DNA of 64,000 nucleotides from Macrostomum lignano (taxonomy: Eukaryota), in the NCBI GenBank assembly GCA_002269645.1, contig NIVC01000173.1:496001-560000 (forward strand), read 5' to 3'. Shown piece by piece: positions 1-64,000 of the stretch. Below the pieces are notes generated by a model that worked only from the letters and a program-made list of their open reading frames with translations, searched no databases and was not told where the DNA came from. Position numbers and translations under genes: made by a program. The stretch's first letter is position 1; each line of letters begins with the position of its first letter.

Positions 1-2209
1 GCATCTGGGGCAAAACGGTAATCTACGAGATTAAGCTGAGCATTATGCATTTAGCGAACACGACTGAGCACCACAGCAATGGGACCGGGGCAAAGCAAAC
101 ACACTCCAGGACTCTGAGCACTTATTTGAACGCTACGTCGACAGGGCACTATCAGAATGGTTCAATAGGTAAAACAAAAAAATCAATTATTATGTTCTAG
201 CCGTTTATGAATTTTGATAATCGCATCTCTTCCGCTTAACGCGCAGTTCATCCAGCCGCTCACTACTTATCTAAGTGCGACGGGCTTCAACTGCCAGAAG
301 AGGACAGCCCGTCGCATAAGCTCGGTCCGTACCTGTACCCATGCGCAGTCGAATACGGCCTCATCTGCGCCGCGATCTGCTTCAAACTGTTCGCTCGAGT
401 TGGCGATGTCGAAGTCGTTCCCTACGGTAGGAAAGAGTCGCCCCAAGGACCTCGGGCCACCACGTGTCACAAATCGCACAAGGGCCTGTTCCTAGGCCTC
501 TTCATCATGATTTGCGTCCTGGTGCCGACTATTAGTCTGATATTTCTGCAACGGGAAAACGAGCCTGGCAGGCACAGGGATCAGCACGCGCTAGCAGTGA
601 TTGCTGTCGAATGTCTCGTACTCGTCTGTACATCCGGAATGGCCGTGCTAGGAACTGTAAAAGCAGTCCGAAAATTGAAGCTCTACAAGCTCCATGGCAG
701 CGAAGCTTTTGATGTCAACTTGCTGTTTGTTGGACTGGCTGGTAAGATATGTCACAGTACTTTTAGATCCAGTTAATCCTTTTAATCCTTCTAGTTAATC
801 CAGTTAATACGCATGCGACAGCGATGTGAAGATTCAAGAGATTTAACGGATTCACGACTGAAACATCGGGGTTCTACATACTTCGACCTACTCGGAACAA
901 TTTTTGGTCCTTGAGAAAGACACTTAACTCTGCATTGCTTCAGTTCACCCAGCTGTAAAATGGGTGCCAGCATTAGCTAGGGTTAATTGAGGGTGTGTGG
1001 CGACCCCCCACTCCTTGGACTGAACAGCCGTACGCAGCCATCAGATGCGCCACGCAATAGCTGCGGCTGAGCTTTCAGTTGCACATCTGGCCCAATTGGA
1101 GCAATTGTAATCAAATATTATTGTTATCATATTTTAGAGTTCAATCTGACTGATGACTTTTGGACAAAATGTATCGATTAAAAAATAGCATGTCAAAGCT
1201 GCTGAACTTTGCTTTCAAAAATATCAGATGCCATAGCCTATCATCGTAACTCAATCAGGAATCATCTGCTACAACCTGTTCGTCACCATCTCTGTCGGGG
1301 CATGCCTTCTCGACCCAGCGGCGGCCACTGTCGGCCCGACAGTGTCGATGACGCGGGAGCTTGGCTCCGGTATTGAGCACTGCCAGTGGGGCAGCCAGTT
1401 TCAATTCAATATTGCTCGACTTACCGGCTTGAAATCGTTTCTTGAAGTGACGCAATCGGTCGCGCAGACTCTGTTCATAATGCAGGTAAATACTTTACTC
1501 AAAGTTGATATATTTTACTCATGGTCCACTTCATAGCGAAAAGAGTTAAGAAGCACTGTCAATAGGTAGAAAGTTTTCCGTATTTTCCAGAATCAACTGC
1601 AAATACTGCACATTCAGAAATTGCAAATCACTATTAAAATAATCTGTTCTGTCCCAGGTTGATTCCTTCATTTCATTCACGAGGCTGTTTGGTAGTTTCA
1701 CAAGTTAAAGTTTTTTTTCAAAACTATACAGGACACCGACGAATTTTTTTTGAAACGGGTCGTTTTGGCGGATTTTTTCTATGCCAAAACCTTATTTAAC
1801 GATAACCAAGACAGCTCATCCTAAGGAATCCATTTTCAGGCGTTTAGCTGGTCTTCAATAATACTCCATACATTTACGTTCAAAGTCGGCTCCACCACCG
1901 GCTATTCACTAATTTTAGGCCATCCAACGCAAAGTGACTCTACAGTTAGCTGAAGGTCTGAGCAAGCCGGGCCGGGGAACCACCATAGCCCTGCTTATCG
2001 CCAACTTGGCCATGTGGGTCGCGTCCGTGTTTGAGTCGCAGCGAGACATTGCGGATCAACTTCTGCTTAACTATTTCGGCTCAATGCCGTGGAACATTAT
2101 CAAATACATATTTCTGCCGCTAATTATATTCTATAGATTTCATTCTACAGTTTGCTTGTCGGAGATCTGGATACAGAGCTACAAATTGCCCAAGACGTCG
2201 CATCGCTAG
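1..2209 (+). CDS. OTOP: Otopetrin-family proton channel, 5'-partial (exons <1-168, 247-741, 1259-1485, 1919-2209)
   Basis: Spliced translation contains otopetrin motifs PYLYPCAVEYGLICA, CHKSHKGLFLG, VAQTLFIMQ and KPGR...ANLAMWV...FYRFHSTVCLSEIW. GT-AG junctions have compatible phases (1,1,0). Stop TAG at 2207-2209. Confidence 0.92.
850..1125 (+). mobile_element. tRNA-derived SINE family A, copy 1 (in otopetrin intron)
   Basis: Shares gtccttgag(a/c)aagacacttaactctgcattgcttcagttcacccagctgtaaa... with the copies at 31375-31656 and 60050-60297. Head is degenerate. Confidence 0.75.
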
Positions 2210-3210
2210 CTGCTGGTTTCTGCTAGCAATATAGCCACCAATTTACTTCGTATTGTGCTTTTAATTTCATCTCGATGCATTGCAACTACATGAACGGGTA
2301 TATCTGATTGTAGAGTTCATTCAACAAGTCGAAACCTTTTTGCTTGTTTGTTTTAATTATACATAACTGAAACCCCAATGGACAATCAAAAAGGAAAGCA
2401 AGTTTATGCTACTAGCCTTTGTAATTATATACAAGTAGTTACAAAACCATGTTTCTAAACCATTATGCTAATATGTATTTTACTTATTAATGAAATTAAA
2501 GCTGTTTAAGCACCTGAATGATAATTACGTTAGGTCAATTAAGTCAATAAGCTTAAACTCGACAATTTAAAATTGACTCGAAAACGAGATTCGTTGATTT
2601 AAGAATTGCGCTCGTAATTATTGACTAACGAATTAGCAACTCATTCGAGTCCAAATCATTCATTCATTACCGATATGAATTCGATTGTTGTATAGGGTTC
2701 AAATTTAGCTCAATTTTACGCACTATTTTTCAGCTTTTGTCTGTCTACTACTGCATGTCCATACGAGTGTATCATTGAAAAACATGCTTGAAAATTGTAT
2801 TGCATTCCCTATCAAGCACCATTAATGCAAAAGTACAAAGTTTTTTGTTGGCAAAAATGGTTATGAATTTTGGTTCCTGTAATAATTGTCTCTTAATCAA
2901 TAAATTAGATACAAAAATTTTGAATTGTATGCCTGAAAGATTTTTTTTGATATTTCTTCCTATCTTTATGACCTTTTAACTCTCTTGTTTTGAACTCCAG
3001 CTGGTACGGATCGAGATTGTAGGATACTCTTCAACGTAGAGCTACAGAGCACTTTTAACGTTAGATTGTAACTTTTAACCCTTGAATTTATCAATTTACT
3101 AAACATCGACTGATTCTGAACTTAAGTGAAGCCGGATCAGATACAAAAGAATCTATTAAACTTGAAAATTGTCGCCAAAAAAGATAGTGAATAGCTTAGT
3201 TGCATTATTT

Positions 3211-6200
3211 TCACAACACTTCGCAGTTGCAGCAGCAGCTTTGCGGATAGTTCTCGCAGTACACGGCCCTGTTGTTCACTCCGTAGACGAAGAATTGAAA
3301 TGGTTTCCTACGCCAAACAACGTCGCATTGGAACACGGGCACGCCACGGATCGAGTGACTCTGCAACAGGATGCGACCGGACTGACCCATGATTTGGTGA
3401 TCGCGGATATAGCAGGAGGACATCATGTTTACATCTAGATCTGGGAAGGACTGAATAGGTCTTAGCTGCGGCTGAGTGTCCTCAAGCAGGACCTGCTCAA
3501 GAGAAGGGGTTGATTATTCATCGGTAAATATGCCAACCGAATGCAATGATACACAAAATCACGCAAGCTTTGAAAAAATACAATTACAGCTCTTAAATTT
3601 GATATCCCACAAAAAGAGCTCAAAGGGTTACAAACAAGTCGTCCCAAGACTTCTCGTCCGGGTCACTTTGTCTGATTGGTACTACTTTTAGGTCGTTTCG
3701 TTCAAGAGCCAAGAAACTACGAGCGTATACCCAAAAGGTAGATACAATACAGTCAATACTTCGTCCGATTTCGTTGTTTCTCATTTGTCTCGGGCGAAAC
3801 ACCCGTCAATCTAAGAGTTTTTTATAGAAATTTAGACTTTTGTTTACTGTAATGTAATGCACCCATAACGTGAAACCCCCAGTCATACATCAAAACTCCA
3901 CTTGCGGTCCTATATTTAAGCTTTAAAGTTGAGCGATTTGTATTGAATTATGCGTTGATGCACTGACGAAATAAATTTCTTACGCAAACGAACTGACTTG
4001 GGAGAAAAGTCAGGACGAGATGTCCTGTTCCCTGAACAAACAAGACTATTATCCAACTTACGGTGCCCTCGACGTCGCAAATCAGATGATCGGGTAGAGG
4101 CGTTCGCTCAATGATGAACTCCTTCGCGTGAGTCTCAAATTTAGTTGTCAATCGAACGAAGTACTTCACTTGGCCCGCAGCTTTGCAGGTGGCGCAGGGT
4201 ACGTTGCCGCGGCCGGAACAGATCTTGCAAAGGATTGCGTTCGAGCCGCTGCAGCCGATGCACTTTTGATTTGAGTCTCTGAAGCCCACATTGGTGTCAC
4301 TGCAATGAGAGCATCTGACCTGACCCCAACCCATGCATTTGCAGCACTTGATAATTGCCGTGCCATTGCAGCCGTGACAGATTTTAACAGACGCCGTGTG
4401 CGGTACTTCCGTCTCGACGATGGTATCTTGAAACATGTTCGGCTGCGGGACCTATGCAAAGTCACAAAGACGTTTTTAAAAAACCTTAAGGAGCAAATAG
4501 TAAACATTTTGTCCAGGAATGGGAATGGGGACAATACAATACGTCATTTGATCTATTTTATTACGCATTACGTTTTCGTGCTTAGTTTTTCAGTGCACTT
4601 GTCGCATACATGAGTGGTGAATTTAGTGAGCTCGTTCAACATTGTAAAGCTGCACTTGCTATTCGGTTTACAAGAATTTGTCCCCCGGGGTTCCAGGATT
4701 CGGATTCTGAAGCTCCCAGAATTCTAGACTATGAAGGTGCATCATTAGACACGGAAATTAGGAAATAGACACTAGATGCTGCATCTTTCTTGCCATTGTT
4801 TACATTGGCTCATCTTTCGAAAGGTCTTCGATTCTGCTCCATGATATGCGCGTAAAATGGGGCCGCAGTCCTGAGGGGAGCCAAAACATGTATTTGGTAT
4901 CTGCCTGGTCGGCGCCCCCATCTTTGTCTCTTATGCTGGTGATGCCACGTCCAAGAGGTGGAGAAATTTGAGGATACCTAAAATCAGCGTAGGTTCAATG
5001 AAACGACACCTTTCGCATTACAGTGTGCATCTTCAGGTTTATTTGAACTAACGAGTAGATCGCGAGCGAATAAATATGATATTTATGTTAATTTAATCAA
5101 TAAATTATGTACATCTACACAATCGAAAGACAAGATCTAGGGACGGGCGCTTTGCGTTGAAGCCAACTGCTCTGAATGTGCCGCCAGTGCCCCTTTTAAG
5201 AACATACTTGTTAGTTCAAAAAACCTGAACATGCGTATTTTGTAGTGCGAAACGCGTCGTACGACTTGCCAAGACGACTAACCTTACCGGGAAATTTGAG
5301 CCCTTGTCATTCGTTGAGCTTGTTGACCTTTCTATTTTTTTGAGAAGCAAAATTATTTAGGGCGATTTAAGAGGCCATGCATTCCCCTCTGTCTATGCCA
5401 CTGCCATGTAACTCTTTTTAAGCCGCAACAAAGGTATGTAAGGAGCAGTTGGACACTGGTTAAAAACACTCTAGATTGAAGACTGTTCACTCTAAGTAAA
5501 GAATCTGACCTGAATTCGCCATGGATATGGAGCCTGCCCGTTCATTGATCCATCAATAACCTGGCCTCGGTACGGCTCAAATGCCCAATTAGTCGATCGC
5601 TTCTCAATAAACGTTTTCAACTGGTAGTGAACTGCTGTGGTTTGAAGTAAATTTCTAAATTCCATTTTAAGCGCAGCGTTGGTGCCCCAGCAGCACATTG
5701 ACTTGGCTTGCTGGTACAGCAGGTCCCGGGCTTCTTCTTCAGTAAGCTTGGCGCTTGGCGCGATAGTCTGCGGGGAAGCGACCGGGCTCGAGCTTCGAGG
5801 GCGCGGTGGCGGCGGTATGGAGGTCACGTTCGGCAGCAGGATCTTATCGTAGCCTGAAAGGATTTTTTGTGCAATTCTCTTTTTGTCCCAAAGCAACGAA
5901 TGCTTTCCCGATAAAACTAAAATCACAACAGAATAACACATCCCAATTGCGTTGCCAAAGTGTCCCTGGGTTTGATTCCCCTGCGAGAATTTGGACTTCC
6001 GAATTCCATTTTGGACTTGGCCCTGAGTGAGAGTCTTGACTTTATCTGACTTAGCCGCAAGGCTGTCCCAGAGGGGACACAGCGGGAAGGCCATTCCGCT
6101 AATCCCTGAACGGTCGACACGTTGCTATGAACGAAGAGTTGGCGAAGTGGGAATGTGTTTAAAAAGGCTACGAATGGAGTGCACTGTCTGGCGATGTGAT

Positions 6201-6948
6201 GATATTCACGGCGGATGTACATTCTGTGTGTTTTGCTTCGTCAGTGGGCAAGGTTCAGGGAAATAGGTATTCTTAATTACTAGTCTCAAAGCTAGTTGTA
6301 CCAGTCGACTGCTGACTGTTACGAACAAGGTTAATAAGTTCCGTTTCCTGGAACATCCAATCGACCAATTTGCTAACCCGCAATCTTCTCCATTTTTGCC
6401 AGCGGCACCGCTGCTGGAGCCTCCTCAGCTTCCTGCTGTTGCTGCGTCTTGCCGTTGTCTTTGGGGATCTGGCCGACAGCGCCAACTAACCGGTGACCGA
6501 AGCTTGGCGAGGCCAGTAGAGCTCCCGGTCTAGCAGGTTGTTGCTGGGGAGACCTTCCGGTCGGCATGGGACTGAATGAAGTTTGCAGAACGGCTCCCTG
6601 CTGCTGAGATGACGCTCGTCCAACTGGATTTCCAGTGGGCTCAGCTCGTCCCAGACTCGCACTAGTTAATGTTGAGCCCGATGAAGTTCCGGAGAGTCTT
6701 TGTTGCCCTGCTGCCCGCTGCTGCGAGCCTGCGATTGTAGTTTGGCTGAGGCCGACGGGACTTTGTTGGTCCGATTTCGATGAATCTGAGGTGACTGCAT
6801 CTCCAAAAAGTTGTTGCTGAGATAAGCCTTGCTGCTGCGGTGTATCTCTGTTCCCCATGGTCGACCGCACATTGATCTGCTGGCTCTGGTCATCACTTTT
6901 GAGAGCTGGAGGAAGGCCCTGTGGCCCTCGTTTATTCCCGTGATTCAT
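3211..6948 (-). CDS. SSUH2: SSUH2-like protein, cluster gene 1 (exons 6948-6378, 5853-5510, 4451-4062, 3492-3211)
   Basis: EEEARDLL..KSMCCWG, TFIEKRSTNWAFEPYRG, VPHTASVKICHGC, six CxxC repeats, FFVYG..YPQSCCCNCEVL*. All junctions are GT-AG with phases 1,0,0. Confidence 0.9.
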
Positions 6949-7375
6949 GCTGCATCGATTGAGGCTTGAATTCGCTTACATTTTGCAACACAAAGTCAGA
7001 TCTTGTTTGTTTTTATTTCCCGAATCTACCGAATCATTTTCTTTTTTACTTCCTATATGTGGCAGAAGAATCTATGGCACAAAATCATCACTTAGAAAAA
7101 TTGGATCCGGCATTCTAAAAATACTGATATTACCTTTATTGAGTTTAATAATATTGCATAACGCTAGATAAACCATGATTTGTTTTAGAATTAGAAGTCG
7201 TCGAATGAAAACGGTGTTTTTACGGACAGCAAAGACAGACAGAAAGACTGGACTCCTGTACTCCTAGGTAAACAAAATGAGTTTAAGTGAAATAAGTACT
7301 GTAAGTTGTCAGCGCTTTTTGGAACTTTTTGGAAATCAAGAAAAAGTTACCCTGCTAGTTGCTCAGTTAATGATC

Positions 7376-7654
7376 TCAAAGCAGCTGGCAGCCACAGCAG
7401 CAGGTCTGCGGGTACTCATCATTGTGCACCTTCCTGTTGTCTCCGTACACAAAGAACTGAAACTCTTTGTCTTCCCACTGGCAGTCGCACTGGAACACTG
7501 GCACTCCGCGAATCACGTGATTCTGCATCCAGATCCGACCGGTCTGGGCCAGCCCGCGGTGCTCCTGGACGATTCCAGCCGATTGGCTGTTGACCTGCGG
7601 CTCCGGGAACGACTGGATCGGGTTCAGCAACGGCTGGGTGTCCTCGAACAGAGT
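7376..7654 (-). pseudogene. Orphan duplicated SSUH2-like last exon (intact 279-nt ORF with acceptor; exons 1-3 absent)
   Basis: TLFEDTQPLLNPIQSFP...CCCGCQLL*. Five nucleotide differences from the gene 2 last exon (11781-12059). Flanking homology runs through the intron and stops just past the donor at about 8075. Confidence 0.8.
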
Positions 7655-8396
7655 CTGCATGATGAGGCAGGTTTCAGATAGACAATTGTAACATTTACAA
7701 ATTCGTCACTATTTGTATTTCTGAATTTCTGAATTTTAACAAATTTAAAACTTTTCTACCTCTTTCGAATTTACAGTGGCATTTAGTTACAATGAATTGT
7801 TTTGGAAAGGCAATTTAGATTATTTTTCGTCTAAAGAGTGGTGGTAGCCGTGAATTTTAGAAAACTTGTCTAACAAATAATATATAAAACACGAGCAAAA
7901 TTTACGAAGTATATATAGAGCATAGGTGCGTAAATTTCTAGCGTAATATAAAGGTAAATACTAATTCTTTTTAACGCCAATGCAGTTTTAAGACTTATAT
8001 GGAGTGGTTAATACGAGTACCAAAGGTTTTTGGTAAATTGGTTGTTCGCTATTTATCGAAACACTCACCGTACCCTGTATTTATTTGTCTCCGAGGGGCT
8101 AAATCTCTCTCAAATTTCTGCATTTATGGCTATAAAAATATATACAACCCTCAAATTTATACGTCAAACTAAAAGATTGGGGGATTCCGGGCCTACAACC
8201 CGGAAACCTGCTATATACTCGTAGATGTAGATGTAGATGAGAAGCCTCCATATTCTTCGCCATAGCCAAGTTATATCATGGAGAAGATCACTGCTCGATT
8301 GATTATTTGCTCAGCTCCTCAAGTTAAACCTACCAGCGTATTTGATTTGAATTGCCTAACGATACAAAATGTCAGACGAAAGACGCATCAATCAAT

Positions 8397-8481
8397 CAAT
8401 CTGGTGTAGAAGAACAGCAATTGATGGAACGGACAGGCCACCGGAGTCTGATTGGAGTCCGCACGTACAAGCGGACACTCA
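8397..8481 (+). mobile_element. Crypton-like tyrosine recombinase remnant (C-terminal catalytic box)
   Basis: Translates to QSGVEEQQLMERTGHRSLIGVRTYKRT, matching the G..EQ.IM.RTGHRS....R.YKR pattern of Crypton/DUF3504-type recombinases. No upstream ORF is visible. Confidence 0.6.
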
Positions 8482-11400
8482 TCGTCAGCTTTTCTTGACT
8501 CCAAAATGCTACGCAAGGCGGAAAAAGACTTGATCAGCCGACGACCTCGATGTGCATCAACTGAATTTTAACTTTAATAACTGCTCTGTCGTTATAACAA
8601 TTGATTTTAAGTACACTACATAGTGACTCCCTTATAGTGTGACTGAAACAAACTAAATTGTTGACTATGTGTCGTCCCCAAAGTCGTGTTACATGTTCAT
8701 GCGTTTCGGGTTTAAAAAATTTGTGTTTGTTGTCAAGAATGCATAAAATACAACCCGGAAAATTGAAAATCTTAACTCTGTGTTTTATGTCTACGGCAAA
8801 AATACATCCGGGATTCAACTTCTACATATATGACGAAAAGCAATACCTGTGTGATGGGTGTGCTTAGGAGTTTATGTGCTACTCAGAGATTATTAAATTG
8901 GGTATTTGCACCTAGTTCTCATGCCTCTTTTGGGGACTGAGAGATGTTTTCAGTCCTCCTGCAAGCACAAACATTTCTTTGAAGTTGTTGTCTCTCTGGA
9001 AAAGCACGAGACTGGGAAAGAGGCACCAGAATTTCAGTTTCTGTAGGTTTGGTTTGGTGTTGTATGTAACGTGCTTGATGGGTTCGGCCTTTTTAAGCCT
9101 ATAGCTTCGGGCCTCAGAATTCAGAAATGAATCACTTAGAACTCTGGCCTCTCACTCCTGTCAGATGGTCAGCCCCATGGTAGCTAGATTGTGGGCGAAC
9201 AGCAAGGTCCTATAGCTAGGAGGAGACAGCGAGAGACAAGCAGGGAGGATTTGAAAGGTAGAGATCAGCTAATCCGCAGATTAAATAACCCGCTGCCACC
9301 AGTCCGTGCGCCCCGGCTCACCAAACCGGAGCTATCGAAATCGGACTTCCGACTAGAGGGGCACTGCACTTACCTGCCTTCTAGTGTCTTTTAGCTGTCT
9401 AAATCTCGAAGTCATAGCCGAATAGAAGGGACGCTGCTGGGACTAAAGATCGCATTGGCCATGCAGGGACAGAGAGGACTTCTGCAGGGGGTTCTTGCGC
9501 TGGCGAGCCTCTATACACTACTAAAAGTACTATTTCATTACCAAATTCCCAGAAGTACATGTAAAAGTACACGTAACTGCACGCTTGTGGCACTAAATGT
9601 GTTAACACGTCGACAGATAGCGATGATGTAGATGCATTGTCACTTTCGGAGATCGTTAGACTAATATTTAACTTACTTTAGCCGCTTAGCTGCCTGAGAC
9701 CGCGCGAAAGCGCCAGTCTGGCAGTTAACTCGCATGCTTAACATTATGATTTCTGAGATCGACTGATTGACTGGGAACTGCGCCGCTTCCGGTCCACTCT
9801 AGATCTAACCGCTTATCTCAGCTGGCATTGCGAAGAAAGAAAGAAAACGCTAAGTCTTTAATTTCCAGATTTAACTTTCTCACTTAATCCGCAATCCTTG
9901 AAACTTTTGACTGAGTTAGAGCGAATGGCTACTTTTAATATTAACTGACACTTCTGCCTCGAGATTGGCACACAATTTAAGCAAGTAAGCAAAAGCGCAA
10001 ATCCTATCGGACTACCTAGGAAGGGGTCAATCAAAGGGCGCACCCAGTTAAGCAGGTCAAGAAAGCCTCTTACCAAACCAATCAGAGGACCTATCTGCCG
10101 GTAGCCAAGGAATCCACAGAGACCGAAGCGCTCAGACGGGATGCTGCTGCCGATCTTAACTGATGCTCTTAGATCACTGCCGGGAGATATTGATGATGCT
10201 TCTCAGGGGGAACTTAGCTGTTGAAGCCGAAACTGCCAGGGGAAGGGGGATCAGGTCGGCAGGACCGCAGGGAGAAGAGCCTGAAGGCAGTATCAAGCCA
10301 AGTCCCCTTGGCAAGGACAACAACCGGGGTTCTCGAGCGCGGTTCGAGTTGCCGCCTTTTATAGCTCTCACGCGGCCGATTTTGTTATAACGCACGCCGA
10401 ATTTTCCGATTGGCTGAGAGCTTTTGTTAAAATAGGCGCCGAATTTTCTGATTGTCGAGCCGGGGGCAGTCAGGTCGACTCTGATTGGCTGAGCTCAAGA
10501 CTCCAAAACCCACCCCACCAGGTGGCCTTCAGACCCCAGGGAAGATGACAGGTGCGGTTATAAATCATGCGCAAAAAATTATAAAAGCCACTTGTCTAGA
10601 CATCCTGGCGCCAAAAGTGACAGCAAAACACCCATAAATCAAAGGAGAAAGTTACAGAGCGAGTGGGGAGGAAGCTGGAAAGACCTCTTTGACCCAGACA
10701 GGCTGGAGCCAAAAGTGACAGCTAGACCGCCATAAATCACTGAAAACAGTGAAAAAGCCGCAAATCTGGGGGTCAGAATGGGGTTGAAACTTAACCATTC
10801 CTCCCAGACTTAGTGTCGCCCGTCTAGACTGCTAGAGGTCAATCCGTCTCAAACCCAGACAGTCGGACCTTCAAAGGTGCGTAAACAATCCAAAATTAGA
10901 ATCCTAAGAGAAGTACATTGAGTTTTTATTATAATTAATAGTGATGGCATAAATTAGTGTAGAACTTAGCCTGGATGAGAGAATGGAGAGAGATTCCTAA
11001 GCTAGCCTACTGACAGTAGGGGAAAAGCGCATCGAAGCGAAATGTGCGGTTTTAAGATTGAAAAAAGATGCGTCCTCATCATGCTTTTGAAATAATGTTT
11101 ATTATGTTTAAGTGCTCATGTAATATTAGCTTAAAAATGTGACTTTTGATTAATTATCATTCGCAAAAATTATAAGCTCGATCTTAACGCATTAGTGAAT
11201 AGTATTGTTTACTGATCTCACATAAAAGCAGCGCACGCAGCAGGGGGCCAGATGGGGGAGTCACGGCCCACCCCTTTGCAATCGCACACAATAAAAGTAC
11301 CGCTTCCAAAAACTTGCGCACCTCCAAAGACAGAATGAGAGAAGTATCTCCCAGCTCGAAAAATGGACAGGAGCTCAACTTTTGCGACCTCTTGAACGTG

Positions 11401-11780
11401 TCATCCACTGGCTGGACAGACAGGCAATTCTGGCATCCGAGGTTTGCGGTCCCCTTCAATCAAAACTACTGCGCACACCACTGGCACACAGACAATACTC
11501 TGTAGAATTGTAATCTACATTCGTAGTCGGTAGAAGCCAAGTAGAAATCTATTGCCAAGTAAGGTTAGCTCGTAAGTACCTTTAGGAAGCCATAAATAAA
11601 TGTAATAAAATCAACGCAACAAGCATGCTGAATAAAAAATTAATTGACAAACGCACAAAAAATTCCGATTAATACATACGAAAACATTCCTTACAAAAAA
11701 TATATTGATTGGCATATTGAAATAATAAGATTTGTGGAAATCGTGAAAAGTTGCACTCTTCGTTGTACGATTGAATGAAC

Positions 11781-13891
11781 TCAAAGCAGCTGGCAGCCGC
11801 AGCAGCAGGTCTGTGGGTACTCATCAGTGTGCACCTTCCTGTTGTCTCCGTACACAAAGAACTGAAACTCTTTGTCTTCCCACTGGCAGTCGCACTGGAA
11901 CACTGGCACTCCGCGAATCACGTGATTCTGCATCCAGATCCGACCGGTCTGGGCCAGCCCGCGGTGCTCCTGGACGATTCCAGCCGATTGGCTGTTGACC
12001 TGCGGCTCCGGGAACGACTGGATCGGGTTCAGCAGCGGCTGAGTGTCCTCGAACAGAGTCTGGTGAGACAGGTTTCAGATCTACTTGTAACATTTCGAAT
12101 TTAAAACACAAGTTTTAATTGACTTCGGTTTTGGCTGAAATCCTACAGGAGACTGGATATGCCGACAAAATTTCCGCAAATTTAAAGCTCTTCTATTCTT
12201 TCGACTCTACGGAGCGTATTTATTTTCAAGGAAGTATTTTTGGAAAGGCAAGATTCTTTTTCATCTGTTGTCGTGCATTCTAAAAAACTTCTAAAAAAGG
12301 TGCGTAATTTTGTATTTAGTGCCGAAATAAAAATCTTTTTAACGCTGATGCAGATTTATAACTTATATGGAGCGTTTAATACCTGTGGGGTTTGGTAAAT
12401 TGGTTGCTCAATATCCAGCAAAACACTCACCGTGCCCTCGACGTCTCGAATCAGATGATCCGGTAGAGCCGTTCTCTCCAGGATGAAATCTTTTACGTGA
12501 GTATTAAAAGTAGTCGTCATCTGCACAAAGCACTTCACCTGTCCGGTAGCCTGGCAGGTGGGACAAGTTACACGGCCCCTGCCGTGGCAGTGCAAGCAGC
12601 GGACTCGGCCCTGGCCGTTGCAGGAGGTGCAGCTCCTGCTACCATCGCCCACTCCGTGGTGTCCGGAGTCGTGGCACCAGCTGCATCGGGTGCGGCCCCA
12701 GCCCATACAGTGGTGGCACATGATCATAGTAGATCCACGACAGCCGTGGCAAACCCGCACAGAGGCGGTGTGCGGCACCTCGGTTTGAAGGGTCACGTCG
12801 TGAAACATTTCAGGCGTTTTAATCTGAAAAGAATTTTGGCATTGCAGATTTTTTTAATTTTCAAAGGAGTTACATGATAAATAAGTGGAATTTCTTTAGA
12901 AACTAACATGAATCGCCCAAGGAGACGGGGCTGGCCCATTCTGTGGCCCGTCAATCATTTGACCATGATACGGCTCGGAGGCCCAGTCAGTTGACCTAGT
13001 CTCCAGAAATGTCTTTAGCACGTAGTGCACCGCCGTAGTCTGTTGCAAACCATTGAACTTCATGTTCTGCGCTGCGCCCGTGCCCCAGCAGCACTTGGAT
13101 TCGGCCACAGCGACTAGAAGCTCTCTGGCCTCCTCCTCGGTTAAGTTGGCAGCTGAGGCAATCTGCTCGACTGAAGTGCCGCTGGTGGCTTCTTGGTACG
13201 ACGGTGGCGGCGGTACGAAATTCACATTCGGGGCTAACACTTCGTCATAGCCTGAAATGTATACAAAATGGGAATGAAAACTAAACCTCAGTCGTTGTAA
13301 TCTCGTTGTAACCTCATTAGTTCTTCATTTGGTTATGGAGATTTGAAATGTACGCATAAAGGTCAGTTCATAAATAACTGAAGTAGAAGGACGGCTACAC
13401 TCGATTTTTCTTAGTACTGAGTTGGAGGCCAATAAAAAACGCTTAAAAAATTGGCGCAATGGGGGTTGTTTGGTACACTGACCTGGAATTCTTTCCATAT
13501 CCTGAATCGGCGGAGCTGTAGGCACCGCCTGCTCCGGCGCAGCGCCTTTCCCGCCGTCCATTGGCATCTCGCCTTCTCCGACGGGATAAGGGCCCTTATA
13601 GGGGGCACCTCCCGGTGGCTTGGGCGGCGGTGCACCTCCGTACGATGGTCCAGGCTGTCCGTAGGGTGCTGCCCCAGGCTGTCCGTAGGGTGCTGCCCCA
13701 GGCTGTCCGTAGGGTGCTGCCCCAGGCTGTCCGTAGGGTGCCACCCTAGGCTGTCCGTAGGGTGTTGGTCCAGGCTGGTAGCTCGGCTGTCCAGCGTAAT
13801 ACTGCTGACCCTGTCCGGGTGGCCCCCCATACGGTCCTTGGTAGCCTTGAGATGGCGGCGGATAAGGGTGTGTCTGTCCGCTTGACTTCAT
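11781..13891 (-). CDS. SSUH2: SSUH2-like protein, cluster gene 2 (exons 13891-13483, 13251-12908, 12823-12431, 12059-11781)
   Basis: Same 4-exon layout and phases. PYGQPGAA repeats in exon 1, then PTAP, PPSY, KCCWG, six CxxC repeats, and C-terminal CCCGCQLL*. Confidence 0.92.
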
Positions 13892-14438
13892 CCTGAAAAG
13901 CTGCACAAGACGCGCAGATTCGTCTGTAACAATAAGACTAAGAAGACTTAAGTGACGCACGATAAGATTTCGGCGAGCTCTTTTGCTCTATACTTTAATA
14001 TTATATCTACTGCCGATAAGCAGTTAACACACTAAATGCAAAATTAAATGAGCGAAGCGACTTAAGCAAATGGAAAGTAAGAAGAAGGTTGACAGTACGT
14101 ACTGTGGGCGCGTACCGTGAGCCTCTGCACGATAGTGGGTAGGGTTGAGTGCGCAGGGCAGAAAAGGTAAAAATTTATATACCTGAATTCGTTGCAAAAG
14201 TTCGCTTTTACACGAGGCCAGATTAAACTGCGTTGGCCCTGGCGCTGTACGTTAAAGAACTGCGATAAGAATGTACACTTAGCAACATGTACATTCCACT
14301 CCACTTCAAGTTTCCACTCCGAAACCAGTGGCAAACTTTTCTCAGATATCTGCCACAAATGACGCAATTCACACCAACTGTGGCTGGCTTTCGTCTTAAC
14401 AGTTTGTGATCGAATTTTCAGAAAAAGCACAGAATTAA

Positions 14439-14565
14439 GACTCGTTCACACCGCCATCAAATTTGGCCAGTTTTCGTTTGATCACACAACTTGTACATCA
14501 AATTTGATTATTTTGTACGATGGTACATTGGTCGATGACTCATTTGCCGGCAGTTTGAATGAGCC
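14439..14565. mobile_element. Small degenerate MITE (Harbinger-like)
   Basis: Imperfect terminal inverted repeats gactcgttcacaccgccatcaaat / atttgccggcagtttgaatgagcc, flanked by taa / tta. Confidence 0.4.
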
Positions 14566-14974
14566 TTAATGGCTAGAGTTGGATTAAAACTTCCACTTGC
14601 TGACTAATACTGGTTTCGAGGCGGAAACTTAAACCTGCCAAGTGTGAATCTAAATTTAGTAGCAGAAGATTAAGTTCTGTTTATACGGAAGTTCGTTTTA
14701 AGATTTTTATCAACGCACTGAAGCTTGAATATTTTAGCTTTATTAGTAAGATCAGTCAAGTATTCGAAACTGACTGTCAATAACGACGGGAAAGCACTAT
14801 GCATTGTTTGTGAATAAACGCTGCAAAATGCAAGCGCGCACTTACACATTAGAGCAAGCAGCAAGCAGCTTTGAATTAACAGTAGGAATGCCAAACCATT
14901 TTTCCTCACATCGAACTACCAGGGGGGCGTAGTTCCCCTTTGACAATTGTTTTGCTGCGCCGGAACGGAGCAAT

Positions 14975-15150
14975 GCAGGCACACGAAATTCCAGAACATG
15001 GGGTTAAATTTTGTTGCGCACCTTCTCAAACAATAACCAAGTCGCCAGCACTCTGGACCGTCGAGATATTCAACGATATTCAACCATAAGTGCTAGTGTA
15101 TTCAGTACACCCTGTCCCTGTGCGCCAATCAGCACTGCGCCTCAGTACCA
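14975..15150. repeat. Interspersed repeat of unknown class, copy 1 (copy 2 at about 27330-27510)
   Basis: gcaggcacacgaaattc...gcaccttctcaa...cgtcgagatat...ctagtgtattca aligns between the two sites. Confidence 0.65.
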
Positions 15151-16727
15151 CCTTGCCAAGCCTCCAAAGTTCATCAGCACGACGACCACATGTGTTTGCA
15201 TTGGCTCTGACTTCGTTGGTCACTGGACTTCCCCTGGACGGTTGTCATTCAGACGCTGTCAGAACCTGACCGAAAGATGCTAACCATGTTATTGATTTGT
15301 CGGTTGCTTCTGCTTAAATCGAATGCGGGTTTTCGACCCCCAATGTTAAAGACAGTTTATAGCCAAACTATCGACAGTTTGAAACATCACCCATAGACAA
15401 CTAAAAACATCACGACTGGAAACTGCACCCTCAGACATGTTGGCTGTATCTTATCCTAGACACCCCTGGCTAGACTTTACAGAATCCTCGATTGAAACCA
15501 GATCCAATTCCTGCCGATTCATCAGATCGTTATATTAGACGCTCATTCTTTAGTGCTCAAAAGCACTCGCAGATGTTCTGACAAATATCGATTACTTGTC
15601 TCTAAGTCTTCAGTCATCAAGCCGGATACAAATTCACCAGAAAAAATGGTACACTTGGGCATTTTCAATTTCGCATTACTTGGCGCAAGCTCTAAAGAAA
15701 ATCTTTGGAGAAATCTCTCCCAGGTGACTGTTGTTTTCAGTCAGAGATTGTCTATGCTCTAGGAAGCCAGCCAACGGCAGGGTGTCAGAATGCCATAAAC
15801 CATTTTGCGGACGATTTGTCTATGGCACAACTCCAGTACTAACTGTGTCGATGTATTTATTCATCCAGCAAAACGTTTTATTATTATATGAACGAACGGG
15901 TGATCCTAAGAACCTCAGCTTTCCTTCTCTTCTTTTAAGACTGATTTATTCCTGCACAGTAACGAGTGCGGGAATGACATCTGCACGAGTGCGCGCTAGC
16001 GCACGAGTGCACGATGTCCTTCACGCACGAGTGAACGTGAAGGAATTCCATTGTCGGATGATTCATCGTGCAGGAATGCACAAAACCGTGCAGGAATGCA
16101 TTTCTGCGCCTAATGCTTTTTCAGTGAGATTTTACCATAGACATCCATTCCTGCACGCAAAAGAGTGCAAGAATGCCATTCTTGCATGGAAAATCAGCCG
16201 ACAATGGCTATGCCATTGCCACTTTAAATTGTAAATCCAACATATAAATACAAGTTGCGACAAGGTTCAAATCACAATAGCAACGTTAAATTTTTCATCA
16301 CATACAAAGGCTCGGTTGACTATAAACAATGATTCAGCTAGTTTGTGGATAGAAAAAGTCGGAATATTTTATGGCGGCTGTGTCGTAGTTTAAAGATCAT
16401 ATTATTATTCAGATTAGGAAATTACTCTGCAAGTCAGTTTATTTTACGAACAGTTTAGAAAATTAAAACACCACTGGACTGCTTTTTGCAGCCTTGCGAA
16501 AACAAAGCATTTATGACAAAATAGTTTCATAAATTCGTCTTTAAAGCTTTCTTCTCTAAGGTTTCTTCTATTGCAAGTAATAAGTTGGATAATTTACGGC
16601 GATTAGGAATTTAAATTACTTCTGAAGTGCATGCAGTGCGGATTAATAAATAGTTAGCCACAGAAACTTTATTTCAATGAAATCGTCCTTTTTAAGTGGT
16701 TAAGAAAAAATAAATCGGATTTCTCAT

Positions 16728-19143
16728 TCAAAGCAGCTGACATCCGCAGCAGCAGGTCTGCGGGTAGCCATCAGTGTGCAAAGTCCTGTTGTCTCCGTAC
16801 ACGAAGAACTGAAACTCTTTGTCTTTCCACTGACAGTCGCACTGGAACACTGGCACTCCGCGAATCACGTGATTCTGCATCCAGATCCGACCGGTTTTGG
16901 CCAGCACGCGATGCTCCTGGATCAGGCTGGCGGATGCTGCATTGACCTGCTGCTCCGGGCAGGACTGAATCGGATTCAGCAGCGGCTGTGTTTCGTTGAA
17001 TAGAGTCTGCTTGGCGGAGTTTGCGTGATTCAATTGTGACCGGTTGTAAATGGTCCGTCCAGGAGCTAAAACTCTAAGGACCGCCCGTTGGTTGTACAAC
17101 GGGTCTAAATTGGATAGACACGTGATATTCAAGTGCATTTAGGTGGAACTTGATGGGAAACCACGCAATAATACTTCAAAGTAACTGCTGCAAGGTGGCT
17201 AGGGGGTGTGACAGCCGGCCCAGCACTCTTTCGCCTTCTCCAAACTTACTTTCTGGATTCCTAGTCTACCGTAGACTAAACTTCTCAGACGATATCCAGA
17301 GTTATCATCTAACACCACCTAGACTCAAAGGACTGACAAGGAAACCTCCTTTTTGAATCCAGCCTAGATCCGAATATCCCGGTCTAACTCAGAGATCACC
17401 TAAAGACACACGTCAAGATATCGAAATACAACAGTATCGATAAGTAGCCTGTTATGTAAAAGTAGGCTCTCCTTTTCACTGAATTACTTTATACAATTGC
17501 CTTTTTGACATCTGTTTGAAATTGTAATTAATTAAAGAAGCTGTAGAAATAAAACAACCCTGGCAAAACTTCTATCAAGGAATAGGGTTGATTGCTCAGA
17601 CTCATGAGTAACTCACGGCTCCTGGAACGTTCCGAATGAGCTCGTCCGGCAGAGGCGTCTGTTCTAAGATAAAATCCTTCGTGTGAGTCTTGAACATTGT
17701 TGTCAGCTGGACGAAGCACTTTACCTGACCGGCGGCCTCGCACACTGGGCACGGGATGCGACCGTGACCTCGGCAATTGAAGCAGGTTCGCTTCCCGCTG
17801 CCGCCGCAGGAAAGGCATTGCCTGCGGTTGTCGCCAACTCCTTTCACACCCTTTCCCCTGCAGCTATTGCAACGAGTTCGACCAAAGCCTCCACAGCGCA
17901 AGCACATGACAAAGGTCGCGCCCATGCAGTAGTGGCAGGTCCGCACGCTGGCTGTGTGCGGCACCTCACACTGCATCCGGGCGTCGCGAAACATCTCTGG
18001 TTGCTGCACCTAAACGGGGTCCAGAAATGTTGCGAAAGCTCCTATAGGTTTTGCAGAATAGGAAACTACAGGACGTACTACTTTAATCAGTAGGTTTAAA
18101 CTATAGCAGCGTCTTTACGAGCGTATGACGCACCAAAAGCCTGTAGGAGACACCGCCAGCAACCCATGAGGTCAGCTAGCAAGCGAAGGTTAACTACATT
18201 TATGAATTTACACGAAGGTACACTTTTCTTACTGTAGCTAACACTAGCTTGTAAATACGATAGTATACACAGAATACAAAAGAAAAGTAAAAATTGCAAC
18301 TGAACTTTGACCCACATGAATATCCCACGGCGCAGGTGCTTGTCCGTTCTGCGGACCATCGACCGGCTGACCCTTGAAGGGCACCGAGGCCCACTCGGTT
18401 GACCTAGTCTCTACGAAAGTCCTCAGAACGTAGTGCACAGCCGTGCTCTTCTGCAGACTGCTGATTGTCATACCCTCGGCGGCGCCCTTGCCCCAGCAGC
18501 ACTTGGACTTCGCTTCTGCCACTAGAAGCGCCCGAGCCTCGTCTTCAGTGAGGCTTTTGTTCGAAATCCACCTATCTACGCTTGCACCCTGGGTGGCCTC
18601 CTGATACGATGGAGGCGGAGGCGTCACATGAGTCACGTTGGGCTTTACGATTTCCTCGTATCCTGTTGGGAGCAAGCGGTGTCATTATGGTGTCCGCAGA
18701 AATTTTCTACGAAAGTGCTGCTGTCTTAAAGCGCTAATACGAGTACAAAGCGCTAACAGACTTCATCGCTTATAAAATATTATCGTCATTAAGGGATCTT
18801 TTCAGTACTTATTTCCCCTTCAAACACTGGCGTCGATATACGAATTTAACATTAACGATGAAGACAGTTTGCTCTGGTGACAAATTTTCTCTGCTGACAT
18901 ATAGCGGTGGAGACAGTAGCGGTGATTTCATAAGCTCCAAACTTCACAAGATCGAAATTTATAAAAGATTGAAAAATCTTCCAAGCAAACCCACTCAGCA
19001 TTTAACTTATTACCTTTGATTCGCTCCATCTCCTGTATCGGCGGCGCGGAAGGATCTGCCATCTGCTGTGATGAGTCATCGAATGGCATTTCCCCTTCTC
19101 CTTGGGCGGCGGGCTGTACCTGAGACGGCTTGCTAGGCTGCAT
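16728..19143 (-). CDS. SSUH2: SSUH2-like protein, cluster gene 3 (exons 19143-19014, 18662-18316, 18009-17617, 17006-16728)
   Basis: Same layout, with PSAP, PPSY, KSKCCWG, CxxC repeats and CCCGCQLL*. The start ATG at 19143 is uncertain. Confidence 0.9.
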
Positions 19144-19749
19144 TGTCTTGCGCTGTTCTACGGCTCCTACACGCGTGTATGGGGGAAGGCGCAAATGAGT
19201 TTGCAAGGTTACCTTAGACTCTAAGGCTTAGAGTTTTTAAAACAGAATGAAAACGCAAATTGCTTAGCTATGTAAATATGCCATCACTATAGAAACCTTG
19301 CACTCGGTGATGCACTCACTCGCTCGCAGAGCCCACGGCCACTTGAGAGCTGTGCAGTAAGCCTGCCTCTTCAGCAAAAGAAATAAATCGAGTTCTTGAA
19401 GGAGAGATGGAAAGCGAGCCAGCCAACAAACCTTGTGAAGAGCAGCCTTGTGAAATTATTTCTACTCAATAGTGTTGCACACTATTCTACCTGGCACCCT
19501 GCGCTCTTGTCTATTTCTAATGTACATCGAATTAGTGTACACTCATAATACTCAAGTGCACGATAAGTTGCTCTCGGAGCGAACCCTTAATGGCTCTCAA
19601 ATGGATGAATCGTATTCAATGTCCAAATCAATGTATATTCAGAAAATTCTCATGGCTTCGCGTCGATTGCTAAATTGACGTCGAAGCAAACAACAACAAC
19701 AAAATAACAAAAAGCCCCGCATGCAAAGTCACAGTTACGAGTAGAGAGC

Positions 19750-20590
19750 AGGGTGCGTCAGATGGCGTGCCGTAGAGCCTAAGAGCGGACGAAGTCCGCT
19801 CCGTTAGCAGTGTCAGGTGCCCCAGCGTTGCACAGCAGGCAGTCTACGTATCGACGGGTTTGGGCCTGACCCCGCCTGAACAGACCCTGCAAGGTGAGCA
19901 GTAGGACGTCCTAAACAGGTTGGCGGCAGTAGCCCTCAACTGGATCACGTGGCCCGCCAGTTGAAGTCGCTGCCGGCGCAGGATGACGAACGGGAGCTGC
20001 AGCTTGGCCCGATCGCACAGGGCCTCGGTCCCGACGCTCTAGTCAAGTCGAAAGGCCGCACGGAGCAGCCCTGAGTGCGCCGAGTCCAACTGACGCTCCA
20101 GCGTAGTCGTCAGCGTCCACGTCTCGGTATAGGACTGTTTCGACCACCGCCTGCCACAGCCGAGCCCTCTGGCGGTCGGGCAGCGCTTCGGACTGGAGGA
20201 CGGCCCGGATTGAACGGAAGGTCATCAAGGAAAGTCTTCTGCGCCGTCAGAGGTCTTCCTCCACGTGGGGCACCAGACCGCCGAGGTAGGTGAACCGCTT
20301 GCAGCGTGTGAGCTTGGTCATCTGCCCGTCTGCGCCGCGGCACGTCAGGTCCGCTGTGATGTCGACCGGCACAGTCAGCACCTCGGTCTTCAGCGTGTTG
20401 ATAACCAGACCGACGCTCGATGCCACCTCAACCAGCCTGTCGATCTGGCGCTGGGCGCCTTCAACGGACGAGGACATGAGGCCGAGGTCGTCGGCGTAGC
20501 CAAGTACGCTCAGGTGCTTTTCACCGTGGCGGCGATCGATGCGTCTGTGCAGCAGGAAGCCGTGGTCAGCCGAGGGTCGAAGCAAAGAAA
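19750..20590 (-). mobile_element. 5'-truncated, frameshifted RTE-type non-LTR retrotransposon (RT C-terminus)
   Basis: LGYADDLGLMSSS...GLVINTLKTEVL...FTYLGG, followed by VVETVLY and LAGHVI motifs in shifted frames. Confidence 0.85.
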
Positions 20591-20679
20591 TTGATGTCGA
20601 ACTGCAACTGCCCCCATCCGAGCTGTTTGATGTCAGCTATGATCCCCACACTCTCAAATCGCGTTGGGAAGACTAGTCA

Positions 20680-21670
20680 TCACAATTCTTGTGCTTCATC
20701 CAGACCGTAGGAGTCAAGAGCCCCCCGCAGCATAGGCAAGTTCTGCTCTATAGTTCTCTTTTGCAAAGAACTCACCGGACTGTACAAACAGCTGAGCAAC
20801 ACAGGAGACACCATCGAGCCACTCATCAAAGCATTCAAGGATCCTTCACCAATCGCAACAGTATCGTGTTCTCCAGGTACGTGTTCGGCAACTGCGTGCA
20901 GCAGCACGATCTGAGCATCGACAAGTGGGGTCAGCCGACTGTAAAAGGCTACAGCGAGCTGTGAACTCACGGGTCTGCGCGTTTCCTTAATTCGCGATCA
21001 GATCGTCGCCGGATGCCACTCGGAACAGCTCAGACAACGGTCGCTCCAGACTTCCAACATCGGGCTCCAGGATTTTCCGGGTCTATGACGTTGCAAAATA
21101 CCAATCAGCCGCTATGGAGTCGCGTCGCGAAGAGGCTGTCAATCTTTTGGGTTGCTCAAGATGTGAGAAAATTGACGGGTCATCTTTCAGACCCAAGAAT
21201 CGGAAAACGTGCTACCGATGCAACGAATTCGAGCCAAGGACTACTAAACAACACCTTTAGTTATTTAGTAGTCCTTGATTCAAGCAACAAACCAGGACAC
21301 TTTGCCAAGGCCTGCATGTCCAAGCGTCACTCAGGAGACCACGTACACATCTCCGATGATCAAAGGCTGCAGACAGGACCCGGAGAGCTTCAGCAGTCTA
21401 CCGAGCGACGATGAGGTGTTCTGTCTGACCACCGACGAACTGCCGCTATTAACAGTCTCAATCAACGGCAATCGACTAGAGGCCCTTATCGACCATGGCG
21501 ACAGCTACAATATCATTGACGTGGCGACATTTTAAAAGAATCAAACGATCAATCAATTAAGATTGCTAAAACTCCACTTCAGTGTCTGCGAGAAAATGAC
21601 ATGGTGTACTTCACCGAGGTTCGCATCCAGGGCATCACCATGAAAATTCGTATCGGAGAAAGATGCATCC
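20680..21670 (+). mobile_element. Degenerate Ty3/Gypsy-like LTR retrotransposon gag-protease remnant
   Basis: Gag-like NSIVFSRYVF...LIRDQIV, zinc-knuckle remnant KPGHFAKACMSK and protease-like SINGNRLEALIDHGDSYNII, broken by stops and frameshifts. Confidence 0.65.
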
Positions 21671-22403
21671 TATTCTTCCTTGCGCTCTGCACCCTTGTCT
21701 ATTTCTAATGTGTATCGAATTATTGAATTGTAAATTTACAATGCTCGAGCGCACGTTGCGTCTGGAAGCAAACCCATTGTGTTATTTTTCTTATGCTTTT
21801 TCTTATGAACAATTTAAAAAGAAACCTGAAAAGCTTTTTCTAAGAAGACTTGAGCAACGTCCTGAATTTCCAAAGTTCCAAACATCTGCATGCATACGAA
21901 AAGTTGGAGAACACTGGCTAATAAACTCAGACATTGATGAGCACCTGTTAATGTGTAAAAGCTGTTGCGATGTTGAACAACAGCTAGACCTTGTAATTGC
22001 GACAAAAAACTCAACCTAATAGAGGCCATGCGCGTAAAGGCTCAAAACCAACTTTGGATAATCAGCTTTGAACAATCAAAACTTAGAATAATAAAAATAA
22101 ATAAACGACTACACTGGGAGGACTTGGCCCGGCACCAGATAGTTTTTAAGATTTTCAGAGACAGAAGAATAAGCTCAAAGAAGTAGCTCGTATACAATCG
22201 ATAGGACAAACAAAAGCGTTAGAAGCCGTAGAATATGATGTTAAACGAAGGCCAAGAGAAAAATTAAAGTATTTAATAATTTAAAGCATTATTATTAGTA
22301 AAGAAAAAAAATCGTTTAAAAATATGGTCTGTAGAATCTAAGATAAACGTATAGCTGACCCATTTATTTGTTATGCAGCTGCCAGGACCACACAACAAAA
22401 GCG

Positions 22404-24172
22404 TTACAGCAGCTCGCATCCGCAGCAGCAGGTCTGTGGGTAATTCTCGATGTACACCTTCTTGTTGTCTCCGTACACGAAGTACTGGAACTGCTTGTCC
22501 TTCCACTGACAGTCGCACTGGAACACTGGCACTCCGCGAATCACGTGATTCTGCATCCAGATCCGACCGGTCTGGGCCAGCCCGCGGTGCTCCTGGATGA
22601 TGCTGGCAGACTGCTCATTGACCTCCTGTTCGGGGAACGACTGGATCGGGTTCAGCAGCGGCTGAGTGTCCTCGAACAGAGTCTGTATTTTTGAGAAAAA
22701 ATATTAACGGAAATTCGTTTATCCATAGCAGCATATGATTTAGAGTCAATGCTAGCTCGTACTGGCACACTGGATCAGCATTTACTCACTGCGCCTGTAA
22801 CATCTTTAATCAGATAATTCGGCAGTGCAGTCCTTTCCAGGATGAAATCGCGGACGTTCGTCTTAAAATTGACCGTCAGCTGGACGAAGCACTTCACCTG
22901 GCCGGTGGCCTCGCAGACCGGACACGGGACGCGACCGTTGCCACGACAGGGCATGCACCGACGCTTCCCAGAGCCGTGACACATGATGCAGCGTTTGCGA
23001 TTCTCGCCGAGTCCTTTTTCCCCAGAGCCGCGGCAGCTGAAGCAGCGGGTTTTGCCCCAGCCCCGGCAGCGCATGCACACCAGCAGCATCTGGCCGTGGC
23101 AAAAGTGGCACACTCGAACGGTGGCCGTGTGCGGAACCTCGCTGCGAAGGGTTCCATCGTGGAACATTGGTGGCATCTCAACCTGGTTGACAAAATTCCA
23201 TTAGATTGTAGCTTTAAGCTTGATCACAATTATAGATAGATGCAACCACTTGCCTAATGGCTGTGGCTGCTTGCAGATGCGACAACAAGTTTGTTGACTG
23301 TTTGTTTTGACCCTCACTCACCTGAATCTCCCATGGAGCCGGTGCCTGGCCATTCTGCGGCCCGTCAACCATTTGACCTCGGAACGGCTCCGAGGTCCAG
23401 TCGGTTGACCTAGTCTCTAGAAAAGTTTTCAATGCGTAATGCACAGCCGTGCTTGACTGTAAACTATTGAAGCTCATACTCTCTGCTGCGCCCTGGCCCC
23501 AGCAGCATTTTGACTTGGCAACGCCGATGAGCAAGTCTCTGGCCTCCTCCTCGGTGAGCTTTGTAGCTGAATCGACTTTTTCGATAGACTCTCCACTGGT
23601 TGCTTCTTGATATGAGGGCGGCGGCGGTACGAATGTAACGCTAGGGGCCAGGAGATTGTCATAGCCTGCGATCGATTGATTTTACCGATCGGTTGACGTT
23701 TAGCGGGTCCTTTAAACATAAAAGTCTTGACTATTTCATCAACTTATAAGTCCCTACGTCTACGTGCAATCAAATTACAATGCACGAGCCTATCATCATA
23801 AGGGTGAAGCTTCGATCGGATGAAGGATTAAAATCTGGACCTTGAATTTGCTAAATTGAAGCTTGCTGTTCTTTTTAGTACAACTTTGTAGAGCTCTCCA
23901 GCTTATAGCTCGTATTTTACTACTTTTGGATCTCGAGTGCACCAGCAATCCGCATTCTCACCTTTGATCTTCTCCATCTCTTGAATGGGCGGCCCAGTAG
24001 CCTGAGCAGCTGGATTAGTAGCCGGATTCTCCTCTCCGTCATCGAAGGGCATTTCGCCTTCGCCAACTAAGTTCTCGTTGTACTCTTGACCGCCTGGAGG
24101 GGCGGTTGCAGCAGCTGATGAGCCATAATATGGATTAGGCGCCACTTGGTTTTGTCCAACGTTGGTAGACAT
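22404..24172 (-). CDS. SSUH2: SSUH2-like protein, cluster gene 4 (exons 24172-23962, 23665-23322, 23182-22790, 22682-22404)
   Basis: Same layout and phases, with GEGEMPFD, PPSY, KSKCCWG, CxxC repeats and CCCGCELL*. Confidence 0.92.
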
Positions 24173-24656
24173 GATTTAATAACCACAAATGAAAAAGATT
24201 TGAATTCGGTTTCTGTGACACAGCTTACTGTTCCTGCAGTTTGGTTTTCTCTGATATTGTTGACTCTTAAGGTCATTTATGTGCGTACGTTGGTTGTCAA
24301 TGGAAACGCTTGGCGGGGGGGTACGAAGGGGTTGGAGTGAGAAGTTTTCATGGCCCAACCTGTCTTTTCCTTCCCACCTGGGGTGCAGCCGCCCAATTCT
24401 GAACAGCCCTGAACTCTGAGGGCAGGGAATTACTCTGAGTGTACACTGTTGAGAAATTCGTACAGTAACTCAGATGGGGAGAACTTGTGGGAAAAGGACA
24501 GGGCACATAGGAGCACTGTTGTCGACACTGCATTGAATCCATGGAGTCAAGGGAATTTTATGAAAAAAGCTGTCTTGCTATTGGCATTCTGGTATTTTTT
24601 GTCATCAAAGCATCCAAGAGAATGTGGAGTGTTATACTCACTGAAGCATCCGTGAT

Positions 24657-25550
24657 AATGGAGAGCTGTACCCAATAAAGTATCAATGAGAATGGAGAGC
24701 TGTACCCAATAAGTATCAATGAGAATGGAGAGCTGTACCCAATAAAGTATCAATGAGAATGGAGAGCTGTACCCAATAAAGTATCAATGAGAATGGAGAG
24801 CTGTACCCAATAAAGTATCAATGAGAATGGAGAGCTGTACCCAATAAAGTATCAATGAGAATGGAGAGTGTACCCAATAAGTATCAATGAGAATGGAGAG
24901 CTGTACCAATAAAGTATCAATGAGAATGGAGAGTTGTACCCAATAAGTATCAATGAGAATGGAGAGCTGTACACAATAAAGTATCAATGAGAATGGAGAG
25001 CTGTACCCAATAAAGTGTCAATGAGAATGGAGAGCTGTACCCAATAAAGTATCAATGAGAATGGAGAGCTGTACCCAATAAAGTATCAATGAGAATGGAG
25101 AGCTGTACCCAATAAAGTATCAATGAGAATGGAGAGCTGTACCCAATAAAGTATCAATGAGAATGGAGAGCTGTACCCAATAAAGTATCAATGAGAATGG
25201 AGAGCTGTACCCAATAAAGTATCAATGAGAATGGAGAGCTGTACCCAATAAAGTATCAATGAGAATGGAGAGCTGTACCCAATAAAGTATCAATGAGAAT
25301 GGAGAGCTGTACCCAATAAATTATCAATGAGAATGGAGAGCTGTACCCAATAAAGTATCAATGAGAATGGAGAGCTGTACCCAATAAAGTATCAATGAGA
25401 ATGGAGAGCTGTACACAATAAAGTATCAATGAGAATGGAGAGCTGTACCCAATAAAGTATCAATGAGAATGGAGAGCTGTACCCAATAAAGTATCGATGA
25501 GAATGGAGAGTTGTACCCAATAAGTATCAATGAGAGTGGAGAGCTGTAAC
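24657..25550. repeat. 34-bp minisatellite, about 26 copies
   Basis: Head-to-tail unit gtatcaatgagaatggagagctgtacccaataaa with no spacers. Confidence 0.95.
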
Positions 25551-26353
25551 CCGAGCAACATCCGTGAATTTACAGAAATTGATGTTCTCATTCAAAAGCA
25601 TTTTTTATACTGGAGAGCTCGTGATTGTCTTTTGTATGCTCAAACAATCGGGAAAGAAAAAAGGTTTCCTTATATCTCTGTGTTATTTGGTTTATTTGTG
25701 TGCATTGTAAGTACGCATTGAGAATGGAGAGTTCTCAGGAATAAAGAACTTTATAGCTTATGGAATAGCAAAGTTATATATACCGTACGAAGGCATTAGC
25801 TGAAACCCCTCGAAAACATGAAAAGAAGGCTTCACAGTGCAATATCTGATAGAACGTCAACGATATAGATAGAATGCGCAATAGAACATTTGTGAATAAT
25901 ATTTTTAAAAGTTTGCTAGAAAAAAACGATAGCACAGAATCAATAGCTTTACAACAGCATAAAAATGATATTTTGATTTTGAGAAGCATTGAAAACCGGC
26001 ACCCCAGACAACATTGCGCCTGATTAACAGTCGGAAAACCTTGCGTCATCTGACTTTCTAATCATCCGGCATGTACACTCTCTGTGCTAGCTGGGGGTTG
26101 GCCCTCATAGTTGTGAATCCTACGTCAGACGCTCTGTCAGTTTTCATGCAGAAGCCTCAATTTAAATGAAAGTCAGACGCATTTCTCGCTGCCTCAACAC
26201 GCGCTGGAAAATAGGCATAAATTACTAGCTTAACGTAAAACGTTTGCATTGCAAGTTAATTGTAATATATATATCAGGTTTTTAAACAAGGCGAATTAAA
26301 TGTTCCTAGCAACTAAGCATTTGATTTAAAAAGCAGAATGAATAAAATATTCA

Positions 26354-28726
26354 TCACAGCAGCTCGCATCCGCAGCAGCAGGTCTGTGGGTAATTCTCAA
26401 TGTACACCTTCCTGTCGTCTCCATACACGAAGTACTGGAACTGCTTGTCCTTCCACTGGCAGTCGCACTGGAACACTGGCACTCCGCGAATCACGTGATT
26501 CTGCATCCAGATCCGACCGGTTTGAGCCAGCGCCCGGTGTTCTTGGATGATACTGGCAGACTGCTCATTGACCTGCGGCTCCGGGAACGACTGGATCGGG
26601 CTCAGCTGCGGCTGAGTGTCCTCAAAAAGTACCTGTAGTTTTAATTATACGAGCGTTTAATAAAATTGTATTTAGAACAAAATCGATCACATGCGCGTCT
26701 ACCCTTAAAGTGGCCACACACCGTTCCCTGCACGCCTCGAATGAGATGATCCGGCAGTGGCGTTCTCTCCAAAATAAAATCCCTGATGTTCGTCTTGTAG
26801 ACGATGGTCATCTGCACGAAGCATTTCACCTGGCCTGTGGCTTCGCAGGTGGGGCAGTGGATTCGGCCCTGACCGCGGCAGTGAAAGCAGCTCCTCCTGC
26901 CGGAGCCGTGGCAGAAGCTGCACGCGCTGCGTTCTTCACCGATGCTCCGTTGACCGGAGCCGTGGCAGCTGCTGCAGCGTGTCCGGCCCCAGCCCATGCA
27001 GCGCAGACAGGTGATCAGTCTGCTGCCGCCGCAGCCGTGACAGGTTCGCACTGACGCCGTGTGCGGCACTTCGCATTTCAGAGTGACATCCTTGAACAGC
27101 TCCGGTTTGGCTAGCTGGAATGTTGGATCAGGTGAAAAGATACGTCAGTAGATAAGTCCTTTCGGTTACTGACGCTTGTATACTCGGATGCTGCATATGG
27201 ACGGATGCTGCATATCTATTTTTATATTGTCTCTTCTCGACTCGCTTGGCGTCAAATTTAATGTAATCACAGTAGAGCTACCAAGGAAGATTCTCTCTAC
27301 AATTGTTTCTGCTGTGTTGGATTGGAGAGACGCAGGCACACGAAATTCAAGAAAACGGATCAAATTTTTGTTTTGAGCACCTTCTCAATTAATAATTACA
27401 GTCGCTAGCCCTCCAGATCGTCGAGATATCCAACAATTCTGTTAGAATGTCGAATTTATCTCATAAACACTAGTGTATTCAATACACCCATGTGCGTCAA
27501 TCAGTACGATCATCGTCACCTTCTGGAACTTCAACAGGTGGCATCATGGGACTAAAGGCACCCTGTTGGGAATTTCTCTGATTTCGGTAATCAAGCGCGA
27601 CATTGGGCAAGTCTCAACTACAAATTATCTTCAAATTATCTTTCAAGCAATCAGTCATCATCCTGACGGCGTCGACGCCTTCAACAAGGGGGGCACCGAG
27701 TGACTTCTGTTTGTTCTATGGGTAGAAAAATGGCTTGGCATTCCTACTGTTAAGTACATTCCAGTTAGACCACTATAAGCTCAGTAGCGGTTGCACTTGC
27801 ATGCAGTGCTGATGCTGTGAAGGGTAGCCATTTTTTAAGCTGTATGGGAACTCTGAACCTTCATGAACCTTCTAAACCTGCTGATGTTTTACCTGGATTT
27901 CCCAAGGAGCCGGAGGAGCCCCGTTAATTGGCCCGTCTATTGTTTGACCGGGGTGGTATGCCTCCGATGCCCAGTCTGTTGAACGCGTCTCGACGAACGT
28001 CTTTAGCATGTAGTGCACAGCCGTGCTGGCCTGCAGGTTTTTAAATATTAACTCCCTTGCCGCGCCCTTGCCCCAGCAGAGCTTCGAGTCGGCCAAGGCT
28101 ATCAGAGCGTCGCGCGCTTCCGTCTCGCTGATCTTCGCGGTTGGCGCAATCTCCTCCAACGAGTGACTGCTCGTTGCCTGCTGGTAGGACGGCGGCGGCG
28201 CAACGAAGTTCACGCTTGGCGACAGGATTTCGTCGTATCCTGCCGGCGGTGGCGCGATTCAAGTTGCATGGGAAATCAAAATAAAATTGGTTAAGAATAT
28301 GAAGCTGGATTGTTTTAATCACCTTGGATTTTTTCCATATCCTGAATTGGCGGTGCAGTAGCTGGCAAAAGGAGCTTTTTCGTCGCCTCCACTATCAAGT
28401 GGCATCTCACCTACACCAACGGGTTCACCTCCAGCCTGCGATGGACCACCGTACGGTCCCGGTTGGTCCAGGTGTAGCTCCGTACGGTCCCGGTTGTCCA
28501 GGTGGAGCTCCGTATACGGTCCCGGTTGTCCAGGTGGAACTCCGGACCCGGTTGTCCACGGTCCCGGTTGTCCAGGTGGAGCTCCATACGGTCCCGGTTG
28601 TCCAGGTGGAGCTCCATACGGACTCGGTTGTCCAGGTGGAGCTCCGTACGGACCCGGTTGTCCAGGTGGAGCTCCGTACGGTCCAAGTGGTGCACCGTAC
28701 TGCGGATTCTGATGCTGCGGCTGCAT
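26354..28726 (-). CDS. SSUH2: SSUH2-like protein, cluster gene 5; exon 1 frameshifted as assembled (exons 28726-28323, 28239-27893, 27114-26722, 26632-26354)
   Basis: Exons 2-4 are intact and end CCCGCELL*. Exon 1 holds 30-nt PYGAPPGQPG repeats and is 404 nt (3n+2), whereas all paralogues are 3n+1. Confidence 0.75.
27330..27510. repeat. Interspersed repeat of unknown class, copy 2 (in gene 5 intron 2)
   Basis: Aligns with 14975-15150. Confidence 0.65.
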
Positions 28727-29532
28727 ATGATTTTTGGTATTGAACTTATACAGTCGAACACCTTAATTTTTTTCAGTATATAGTGTTTCTGGTAGAACTA
28801 GTAAACCGTTCTCTCTCCAATGATCCGTTTTTATGTTTAAACTTAATACTGTTTTATATTTGCCTCTGTCCTTTCCTCTCCTTGGCCAAACGCCTCCCTG
28901 TCTCTCCTGTCTCTCTCCCAGATCAAGCTGTACACTGTGACTCCTCTCCCTCCCTCTTTCTCCCTCGATCCTCTTGGTATTTCAGCGGACATACATGCGA
29001 TATTGCTTTCCTCTCCCCTAAAGCTGATGCACACTACTTCAGAATAGAAGACGGCTTTATGTCAGGCATGTCCCTAGGCAAAGTAAATGAACAAAAATTA
29101 TAGTATTCTTTGCGACGGCACGGCAGTCTGCACCAGACCGGCCCAACGATTGTGCCTGCACTCATCCGAACTGCCTAGACTGCTCGAGCTACAGGACGAG
29201 AGCTATCATCAGTAATATACTGAATATACGAGGCTAGTACTATTAAATTAAGGCCAAGTGAATGTCAAGTCAGGCCTTCTGTTGCCGCAATTTTCAGAGC
29301 AGTAATGGGCAATATGGATCCCTGCGGTGGAGCCCCCTTTCGGGCTGATCCGCGGTAAGCCCCTGGCTTTCCTACCCCGTTTAAGAAGAAGAATGGACAA
29401 TATGGAACTGTAGAAATCCAGCTGGGAAAGTTCCAAACTAGTTGTTAATTTGCTGAATGACTATGGAATTCTAATGGGTATGATAGCACACCCACATGGG
29501 TATGATCATATGGATATGATCATGGGTATGAT

Positions 29533-30150
29533 AGCACCAGAGGCGCCAGCACCAGAGGCGCCAGCACCAGAGGCGCCAGCACCAGAGGCGCCAGCACCAG
29601 AGGCGCCAGCACCAGAGGCGCCAGCACCAGAGGCGCCAGCACCAGAGGCGCCAGCACCAGAGGCGCCAGCACCAGAGGCGCCAGCACCAGAGGCGCCAGC
29701 ACCAGAGGCGCCAGCACCAGAGGCGCCAGCACCAGAGGCGCCAGCACCAGAGGCGCCAGCACCAGAGGCGCCAGCACCAGAGGCGCCAGCACCAGAGGCG
29801 CCAGCACCAGAGGCGCCAGCACCAGAGGCGCCAGCACCAGAGGCGCCAGCACCAGAGGCGCCAGCACCAGAGGCGCCAGCACCAGAGGCGCCAGCACCAG
29901 AGGCGCCAGCACCAGAGGCGCCAGCACCAGAGGCGCCAGCACCAGAGGCGCCAGCACCAGAGGCGCCAGCACCAGAGGCGCCAGCACCAGAGGCGCCAGC
30001 ACCAGAGGCGCCAGCATTAGAGGCGCCAGCATTAGAGGCGCCAGCATTAGAGGCGCCAGCACCGGAGGCGTCAGCACCAGAGGCGCCAGCATTAGAGGCG
30101 CCAGCATTAGAGGCGCCAGCATTAGAGGCGCCAGCATTAGAGGCGCCAGC
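29533..30150. repeat. 15-bp minisatellite (agcaccagaggcgcc), about 41 copies
   Basis: Near-perfect tandem unit, with agcattag variants at the 3' end. Confidence 0.97.
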
Positions 30151-30431
30151 CTAAAGATTGCAGAAGAAAAGCATAAAACAAGACGGCCCTCTGCTTCAGG
30201 CTCGCTATCGAGGCGCTAAATGTACTTGAAACTGTAAAAAGATAAATGGTTGTATTATTTATTCATACAGTGCACGCATTCGTACACACATACAATGATT
30301 TCCAAGCCATATCACAGTTACACGATTCAAAAGCCGATATTTACAAAACTCCTTCGATAAAAAAGAGTACGAAATCTATTCGTAGCAGAAAAGTCAGCTA
30401 TAAATGTGTAATGACTCTTGCACGTCTCAAC

Positions 30432-33400
30432 TCAAAGCAGCTGGCAGCCACAGCAGCATCTCTGCGGGTACTCGTCCGCGTAAACTTTCCGGTTTTCTCC
30501 ATACACAAAGTACTGGAACTGCTTGTCCTTCCACTGGCAGTCGCACTGGAACACTGGCACTCCGCGAATCACGTGATTCTGCATCCAGATCCGACCGGTT
30601 TGGGACAGGGCCCGGTGCTCTTGGATGATGCCGGCAGACTGCTCATTGACCTCCGGCTCGGGGAACGACTGGATCGGGTTCAGCAGCGGTTGAGTGTCCT
30701 CGAATAGGATCTGAAGTTTACAAAGTTTACACAAAAGTTCATCTGCAATAGACTGACTTCACCGTTATCCAATTTTTTAGATTTTAGCCTTGCTCAGCGG
30801 TAAACGGGTCCGACTATCTCACCACGACCCCTGGTTCGATTCCGTACACGTCCGCATTGTTTTGGGACAATTTTGGACAAGTTCCAGGACGGTCAAACTA
30901 TTCACACTCATGAGGGCCAACTCCTACAGCAGAGAGTTTACGATTTGACGGTTGGAAAGTCAGGGCCGCTGTACACCCTGTCTGAGCGTGCGTCCCAGCG
31001 TACAGTATTGGCGCGCTTGTATGTGCCAAGGAGTCCGCGGAGCGGGCAGAAATGCCTCAGCACTGATTGCGGGACGATGTCACCGAAGGCAAGGTTCACG
31101 GGGGGATTGCTAAAATGCCGTGGCTCCTGGGGGGAGAATGGCTTAAAGGGTGCTGATATTTTAGGCTAGACAGCTGGCCAAACTTCCCAAATCCCAAAGT
31201 TCTCCAAAATCCCAGACTTCCCATTTCAGGGTTGATGTTTGTTTTTTTGCACGAGCGTAAAAACTTTTGATCCTAAGAGGAATTTTTATTCTTTGTTGCC
31301 TCCCCAATGGGGTGGGGAGAAGATTGTTATTCAGCAACAAAGACTATACAAGAAGTTGTAGTCAGGTTTTGATAATAATAATAATTAATAATAATTGACT
31401 ACACCTGCCCCAAACAACAGCTCAGCCGCAGCTATTGCGCGGCGCATCTGAAGGCTGCGTACGGCTGTTCAGTCCAAGGACTGGGGGTCGCCATACACCC
31501 TCAATTATCCCAGCTATTACTGGGAGCCATTTTACAGCTGGGTGAACTGAAGCAATGCAGAGTTAAGTGTTTTGCTCAAGGACACAAACTGTTCCGAGTG
31601 GAATATCGGGAAACGAACCCTCAACCGTGAGTCCGACGCTCTAACCACTAGGCTACAACCTCCTTTGAACAATTGTCAGTTGTAGGGGAGAAGCATTAAC
31701 GAAATGATAAATTTAACCTTTTGATGGTTGTGAAATGGTCTTATTGTGAAATGATTCTCAGTGAGGATCATTTGGCTTTAATTTTCAGTCAATTTGTCGG
31801 CTAACAAAATTGCAGCATGCGCAGTGAACTGTCGTAGACTCTGTTTGCGGAGGCCTCTCCACACAGCGACAAACCTCTCTTACCAGTCCGGAGACCTCGC
31901 GAATCAGCTGATTTGGCAGCAGCGTTCTCTCCAGAATGAAATCTTTCGCCCGAGTCTTGAAAGTGACAGTTAACTTGACGAAATATTTCACCTGCCCGGC
32001 GGCCTCACAGACAGTACAGGTGGTCCGACCTCTACCGTGGCAGCGTTCGCAAATTCGCTGCCCGTTGCCGTCGCACACGTAGCAGATCCGTCTGGGCTCG
32101 TCGTGGTGAAATCCCCGCGTCGCCCCGGTGCTGTTGCAGGAGTAGCAGCGGTGACGGCCCAGGCCGCTGCAGCTGGAGCAGAGGACGCTGCCGCAGCCGT
32201 GGCACCGGTGACAGACGCGCACAGACGCGGTGTGAGGCACCTCAACGTTGATGACAGTGTCGCGAAACATTTCCGGCGTGCGGACCTGTCGATTTAGAAG
32301 TTGCAAAGGACTGGGGTCAGACAACTAGATAGATCTCACAAAAAAGCTCAGTGCTTGGACTCAAGAGGTAGTCTATCGCTATTGCTTCTAAAGTTTCCCA
32401 GGATGGCAGGAACGAAAAATGCATCTTTATAGATTAAGACTTCATCTGTAGGCTGTCACTAGGATAAGGTCGCTAGTTGATGTGCATTTTTTTCGTTGAT
32501 TTTGGATGTTCCGATGATAACTATGGCCAAATCCCGTCTCGAATTATCTCGAGATCCGGTCCCATCCCGTCCCGTACCGTCCCGTCCCGTTCCGTCCTGT
32601 CCCGACTCCAAAAAGTTTGTCCTGTCCGAGCAGACAGCTACAGCTGCCTGACGACACGGTCGATTGTGCGTCTCCTTTGACAGAATATAGCGTAAAAGTG
32701 ATTCTCAAAGCTCGCAAAGCTTCATATTGCAAAGGAGTAATTTTTTTCGGAATTAAAACCTTTTTGAACTTCCTACTGGTAAGCATTACATAGAGCACTT
32801 GGGTTTGATCTTCACTCACCAGTTGAATTTTTTACGTCTTGAAATCTTTAAATTTTTACTTCTTATCGTAGTGAACCTATATTTATGCGATAGGTAAAGT
32901 CAAACTTAAAAGGACGTTGTTACATTTATTAACACCTAGCTGCCTTCACCCTATTAAAACCTATGAAAGTAGCACACAGGAATTTTATATACGAGCGTAT
33001 TAATAACCGACCTCAATATCCCAGGGCGGCGGCGGGACGCCATTTTGCGGTCCATCAATAATCTGGCCTCGGAACGGTTCCGACGCCCAGTCCGTTGCTC
33101 GCGTCTCTAAAAATGTCTTTACCATGTAGTGCACAGCTGTAGTCTGAGTTAGGCTCTTGATGAGCATATCCTCAGCTGCTCGCTTACTCCAGCAGCATTT
33201 CGACTTGGCCAAACCAATTAATAATTGCCTGGCCTCCATTTCTGTGAGACTGCTGCCGGAGAGAAAGTTCTCAACTGTACTGGTGGCCAGGTTGCTGATT
33301 GCTTCTTGGTAGGAGGGCGGCGGGGCCACGTAGGCTACGTGGGGTTGTAGGATTTCGTCGTAGCCTGTAAATGGTCGTTTGATGGGACGAGATTTGACGG

Positions 33401-34122
33401 CGACGTGCATCTGGATAATACATTTTCTGTCATGCCCTAAAAAGGCGTTGCCCTTGTCTAGCGCCCCGAGAAGAAATTATGGTCAGTTTACCATAAATCT
33501 CATTAGCAATGGATCAGCAACTTACAGTAATTTAGCACAAAAACAAAACGAATATACAAGATGTGTGTCAAGCCAAGTTTAAAAAGGACATTTTGTTGAC
33601 TAGCAACTTATTTAATATGAATATATTTTGTTAAGTTGAATATATTTTACACGTAAGCGTCCTCTAAAACCAAGGGTTATCCTAAGTAGGCAGTCAGTTA
33701 ATAATAGTCTACATGTAACTAGCTACCTGTAAGATCTGTACATGTTTCCAAAGTTAAAGCTCACCAGAGATTTTCTCCATCTCGTTGTAAGGTGGAGCAC
33801 TGGGTGTTGGTGGCTCTTCCGGCGGCAATTCGCAATTAATCGCACTGATGGTACTCGCCGACTCAAACCAGTAATCTGAGCTATTATGAGCTCGAATTTG
33901 GTCGCGCAAATTCTGTTGCTGCCGCTGCTGCTGCGGTGGTGGCGGCGGCGGGGGCGGCGGCGGCGGCTGTGGCGGCAACTGCATGCCGTGCTGCTGACCG
34001 TTGTTACTCCACCGACCGCTATGTGGCTGCATCGGAATGGGCTGGTACTGACCGTAGGTACTCGGTTGAATGTTTTCATAACCCGGCGGCTGCACCAGAG
34101 GACGATTTTGATCAGTGGACAT
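30432..34122 (-). CDS. SSUH2: SSUH2-like protein, cluster gene 6 (exons 34122-33765, 33364-33012, 32285-31884, 30710-30432)
   Basis: Same layout, with poly-Pro/Gln exon 1, PSAPPY, PPSY, KSKCCWS, CxxC repeats and CCCGCQLL*. Confidence 0.92.
30786..31000 (+). mobile_element. tRNA-derived SINE family B
   Basis: Box A/B-like tgctcagcggt...ggttcgattcc. The tail gaaagtcagggccgctgtacaccctg recurs at about 47705-47750 and 63483-63535. Confidence 0.5.
31375..31656 (-). mobile_element. tRNA-derived SINE family A, copy 2 (gene 6 intron 3)
   Basis: The minus strand starts gtagcctagtggttagagcgtcggac...ggttcg (Pol III box A/B), has a core gtgtccttgagcaaaacacttaac, and ends in a (tta)n tail. Confidence 0.8.
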
Positions 34123-34819
34123 TTTCACGTGGACTTCAAATTCACAAGATTGCACAAAGTATCCAGCTATTTCGCGGTGCAGTGTGTAGTATAATTTTAC
34201 CTGCGGTTCTCCTTAGTTTGCTACTATTTTATCTGTAAGACTTGCACACCTTTTTTACCTGTGCAATCGCAGCTTAGACAGTACTCTGTTCTCTGCTCGC
34301 TATCGTTTGCTCTTCTTATCCATGGGCGCCAGTGTCCTATACCGGTTTCGGCGCCTTTGGCACACAGTTCTGTGCTCACTACAGCCAAACAAGATCGCTG
34401 TGGGGGCAGAGCAAGCACTTCAAATGTACCAGTTCAATCTGGCTTAGCGTGGGTACTCTTCCACATTACTGTACGCTTGAGAACTTTTCTGAGCAGCCAA
34501 CAATGAAAGCAAGGGAGGCAGAGAGAGAGGGAGAGAGAGAGAGAGAGAGAGAAACTTCTCTACCAGTGGCTCGACGTTTTGGTTTTTTTTCCGAGCTCTA
34601 CAGTACAGACGACTTAATAGAGTCAAAACAATGGTAGCTCAACTTCTATCATTACTAGTAATTCGTCTACTTTAGCTTACAGCCTAAAACAAAGCTACTA
34701 ATGGGCAAAGAAATTTTTATTTAACGTGCTAATGAACTTTAAGTTACTTACCAAATTATTTACTGCTTTTTTGTCTACTACCTTGACTAACAACAAACAA
34801 CAACAACAAAATACACATC

Positions 34820-35640
34820 GCGCCGGGCACGAGTACGAGCTCGTAGCCCAATGGCGCCAGAAATGGCTTTATACTTAAACGCCGCATGAGTCGGGCGGCA
34901 TCTGGAGAAGCATCTTTGTGTGCTCGGCTACGCGAAAGACATCGCGTTGCTGTCTTCAAGACTCGAAGGCGCCTATCGGCTGCTGGATGGTTTGACGAAA
35001 GCGGCAAAGAGAGTCGGCCTCACGCTGAAAACGCAGAAGACTGAAGTATTCACTATGCCGCTGGACCTACCTGCTGAGATCACGTACAGAGATGCTGCCG
35101 GGAATGAGACACCGCTTCCACGCTACCAGAATTTTGTGTACCTCGGCGAACGTCGCTGGACATCGCCAGAAACATAAGAAGGAGACGCGGGCTGGCCCGG
35201 GCCGCCTTTTGCTCGGTGCACTCGGAGCTACGATCTGAGGCTCTGGATGACAGGATCAGGGCTCAGCTGCTTCGGGCAGTTGTTGAGACTATTCTGCCTA
35301 CAACGCTGAGACCTGGAGCCTGACGGATGCACTGGAAAAGCAGCTGGACGCCGTGCACTCTGCGATACTACACTCTGCGTTTGGCGTGCGCTGCAGTATG
35401 AGCTAGAAGTCAAACATCGGGCTCTACACTAGGGCCCCTCTAAGGCGGCCTTCTGACCTGCTGCGCAAGAGGCGACTCAGGCTGGCCACGTTATCCGGTC
35501 GGAAATTTGCTGCCTCAAGCCGTTACACGACCTGCTGTTGTGGACGGCGCAGGGTCCGAGGAGACGAGGCCAAGGGCGAACGATGAGCTATCCCGAGCTG
35601 CTTCTGAAGGCTTTGAGAGCCCCCGTTCCTGACTAGGGGA
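34820..35640 (+). mobile_element. Degenerate RTE-type LINE fragment
   Basis: VLGYAKDIALLSS...GLTLKTQKTEV...FVYLG, then YNAETWSLT...KQLD and LAGHVIR in shifted frames. Related to 19750-20590. Confidence 0.8.
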
Positions 35641-35951
35641 GCTGAATTTTTCAGAAGTGCAGCCCAAAGGCGTGTGTTCTGACACCCTCACCTTGATTAA
35701 CTACGAGTACGAGCGTAGAAAGCAATCTTTGAGCAACTTCATGTGCAGTGCATGCAATATCGAAAAAAACTGTAGCAAAATAACCTTTTTTGGATATATA
35801 AATAAAAAGTTAAATGATCGTATATTTATTGTGATCAGCTTTTTTCAACTTTTCTTCCACTGATATGACCGCATGACAACTGCATTGAGCCCCAAATGCC
35901 TTAGTTTAGTTACAAAGACTAGTCAGGATTTTATATCTCTGCCTGCCTTGC

Positions 35952-36053
35952 TTACTGTCGCCTGAGGTTGTTCAATCTGGTTTCGAGGTCGTCTAGATCG
36001 GCTCCACCGCCACCGCCGCCACTGCCGCCACCTCCGCCGCCGCCACCGCCGCC

Positions 36054-36085
<32 letters not shown>

Positions 36086-37816
36086 CAACTGCGCCTCCGG
36101 CAGCGGCAGCCGGTGCCGAAGGCTTCTTGGCACCGGATTTGGCGGGAGCCGACGACGCTTCGCCAATAGTGGAGGAGCCGGGCCCGATGCCCGCCAGCTG
36201 GCCAGTCATCTCTATGCCGAGCTCGTCCAGAACCTGATGACAAAATTTATTTACAAAGTTTGTCGTGAATAATGCAGTACTGATTGGGGTTTTTTGTTAG
36301 TTGGTCATAGATTTGACTAGAACTGTAGTGATGAACATTAGGGATTCACTTATTACAGTTCTGTAGTAAATCAGAGACAGTATTATACTGATCACTAAGC
36401 CATATTGTCCACACAGTGGTGCACAGGTTGCTGTGTAAGGAATCTAGCTAATTAGACGCTGGTGGCTTAAGTGTGCCCGCTTCCCTATGAAAACGCACAT
36501 AATATTACTTCAAAGCAACAACAATATTGCAAGTCAATTAATTTTAAGTTGTAGTATATAGGAGAGGCCGGTAAGAATACTAGTATCAATGTGTCACTAT
36601 TATCACATAAAGGCTGGTGTCGTCGGACTCCGGCCCGCTGGCCACATGCAGCCCGAGAAGCCTCTCTATCCGCCCATCGGGTCCTCTGAAACTTCAAAAT
36701 TGCAATCCGGCCAGCTCCGCGTGTTTCGCGTCTCTTTTCAGCTGTCTTCTCTCTAATAATCTCTATTTCTTTTCTTTTTCCTCTCTTCTCTCCTTGCTGA
36801 AAAGCTCGTTGGAACAGCAAGTTGATGCAGCGAATGCAGGCCTGGTGGAACACTAGTTTACGTTTACCAGTACAGCACTTTACGATTCGCACCATAGCCC
36901 TGAAGCCATTTTAAAATCTACAGAAAGTTAACGTTTGGTATTTACTAGACGGAGTTTATAAAAGCAAGCAAATATATTTTTCGAACCTTTGTGACCACAG
37001 CGTCACTGGCCTCTTCATCATCGGTGTTCCCAATTGCATCGTCAATAGCATCGGACATGACCTCCTCCTTCATGTCCATCATCTCCGATTCTTTCTCAAA
37101 CTGGGCCATGATCTGCTGCAGCTGCGGCAGATTCATTGATTGGTTCATTCGCTGCATAGTGAGAGTGACGCCTTTCATTGCTTGGGCCATCTGGTTCGTG
37201 GAGCGTAGAGTTTGGATCTTCAAGCTGATGGCTTGAATGTTGGCTCGCATCATGATAAACTTTTTAATGTAGCTTCGAGTTCGCACCTGTAGATATTTGA
37301 AATCGTAATGGAGAGCTTGAGTAACTAAATCAAGGTCAGGGATTAGAAAATACTTGGATCTGAAAACATCAGCTACAAGAGGACTACTAAAGGACAGACC
37401 AGAGTGGCTCAGTGGTATAGTGCGTCGGATTCTCGCAGCTAAGTCCATGAATTCGATTTCGGGCTTGTGCGCAAAAACTGACCAATATCTTGTCCTGAAT
37501 TCCCCCTTAAATTCATTAGGCAGTGCGAAGGAACTAACTGAACCGTTTTTCGTCTCTAGTATTTTTATCGCCTCGAAGATGAGTACCTCGAAACATGTCT
37601 AGTGCATTACTATACCAGGTCTTTGGCCATAATCTTCACGGCGTCCATTTGCCCTTGCTTGGCAAGTTTCTTCATATCGGCAATCACTTTCTTCTCCTGC
37701 TGCTCCAACCGGCCCCGCTCCCTGTCAAGGTCTCGCATCGCTCGGTTAAGCGCACGCTGATTCTGCCGAAGCATCTCTTCCGGCGTCTTCTTCCGGCCGA
37801 ACAGACTGAACGGCAT
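35952..37816 (-). CDS. CHMP2A: Charged multivesicular body protein 2a (ESCRT-III); exons 37816-37616, 37286-36987, 36233-35952; about 260 aa
   Basis: LFGRKKTPEEMLRQNQRALNRAMRDLDRER...AKDLVRTR..MRANIQAISLKIQTL...DMKEE..DAIDDA...VLDELG and C-terminal MIM DLETRLNNLRRQ*. Junctions are phase 0,0. Confidence 0.97.
36612..36790. mobile_element. hAT-type MITE fragment in CHMP2A intron 2
   Basis: Its reverse complement aligns with 44620-44715 (attttgaagtttca...ggatagagaggct...). Confidence 0.55.
37398..37470 (+). mobile_element. tRNA-like SINE head fragment in CHMP2A intron 1
   Basis: gtggctcagtggtatagtgcgtcggattc...aattcgatttc gives box A/B-like motifs. It resembles the family A head. Confidence 0.4.
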
Positions 37817-38507
37817 CTCTGTGGGCTTGATTCGACGCGCTTGTGGGAAGAAACTGCTTGTAAAGGCTCGTCCTTTTGAACTGCCTGTACTGCTGCAAAT
37901 TTGGTAGATAGGACTAGCTATTTGGAGTGGCATGGAGTCCGATAATTCAAAGTTATTTAGTCGAAGGAAGTTTTTATTAAGCTCACCGTTGTTACAATGA
38001 TCAAAACTCAAAACACAGTAAAACAAATCTCAAATCAAACTCAAATAGGTTTCGTTTAGGAAACTAAAACGAAATTACTTGATCTTTCGTTGCTCGAGCT
38101 TTTTCGGCCGCTGACTTTGCATCAACTGACAAGTTAAGCAGACGAACGAAATGAATGAATAAACGTAGCGTCATGACATATTCCTCTTAGCTAATTTTAT
38201 TCTTTCCTGAAAAATACAAAGATAGTAACTTGTTAGTATTTAGTATTAACCTTCAATATTATATCATGCAATTAATGTCTACTCTAAATTCATGCCATAG
38301 ACAATTGTTCGGTAATATTTTATTTCTTCTTTCCATATTTCCAAAGTTTTTTGCCGGGTTCACAAAGCTTTGGTCGCTTCTATAGCTTCTTGGATGTTGT
38401 AGCAATTATTTTGAAATTATTGTCTTAAAATGTGGAAACTGTTGCCGGTTCCTGAAAATTTCCTACACATTTTTGTCTATATAGTTTATTATATTTAAAT
38501 GAGAAAA

Positions 38508-38700
38508 TGTGGCCTGCGAGTTGAAGTCGCTACTAGCGCAGGATGGTGGATGGGCGTTGCAGCTGGCTGAGGCCTCTGGTACTGTATACATGTTTATGTA
38601 CAAGGCTTCAGTCCCGACGTGCTATCGTCAGCTCGAAAGGCCGCATGGAGCAGCCCAGAGTGCGCCGAGTCCAGCTGTCGCTCCAGCGTGGCCGTCAAAG
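38508..38700 (-). mobile_element. Third RTE LINE fragment
   Basis: gtggcc..cagttgaagtcgct...gaaaggccgca.ggagcagccc.gagtgcgccgagtcca aligns with about 19950-20110. Confidence 0.75.
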
Positions 38701-39106
38701 ACTTTTTTTCTGCACTTTTATAAACTTTGCACTCCCTTCAGTAGACCTGAAACTCATACATGTATATATCATCTATTTCGTAATGACTCAGTCGGCATCA
38801 GGGGAATTTTACAGCAATCAAAGAATCTAAATTATGCTTAGGAAGTAAATGTACTTCCCATTTATGTCTCTATACTTGTAATGGACAGGTTAGAATTTTC
38901 ATATTTCGATTCCGGGACCTGTTATGTTATTTAATTACGGCTACTTCACCGGTCAGTTTTATTTATGTGTTGTTGCTCTCGTACTTTTTAGCGCCCAGTT
39001 TTGTTGTTATTACTTCAATTGCGTGTTCTTTTGTCCTTAGACATCTCGGCTCGATCTAGACGGTTCTTGCCGCGGCTGGTGGAGGGCCTCCAGACATTGT
39101 CGCCAG

Positions 39107-39351
39107 GGGGGGGGCGTTTCACAAAATCCTCCTAAGACTGAATTTTAAGTTCCAACTTTTTGGTCGAACTTATGACTCAGTCGTAAATGCGTTTCATAGA
39201 CACTTGAGAATCACAATCCCCGCGGGTCGGACCTAATTAAGTTGTATCCTAGCAAAAACCCAGTCTTATTTCTGTGAAACACTTATTATTCTTGAGCTAC
39301 TACCTAAGTTGAATCTTAGGTTCAAACTTTGCTTTGTGAAACGCCCCCCCC
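39107..39351. mobile_element. PIF/Harbinger-type MITE, 245 bp
   Basis: Perfect 19-bp TIR GGGGGGGGCGTTTCACAAA and 3-bp TSD CAG at 39104-39106 and 39352-39354. Confidence 0.85.
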
Positions 39352-42300
39352 CAGCCGATTGGCTGAGCGCGCCGGACGTCTTTCTCCTTTTGCCGCATGC
39401 AGCCTATCAGCGCTGGTGCCCTGTGAGGTGCTCAGCTGATTGGCTAGATCCTCCTGCTGTTTTCTCTCTCCCCTTCTCCCGTTTTTCGACCATTTCTTCT
39501 TTACCTCTAGCTCTACCTAGCCCCGCGCTCAACGAGATTTAAAAAACGACATGCAGACTCCAATAAAAAAGGCAAAATTATACGTACTACGAAACAGAAT
39601 AAACTTTTTCTAGAAACAAGCACAAGAGACGCAACGAGATAGCAGACCAGGCCCCTTATTACGTACTCGACTGTTCCCAGTCAATAAGCATTCACACTCC
39701 GTCTTGTTCCGTACCGGTGTTGCCATACATGTAGCTAGTATTATATCTGTCAGTCAGCACGTCCATACGCTCAAAGATTGGAGTTCAAGCTACACTACGC
39801 TACACGATCGTACTATTTTGTACTGAACCATAAAAAATTTATCACACGTCCCAAATTACGCCTCGGACCCATGCAGGCTTCATTCTCAGCGTTCCAAAGC
39901 CTCCGAATTCACTTAGGCTTCACTTTGCCCGTCCCACGCCTTTTGACTTTACTCTACGCGTCCAACGCCATATATAGTCAAATTGCCAATCGTGTCCAAC
40001 GCCTGAATAGTAATTACTGTAAACTTAAAAGCAGGGTCTGGGGTCCTGAACCGCGACCATAATCACTGCACATGGTTAACCTTATCTTTCCCTTTTATGG
40101 CACCATAATCTATTCTCTCCAGACTCTCTGGAGAGAATGAAATCAGCATAGAATTGGGCCTGATTTTTATAGTTTTTTTGCACTGACAGAGAAGATGAGA
40201 GGCAAATTCTGGGTTTCTAAGCTTCAGAATCACAAATAGAACGGCATTTACTAAAAAACAGCTGTTGCAGTATCTGCTTTTAACCAAAGAGCAAGGTTTC
40301 CGTCGGGCCCGTCAATTCTATTCAAAGTCGTGGGATGGGTTGGATACTGCAACTATTCATTTTACATTATGGTGATTTGTATCAGATATTTTCCTAATTC
40401 TAACGCATAAAAATTAAGTTCTTATTTTAGTTATATCAAGCTTATTTAGCTTTTTTTCGAACGCAAATTAAAATTACAATTTGTTAAAATCTTTTCTGAT
40501 AAACAAATCAAACCGAAAATGTTTATCAGTCAAAATCGTAAATTATTCGTAATTAAACTTGCAGTCAGAGAAACAGCCAATATGCAGGATTACTGAATCG
40601 GCTTGTAGTAGTAAGATGCTGATGCTAAAATCTTTTACTTAGCCTAAACTAATTGATTAAATATGTATATACATAAGGTTATAAACGTAAGTAGAATTTT
40701 GTGTCCAGCTACCTTTTTATTTTTTTATATAGGCCTAGCCTATTATAGGCCCTACACTAGAGCCATTGAGGCAGAGCTGCTGAGGGCCTAATTTAATTAG
40801 TAAAATCCAATTTGATTTCAGGCAGGAAAAATTGTAGGCCTAGGCTAGGGCAAAAAAATTAGACAGATCTAATCAGTTGCCAAAATAAAGCACAAATTTA
40901 AAAATATATAATATAATATAAATAAGCCTAAAGGCTAAACGATTGCAACTTTTAAATTGTTGCAGGCGGGTCTCTCTCTATTTCTACTGGATCCCACAGC
41001 TGATACCAAGTTGTTGCAGGTGATTCTACTTTCTAGCTTATAATTCCACTGCTGAATCACCAAGTTGTTCTAGGCCCCTTTGCTATTTTATAATATCCCG
41101 CTGATTTGTCACCAAATCGTACTAGAAATCCTCTATCTTATTCTAAGAAAATGTATTAAGCCTATTATTTTTAAAAATCCTACTTTTATATTTACATGTA
41201 CTTTATACTTTATACGCTATGGGCTGGGTAGCTTAGTGCCCAAGCGGCAAGACACTGCTGACTACTACTAAACTCTTAAACTATACAGTCCAAACATGGC
41301 GTTACTACAAACCAAGGGGTTTCTGGCTTTAATAATGTCTCTCCCAACTAATACTGCATCACACTTAGCTATAATAGCCTGAATCTATTTCTTGGGAATC
41401 TTCCTATTCTATCTGCCCTTTCTTTTACTGAGCAAAACGCTTGTTTGGCAATCCCTGCTTAATTGCACTAGCAAAATGCCCTTTCTATCCAACATGGTAT
41501 TTCCAACTCGCAATCCTGCTTAAATGACAGAGTCAGAAAACTAGAGAAATCTTAATTTCTAGGTTACTGAGTATTGAGCCCAAAAGGTTGAAAAATGTTC
41601 TATTTTGGCTTTGTATTTATAGTAGGGCCTAGACAAAGTCTAGCAGAATAGGCATTCGCACCTTCCTGCTATGTCCCCCTGGGACAGCCTTGCAGCTAAG
41701 TAGACCAAGTCTTGTCCTATTGGTTCATGTATCTTGCATTTAAACAACAGTTAACTCAAACAAAATTATTTCAGCTTACTAAAACAAAATTTCTATTTTT
41801 GAAACAAAATAATACATTAAAACAAAAATATATGGTATTTGTTATTTGGCAAGAATTTAACTTTTAAAAATAATAATAATTTTGTAAAATAAAATCTAGG
41901 CCCTTCTACAAAATCTTAAATTGTAATTTCAAATTTTGGTATGGCATTGAAATGGGAAATCAAATGATTCATTGCCATCTCAATATGAAGTGGCACCCAC
42001 CTGTCCTTTTACATAATAGATTATTAAATTAAATATTATTTTTATTAGGGAATAAATACTTCTAAAGAATTTTTTTGCTCAAGATCCTTTCACATTATAG
42101 TCATTCAATTGGACCCTTTTTTCCACATAGCTCAAAAAATGAGACTGACCTTGTATAGCAAAGGGGGTGGGGCCCTATTGCAGCCAAGGTCTGAACCGCG
42201 CCGGACGCCCCCCTTTCCCGCGCCAGACATCCACCCGTACCGCGCTAGGCCAGTCCCTAGGATCAGTGATTTGGTTCAATTAGTCAGTCAATGGCTTGCA

Positions 42301-42598
42301 TCAATTGACATTGACCTGGCCCTTTGTTGCCGCCAGTCGCCAAAGCACCTGCCACGCCGCCACGCCACGCCGCGCCGCTGCCACGCGCCGCGCTGCCGCC
42401 AGGCCAATCTGCGCCAGACGCCGTCCGCCAAAATGCCCATGCGCTGCAATCAGGGGGTAGGGCAAAGTGAGTGTCACTTCCTGGGCAAGCAAAGCAACCA
42501 AAAAGGATTCCTTGGAACATTGATGCTCTTGAAAAAGAAATGAATATAAATTTACTTTTGTTTGTGAATTTTTTTTCTTTTAAAATGATGCTAATGAT

Positions 42599-42895
42599 CA
42601 TACATGCGCAACAGTCGGCCGAGTCGGCCGATCCGGCCGACCGATTTGGCGGCCAACCAAGGAAGTCGCAAAAATGCCGACCCGAAAAACACAGAGTAGT
42701 AGCACTAAGTAGCTGACGAGGCATTTTGGCTTTATAAGACAGTCATAGTTACTCCTGCCGTTTACCCAAAGTTGGGTTAATTTTGCTGTTGGGTTATTTT
42801 ACATGTAAGTCGCATTTTTTGGCCAAAAACTATGTCGCATTTTTGTTAAAACTAAGTCGCACGGCCGACCGAAATTTGGAGGTTGCGCATGTATG
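42599..42895. mobile_element. hAT-type MITE, 297 bp
   Basis: Perfect 14-bp TIR CATACATGCGCAAC and perfect 8-bp TSD CTAATGAT at 42591-42598 and 42896-42903. Confidence 0.88.
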
Positions 42896-44136
42896 CTAAT
42901 GATGCAGAATGACAAATAGGAGTTGTCTATGGCCCATACTAGCCGTGTAGACTTGTTTGGAGCACAACAATTCAGCTGAGTTTTATTGAGCTCATAATGT
43001 CAACTGGTAACACAACTGGTGGGAAACATTTTTAAACAGCACTGAGCAATGCTCAGTTCAGTTCAATGCAGTCCTGACTGTCTCAGATTCCTAAACTAGG
43101 TAATAGGCCCTAATGACAAATCTAGTACAGAATGCTACCAAAAGCCTTGGCAGGCCCCGGGTGAAGGTGTCGCCATAGATACTCTTGGATCTATAGTCTC
43201 ATCAGTACTTACCGTCACTTCCATCAAATCCCTTGAATTCATATTTAGTTCCATCAGTGCCTGTGCTAGCAGAACTTCATTTGGTGGCACAATCCACAAT
43301 GGTCTTGGAGGCCATCCAGCCATTTGCAAATCAGAAGAGTCTCAAAGTCTCTAAAGTCCAAACTATAATAAGGGCTCAATAAAACTCAGCCAAATTTTTG
43401 TGCCCCAAACAACTCTATGCGGCTAGTACAAGCCATAGACAACTTCTATTTGTCATTCCAGGTCATTGGCATCATTTTAAAAGAAAAAAATTCATGAATG
43501 AAAGTAAATTTATGCCAAGAAATGTCATCTTATGGAACTCACATAAATAAACACCTTTTGTATAGTAGTATATCCAAACTTAGCATTAAAGCTTTGCATA
43601 TTAAAAAACTCTGCTTTAGCAGGAAAATTGGCAATAAAAGCAATAACTAACAATTTAATAGTGCTAAACTCCACTTTAAATTTCATGTTTGATGTATTCT
43701 TTAGCATAGAGTGCAAACAATCTTGCCTATTCAGGCTTAGATTCTCTATAAATAAACAGCAAATAGGACAATTTTTCTTAATATATTTGTTCTTTTGAAA
43801 GTAAGTTGACAATGGCACATGTTAATGGTCATAGATGATAGCCTTTTGATTTTTGTATAGGTTCTATGGTGTATGTGTCAATGTATCTTGACAATGGACT
43901 TTGGAATTAAAGTAAGGTTGCATAAGGAAAACATAGAACAAAATCTGCTTTGTAGATAGGCTAGCTATCAAAGCATATATGATGACTTTTTGCTTTTCAT
44001 TTTTCCCAACCATCAATTTCATATCATTTCTATAATTACTTTTTATCAAATAAAAATTGAAAAATTTACAAAAATATAAAAATTAAACCTTGCTAGGGTT
44101 TAAGCTTTAAGCATATTTAGTTATATTGCTTTACAT

Positions 44137-44721
44137 CAAGGGTCAACAAACTTTTTTACCTTAAGGGTTGGATGAAGAAGCCAGCTCATGGTTATGGGCT
44201 AGTTGAGAGAAAAAAGGAATAAAAGATATAATTAACAAAACAAGATAAGAAAACAGGGGAGGGATAAGAGAAGGAAGAGAAAAGAAAGGGGACAAGGGGA
44301 TAAAAGGGAGAGAAGAAAGGGAGATAAAGGGGAGAAAGGAGAGAAGAGAGAGGGAGAAAAGGGGGGAGATGAGATAGAAGGGAGAGAGGAAAGGGAGATA
44401 AGAGAATAGGAGATAGAGAGAGAGAAGAAAGGGGAAGAAAAGAGGGGAAAGGAAAGGGGGAGAAGAAAGAGGGGATATAGAGGAGAGAGGTGATAGTGGA
44501 GAGAAGGAATAGAGAAGCTATCTCTAGAGAGGGGAGAGGAATAAAAGAATAGACAGTGGTAAGGAGTAGGGAGAGGGGATAAAAGATAAGAGAGAGAAAA
44601 GAAAAAAGACAAACATTGAGCAGGTCAGATTACTATTTTGAAGTTTCAATGGACCTGAGAGCCAGATAGAAAAGCTTTGCTGGCCACATGTCGCCTGCAG
44701 ACAAGAGTTTGCCAACCCTTG
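44137..44721. mobile_element. hAT-type MITE with an internal purine-rich expansion
   Basis: TIRs caagggtcaacaaact / agtttgccaacccttg (13 of 16 match). TSD ctttacat / ctttatat (7 of 8). GA-rich tract at about 44230-44610. Confidence 0.7.
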
Positions 44722-45431
44722 CTTTATATTTAGATATAGGCCTAAATTATGCTATATACAAATAGTTAAGGTATACTATTTCAGTATTTTTAATAACATT
44801 TCTAAATCTTCAAAATTTGGTTTTATCAATGTATGTCTTTGAGCTACATTGAATTTTGTGTTAATATTTAGAATTTAAAAGCATTAACTACAATTGGCAA
44901 AAGAACTACTCCATACCAGGTAAGGTATCATTTCTTAATATTAACAAACTGCAATCTTGGAGCACAATTTTTGCATAGCAATTTTTAAATGCAAGGTTAT
45001 GTGTACAATAGTACTTAAGTGTTTGAATTCTAAGTTCATATCATATAAAAAGCAAGGTAAAAAGGCAAAGAAGAAAGAGGCTAAGATTTTTACACCTTAG
45101 TTTTTAAAATAAACAAAGAGCATAAAACAAAGCAAACAAAAAGAAAGATTTGCAACTGGATTTCTATAATTTTTTGTTAAAACTAAATTACAGTGGTTGA
45201 TATAGATTGGGGAGTTTATTCATCTATATGTATAGGCATCTAGCTTAAAATTTCTTACAGAAATGAGATTGTTATTTATCAATCAATTGTCATTGTAGTT
45301 GAAGTATTTATTTAAAATAGTCATTAAGTAAAATCATTGGTAATTTTCCAATCATTGGAACAAAGCATATGTAACTAGTTCAAATATGCTCAACTATTCT
45401 GTTTATTAAATGCTATCATTCATGGGAATTG

Positions 45432-45875
45432 GTAAAATTAGTAAGGGCTCTATGGGAATCTTTGAGATTAGCAGGGGCTCCAGGGGAAGCTCTGAGAGTA
45501 GTAAGGACTCCAAGGGGATCTCTGGGATTAGTAAGGGCTCCAGGGGAATCTCTGGGATTAGTAAGGGCTCCAGGGGAATCTCTTGGATTAGTAAGGACTC
45601 CAATGGGATCTCTGGGATTAGTAAGGGCTCCAGGGGAAGCTCTGGGAGTAGTAAGGACTCCAATGGGATCTCTGGGATTAGTAAGGGCTCCAGGGGAATC
45701 TCTGAGATTAGTAAGGGCTCCAGGGGAATCTCTGGGATTAGTAAGGGCTCCAGGGGAATCTCTGGGATTAGTAAGGGCTCCAGGGGAATCTCTGAGATTA
45801 GTAAGGGCTCCAGAGGAATCTCTGAGATTAGTAAGGGCTCTAGGGGAATCTCTTGGATGAGTAAGGATACCATGT
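45432..45875. repeat. 30-bp minisatellite, about 14 copies
   Basis: Unit gattagtaagggctccaggggaatctctgg with variants. Confidence 0.93.
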
Positions 45876-46168
45876 AAATTTCTGGAATAGGAAAGAGGTC
45901 ATGGAATCAAAGGAAAGGTTTATATTTTTTCTGTACTTTTAGTCAATAAAAATGTCTAATGTCTGGTTTTCTCTTTTTTAGCTCGTATCTGCTTAACTGA
46001 GTATATAACTGCTATTTAAGTCTATTTTTAGTACCGGTGAATTCATAAATTATCATCTCCTTTATTTAGTCTGTAATCTAAATATGCGCATTGCTACTAT
46101 GCTACTGATAGTAGCTAACTACTGTATATTAATTATATATATATGCTCTCTTATAGCCTCGACTACGC

Positions 46169-49100
46169 ATGAAAGGCAGGCTAAGCCTCAGCGTCCCAAA
46201 TAGCCATTGCGAAGAGCTATCTAGCGAGATAATACCCTATCTGGTGAAATTTGTTAAATCGGTTGATATATTCTTTTCTGACGGCCCATCCAGTACGCCA
46301 GACGACAGGCAATGGGTGACTTGCACAGGCGTAGGGGACAATCTGCAATACGCTTACAATTATGTTAATCTTGTCTGCTCTGTGCCGCCGCACAGCATGT
46401 TTTGCAAAGTTTCTAACCGGGCTCTGGCTAAACTGATGTCCAGTCACAGTTCTCTGCGCTTCTTACTAGAGCAGAACTATAGATGCCATTTGAAATCTCA
46501 GCAGACAGATAAGCTCGACGACCCAGTTGGCGATTTCAAAGTGATTGGCCAACAGAATGACGCCTGTAAACTGGTGCAAGCGTTGGAAAGCATTGCAAAA
46601 CATTGTTTACATATTACTGGTCAGATTCCTCGGGAAGCTTTGGAGAAAACTGCTCGAAGTTTAATTGAACAGTTCGGTTTGAATTTTGAGGTATTATTTT
46701 TTGTTGTAATTCTAATAATTTATTTTTATGATTATCAGTTATTATATACATGTAAAGGTGGGGCTCCCTGATGCAGCAGTGTTTTCGGCGATATCTTTTC
46801 GTGACAAGTAGTAGGGTCGCCATCACAAACCCGAAAAGCACTTCCTATCATAAGTCTGAAATATCACAACCAAGGACAACTAAACCAACGTATATACCGG
46901 ACGCGACACTCGAAATCTATGGGAAATGTTTTTGAAAGCCACTTTTCGCCAAAATATACACTACGAAGATAGGAAGTATTCATTTTTCGGCACAAAAATT
47001 GTTATTGCTTTGGATAAGGGGCAGATCCAATGTTCATCCTTTGACATTTTGTGCCTTTCTTATAGCTCTATTGATATTCATAAAGCAATTCGTTCAGAAA
47101 ATTAGGATTCATTGTTAATTTTTTATTCTACGTACCTTTCCTGTACCTAAAAATTATAAAAATGCATGGCACTGCTCTCGAATCTTTGGTTTTATATGAT
47201 TCCATTTCCATAATAGATTTCGAGTGTCGCGTTCTGTATATGCGTTGCCTTAGTTGTCCTTGGTTATGATAGTTCCGGTTTGTGATAGGCGTTGCTAGCA
47301 ATTTCGGAGTTATGATAGTTCCGGTTTGTGATAGGCGTTGCTAGCAATTTCGGAGTTATGATAGTTCCGGTTTGTGATAGGCGTTGCTAGCAATTTCGGA
47401 GTTATGATAGTTTAGGTTTGTGATAGGCGTTGCTAGCAATTTTGGAGTTATGATAGTTTAGGTTTGTGATAGGCGTTGCTAGAAATTTCGGAGTTATGAT
47501 AGTTCCGGTTTGTGATAGGCGTTGCTAGCAATTTCGGAGTTATGATAGTTCGGGTTTGTGATTTTTCGGGTTTGTGATGCCAGCCAGACACGCACAGACA
47601 CGCACTCATACACAAGCTCACACGGGGTTTACACTTACAGCTCAGGTAGTTAATCCTTATGGCTGTAAACCTTCAAAGGGTACATAGAGAATGTACATGC
47701 ATGACCCGATTGGAAGTCAGGGCCGCTTTACACCCTGTGTGAGCGTGTGCAGTATTCACTAGGGTTAGTAGTATATTCGGCATTTAGCGAAGTAGTATCT
47801 GGATAGTATATACAAATTCGTAGTTAAGAACGCCCTAAAAGGGGCCGTTTTAGTACAACACAAGCTTTGCCCGAATCCAGAGCACTCAACCGGAACCATA
47901 CCATACCTTAACAACAGGAGCTAGTTACCGAAAGCACAGTTCTTACCTATGCGGTTTTCAACTGGTTAACTGGAGCCCAGCACAGTCTTCAACCCATTGG
48001 CAAAGGCCTGCCACAACTGGAATTGTGCGAATCTATGGAAGCAGATAGTTCGAATTCAAAAACTAATACTACCGGCCGTTTAAACGTTTTGTCAGAAAAT
48101 ATTAGTAAACGATTAGGACCGCCAGTTGCTATGGAAACAGACGAGCAGCCCATTGCTAAGCGATTAGGACCTGCTCCTGGTTTGGCTGCTTCTACTTCGG
48201 GTCCTTCGGGTCCGTTAGTAAGCGGCTACTTGGCCTCTGCCACGGGAGCGTACTCCTTGCTGCCTACTAACGATGATGGCATTGCTAGAATCTTTGAGGC
48301 CTCGCCTCCGCTCCGACCCTTGCTACCTAGCAACCCACGGCTCAACTCTACTAAGCAGCAGCCACCTCAGCCTCGGCAGAGGCGAAAACAACCGACACCA
48401 ATAGTGATTGATTCTCCGTCACCGCCATCGTCGCCAACTACTACTACAACAGCTACAGAAGCTAATAATAGTGCTACTAATAATATAGCCGATAGATCTA
48501 TTCACATCGATATTGATGATGACGAGGATGATAATAGTAATTTAAATCGTCCTAGCAGCACGGCGGCTGCGGCTGCTGCTGCTACTTCTGCTGCTCCTGA
48601 AGACGATGATGACTTAATGGTTGTCAGCATTGACAGACCATCGGATCAGGATCCACCAGCCATACCATCTTCCATTCCGTTTGCTCGCTACGGACAGACG
48701 TTTGGGTCTACGTCTACTTCGGCTGTTCGACGGCCTTCGCCGATTCGAGGGCCTTCGCCTCCGGTTAGTGAAGCTAATTATCAATTTTTATGTAGTGTCC
48801 TTCCCTGAACCCTTAGATTATCTCTTCTCTCGACTCAGCTGCCATTATCTCTTCACTCAGATGCCATTATCTCTTCACTCAGATGCCTTTGTCTCTTCTC
48901 TCAGATGCCATTATCTCTTCTCTCAGATGCCATTATCTCTTCTCTCAGATGCCTTTGTCTCTTCACTCAGATGCCATTATCTCTTCTCCCAGATGCCATT
49001 GTCTCTTCTCTCAGATGCCTTTGTCTCTTCACTCAGATGCCATTATCTCTTCTCCCAGATGCCATTGTCTCTTCTCTCAGATGCCTTTGTCTCTTCTCTC

Positions 49101-51812
49101 AGATGCCATTATCTCTTCACTCAGCTGCCATTATCTCTTCACTCAGCTGCCATTATCTCTTCACTCAGATGCCATTATCTCTTCACTCAGATGACATTAT
49201 CTCTTCACTTAGCTGCCGTTATCTCTTCTCTCGGATGCCGTTATCTCTTCACTCAGATGCCTTTGCCTTTTCACTCAGATGCCAAAATCTCTTCACTCAG
49301 CTGCCATTATCTCTTCTCTCAGATGCCTTTGTCTCTTCATTCAGATGCCTTTGTCTCTTCTCTCAGATGCCTTTGTCTCTTCTCTCAGATGCCTTTGTCT
49401 CTTCACTCAGATGCCATTATCTCTTCTCTCAAATGCCTTTGTCTCTTCATTCAGATGCCATTATCTCTTCATTCAGATGCCATTGTCTCTTCACTCATAT
49501 GCCATTATCTATTCACTCATATGCCTTTGTCTCTTCACTCAGATGCCATTATCTCTTCACTCATATGCCTTTGTCTCTTCACCCAGATGCCATTATCTCT
49601 TCACTCAGATGCCATTATATCTCCATTGAGATGCCATTCTCTATTCTGACGTCATTTCCTATTCGGGTTGCCATATTTGAATCAATCCTGCAGACTCGGT
49701 CGCAGGCTCCATCAACCGGATACTTGGGACATACTGCGCAACAGCCGCAGCAGCAGCAACAGCAGCAGCAACAACTGCAGCAACAGCAGCAGCAACAACA
49801 ACTACTGCAACAGCAGCAGCAACAACAACTGCAGCAACAGCAGCAGCAACAACTGCAGCAACAGCAGCAACAGCAGCAGCAATCTCGCACGATGCCGCTG
49901 CTGCCCACTCCCATCGGTACGGTGCAGCAGCTCTCACCAGAGCAAGCTCGAGCGGCCTGTCTGGCATCCGGCAGAGCCTACATACCCGATAAACCACCCG
50001 AAGGAGTCGATCCCAGCCAGTTAAGAACGGTCGTTATCGACGGTCCCCAGTGCGGCTTCATGTACACTGGCAATCGGTTCTTTGATCCAACTGGCATTTT
50101 AGTTGCTGTGCAGTGGTTTCTAGACAAAGGTCACACCGACGTTACCGCGTTTCTGTCTCGAAAGTTCTACAATCGGGCCAATGAGCAGCGGCATATTCTG
50201 GAGAGTTTGCAGCAGCAACATTTGCTGGCTATTACACCTAGCAGGTGAGGGAATTGCTGCTTGATTCATTGGCTAATTGATGATTGGGCTGATTTATTGA
50301 TTGATTGGGCTGATTTATTGATTGATTAGGCTGATTTATTGATTGATTGGGCTGATTTATTGATTTATTGATTGATTTATTGGCTGATTGACTGATTTAT
50401 TTATTTATTGGCTGATTGATTGATTTATTAGCTGATTGATTGATTTATTAGCTGATTGATTGATTTATTAGCTGATTGATTTATTCATTGGCTCATTGAT
50501 TGGCTGATAAATTGATAAATTGTTTGATTGATTGATTTATTGGCTGATTGACTGATTAATTTATTGATTAGTCGATTGATTGATTGATTGACTGGCTCAT
50601 TTATTGATTGATTGATTTATTGATTAGTTGATTAACTGGCTCGTTGGATGATTGGCTGATTGATAACTCCAAAAGGCTTCACAGTAAACGCAAAACCCGG
50701 GCCTTTTAAAACAGACACGGAGTGGCCAGCTACGAAGACAGATTTATTCTCGACTACGCCGCTCAGAAAGATGGGGTGGTGGTCTCCAATGACAATTTCC
50801 GCGATCTGCTATCGGACGAGCATACGGATGAGAAGCAGAGAAAAATTATCACCGACAGGGTGATCACATTCTGCTTCGCTCGCCAGGTCTTCATGCCGGC
50901 TATCGATCCGCTGGGTCCTGGGAAGCCGACCCGAGATCAGCTGCTCAGCAAGGTGGATCTGGCGCCTGAGAGGGCCACCGTTCCTAGCAGTGGCAGCAAT
51001 TCGAACTTCAGAAATTGTGAGCTTGCTTGTGCATTTTTAGGGGGATTTGTGCCCTTAGCAACGGTGTAATTGATTGCCCGCCATTCTGTGTCCTTAGCAA
51101 CGGTGTAATTGATTGCCCGCCATTCTGTGTCCTTAGCAACGGTGTAATTGATTGCCCGCCATTCTGTGTCCTTAGCAACGGTGTAATTGATTGCCCGCCA
51201 TTCTGTGCCCTTAGCAACGGTGTAATTGATTGCCCGCCATTCTGTGTCCTTAGCAACGGTGTAATTGATTGCCCGCCATTCTGTGTCCTTAGCAACAAAG
51301 TAATTGGCCCATTCTGTGTCTTTACCAACGATGTAATTGTCTCATTCGGCGTCCTTAGCAACGCCATGATTGCTTCTTTTCTGCGTCCTTAGCAACGCCA
51401 TGATTTTCCTTATTCTGTGGCCTTGGCAACAGTATAATCGCCCCGGTTGTGCGTCCTTAGCAACACCCACGATTGCTCAGCTGTTCGCGTCCTTAGCAAC
51501 ATGCAGTGTAATCGCCCCTGTTCTGCGTCCTTAGGAACATGTGTAATCTCTCCCGAGTCTCACTAGCAGGTTGCTCCAACTTTGCTAATTAAATTTATAA
51601 CCAAAAAGCGTCCATGAAATTCCCACATTTCTTAGTTGTCGACTTGGGTCGCGTCAGCCCGACGAGTCGCTGGCGTAACAGCAACAACAACAAAGGCGGC
51701 AATAATCCCGGCGGCTATTCTGACTCTGCTCACGGCGCCGCCGCGGGTCGCTCCTGCAGTCCAGCCGGAGCTCAGAATCAACAAAAGCAGAAGCAGCAAA
51801 AGCAGAAGTCGA

Positions 51813-51844
<32 letters not shown>

Positions 51845-52039
51845 ACTCGCGTTGCCAGTGGCAGCCTACTGCAAAATCGGCCTCGCTCTCCGGAATGCGA
51901 GCGCAAATTGGAGCAACAACTGTCCGAAATGCTGCCTATCGAGCGGATCCGCCTGCTCCCGGACATTCTGGCCGCCTATCCCGACAGGCGAGAGGTGGAC
52001 TTCTTTGCTAACAAACTGATGGACGCCAATTTAAACTAA
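46169..52039 (+). CDS. N4BP1-like: N4BP1/KHNYN-like ribonuclease (KH-like pair, low-complexity linker, polyQ, NYN/PIN RNase, CUBAN-like C-terminus); exons 46169-46690, 47918-48763, 49694-50244, 50715-51016, 51636-52039; about 874 aa
   Basis: The NYN domain VVIDG...GILVAVQWFLDKGH...TPSR..SYEDRFIL...DGVVVSNDNFRD...FMPAIDPLG matches the Regnase/N4BP1 pattern. The C-terminal RSPECERKLEQQLSEML...ILAAYP..D resembles the N4BP1/KHNYN tail, and the N-terminal W..G...A..Y...C resembles their KH-like domain. Exon lengths sum to 2625 nt (3n). The start codon and the 47918 acceptor are less certain. Confidence 0.85.
46821..47579. mobile_element. Foldback/MITE-like element with long inverted arms and a 46-bp tandem expansion in the right arm
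   Basis: Perfect 17-bp terminal IR catcacaaacccgaaaa. Inner IR at about 46857-46930 versus 47200-47275. The 46-bp unit is repeated about 6.5 times at 47263-47561. Confidence 0.8.
48820..49640. repeat. 22-bp minisatellite (intron 2 of the N4BP1-like gene)
   Basis: Unit ttatctcttcactcagatgcca with tttgtctcttctctc variants, about 37 copies. Confidence 0.93.
50265..50660. repeat. Degenerate (TGAT/TTTA) microsatellite (intron 3)
   Basis: ctgatttattgattgatt-type repeats. Confidence 0.9.
51053..51540. repeat. 39-bp minisatellite (intron 4), about 6.5 good copies then decaying
   Basis: Unit ccttagcaacggtgtaattgattgcccgccattctgtgt. Confidence 0.92.
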
Positions 52040-52144
52040 TATGGTACGCGATTTTGCTTTCCAATTTCCCAAACTGTACGAAACAGGCTGCAAAATCTGA
52101 ATTTAACTGGGTTTTTATTGTTTTTTACGAAGCTTTCTGAACTT

Positions 52145-52700
52145 TTTTGTACTCTGAGCACACTCCAATCACTCCCCCGTCTTCTAAGTACTCTCCGGTC
52201 ACTCTCCCGTAGTCTGAGTACTCTCCGGTTACTCTCCTGTAGTCTGAGTACTCTCTGGTTACTCTCCTGTAGTCTGAGCACTCTCTGATCCCTCTCCCGT
52301 AGTCTAAGCACTCCCCGGTCACTCTTCCCGTAGTCTAAGCGCTCTCTGATCACTCTACCGTAGTCTAAGCACTCTCTAATCACTCTCCTGTAGTCTAAGT
52401 ACTCCTGTCACCCTCCTGTAGTCTGAGAACTCTCCAATCACTCCCCCGTAGTCTAAGCACTCTCTGATCACTCCTCTGTAGTATAAGTACTCTCCTGTCA
52501 CTCCCGTTGTCCGAGCATCCTCCGGCCACCCTCCCGTAGTCTAAGCACTCTCCAATACTCCCCCTTGTTCTAAATACTCTCCGGCCACTCTCCCGTAGTC
52601 TGAGCACTCCAGGTCTCTTGTAGTCTAAAGACTAATAAATTGTTCTCACGTAGCCTAAGCACTCTCCGGTCACTCCGCCGTAGTCTCTGCACTCTAGCCA
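52145..52700. repeat. Degenerate ~30-bp minisatellite
   Basis: Unit approximately ctctccggtcactctcccgtagtctgagta. Confidence 0.85.
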
Positions 52701-53366
52701 GTCACTCTCGTGCAGTCAACGCACTCTTCAGTTTTCCTTTGTACTAAATAGCTTAAGTGTGAATCTTATACTCCATAACAATGATTGAGTAGATGCTGTA
52801 AGTGATTGAAATATTGAATTCCGCTCCTCTGTTCTGTAATACTGTGCTGTTAACTTGGTCATGGTCATTTTATTATTCTATAAATATTTCCCATCATTAA
52901 CTAAAACCTTTGCGGGACAGCCTATTCTTGTAAAACTAATAGTTTTATGACAAAAAATTTTTTTACCTACCTGAAATACTGATTTAAAGTAGGAATTTTC
53001 TGTTTTTTAATTATCGTTTATTTTAAGGTTCTCTTTGTTTTAATATAAGTTGAAGTTTAATTTAGCAGTACAGTATGACCTCTATTTGTTTAGTGTGCTT
53101 TGCAATGTACCACCTGTACAGACTGTTGAAACACTGTACAGAACAACCTTTAAATTATTGGCTATGTGCTTTTTAAACTTAACAACCGTCATGTTTGCTT
53201 AAACTGAAATCAATTGCATAAACACGAGACTCATAAACACCGTTATTTTCTTTCTCTAATTAAAAATTTGTGTAATTGCAAAATTCTGTCAGTCTTTGCA
53301 TTGCAATAATCTTTTACTAATTAGTTATTTGCATTTTATTAGCGCTTAAGTCTTCAGAAGGCATCA

Positions 53367-54778
53367 GAGTCGCTTCAGGGTGTTCAGACAACATCTAGAG
53401 TCGCTTCAGGGTGTTCACATGGCATCTAGAGTCGCTTCAGGGTGTTCAGACGGCATCTAGAGTCGCTTCAGAATGTTCAGATGGCATCTAGAGTCGCTTC
53501 AGGGTGTTCAGACAACATCTAGAGTCGCTTCAGGGTGTTCAGACAACATCTTGAGTCGCTTCAGGGTGTTCAGACAACATCTAGAGTCGCTTCAGGGTGT
53601 TCACATGGCATCTAGAGTCGCTTCAGGGTGTTCAGACGGCATCTAGAGTCGCTTCAGAATGTTCAGATGGCATCTAGAGTCGCTTCAGGGTGTTCAGACA
53701 ACATCTAGAGTCGCTTCAGGGTGTTCACATGGCATCTAGAGTCGCTTGAGGGTGTTCAGACGGCATCTAGAGTCGCTTCAGAATGTTCAGATGGCATCTA
53801 GAGTCGCTTCAGAGTGTTCAGATGGTATCAAGAGTCGCTTCAGAGTGTTCAGATGGTATCAAGAATCGCTTCAGAGTGTTCAGATGGTATCAAGAATCGC
53901 TTCAGAGTGTTCAGATGGTATCAAGAGTCGCTTCAGAGTGTTCAGATGGTATCAAGAGTCGCTTCAGAGTGTTCAGATGGTATCAAGAGTCGCTTCAGAG
54001 TGTTCAGATGGTATCAAGAGTCGCTTCAGAGTGTTCAGATGGTATCAAGAGTCGCTTCAGAGTGTTCAGATGGTATCAAGAATCGCTTCAGAGTGTTCAG
54101 ATGGTATCAAGAGTCGCTTCAGAGTGTTCAGATGGTATCAAGAGTCGCTTCAGAGTGTTCAGATGGTATCAAGAGTCGCTTCAGAGTGTTCAGATGGTAT
54201 CAAGAATCGCTTCAGAGTGTTCAGATGGTATCAAGAATCGCTTCAGAGTGTTCAGATGGTATCAAGAGTCGCTTCAGAGTGTTCAGATGGTATCTAGAGT
54301 CGCTTCAGAGTGTTCAGATGGTATCTAGAGTCGCTTCAGTGTGTTCAGATGGTATCAAGAGTCGCTTCAGTGTGTTCAGATGGTATCAAGAGTCGCTTCA
54401 GTGTGTTCAGATGGTATCAAGAGTCGCTTCAGTGTGTTCAGATGGTATCAAGAATCGCTTCAGAGTGTTCAGATGGTATCAAGAGTCGCTTCAGGGTGTT
54501 CAGATGGTATCAAGAGTCGCTTCAGAGTGTTCAGATGGTATCAAGAATCGCTTCAGAGTGTTCAGATGGTATCAAGAATCGCTTCAGAGTGTTCAGATGG
54601 TATCAAGAGTCGCTTCAGTGTGTTCAGATGGTATCAAGAATCGCTTCAGAGTGTTCAGATGGTATCTAGAGTCGCTTCAGTGTGTTCAGATGGTATCAAG
54701 AGTCGCTTCAGGGTGTTCAGATGGTATCAAGAGTCGCTTCAGTGTGTTCAGATGGTATCAAGAGTTTTTCAGTGTGTT
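53367..54778. repeat. 31-bp minisatellite, about 45 copies, with a higher-order block
   Basis: Unit gagtcgcttcagagtgttcagatggtatcaa with ordered variants. Confidence 0.97.
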
Positions 54779-55459
54779 CGTACTGATAATTTTAATGATT
54801 TTGTATGTGGACACATCACTAGAAACATTTTAGTCAGTTTAGTAATTCGGTGCAATCCGATATAATGGTTAAGTTTCGACAAATTTGCAATTGTTTAGCA
54901 GCAGTAATAAAAAAATTAACATTTGCTTGTGTGCCTGTTGATACGGTTGGCTCTGTAAGTCTGAGAACTGGGTCCCGAGTTGGCGCTGTTCTGAAAACTG
55001 GAATTGTAAGCAATCTAAGAATAGAAGTGAAAGTTATGGGGCAATGCGTGCAGGCCTAGATACCAACTATAACAATGCCGCAGTGTTTTGCCTCATTGCT
55101 TCAGCATAAATAACGCTATAATATGTATAATCCATTAGCCCTAGTGCTGAAGTGTCAACACAGTTTGGGTTGTGGGCAATTGTTAATCTGGCGGGCTTTC
55201 ATTGGCTGGAATCTCGGGCAGAATTTCAAGTCGAGTCTGAGGCTGGGGCGGCCTGATATGCCCCGATTATTTGGCTGATCCGCTGCGGCCCAGATACCGG
55301 AGTGGAAGTCTTGAACACGTGCGGCCGGTCTAATTTATTATCTGGATATTAGTTATTGACTTACTGGCCTTGCTGAGAGCTCAACTTGGAACCACATCTT
55401 TAACGATTTGGAGCAAATTGCTAATGCAGCTATGGGAGTGCCGCATTGCATAGTGATTG

Positions 55460-56010
<551 letters not shown>

Positions 56011-56407
56011 TGCTGTAGATAGAAGTATATATAGAAGCCATACCTCTCCCATTCTCCACACGTAGCTAACCTATTGTTACAGGGAATTACAAGTTCTGCA
56101 CACTAGGCCCATTCCTCTTTACTTCAATACCTGTCCAACATCTATCTCCCCATGCATCCCTCAGTGATTTCTATTTCAGTGCGTACAAACGCGCAAGTTC
56201 GTTTGATAAGCTCTGCTTACATAAAGTCTTGCTTAGTCTGTAAGCTGGGTCACTGTAACTGAAGCTTTTTTAAGCTTACGCACAGATCGAGAGGGACCCC
56301 CATGCCCCAGGTAAGAGCAAAGACATTAATTTCGTCCAAAGCTTTGAAAGTTGATGTGTGCAATACATAATATATATGCAATATAATTAATTATTCCGCT
56401 TTTATGA

Positions 56408-56735
56408 CTTCACATTCCCCATCCCTCACATTCTCCATTCTTCACATTCTCCATCCTTCACATTCCCCATCTTTCACATTCCCCATCCTTCACATTCCCC
56501 ATCCTTCACATTCCCCATCTTTTACGTTAACTATCTTTCACGTTCCCCATCACTCACATTCTCCATCCTTCACATTCCCCATCCTTCACATTCCCCATCT
56601 TTTACGTTAACTATGTTTCACGTTCCCCATCACTCACATTCCCCATTCTTCATATTCTCCATCCTTCACATTCTCCATCACTCACATTCCCCTTCCTTCA
56701 CAGTCCCCATCTTTCACATTCCCCATTTTTCACAT
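56408..56735. repeat. 16-bp minisatellite (cacattccccatcctt)
   Basis: Seen directly; degenerate. Confidence 0.88.
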
Positions 56736-57183
56736 CATATGGCATTGAGTGACTAGCTTTTAACTTAGGGATTCTGTTAGAGACCGTAAAAAACTGGTAC
56801 AGAAATGTTCGGACGTCCGAATCAAGTATGCGGTTCTGACGGCCAATCAAAAGGCGTGCCGCCTGCCAGCCATTGGTTCGACTTCAGAACGGCTCTGTTG
56901 GAATTACTTTTATTTAGCTTGACTCTTTATGTATAACGTTACACGAAGTTACACACACGCCAGCTAACTATATCAATCTCTCTCTCTCAGAAAAAATTCA
57001 ACTGGAAACATTTAAAGAACTTTTTTATTCGCAATAAAATTAATTTATCTTTATAGCCATCGACAAACTTGACAATTTTCAAAACAGCTCAGACATCGAG
57101 GATTGGATTTCAAGTAAGTAAAAATAATTGGTTTTTGGCAAATTTTTATTTGGTTTTTGGCATCACATTTATGGCGCGTGCCG

Positions 57184-57184
<1 letters not shown>

Positions 57185-57214
<30 letters not shown>

Positions 57215-57245
57215 TTCAGGCTGCCTGCCTGTCTGCCTGCCTGCC

Positions 57246-57284
<39 letters not shown>

Positions 57285-57312
57285 GTCTGTCTGTCTGTCT
57301 GTCTGTCTGTGC

Positions 57313-57402
<90 letters not shown>

Positions 57403-57404
57403 GC

Positions 57405-57475
<71 letters not shown>

Positions 57476-57558
57476 GGTCTGTCGGTCTGTCTGTCTGTCT
57501 GTCTGTCTGTCGGTCTGTCGGTCTGTCTGTCTGTCTGTCTCTCTGTCTGTCTGTCTGT
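57185..57558. repeat. (CTGT)n microsatellite
   Basis: Seen directly. Confidence 0.97.
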
Positions 57559-58011
57559 GCATCAGTGCATGAATTTCACACCTACCTTATCAACTGCCAT
57601 CAAATTTCGAGCCCCCCCAGTTGAAAAACTTTACCGCGTGCATTTATATCGCCGCAAGCAGAAAAAAATTTGTTAAAGCTTCCTTTGCGCGTGTCGAAGA
57701 GTTCGGCAGTTCTTAAAAGCGCCGCTGGAACACCGCTCGCGTCTGTTCCTCTGAAATTTGCTACAATATATTGTTTAGTTCAACTTCGATTCATTCCCAG
57801 GAGAGCAAAAGTAGGGGGCGGGCAAGTCTGCTTCAGCGAGACGGTTAAAGTTGAAAAATCCACTCTGTAGCTCTGCGCTTGGCTTCTTATTCAGTTCAAA
57901 TTCAAACCGAAATTCAAGTTTGCACCGAAGAAAATGGCTCAGTGATTAATGACTGTTTCGGCCGGAGCTGGTTGGATTGAGCTCTAATTGGTGAAGAAAG
58001 TTCAGATAAAA

Positions 58012-58582
58012 TCTCACTCTCAGCCTCACTATCACTCTCATTTTCACTCTCATTCTCATTCTCACTCTCATTCTCACTCTCATTCTCATTCTCACTCTCA
58101 TTCTCATTCTCACTCTCATTCTCACTCTCATTCTCATTCTCACTCTCATTCTCATTCTCACTCTCATTCTCACTCTCATTCTCACTCTCACTCTCATTCT
58201 CACTCTCATTCTCATTCTCACTCTCATTCTCATTCTCACTCTCATTCTCACTCTCATTCTCACTCTCACTCTCATTCTCACTCTCATTCTCATTCTCACT
58301 CTCATTTTCACTCTCATTCTCATTCTCACTCTCATTCTCACTCTCATTCTCATTCTCACTCTCATTCTCACTCTCATTCTCATTCTCACTCTCATTCTCA
58401 CTCTCATTCTCACTCTCACTCTCATTGTCACTCTCATTCTCATTCTCACTCTCATTCTCACTCTCATTCTCATTCTCACTCTCACTCTCACTCTCATTCT
58501 CATTCTCACTCTCACTCTCATTCTCACTCTCATTCTCACTCTCACTCTCATTCTCACTCTCATTCTCATTCTCACTCTCATC
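58012..58582. repeat. (CTCATT/CTCACT)n hexamer repeat
   Basis: Seen directly. Confidence 0.97.
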
Positions 58583-59139
58583 ATTATTATCTAGATAGAA
58601 ATTTGGTTCGAAACAATTCTTAGAAACATGTCTTCGTCTGCTATCTGACCACCCAGGCAGGTTTTGTATAAAATAATTTTTCTTTTAGCTAACTAAACAC
58701 TCCAAATTTGGCTGACCAAAATGTGCCAACCCAACAAATCTTAAGCTTTATGAAAGCTACACGCCAGATGATGGCCTTTTAGTGCGCCTGTAAATAAGAC
58801 ATATTTACACTATTTTTACACATTTTTACGTTTGTATCTCTACCGCATGCTTAGAAATTGCTTCTAGACATCTTCAACAACATTTTTAGTGGCTGGTATC
58901 GTATCGAAATATGATACTTTGGCTCAATTCAAATAACACTGATTTGTTTTTTTTCAGTCTGTTTGAGTCAGAATTTTGCTGTGAACTCAATATCGATCTT
59001 CAACTGAAACAGATCAAGAACTTCGATGCCAATGGATGAGTGAGAGTGACGGAGTGTGACGGAGTGTGACCGTGAATCTGTAGTATAGAATAATAGGACA
59101 GCATTTAAACTATTTTTCACTGCCATCTGTCATCTGACA

Positions 59140-59280
<141 letters not shown>

Positions 59281-60049
59281 AACAAACAAATCAAAGAGTC
59301 TGTTTTTGCTTTACAAAATCTGTCAGGAAGTACAGTTACGAGTAAAGCAGAACGCAATGACAATTCCTAATGTCAAATATTAACATCTCATCACAGAATG
59401 GCGGATATTCTGTGTATTCCCCATTTTCCCCTTGCCCACCCAGCATCCGCCGATGCAGCATGGCAGGGTAGGGGTAAACTGTTCAATAAAATTCTTTCAC
59501 AGAATAAAGATCCGCTGGCAGGCAGAGCAGTGCGGAGAAGTTCTGCTACATTGAAGCTTCGCAAGCGCCCCCCCCCCCTGTCAGAAATCTGGTTCAAAGT
59601 ATGAAAGAAAAAGAGATCGAAATACTACTACTAAGCTGTATTCGCGCGCGCAATGCTACGGGAAACCCATATTTAGTCGGCAAAGCCCCAATCGTACATG
59701 CAAAAAATAAACAATGCGGGGTTAGCATTGTCAAGAAAAAAACATCTTGGCGCATAGCTACGCCCACAATGAAGGAATGCAGGCTACACATGTGCAAGTG
59801 TATATAAGATAACAAACTGCTCTTTAAAAACCTCTTTGAATTCGCCGGCAGCATACTAATAGTTATTTTTTATAGTTTCTGGTACTCATGCACTCTTGTA
59901 GAAGTCAGACTTTTCGTTGGAATCCAGTTGTCATGACTAGGCAATGTAAGGAATGGAATTGAAATCGATGCTTGCTGATAGTTGAGTGCTATTTGAGCGA
60001 TTTTTGTTTAATCAAACTGTGTCCGTTTCCTGTCTCTGTACCCCTTCCT

Positions 60050-60297
60050 TAATTAATTTAATAATTGATTACACCTGCCCTAATGGGCAGATGTGCAACC
60101 GACAGCTCAGCCGCAGCTATTGCGCGGCGCATCTGAAGAAGCCACACACACAGCCTCAATTACCCCAGCTAATGCTGGCACCCATTTTACAGCTGGGTGA
60201 ACTGAAGCAATACAGAGTTAAGTGTCTTGCTCAAGGACACAAATCGTTCCGAGTGGCATCGGGAATCGAACCCCCGACGCTCTAACCACTAGGCTAC
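60050..60297 (-). mobile_element. tRNA-derived SINE family A, copy 3 (internal deletions)
   Basis: Aligns with 31375-31656 (cagctcagccgcagctattgcgcggcgcatctgaag...gtcttgctcaaggacacaaa...ctctaaccactaggctac). Confidence 0.8.
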
Positions 60298-60315
60298 CAC
60301 CATCCACCATCCACC

Positions 60316-60480
60316 AATCCCTCCTTAGCTCTCTCTACCCTCTATCAACCCCTCCTTAGCTCCCTCACCCCCCAGCAACCCTTTCTTAGCTCCCTCACCC
60401 TCCAGCAACCCCTCCTTAGCTCTCTCTACCCTCCAGCAACCCCTCCTTAGCTCTCTCTACCCTCCACCAACCCCTCCCCT
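60316..60480. repeat. ~31-bp pyrimidine-rich minisatellite, about 5 copies
   Basis: Unit caacccctccttagctctctctaccctccag. Confidence 0.8.
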
Positions 60481-60989
60481 ACCCTTTCCTTAACTCTCCT
60501 ATTGATCCTGTTTGTTTCTCAACCTTGTCAGTTTTTGCAACCACAACCTGCTAGGGCAAAAAATAAGTGAGAGCGAGTTCAGTTTTCGTTATTACATATA
60601 TTGTAAACCGTAGAAGTCTATATATAAATAAGCATTGTAGCAAGGTACAATTGTTGTTCTACAGCTTAGCAGCCTAAATGTATCCATATTTAATTGTTAG
60701 CTATATAAAAATATAGCGATATATTATTATTAGAACGTGTGAGAAACTGAAAGTGGAGAAGAAGGTGCACACTGTGGCTTAAGGTTCTGTATATTGCATG
60801 CATATCTAGCCATTTTGCTGTTGGATACTGTGCGATGATGGATAGGACCCTGGGGTTTGATGATAGCCTGTTGCGCTGATTTTGTACAGAGAATTTCAGT
60901 TCGGATTATTGCTGATTTTTTCAGGCCCATAATAACTATTCTCATATTTAGTCAGAGCTCTGATTGTAAGTTTCATATTGCACCGAGAG

Positions 60990-61740
60990 GAAGGACAGGG
61001 ACGGAATGAAGTAGGACAGGGACGGAATGAAGTACGATAGGGGCGGAATGAAAGATGACAGGGGCGGAATGAAGTAGGACAGGGGCGGAATGAAGTAGGA
61101 TAGGGGCAGAATGAAAGATGACAGGGGCGGAATGAAGTAGGATAGGGGCGGAATGAAAGAGGACAGGGGCGGAATGAAAGAAGACAGGGACGGAATGAAG
61201 TAGGACAGGGACGGAATGAAGTACGATAGGGGCGGAATGAAAGATGACAGGGGCGGAATGAAGTAGGACAGGGGCGGAATGAAGTAGGATAGGGGTGGAA
61301 TGAAAGATGACAGGGGCGGAATGAAGTAGGATAGGGGCGGAATGAAAGAGGACAGGGTGGAATGAAGTAGGATAGGGGCGGAATGAAAGAAGATAGGGGC
61401 GGAATGAAAGAAGACCGGGACGGAATGAAGTAGGACAGGGACGGAATGAAGTAGGACAGGGGCGGAATGAAGTAGGATAGGGGCGGAATGAAAGAAGACA
61501 GGGGCGGAATGAAAGAAGACAGAGGCGGAATGAAAGAAGACAGGGGCGGAATGAAAGAAGACAGGGGCGGAATGAAAGAAGACAGGGGCGGAATGAAAGA
61601 AGACAGAGGCGGAATGAAAGAAGACAGGGGCGGAATGAAAGAAGACAGAGGCGGAATGAAAGAAGACAGGGGCGGAATGAAAGAAGACAGAGGCAGAATG
61701 AAAGAAGACAGGGGCGGAATGAAAGAAGACAGGGCGGAAA
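60990..61740. repeat. 21-bp minisatellite (ggggcggaatgaaagaagaca) with aagtagga variants
   Basis: Seen directly. Confidence 0.95.
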
Positions 61741-62004
61741 GCGAATGACATGGCTGACACATTATCTCACACAAAAAAGCCATAAAAGTTCTCACAATAC
61801 AAGCCAAAAGGATAAAATACATAATTTAACCAATTATAACTGTCTTTCAATTTTCAGACTGTCAAGGCCAACATCTCAGATCCCAGTGAAGACGATGCGG
61901 TCGGGTTAGAAAGACTTCGAAATGTCAAAGCATTGAGTGATCCAGAAAATATCGACTTCGTTTTCCGTTGAGAGTTTCTAAGAAATCGCTTTACTTTTCA
62001 AACT

Positions 62005-64000
62005 ATGGAAGATTCAGACAGCAAAAGCAAGCAGTCAGCCAAAGAGTGCCGCAAGAGGAAGAAGCTGAGATACCAGACTCTTGAAGCAATCGCTCAACGA
62101 GAGGAGGTGGCCATAGCCGTGCTCTATCAGGAACTGGAGCAGGTGAGGAATTCTACTGAAGGAAGATCTCTATTTTACTTCCAGTAGTAAAAGCTGTCGA
62201 GAATAAACCTTTCACACAAAAATGCATTGAAAAAACATTGGAAAATCAATGTCGCTTTGCATTAAACTTTTTCCTGTCGCAAATTTTCATTAATAAACTC
62301 GATAAACTGCTGAGAACACCTCAGATCAAGCAGCTTACATGTAAACACTTCAAATTGTCCTTAGGAATTCTGGAAGGCGAGCATTTTATTAAGTAGTTCC
62401 GACAAAACAGTGCTAATGTAATGTTTCTTTTCATAGGGGCTTTAGCACCAGGAGCTTTAGCACCAGGGTCTTTAGCACCAGTGACTTTAGCACCAGGGGC
62501 TTTAGCACCAGTGACTTTAGCACCAGTGACTTTAGCACCAGGGACTTTAGCACCAGGGACTTTAGCACCAGGGACTTTAGCACCAGGGGCTTTAGCACCA
62601 GGGGCTTTAGCACCAGGGGCTTTAGCACCAGGGGCTTTAGCACCAGGGACTTTAGCACCAGGGGCTTTAGCACCAGTGACTTTAGCACCAGTGACTTTAG
62701 CACCAGGGGCTTTAGCACCAGGGACTTTAGCAACAGGGGCTTTAGTACCAGTGGATTTAGCACCAGTGACTTTAGCACCAGTGACTTTAGCACCAGGGGC
62801 TTTAGCACCAGAGACTTTAGCACCAGGGACTTTAGCACCAGGGGCTTTAGTACCAGGGGCTTTAGCACCAGGGGCTTTAGCACCAAGGGGCTTTAGCACC
62901 AGGGGCTTTAGCATCAGGGGCTTTAGCACCAGGGGCTTTAGCACCAGGGACTTTAGCACCAGGGGCTTTAGCCAGTAGGGGCGCCACTGTGTTTCTGGGC
63001 AAAAGACAGGCATAAATGCCACTTTAAGCACACATTAACCCCCCCCCCCGACCCTACACCAGATGAAGTTGCTATTCGAGCAGCTGGATCGCGGCGAAGT
63101 CACACTGGCCGAAGCCCGTCTCCGAGTGACGCACCTGCGCAGAAAGGCCCCGCCAGGCTCCAAATCATTTGTGGCGCCGTTGGATTCGGAGGCGGCGCAG
63201 CCGTCGAAGAAACCGCAAGCACCACCGAGGCAGTGTCGGCCGGCATCGAAACGCCGCCGATATCCGAACGCGCCAATCCGTCAGGATGCGCCAGTTGAAG
63301 GTCATCAGTCGGGTGTTGATTGTACATCTTCTACTGCTGATGATGGGGCATTTGCCGGCTTTCAGCAGCCAGTGATCTTGGCGGATGCAACTGCGGAACA
63401 GATGTACCATGCAACAGATCAGCTGATTCCCACTGGAAGGTATGAGAGTACTCGTAATTCACAGAGAGTGTACATGCCTGACGATTAGAAAGTCAGGGCT
63501 GCTGTACACTCATGTGTGAGCGTGTGTATGAGTGTGTGCTTGAGTAAAGTATAGGCCGTCAGCTCTGGTTGTCGGACGATATGTCGCCGAGAAATCAGAT
63601 GCACTGATTTTATTATTGCATATACTTCTATTTCCATTGTTTTCCTCCAATCCGCATGTAAATTATAACCGCTGCATTTCGCTACAAAAATACCGCTTTA
63701 CAGGTGCTCTGCAGGTGCTGCGCAGGAATGTGAGCAGCAACTACAACTGGACCAGGCTCAACTACATTCAGGCTCAGATTGCATTAGCAGAAGTAGCTTA
63801 GTGTCTGACTGCAAAGCCTATCAGCATCTGTACCACGATACGTCATTTCATTGGTACTCGGACTCTCACTATCACCATCAGGCTCAGGAGCCGCCAATGG
63901 CGTACTCACAAACTACATGTACTCTGTACCAGCACCAGCTTCAGTACCCACAGCAGCAGCAGCAGCAGCAGCAGCATCCGCCGGAGTTCAACTACCATCA
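62005..64000 (+). CDS. CREBL2: CREBL2/REPTOR-BP-like bZIP protein, 3'-partial (exons 62005-62142, 63063-63439, 63704->64000)
   Basis: MEDS..SKQSAKECRKRKKLRYQTLE...AI..L..ELEQ|MK....LDRG matches CREBL2 (RQSARECRARKKLRYQYLEE...ELE..MDQG). Junction phases 0 and 2 are compatible, and the frame stays open with polyQ to the window end. Confidence 0.82.
62436..62972. repeat. 15-bp minisatellite (tttagcaccaggggc), about 36 copies, in the CREBL2 intron
   Basis: Seen directly, with gtgac/gggac variants. Confidence 0.96.

What the first reader, a model, noticed from the sequence alone, without database searches (positions are those of the whole stretch)
3211..34122. Six-gene tandem expansion of SSUH2-like genes with an invariant 4-exon architecture
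Seen: six same-strand paralogues with identical intron phases (1,0,0). Exon 2 is 344-353 nt, exon 3 is 390-402 nt and exon 4 is 279-282 nt. All keep KCCW, six CxxC(xGxG) DnaJ-like zinc motifs and a Cys-rich C-terminus. Established: SSUH2/C3orf32 is poorly characterised. Inference: at least five intact copies with diverging N-termini point to a lineage-specific expanded family, possibly specialised by tissue or challenge.
Basis: partly seen in the sequence, partly recalled or inferred. Interest (0 to 1): 0.7.

Follow-up and report, generated by a model that had tools for sequence, protein, structure and literature searches.

The report
Flatworm SSUH2 tandem gene array
The window holds a real, old tandem array of six SSUH2-family zinc-finger genes from the flatworm Macrostomum lignano that is already in public databases, and its one unreported feature is that the last exon alone has been kept nearly identical among five of the genes.

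Summary

The window is Macrostomum lignano contig NIVC01000173.1:496001-560000. Three of my hand-built proteins equal GenBank PAA88855-57 residue for residue. UniProt already names fused models of the array "Protein SSUH2 homolog". A second contig carries the same gene order, so the array is not an assembly artefact.

The six copies form one clade (100% bootstrap) against other phyla. The duplications are old: synonymous sites are saturated in exons 2-3, and dN/dS is 0.1-0.35. Saccoglossus has its own tandem pair, and several other animals carry species-specific paralogue clades.

Corrections:
- KCCW holds in four genes only.
- Exon 1 of gene F is frameshifted here but intact in the other contig.
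- A seventh, orphan exon 4 lies at 7376-7654.

New here: exon 4 of five genes and the orphan shows about half the synonymous divergence and shares a 62-nt identical block. This points to exon-limited gene conversion.

Family-wide motifs (P[ST]AP, PPxY, DnaJ-type zinc finger, C-terminal CaaX box) suggest a lipid-anchored adaptor or chaperone. That function is inferred, not shown.

This is an ordinary paralogue array of modest interest.

The parts
3211..6948 (-). Gene A (528 aa), the most divergent paralogue. Exons are 6948-6378, 5853-5510, 4451-4062 and 3492-3211. It has a Q/S-rich N-terminus, MCCW in place of KCCW, no P[ST]AP and no PPxY, and it ends in CCCNCEVL.
   Evidence: Splice model. The protein equals GenBank PAA88855.1 exactly. 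Its exon 4 is not homogenised with the others (dS 1.2-2.0).
7326..7696 (-). Orphan exon-4 copy 'B'. Coding sequence plus stop is 7654-7376, with an AG acceptor. It lies inside a tract of about 370 bp that is 92-95% identical to exon 4 of gene C. There are no exons 1-3 upstream.
   Evidence: tblastn gives 98.9% amino-acid identity to exon 4 of C, and dS is 0.07. Relics of intron 3 further upstream are only 76-77% identical. In the second array copy a 17-nt insertion breaks its C-terminus.
11781..13891 (-). Gene C (474 aa). Exons are 13891-13483, 13251-12908, 12823-12431 and 12059-11781. The N-terminus carries PYGQPGAA repeats. It has PTAP, PPSY and KCCW and ends in CCCGCQLL.
   Evidence: Equals GenBank PAA88856.1 exactly. 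The 24-nt repeat in exon 1 is shown.
16728..19143 (-). Gene D (382 aa). Exons are 19143-19014, 18662-18316, 18009-17617 and 17006-16728. It has a short N-terminus with PSAP and PPSY.
   Evidence: Equals GenBank PAA88857.1 exactly. AlphaFold2 model has pLDDT 90 and pTM 0.80.
22404..24172 (-). Gene E (408 aa). Exons are 24172-23962, 23665-23322, 23182-22790 and 22682-22404. PPSY is kept and P[ST]AP is lost. It ends in CCCGCELL. No gene was called over its exons 1-2 in the part of the contig I fetched.
   Evidence: The exact protein is not in the collection. No called gene in L002 over window 23000-24172.
26354..28726 (-). Gene F. Exons 2-4 are 28239-27893, 27114-26722 and 26632-26354. Exon 1 (about 28726-28323, PYGAPPGQPG repeats) has frameshifts in this contig. 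It carries KLCW.
   Evidence: Exon 1 is in frame in the second array copy L003, which has a different frameshift in exon 2. dN/dS against the other copies is 0.10-0.20 in exon 2.
30432..34122 (-). Gene G (463 aa). Exons are 34122-33765, 33364-33012, 32285-31884 and 30710-30432. It has a polyP/polyQ N-terminus with PSAP and PPSY.
   Evidence: GenBank annotates only exons 1-2 with read-through into intron 2 (P0061, 240 aa).
11887..11948 (-). A 62-nt block of exon 4 that is identical in C, D, E, F, G and the orphan B. The other copies are at 7482-7543, 16834-16895, 22510-22571, 26460-26521 and 30538-30599. It encodes TGRIWMQNHVIRGVPVFQCDC.
   Evidence: Six exact matches against 0 expected. Synonymous codon differences fall to 0.04-0.06 here, against about 0.5 in exons 2-3.

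Best explanation
This is an old DNA-level tandem array of six paralogous SSUH2-family genes, plus one solitary relic of the last exon, in Macrostomum lignano.

Origin (inferred). A compact four-exon ancestral gene was duplicated repeatedly, probably by unequal crossing-over. All copies inherited the same intron positions and phases.

Selection (shown). The copies have since diverged to saturation at silent sites, while the proteins stayed under purifying selection.

Exon 4 (inferred from sequence patterns). The last exon of five genes and the relic has been repeatedly homogenised by short-tract gene conversion. The most divergent gene, A, has escaped this.

Protein architecture. The motifs, the zinc-finger match and the structure prediction are shown here; that they act as binding or lipidation sites is inferred. 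The architecture is shared across the animal family:
- a disordered proline-rich N-terminal tail (exon 1), followed by P[ST]AP and PPxY short motifs;
- a conserved beta-rich core with no solved relative;
- a DnaJ/BSD2-type cysteine-rich zinc finger with six CxxC pairs, which would fit up to three zinc sites (inferred);
- a C-terminus CCCxC-x-x-L that reads as a CaaX geranylgeranylation box preceded by palmitoylatable cysteines.

Most likely mechanism (inferred, not shown). The proteins are cytosolic, lipid-anchored, zinc-finger chaperone or adaptor proteins. Their tails recruit WW-domain (Nedd4-type) ligases and ESCRT-I. The paralogues differ mainly in the tail and in which motifs they keep, and share a homogenised anchor end.
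For: Identity and reality of the array:
- The window is 100% identical over 21,123 bp to NIVC01000173.1 of assembly GCA_002269645.1.
- A second contig, NIVC01000120.1, carries G-F-E-D-C-B-A in the same order at 97-99% identity.
- A third contig carries another copy of gene A.
- Models A, C and D equal GenBank proteins. That annotation was derived from RNA-seq transcript assemblies (PMC5730564).

Family:
- Full-length hits to SSUH2 homologues reach E = 1e-114.

Age and selection:
- pS is 0.61-0.81 in exons 2-3, and dN/dS is 0.10-0.35.
- The six copies are monophyletic with 100% bootstrap.

Gene conversion:
- At identical amino acids, codons differ in 55% (exon 2) and 48% (exon 3) of comparisons but only 22% in exon 4 among C-G. 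Gene A against the others shows 46% in exon 4.
- Codons invariant across all five genes number 34 of 59 columns in exon 4, against 16 of 100 in exons 2-3 (Fisher p = 1e-7).
- A 62-nt block is identical in six copies.
- Similarity stops at the exon edges, apart from short flanks shared by B and C.
- B against C is 95-98% identical in the exon but 76-77% in the intron relics.
- GC3 is highest in exon 4 of C-G, at 0.71-0.84.
- Exon 4 RNA shows no unusual folding (z = +0.25).

Protein:
- The AlphaFold2 model has pLDDT 90 and pTM 0.80.
- Only the zinc finger matches solved structures: BSD2 6ekb, and the DnaJ cysteine-rich domain 1exk at E = 1e-5 with the family profile.
- A C-x-x-[LIVMF] end is present in 107 of 115 homologues.
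- Of 72 homologues in which the anchor motif could be located, 43 have P[ST]AP just upstream of it and 56 have PPxY just downstream, from sponge to hemichordate.
Against: - No RNA-seq could be mapped here. Expression of E and F is unsupported: E has no called gene over the fetched part of its span, F has none at all, and neither has a transcript-derived GenBank model in that stretch.
- F has frameshifts in both array copies, at different places. This could be PacBio error or decay.
- Low synonymous divergence in exon 4 could in principle reflect selection on the nucleotide sequence rather than conversion.
- Lipidation and motif binding are read from sequence only.
- Human SSUH2/fls485 was reported as diffusely cytoplasmic with no visible membrane co-localisation (PMC2838759). 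A review cites nuclear localisation (PMC7818184).
- The one mammalian and one coelacanth homologue I read lack the P[ST]AP and PPxY motifs.
- Pfam gives no hit above threshold for these proteins.
Confidence: 0.8

Rival explanations
1. The low synonymous divergence of exon 4 comes from selection on the nucleotide sequence itself, not from gene conversion. Candidates are a splicing enhancer, a small-RNA target, an mRNA structure or strong codon preference.
For: Similarity among D, E, F and G ends exactly at the exon borders. The 62-nt block encodes a run of amino acids that is also invariant. GC3 is high in exon 4.
Against: Gene A encodes much of the same peptide with different codons: 13 of 27 codons that are invariant in C-G differ in A. 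The orphan exon B shares the block and is 95-98% identical to C, while its intron relics are 76-77% identical. In the other array copy B carries a frame-breaking 17-nt insertion, so it is not protected by coding selection. Exon 4 RNA folds no better than shuffles (z = +0.25). Rfam finds nothing. Antisense ORFs are absent over exon 4 of D and F.
Confidence: 0.2
2. The array is an assembly artefact, with haplotypes or homeologous copies of one or two genes stacked in tandem by the assembler of this redundant, neopolyploid genome.
For: Mlig_3_7 is a PacBio/Canu assembly with 180 Mb of duplicated blocks at 95% identity or more (PMC5730564). Indels differ between the two contigs.
Against: Neighbouring units are only 47-73% identical in protein across exons 2-3, with saturated silent sites and unrelated introns and intergenic DNA. 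Haplotypes in this assembly differ by 1-3%. An independent contig shows the same seven units in the same order. The older ML2-based UniProt model of 2850 aa contains six units.
Confidence: 0.02
3. Most units are dead copies, with only one or two working genes in a pseudogene array.
For: E has no called gene over the fetched part of its span and F has none at all. G has only a partial model. Exon 1 of F is frameshifted here. The orphan exon B is a relic.
Against: Five units have complete open reading frames with canonical splice sites. dN/dS is 0.10-0.35 for every pair including E and F. All twelve zinc-finger cysteines and the C-terminal box are invariant. A, C and D coincide exactly with transcript-derived models. 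Exon 1 of F is intact in the other array copy.
Confidence: 0.1
4. The units are parts of one long transcription unit. This could be an operon-like precursor resolved by trans-splicing, or a single giant multi-domain protein as in the fused UniProt models.
For: All units are on the same strand. M. lignano has polycistronic precursors, and about 7% of its transcripts have several trans-splice sites (PMC5730564). UniProt holds fused 1400-2850 aa models.
Against: Each unit has its own ATG and stop codon. The spacers are 1.7-4.8 kb and hold minisatellites and reverse-transcriptase relics. The RNA-seq-based annotation cuts A, C and D into separate genes that equal my models.
Confidence: 0.1

Closest known systems
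SSUH2 family (human SSUH2/C3orf32/fls485; named after C. elegans ssu-2)
   Same: Homology runs the full length, with E down to 1e-114 and 33-46% identity. Shared features are the CC[YW]G motif, EVPHTA followed by six CxxC pairs, FxVYG, and a CCCxC-x-x-L end.
   Different: There are six tandem copies with only four exons each. The motif reads W for Y (CCW) and TAVHY for SAFHY. The exon-4 peptide is strongly lineage-specific. The vertebrate members I read lack the proline-rich tail and its motifs. In humans the gene is single-copy and linked to dentin dysplasia type I (PMC7818184).
Duplicated SSUH2 genes in other animals (Saccoglossus kowalevskii, Mya arenaria, Solemya velum, Ptychodera flava)
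   Same: Several paralogues share one contig or chromosome, and each species' copies group together in the tree. In Saccoglossus two are same-strand neighbours 4.5 kb apart.
   Different: The Saccoglossus gene spans 14 kb with at least seven coding exons. Adjacency was checked only in Saccoglossus. Nothing is known about exon-limited homogenisation in these species.
DnaJ/Hsp40 cysteine-rich (CR) zinc-finger domain and BSD2
   Same: The CxxCxGxG repeats match. The family profile hits E. coli DnaJ CR (1exk, E = 1e-5), BSD2 and DNAJA3. Foldseek matches BSD2 6ekb with TM 0.72 over 61 columns.
   Different: No Pfam family, J domain included, reaches E <= 1. There are six CxxC pairs rather than four. 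The rest of the 340-residue core has no solved relative.
LITAF/SIMPLE and ARRDC1 (a functional analogy recalled from memory, not tested)
   Same: These proteins also combine an N-terminal proline-rich region carrying both P[ST]AP and PPxY with a membrane-associated domain that, in LITAF, binds zinc. They link Nedd4-type ligases and TSG101 to endosomal sorting or budding.
   Different: No sequence or fold relationship was found. Membrane attachment here would be through a lipidated C-terminus, not a hydrophobic hairpin or an arrestin fold.
Concerted evolution of tandem gene families by short-tract gene conversion
   Same: A mosaic in which one segment is homogenised among neighbours while the rest is saturated, with raised GC3 and a pseudo-exon taking part.
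   Different: The tract is confined to a single 279-bp exon in five of six genes. Direction and timing are unknown.

Membership tests
SSUH2 family | Significant homology over the whole conserved core to proteins named SSUH2 homolog, vertebrate ones included | tested here: met
   Gene E as a single query gave E = 1.5e-108 to Lytechinus at 97% coverage. The profile of the six genes gave E = 1e-114 to 1e-60 for about 90 proteins, with Latimeria at 5e-79 and Thomomys at 8e-67.
SSUH2 family | Signature motifs: CC[YW]G, xAxHY, EVPHTA, six CxxC pairs, FxVYG, and YPxxCCCxCxxL at the C-terminus | tested here: met
   These are invariant or nearly invariant columns in the alignments of six and of 80 sequences. 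The exceptions are MCCW in A and KLCW in F.
SSUH2 family | A curated family model (Pfam or NCBIfam) | tested here: inconclusive
   No Pfam family passes its threshold. The best hits are sub-threshold zinc-finger models (GRXCR1-2_C, BSD2_CRD, zf-AtTam37). Nothing in the Pfam scan corresponds to this family, so the test cannot decide.
DnaJ/Hsp40 co-chaperones | A J domain with an HPD motif | tested here: not met
   In the Pfam scan of A, C, D and G at E <= 1 no J-domain model appears.
DnaJ/Hsp40 co-chaperones | A cysteine-rich CxxCxGxG zinc-finger domain | tested here: met
   Four full CxxCxGxG repeats plus two CxxC pairs are present in D, E and F. The family profile matches 1exk at E = 1.1e-5. 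The fold matches BSD2. Zinc binding itself was not tested.
CaaX-prenylated proteins | Cysteine at the fourth position from the C-terminus, with L as the last residue for geranylgeranylation | tested here: met
   The ends are CQLL (C, D, G), CELL (E, F) and CEVL (A). 107 of 115 homologues end in C-x-x-[LIVMF], most often CTIL.
CaaX-prenylated proteins | Actual lipid modification and membrane association | not testable with these tools
   No paper in the library links SSUH2 to prenylation. Human fls485 was reported as cytoplasmic without visible membrane co-localisation.
ESCRT/Nedd4 adaptors with late-domain-type motifs | P[ST]AP and PPxY motifs in a disordered region | tested here: met
   C has PTAP and PPSY. 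D and G have PSAP and PPSY. E and F have PPSY only, and A has neither. The positions are conserved in the homologues (43 and 56 of 72). The region has low to medium pLDDT.
ESCRT/Nedd4 adaptors with late-domain-type motifs | Binding to the TSG101 UEV domain or Nedd4 WW domains | not testable with these tools
   None of the 10 top-ranked papers listed for SSUH2 combined with these partners mentioned SSUH2.

The most novel reading that the evidence does not exclude
SSUH2 proteins are ancestrally lipid-anchored adaptors. Geranylgeranyl and palmitoyl groups on the CCCxC-aaL end would hold them at a membrane. P[ST]AP and PPxY motifs next to a zinc-finger client-binding core would couple cargo to ESCRT-I and Nedd4-type ligases, in the manner of LITAF or ARRDC1. 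On this reading the flatworm array is a set of adaptors with different tails and motif complements: both motifs in C, D and G, PPxY only in E and F, and neither in A. The common membrane-anchor exon would be kept uniform by gene conversion, with the orphan exon taking part. This would also give a mechanistic link between SSUH2 and VPS4B, two of the three dentin dysplasia type I genes.
Probability: 0.2. Interest if true: 0.6.

Novelty: new member of a known kind. Interest (0 to 1): 0.3.

Why it matters
SSUH2 is a conserved animal gene and a human disease gene (dentin dysplasia type I), and it has no established molecular function.

The locus adds little in itself. It is a paralogue array that is already deposited and partly annotated.

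It does offer two usable things:
- **A case of exon-limited concerted evolution.** One 279-bp exon is homogenised among five genes and a pseudo-exon, while the rest of each gene is saturated. Macrostomum lignano is a transgenic model animal, so this can be studied experimentally.
- **A testable hypothesis for the family.** The conserved features are P[ST]AP, PPxY, a DnaJ-type zinc finger and a CaaX box. Together they suggest a lipid-anchored adaptor or chaperone. I found no paper in the searched library that proposes this.

The annotation can also be improved. G is truncated in GenBank, no gene is called over E and F in the stretch I fetched, and the UniProt models fuse up to six genes.

Tried and rejected
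- **Pfam scan of four paralogues.** No family passed threshold.
- **Rfam scan of the whole window.** No match.
- **Foldseek of the confident AlphaFold2 model against the PDB.** Only the zinc finger matches (BSD2). The long-strand core gave only low-probability hits to pore-forming toxins, secretins and capsids, which I treat as noise.
- **Two protein database searches.** Neither returned a homologue from another flatworm, so the age of the expansion within flatworms could not be bracketed.
- **Exact look-ups of my E and G proteins.** Neither is in the collection.
- **Antisense ORFs of 89-153 aa over exon 4 of A, B, C, E and G.** I considered these as a reason for nucleotide conservation and rejected them. 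They are absent over D and F and follow from codon composition.
- **RNA structure in exon 4.** Rejected (z = +0.25).
- **Relics of exons 1-3 upstream of the orphan exon B.** tblastn finds none; only intron-3 relics remain.
- **The first guess that the window was a fish genome.** Dropped once the best hits proved to be Macrostomum lignano.
- **The neighbouring ESCRT-III (Snf7) gene and the NYN-RNase gene.** I noted them, but adjacency alone is no evidence of a functional link.

Full report
**What is in the sequence**

Motif scans and six-frame reading showed repeated coding blocks on the minus strand between 3.2 and 34.1 kb. I fixed the splice junctions by reading the sequence around each block.

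Six units (A, C, D, E, F, G) each have four coding exons. Every intron is GT..AG, and the phases are 1,0,0 in all six. Exon 2 is 344-353 nt, exon 3 is 390-402 nt and exon 4 is 279-282 nt.

Four details need correcting:
- KCCW occurs in four genes only. A has MCCW and F has KLCW.
- Exon 1 of F is out of frame in this contig.
- A seventh, solitary exon 4 ('B', 7654-7376) has an intact acceptor and stop.
- All genes lie on the minus strand.

tblastn finds no further copy in the window.

**Where the window comes from**

The best protein hit was a Macrostomum lignano protein. The window is 100% identical over 21,123 bp to contig NIVC01000173.1 of assembly GCA_002269645.1 (Mlig_3_7). The offsets place it at 496001-560000 of that contig.

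My hand-built proteins A, C and D are identical to GenBank PAA88855.1, PAA88856.1 and PAA88857.1. That annotation was produced from RNA-seq-based transcript assemblies (PMC5730564). These three are therefore transcript-supported.

G is annotated only as a 240-aa fragment that reads into intron 2. In the part of the contig I fetched (window 23000-44122), no gene is called over F or over exons 1-2 of E.

UniProt also holds older fused models called "Protein SSUH2 homolog", 1400-2850 aa long. One of them contains six units. So the array is already in public databases. I found no paper in the searched library that discusses it.

**Not an artefact**

A second contig, NIVC01000120.1 (73.9 kb), carries G-F-E-D-C-B-A in the same order at 97-99% identity. 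A third contig carries another copy of gene A. This fits the known redundancy of this neopolyploid genome.

Neighbouring units within the array are only 47-73% identical in protein across exons 2-3, and their introns and spacers are unrelated. They cannot be stacked haplotypes.

The two contigs differ by scattered indels. Exon 1 of F is in frame in the other contig, while that contig has its own frameshifts in exon 2 of F and in G. Sequencing error is as likely as decay.

**Age, selection and phylogeny**

Between all paralogues, synonymous sites in exons 2 and 3 are saturated (pS 0.61-0.81). dN/dS is 0.10-0.35 wherever dS could be estimated. The duplications are therefore ancient, and the proteins have stayed under purifying selection.

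In neighbour-joining trees with 38 homologues from other phyla, the six copies form one clade with 100% bootstrap. A is the sister of the other five.

Saccoglossus, Mya, Solemya and Ptychodera each show paralogue clades of their own on a single contig or chromosome. In Saccoglossus, two same-strand genes lie 4.5 kb apart. Independent duplication seems to be a habit of this family.

The Saccoglossus gene has at least seven coding exons over 14 kb. The four-exon structure is therefore a derived, compact state that predates the flatworm duplications and was simply inherited.

No homologue from another flatworm was retrievable. A polyclad larval atlas mentions "ssuh2-2" as a marker of gut-related cells.

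Exon 4 behaves differently from the rest of each gene.

- Among C, D, E, F, G and the orphan B, pS is 0.25-0.49, except 0.07 for the B-C pair.
- At identical amino acids, codons differ in 22% of comparisons in exon 4, against 55% in exon 2 and 48% in exon 3. The figure falls to 4-6% in the middle of exon 4.
- Codons invariant across all five genes make up 34 of 59 columns in exon 4, against 16 of 100 in exons 2-3 (p = 1e-7).
- A 62-nt block is identical in all six copies.
- Gene A encodes a related peptide with ordinary, saturated codon differences (46%).
- Similarity stops at the exon edges. Only B and C also share short flanks.
- B and C are 95-98% identical across the exon, but the relics of intron 3 next to B are only 76-77% identical to C.
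- In the second array copy, B carries a 17-nt insertion that destroys its C-terminus. It is therefore not held by coding selection.
- GC3 is highest in exon 4.
- The exon folds no better than shuffled sequence.

Together these observations favour repeated short-tract gene conversion confined to exon 4. I estimate about 0.75 for conversion against 0.2 for nucleotide-level constraint.

**What the proteins look like**

Exon 1 encodes unrelated low-complexity tails:
- PYGQPGAA repeats in C;
- PYGAPPGQPG repeats in F;
- polyP and polyQ in G;
- a Q/S-rich tail in A;
- short tails in D and E.

The end of exon 1 and the start of exon 2 carry a conserved stretch, P[ST]AP-P-x3-M-[DE]-x3-G-Y, followed within about 20 residues by PPxY. 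Both motifs sit at the same positions in homologues from sponge to hemichordate. Of 72 homologues in which the stretch could be located, 43 have P[ST]AP and 56 have PPxY. In this array C, D and G keep both motifs, E and F keep PPxY only, and A keeps neither.

An AlphaFold2 model of D built on 80 homologues is confident (pLDDT 90, pTM 0.80). It shows a disordered N-terminus, a core of long beta-strands with two helices, and a zinc-finger module.

Only the zinc finger has solved relatives. These are BSD2 by fold and the DnaJ cysteine-rich domain by profile (E = 1e-5). No J domain appears in the Pfam scan.

The C-terminus CCCGCQLL / CELL / CEVL is a CaaX box with a geranylgeranyl-type last residue, preceded by cysteines. 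107 of 115 homologues end this way.

**How it most likely works**

- Shown: the array, its splice structure, its age, purifying selection, the exon-4 mosaic, the motifs and the zinc-finger fold.
- Inferred: the proteins are cytosolic, bind zinc through six CxxC pairs, and attach to membranes through a lipidated C-terminus. Their tails would engage WW-domain ligases and ESCRT-I. This arrangement is reminiscent of LITAF and ARRDC1, an analogy from memory that I did not test. The paralogues would then differ in tail and motif complement while sharing a homogenised anchor.

Evidence against the inferred part is real. Human fls485 was seen as diffusely cytoplasmic (PMC2838759). A review cites nuclear localisation (PMC7818184). 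The vertebrate homologues I read lack the tail motifs. I put this mechanism at about 0.2-0.35.

**Comparison and novelty**

Membership of the SSUH2 family is met on every feature I could test. Membership of DnaJ/Hsp40 is not met, because there is no J domain.

The family is known but poorly characterised. It is described as a putative chaperone (PMC2838759) and as a dentin dysplasia type I gene alongside VPS4B and SMOC2 (PMC7818184).

This locus is a new, partly annotated member set of a known family, and paralogue arrays are commonplace. The exon-limited homogenisation and the motif architecture are modestly interesting and can be tested.

**Verdict**

The locus is an ordinary paralogue array with one noteworthy evolutionary feature. 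Interest is 0.3.

Noticed in passing
window 36948-38026 (-): Two exons of a Snf7-family ESCRT-III gene (CHMP2-like) lie 2.8 kb beyond the ATG of gene G. Pfam Snf7 scores are E = 7e-24 and 1e-9. Adjacency to genes that carry ESCRT-type motifs may be coincidence.
   Followed up: partly
window ~48023-52039 (+): A gene with a Zc3h12a-type NYN ribonuclease domain split over two exons (Pfam E = 1e-12 and 3e-16). It has polyQ stretches, and 22-nt and 39-nt minisatellites lie inside or next to it.
   Followed up: partly
window 1934-2209 (+): The last exon of an otopetrin-family gene (Pfam Otopetrin, E = 5e-18), just outside the array.
   Followed up: partly
window 20247-20585 (-) and 34920-35177 (+): Short reverse-transcriptase relics, both below the Pfam RVT_1 cut-off (E = 6e-6 and 1e-3). 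One lies in the spacer between genes E and D and the other just beyond gene G. They look like decayed retroelements.
   Followed up: partly
window 24653-25548, 29533-30150, 53349-54779 and others: The window is dense in minisatellites. Examples are a 34-nt unit x26 between E and F, a 15-nt unit x41 between F and G, and a 31-nt unit x46 further on. Some produce long spurious ORFs on both strands.
   Followed up: no
L001 16260-16640 (second array copy, NIVC01000120.1): The orphan exon 4 carries a 17-nt insertion that shifts the frame before the CCCGCQLL end. Its acceptor region matches gene C rather than the window's copy of B.
   Followed up: yes
L003 (NIVC01000120.1:1-13048) against window 24608-36066: The second contig differs from the window by many small indels: 27 gaps in 4.8 kb and 74 gaps in 4.7 kb. 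These break F exon 2 and G exons 1 and 3 there, while repairing F exon 1. This pattern suggests residual long-read errors in one or both contigs.
   Followed up: partly
window 7277-7681, 11775-12104, 22368-22694, 30246-30707 (+): Open reading frames of 108-153 aa run antisense to exon 4 of B, C, E and G and share a conserved peptide. They are absent over D and F, so they are most likely a by-product of the conserved, GC3-rich sense codons.
   Followed up: partly
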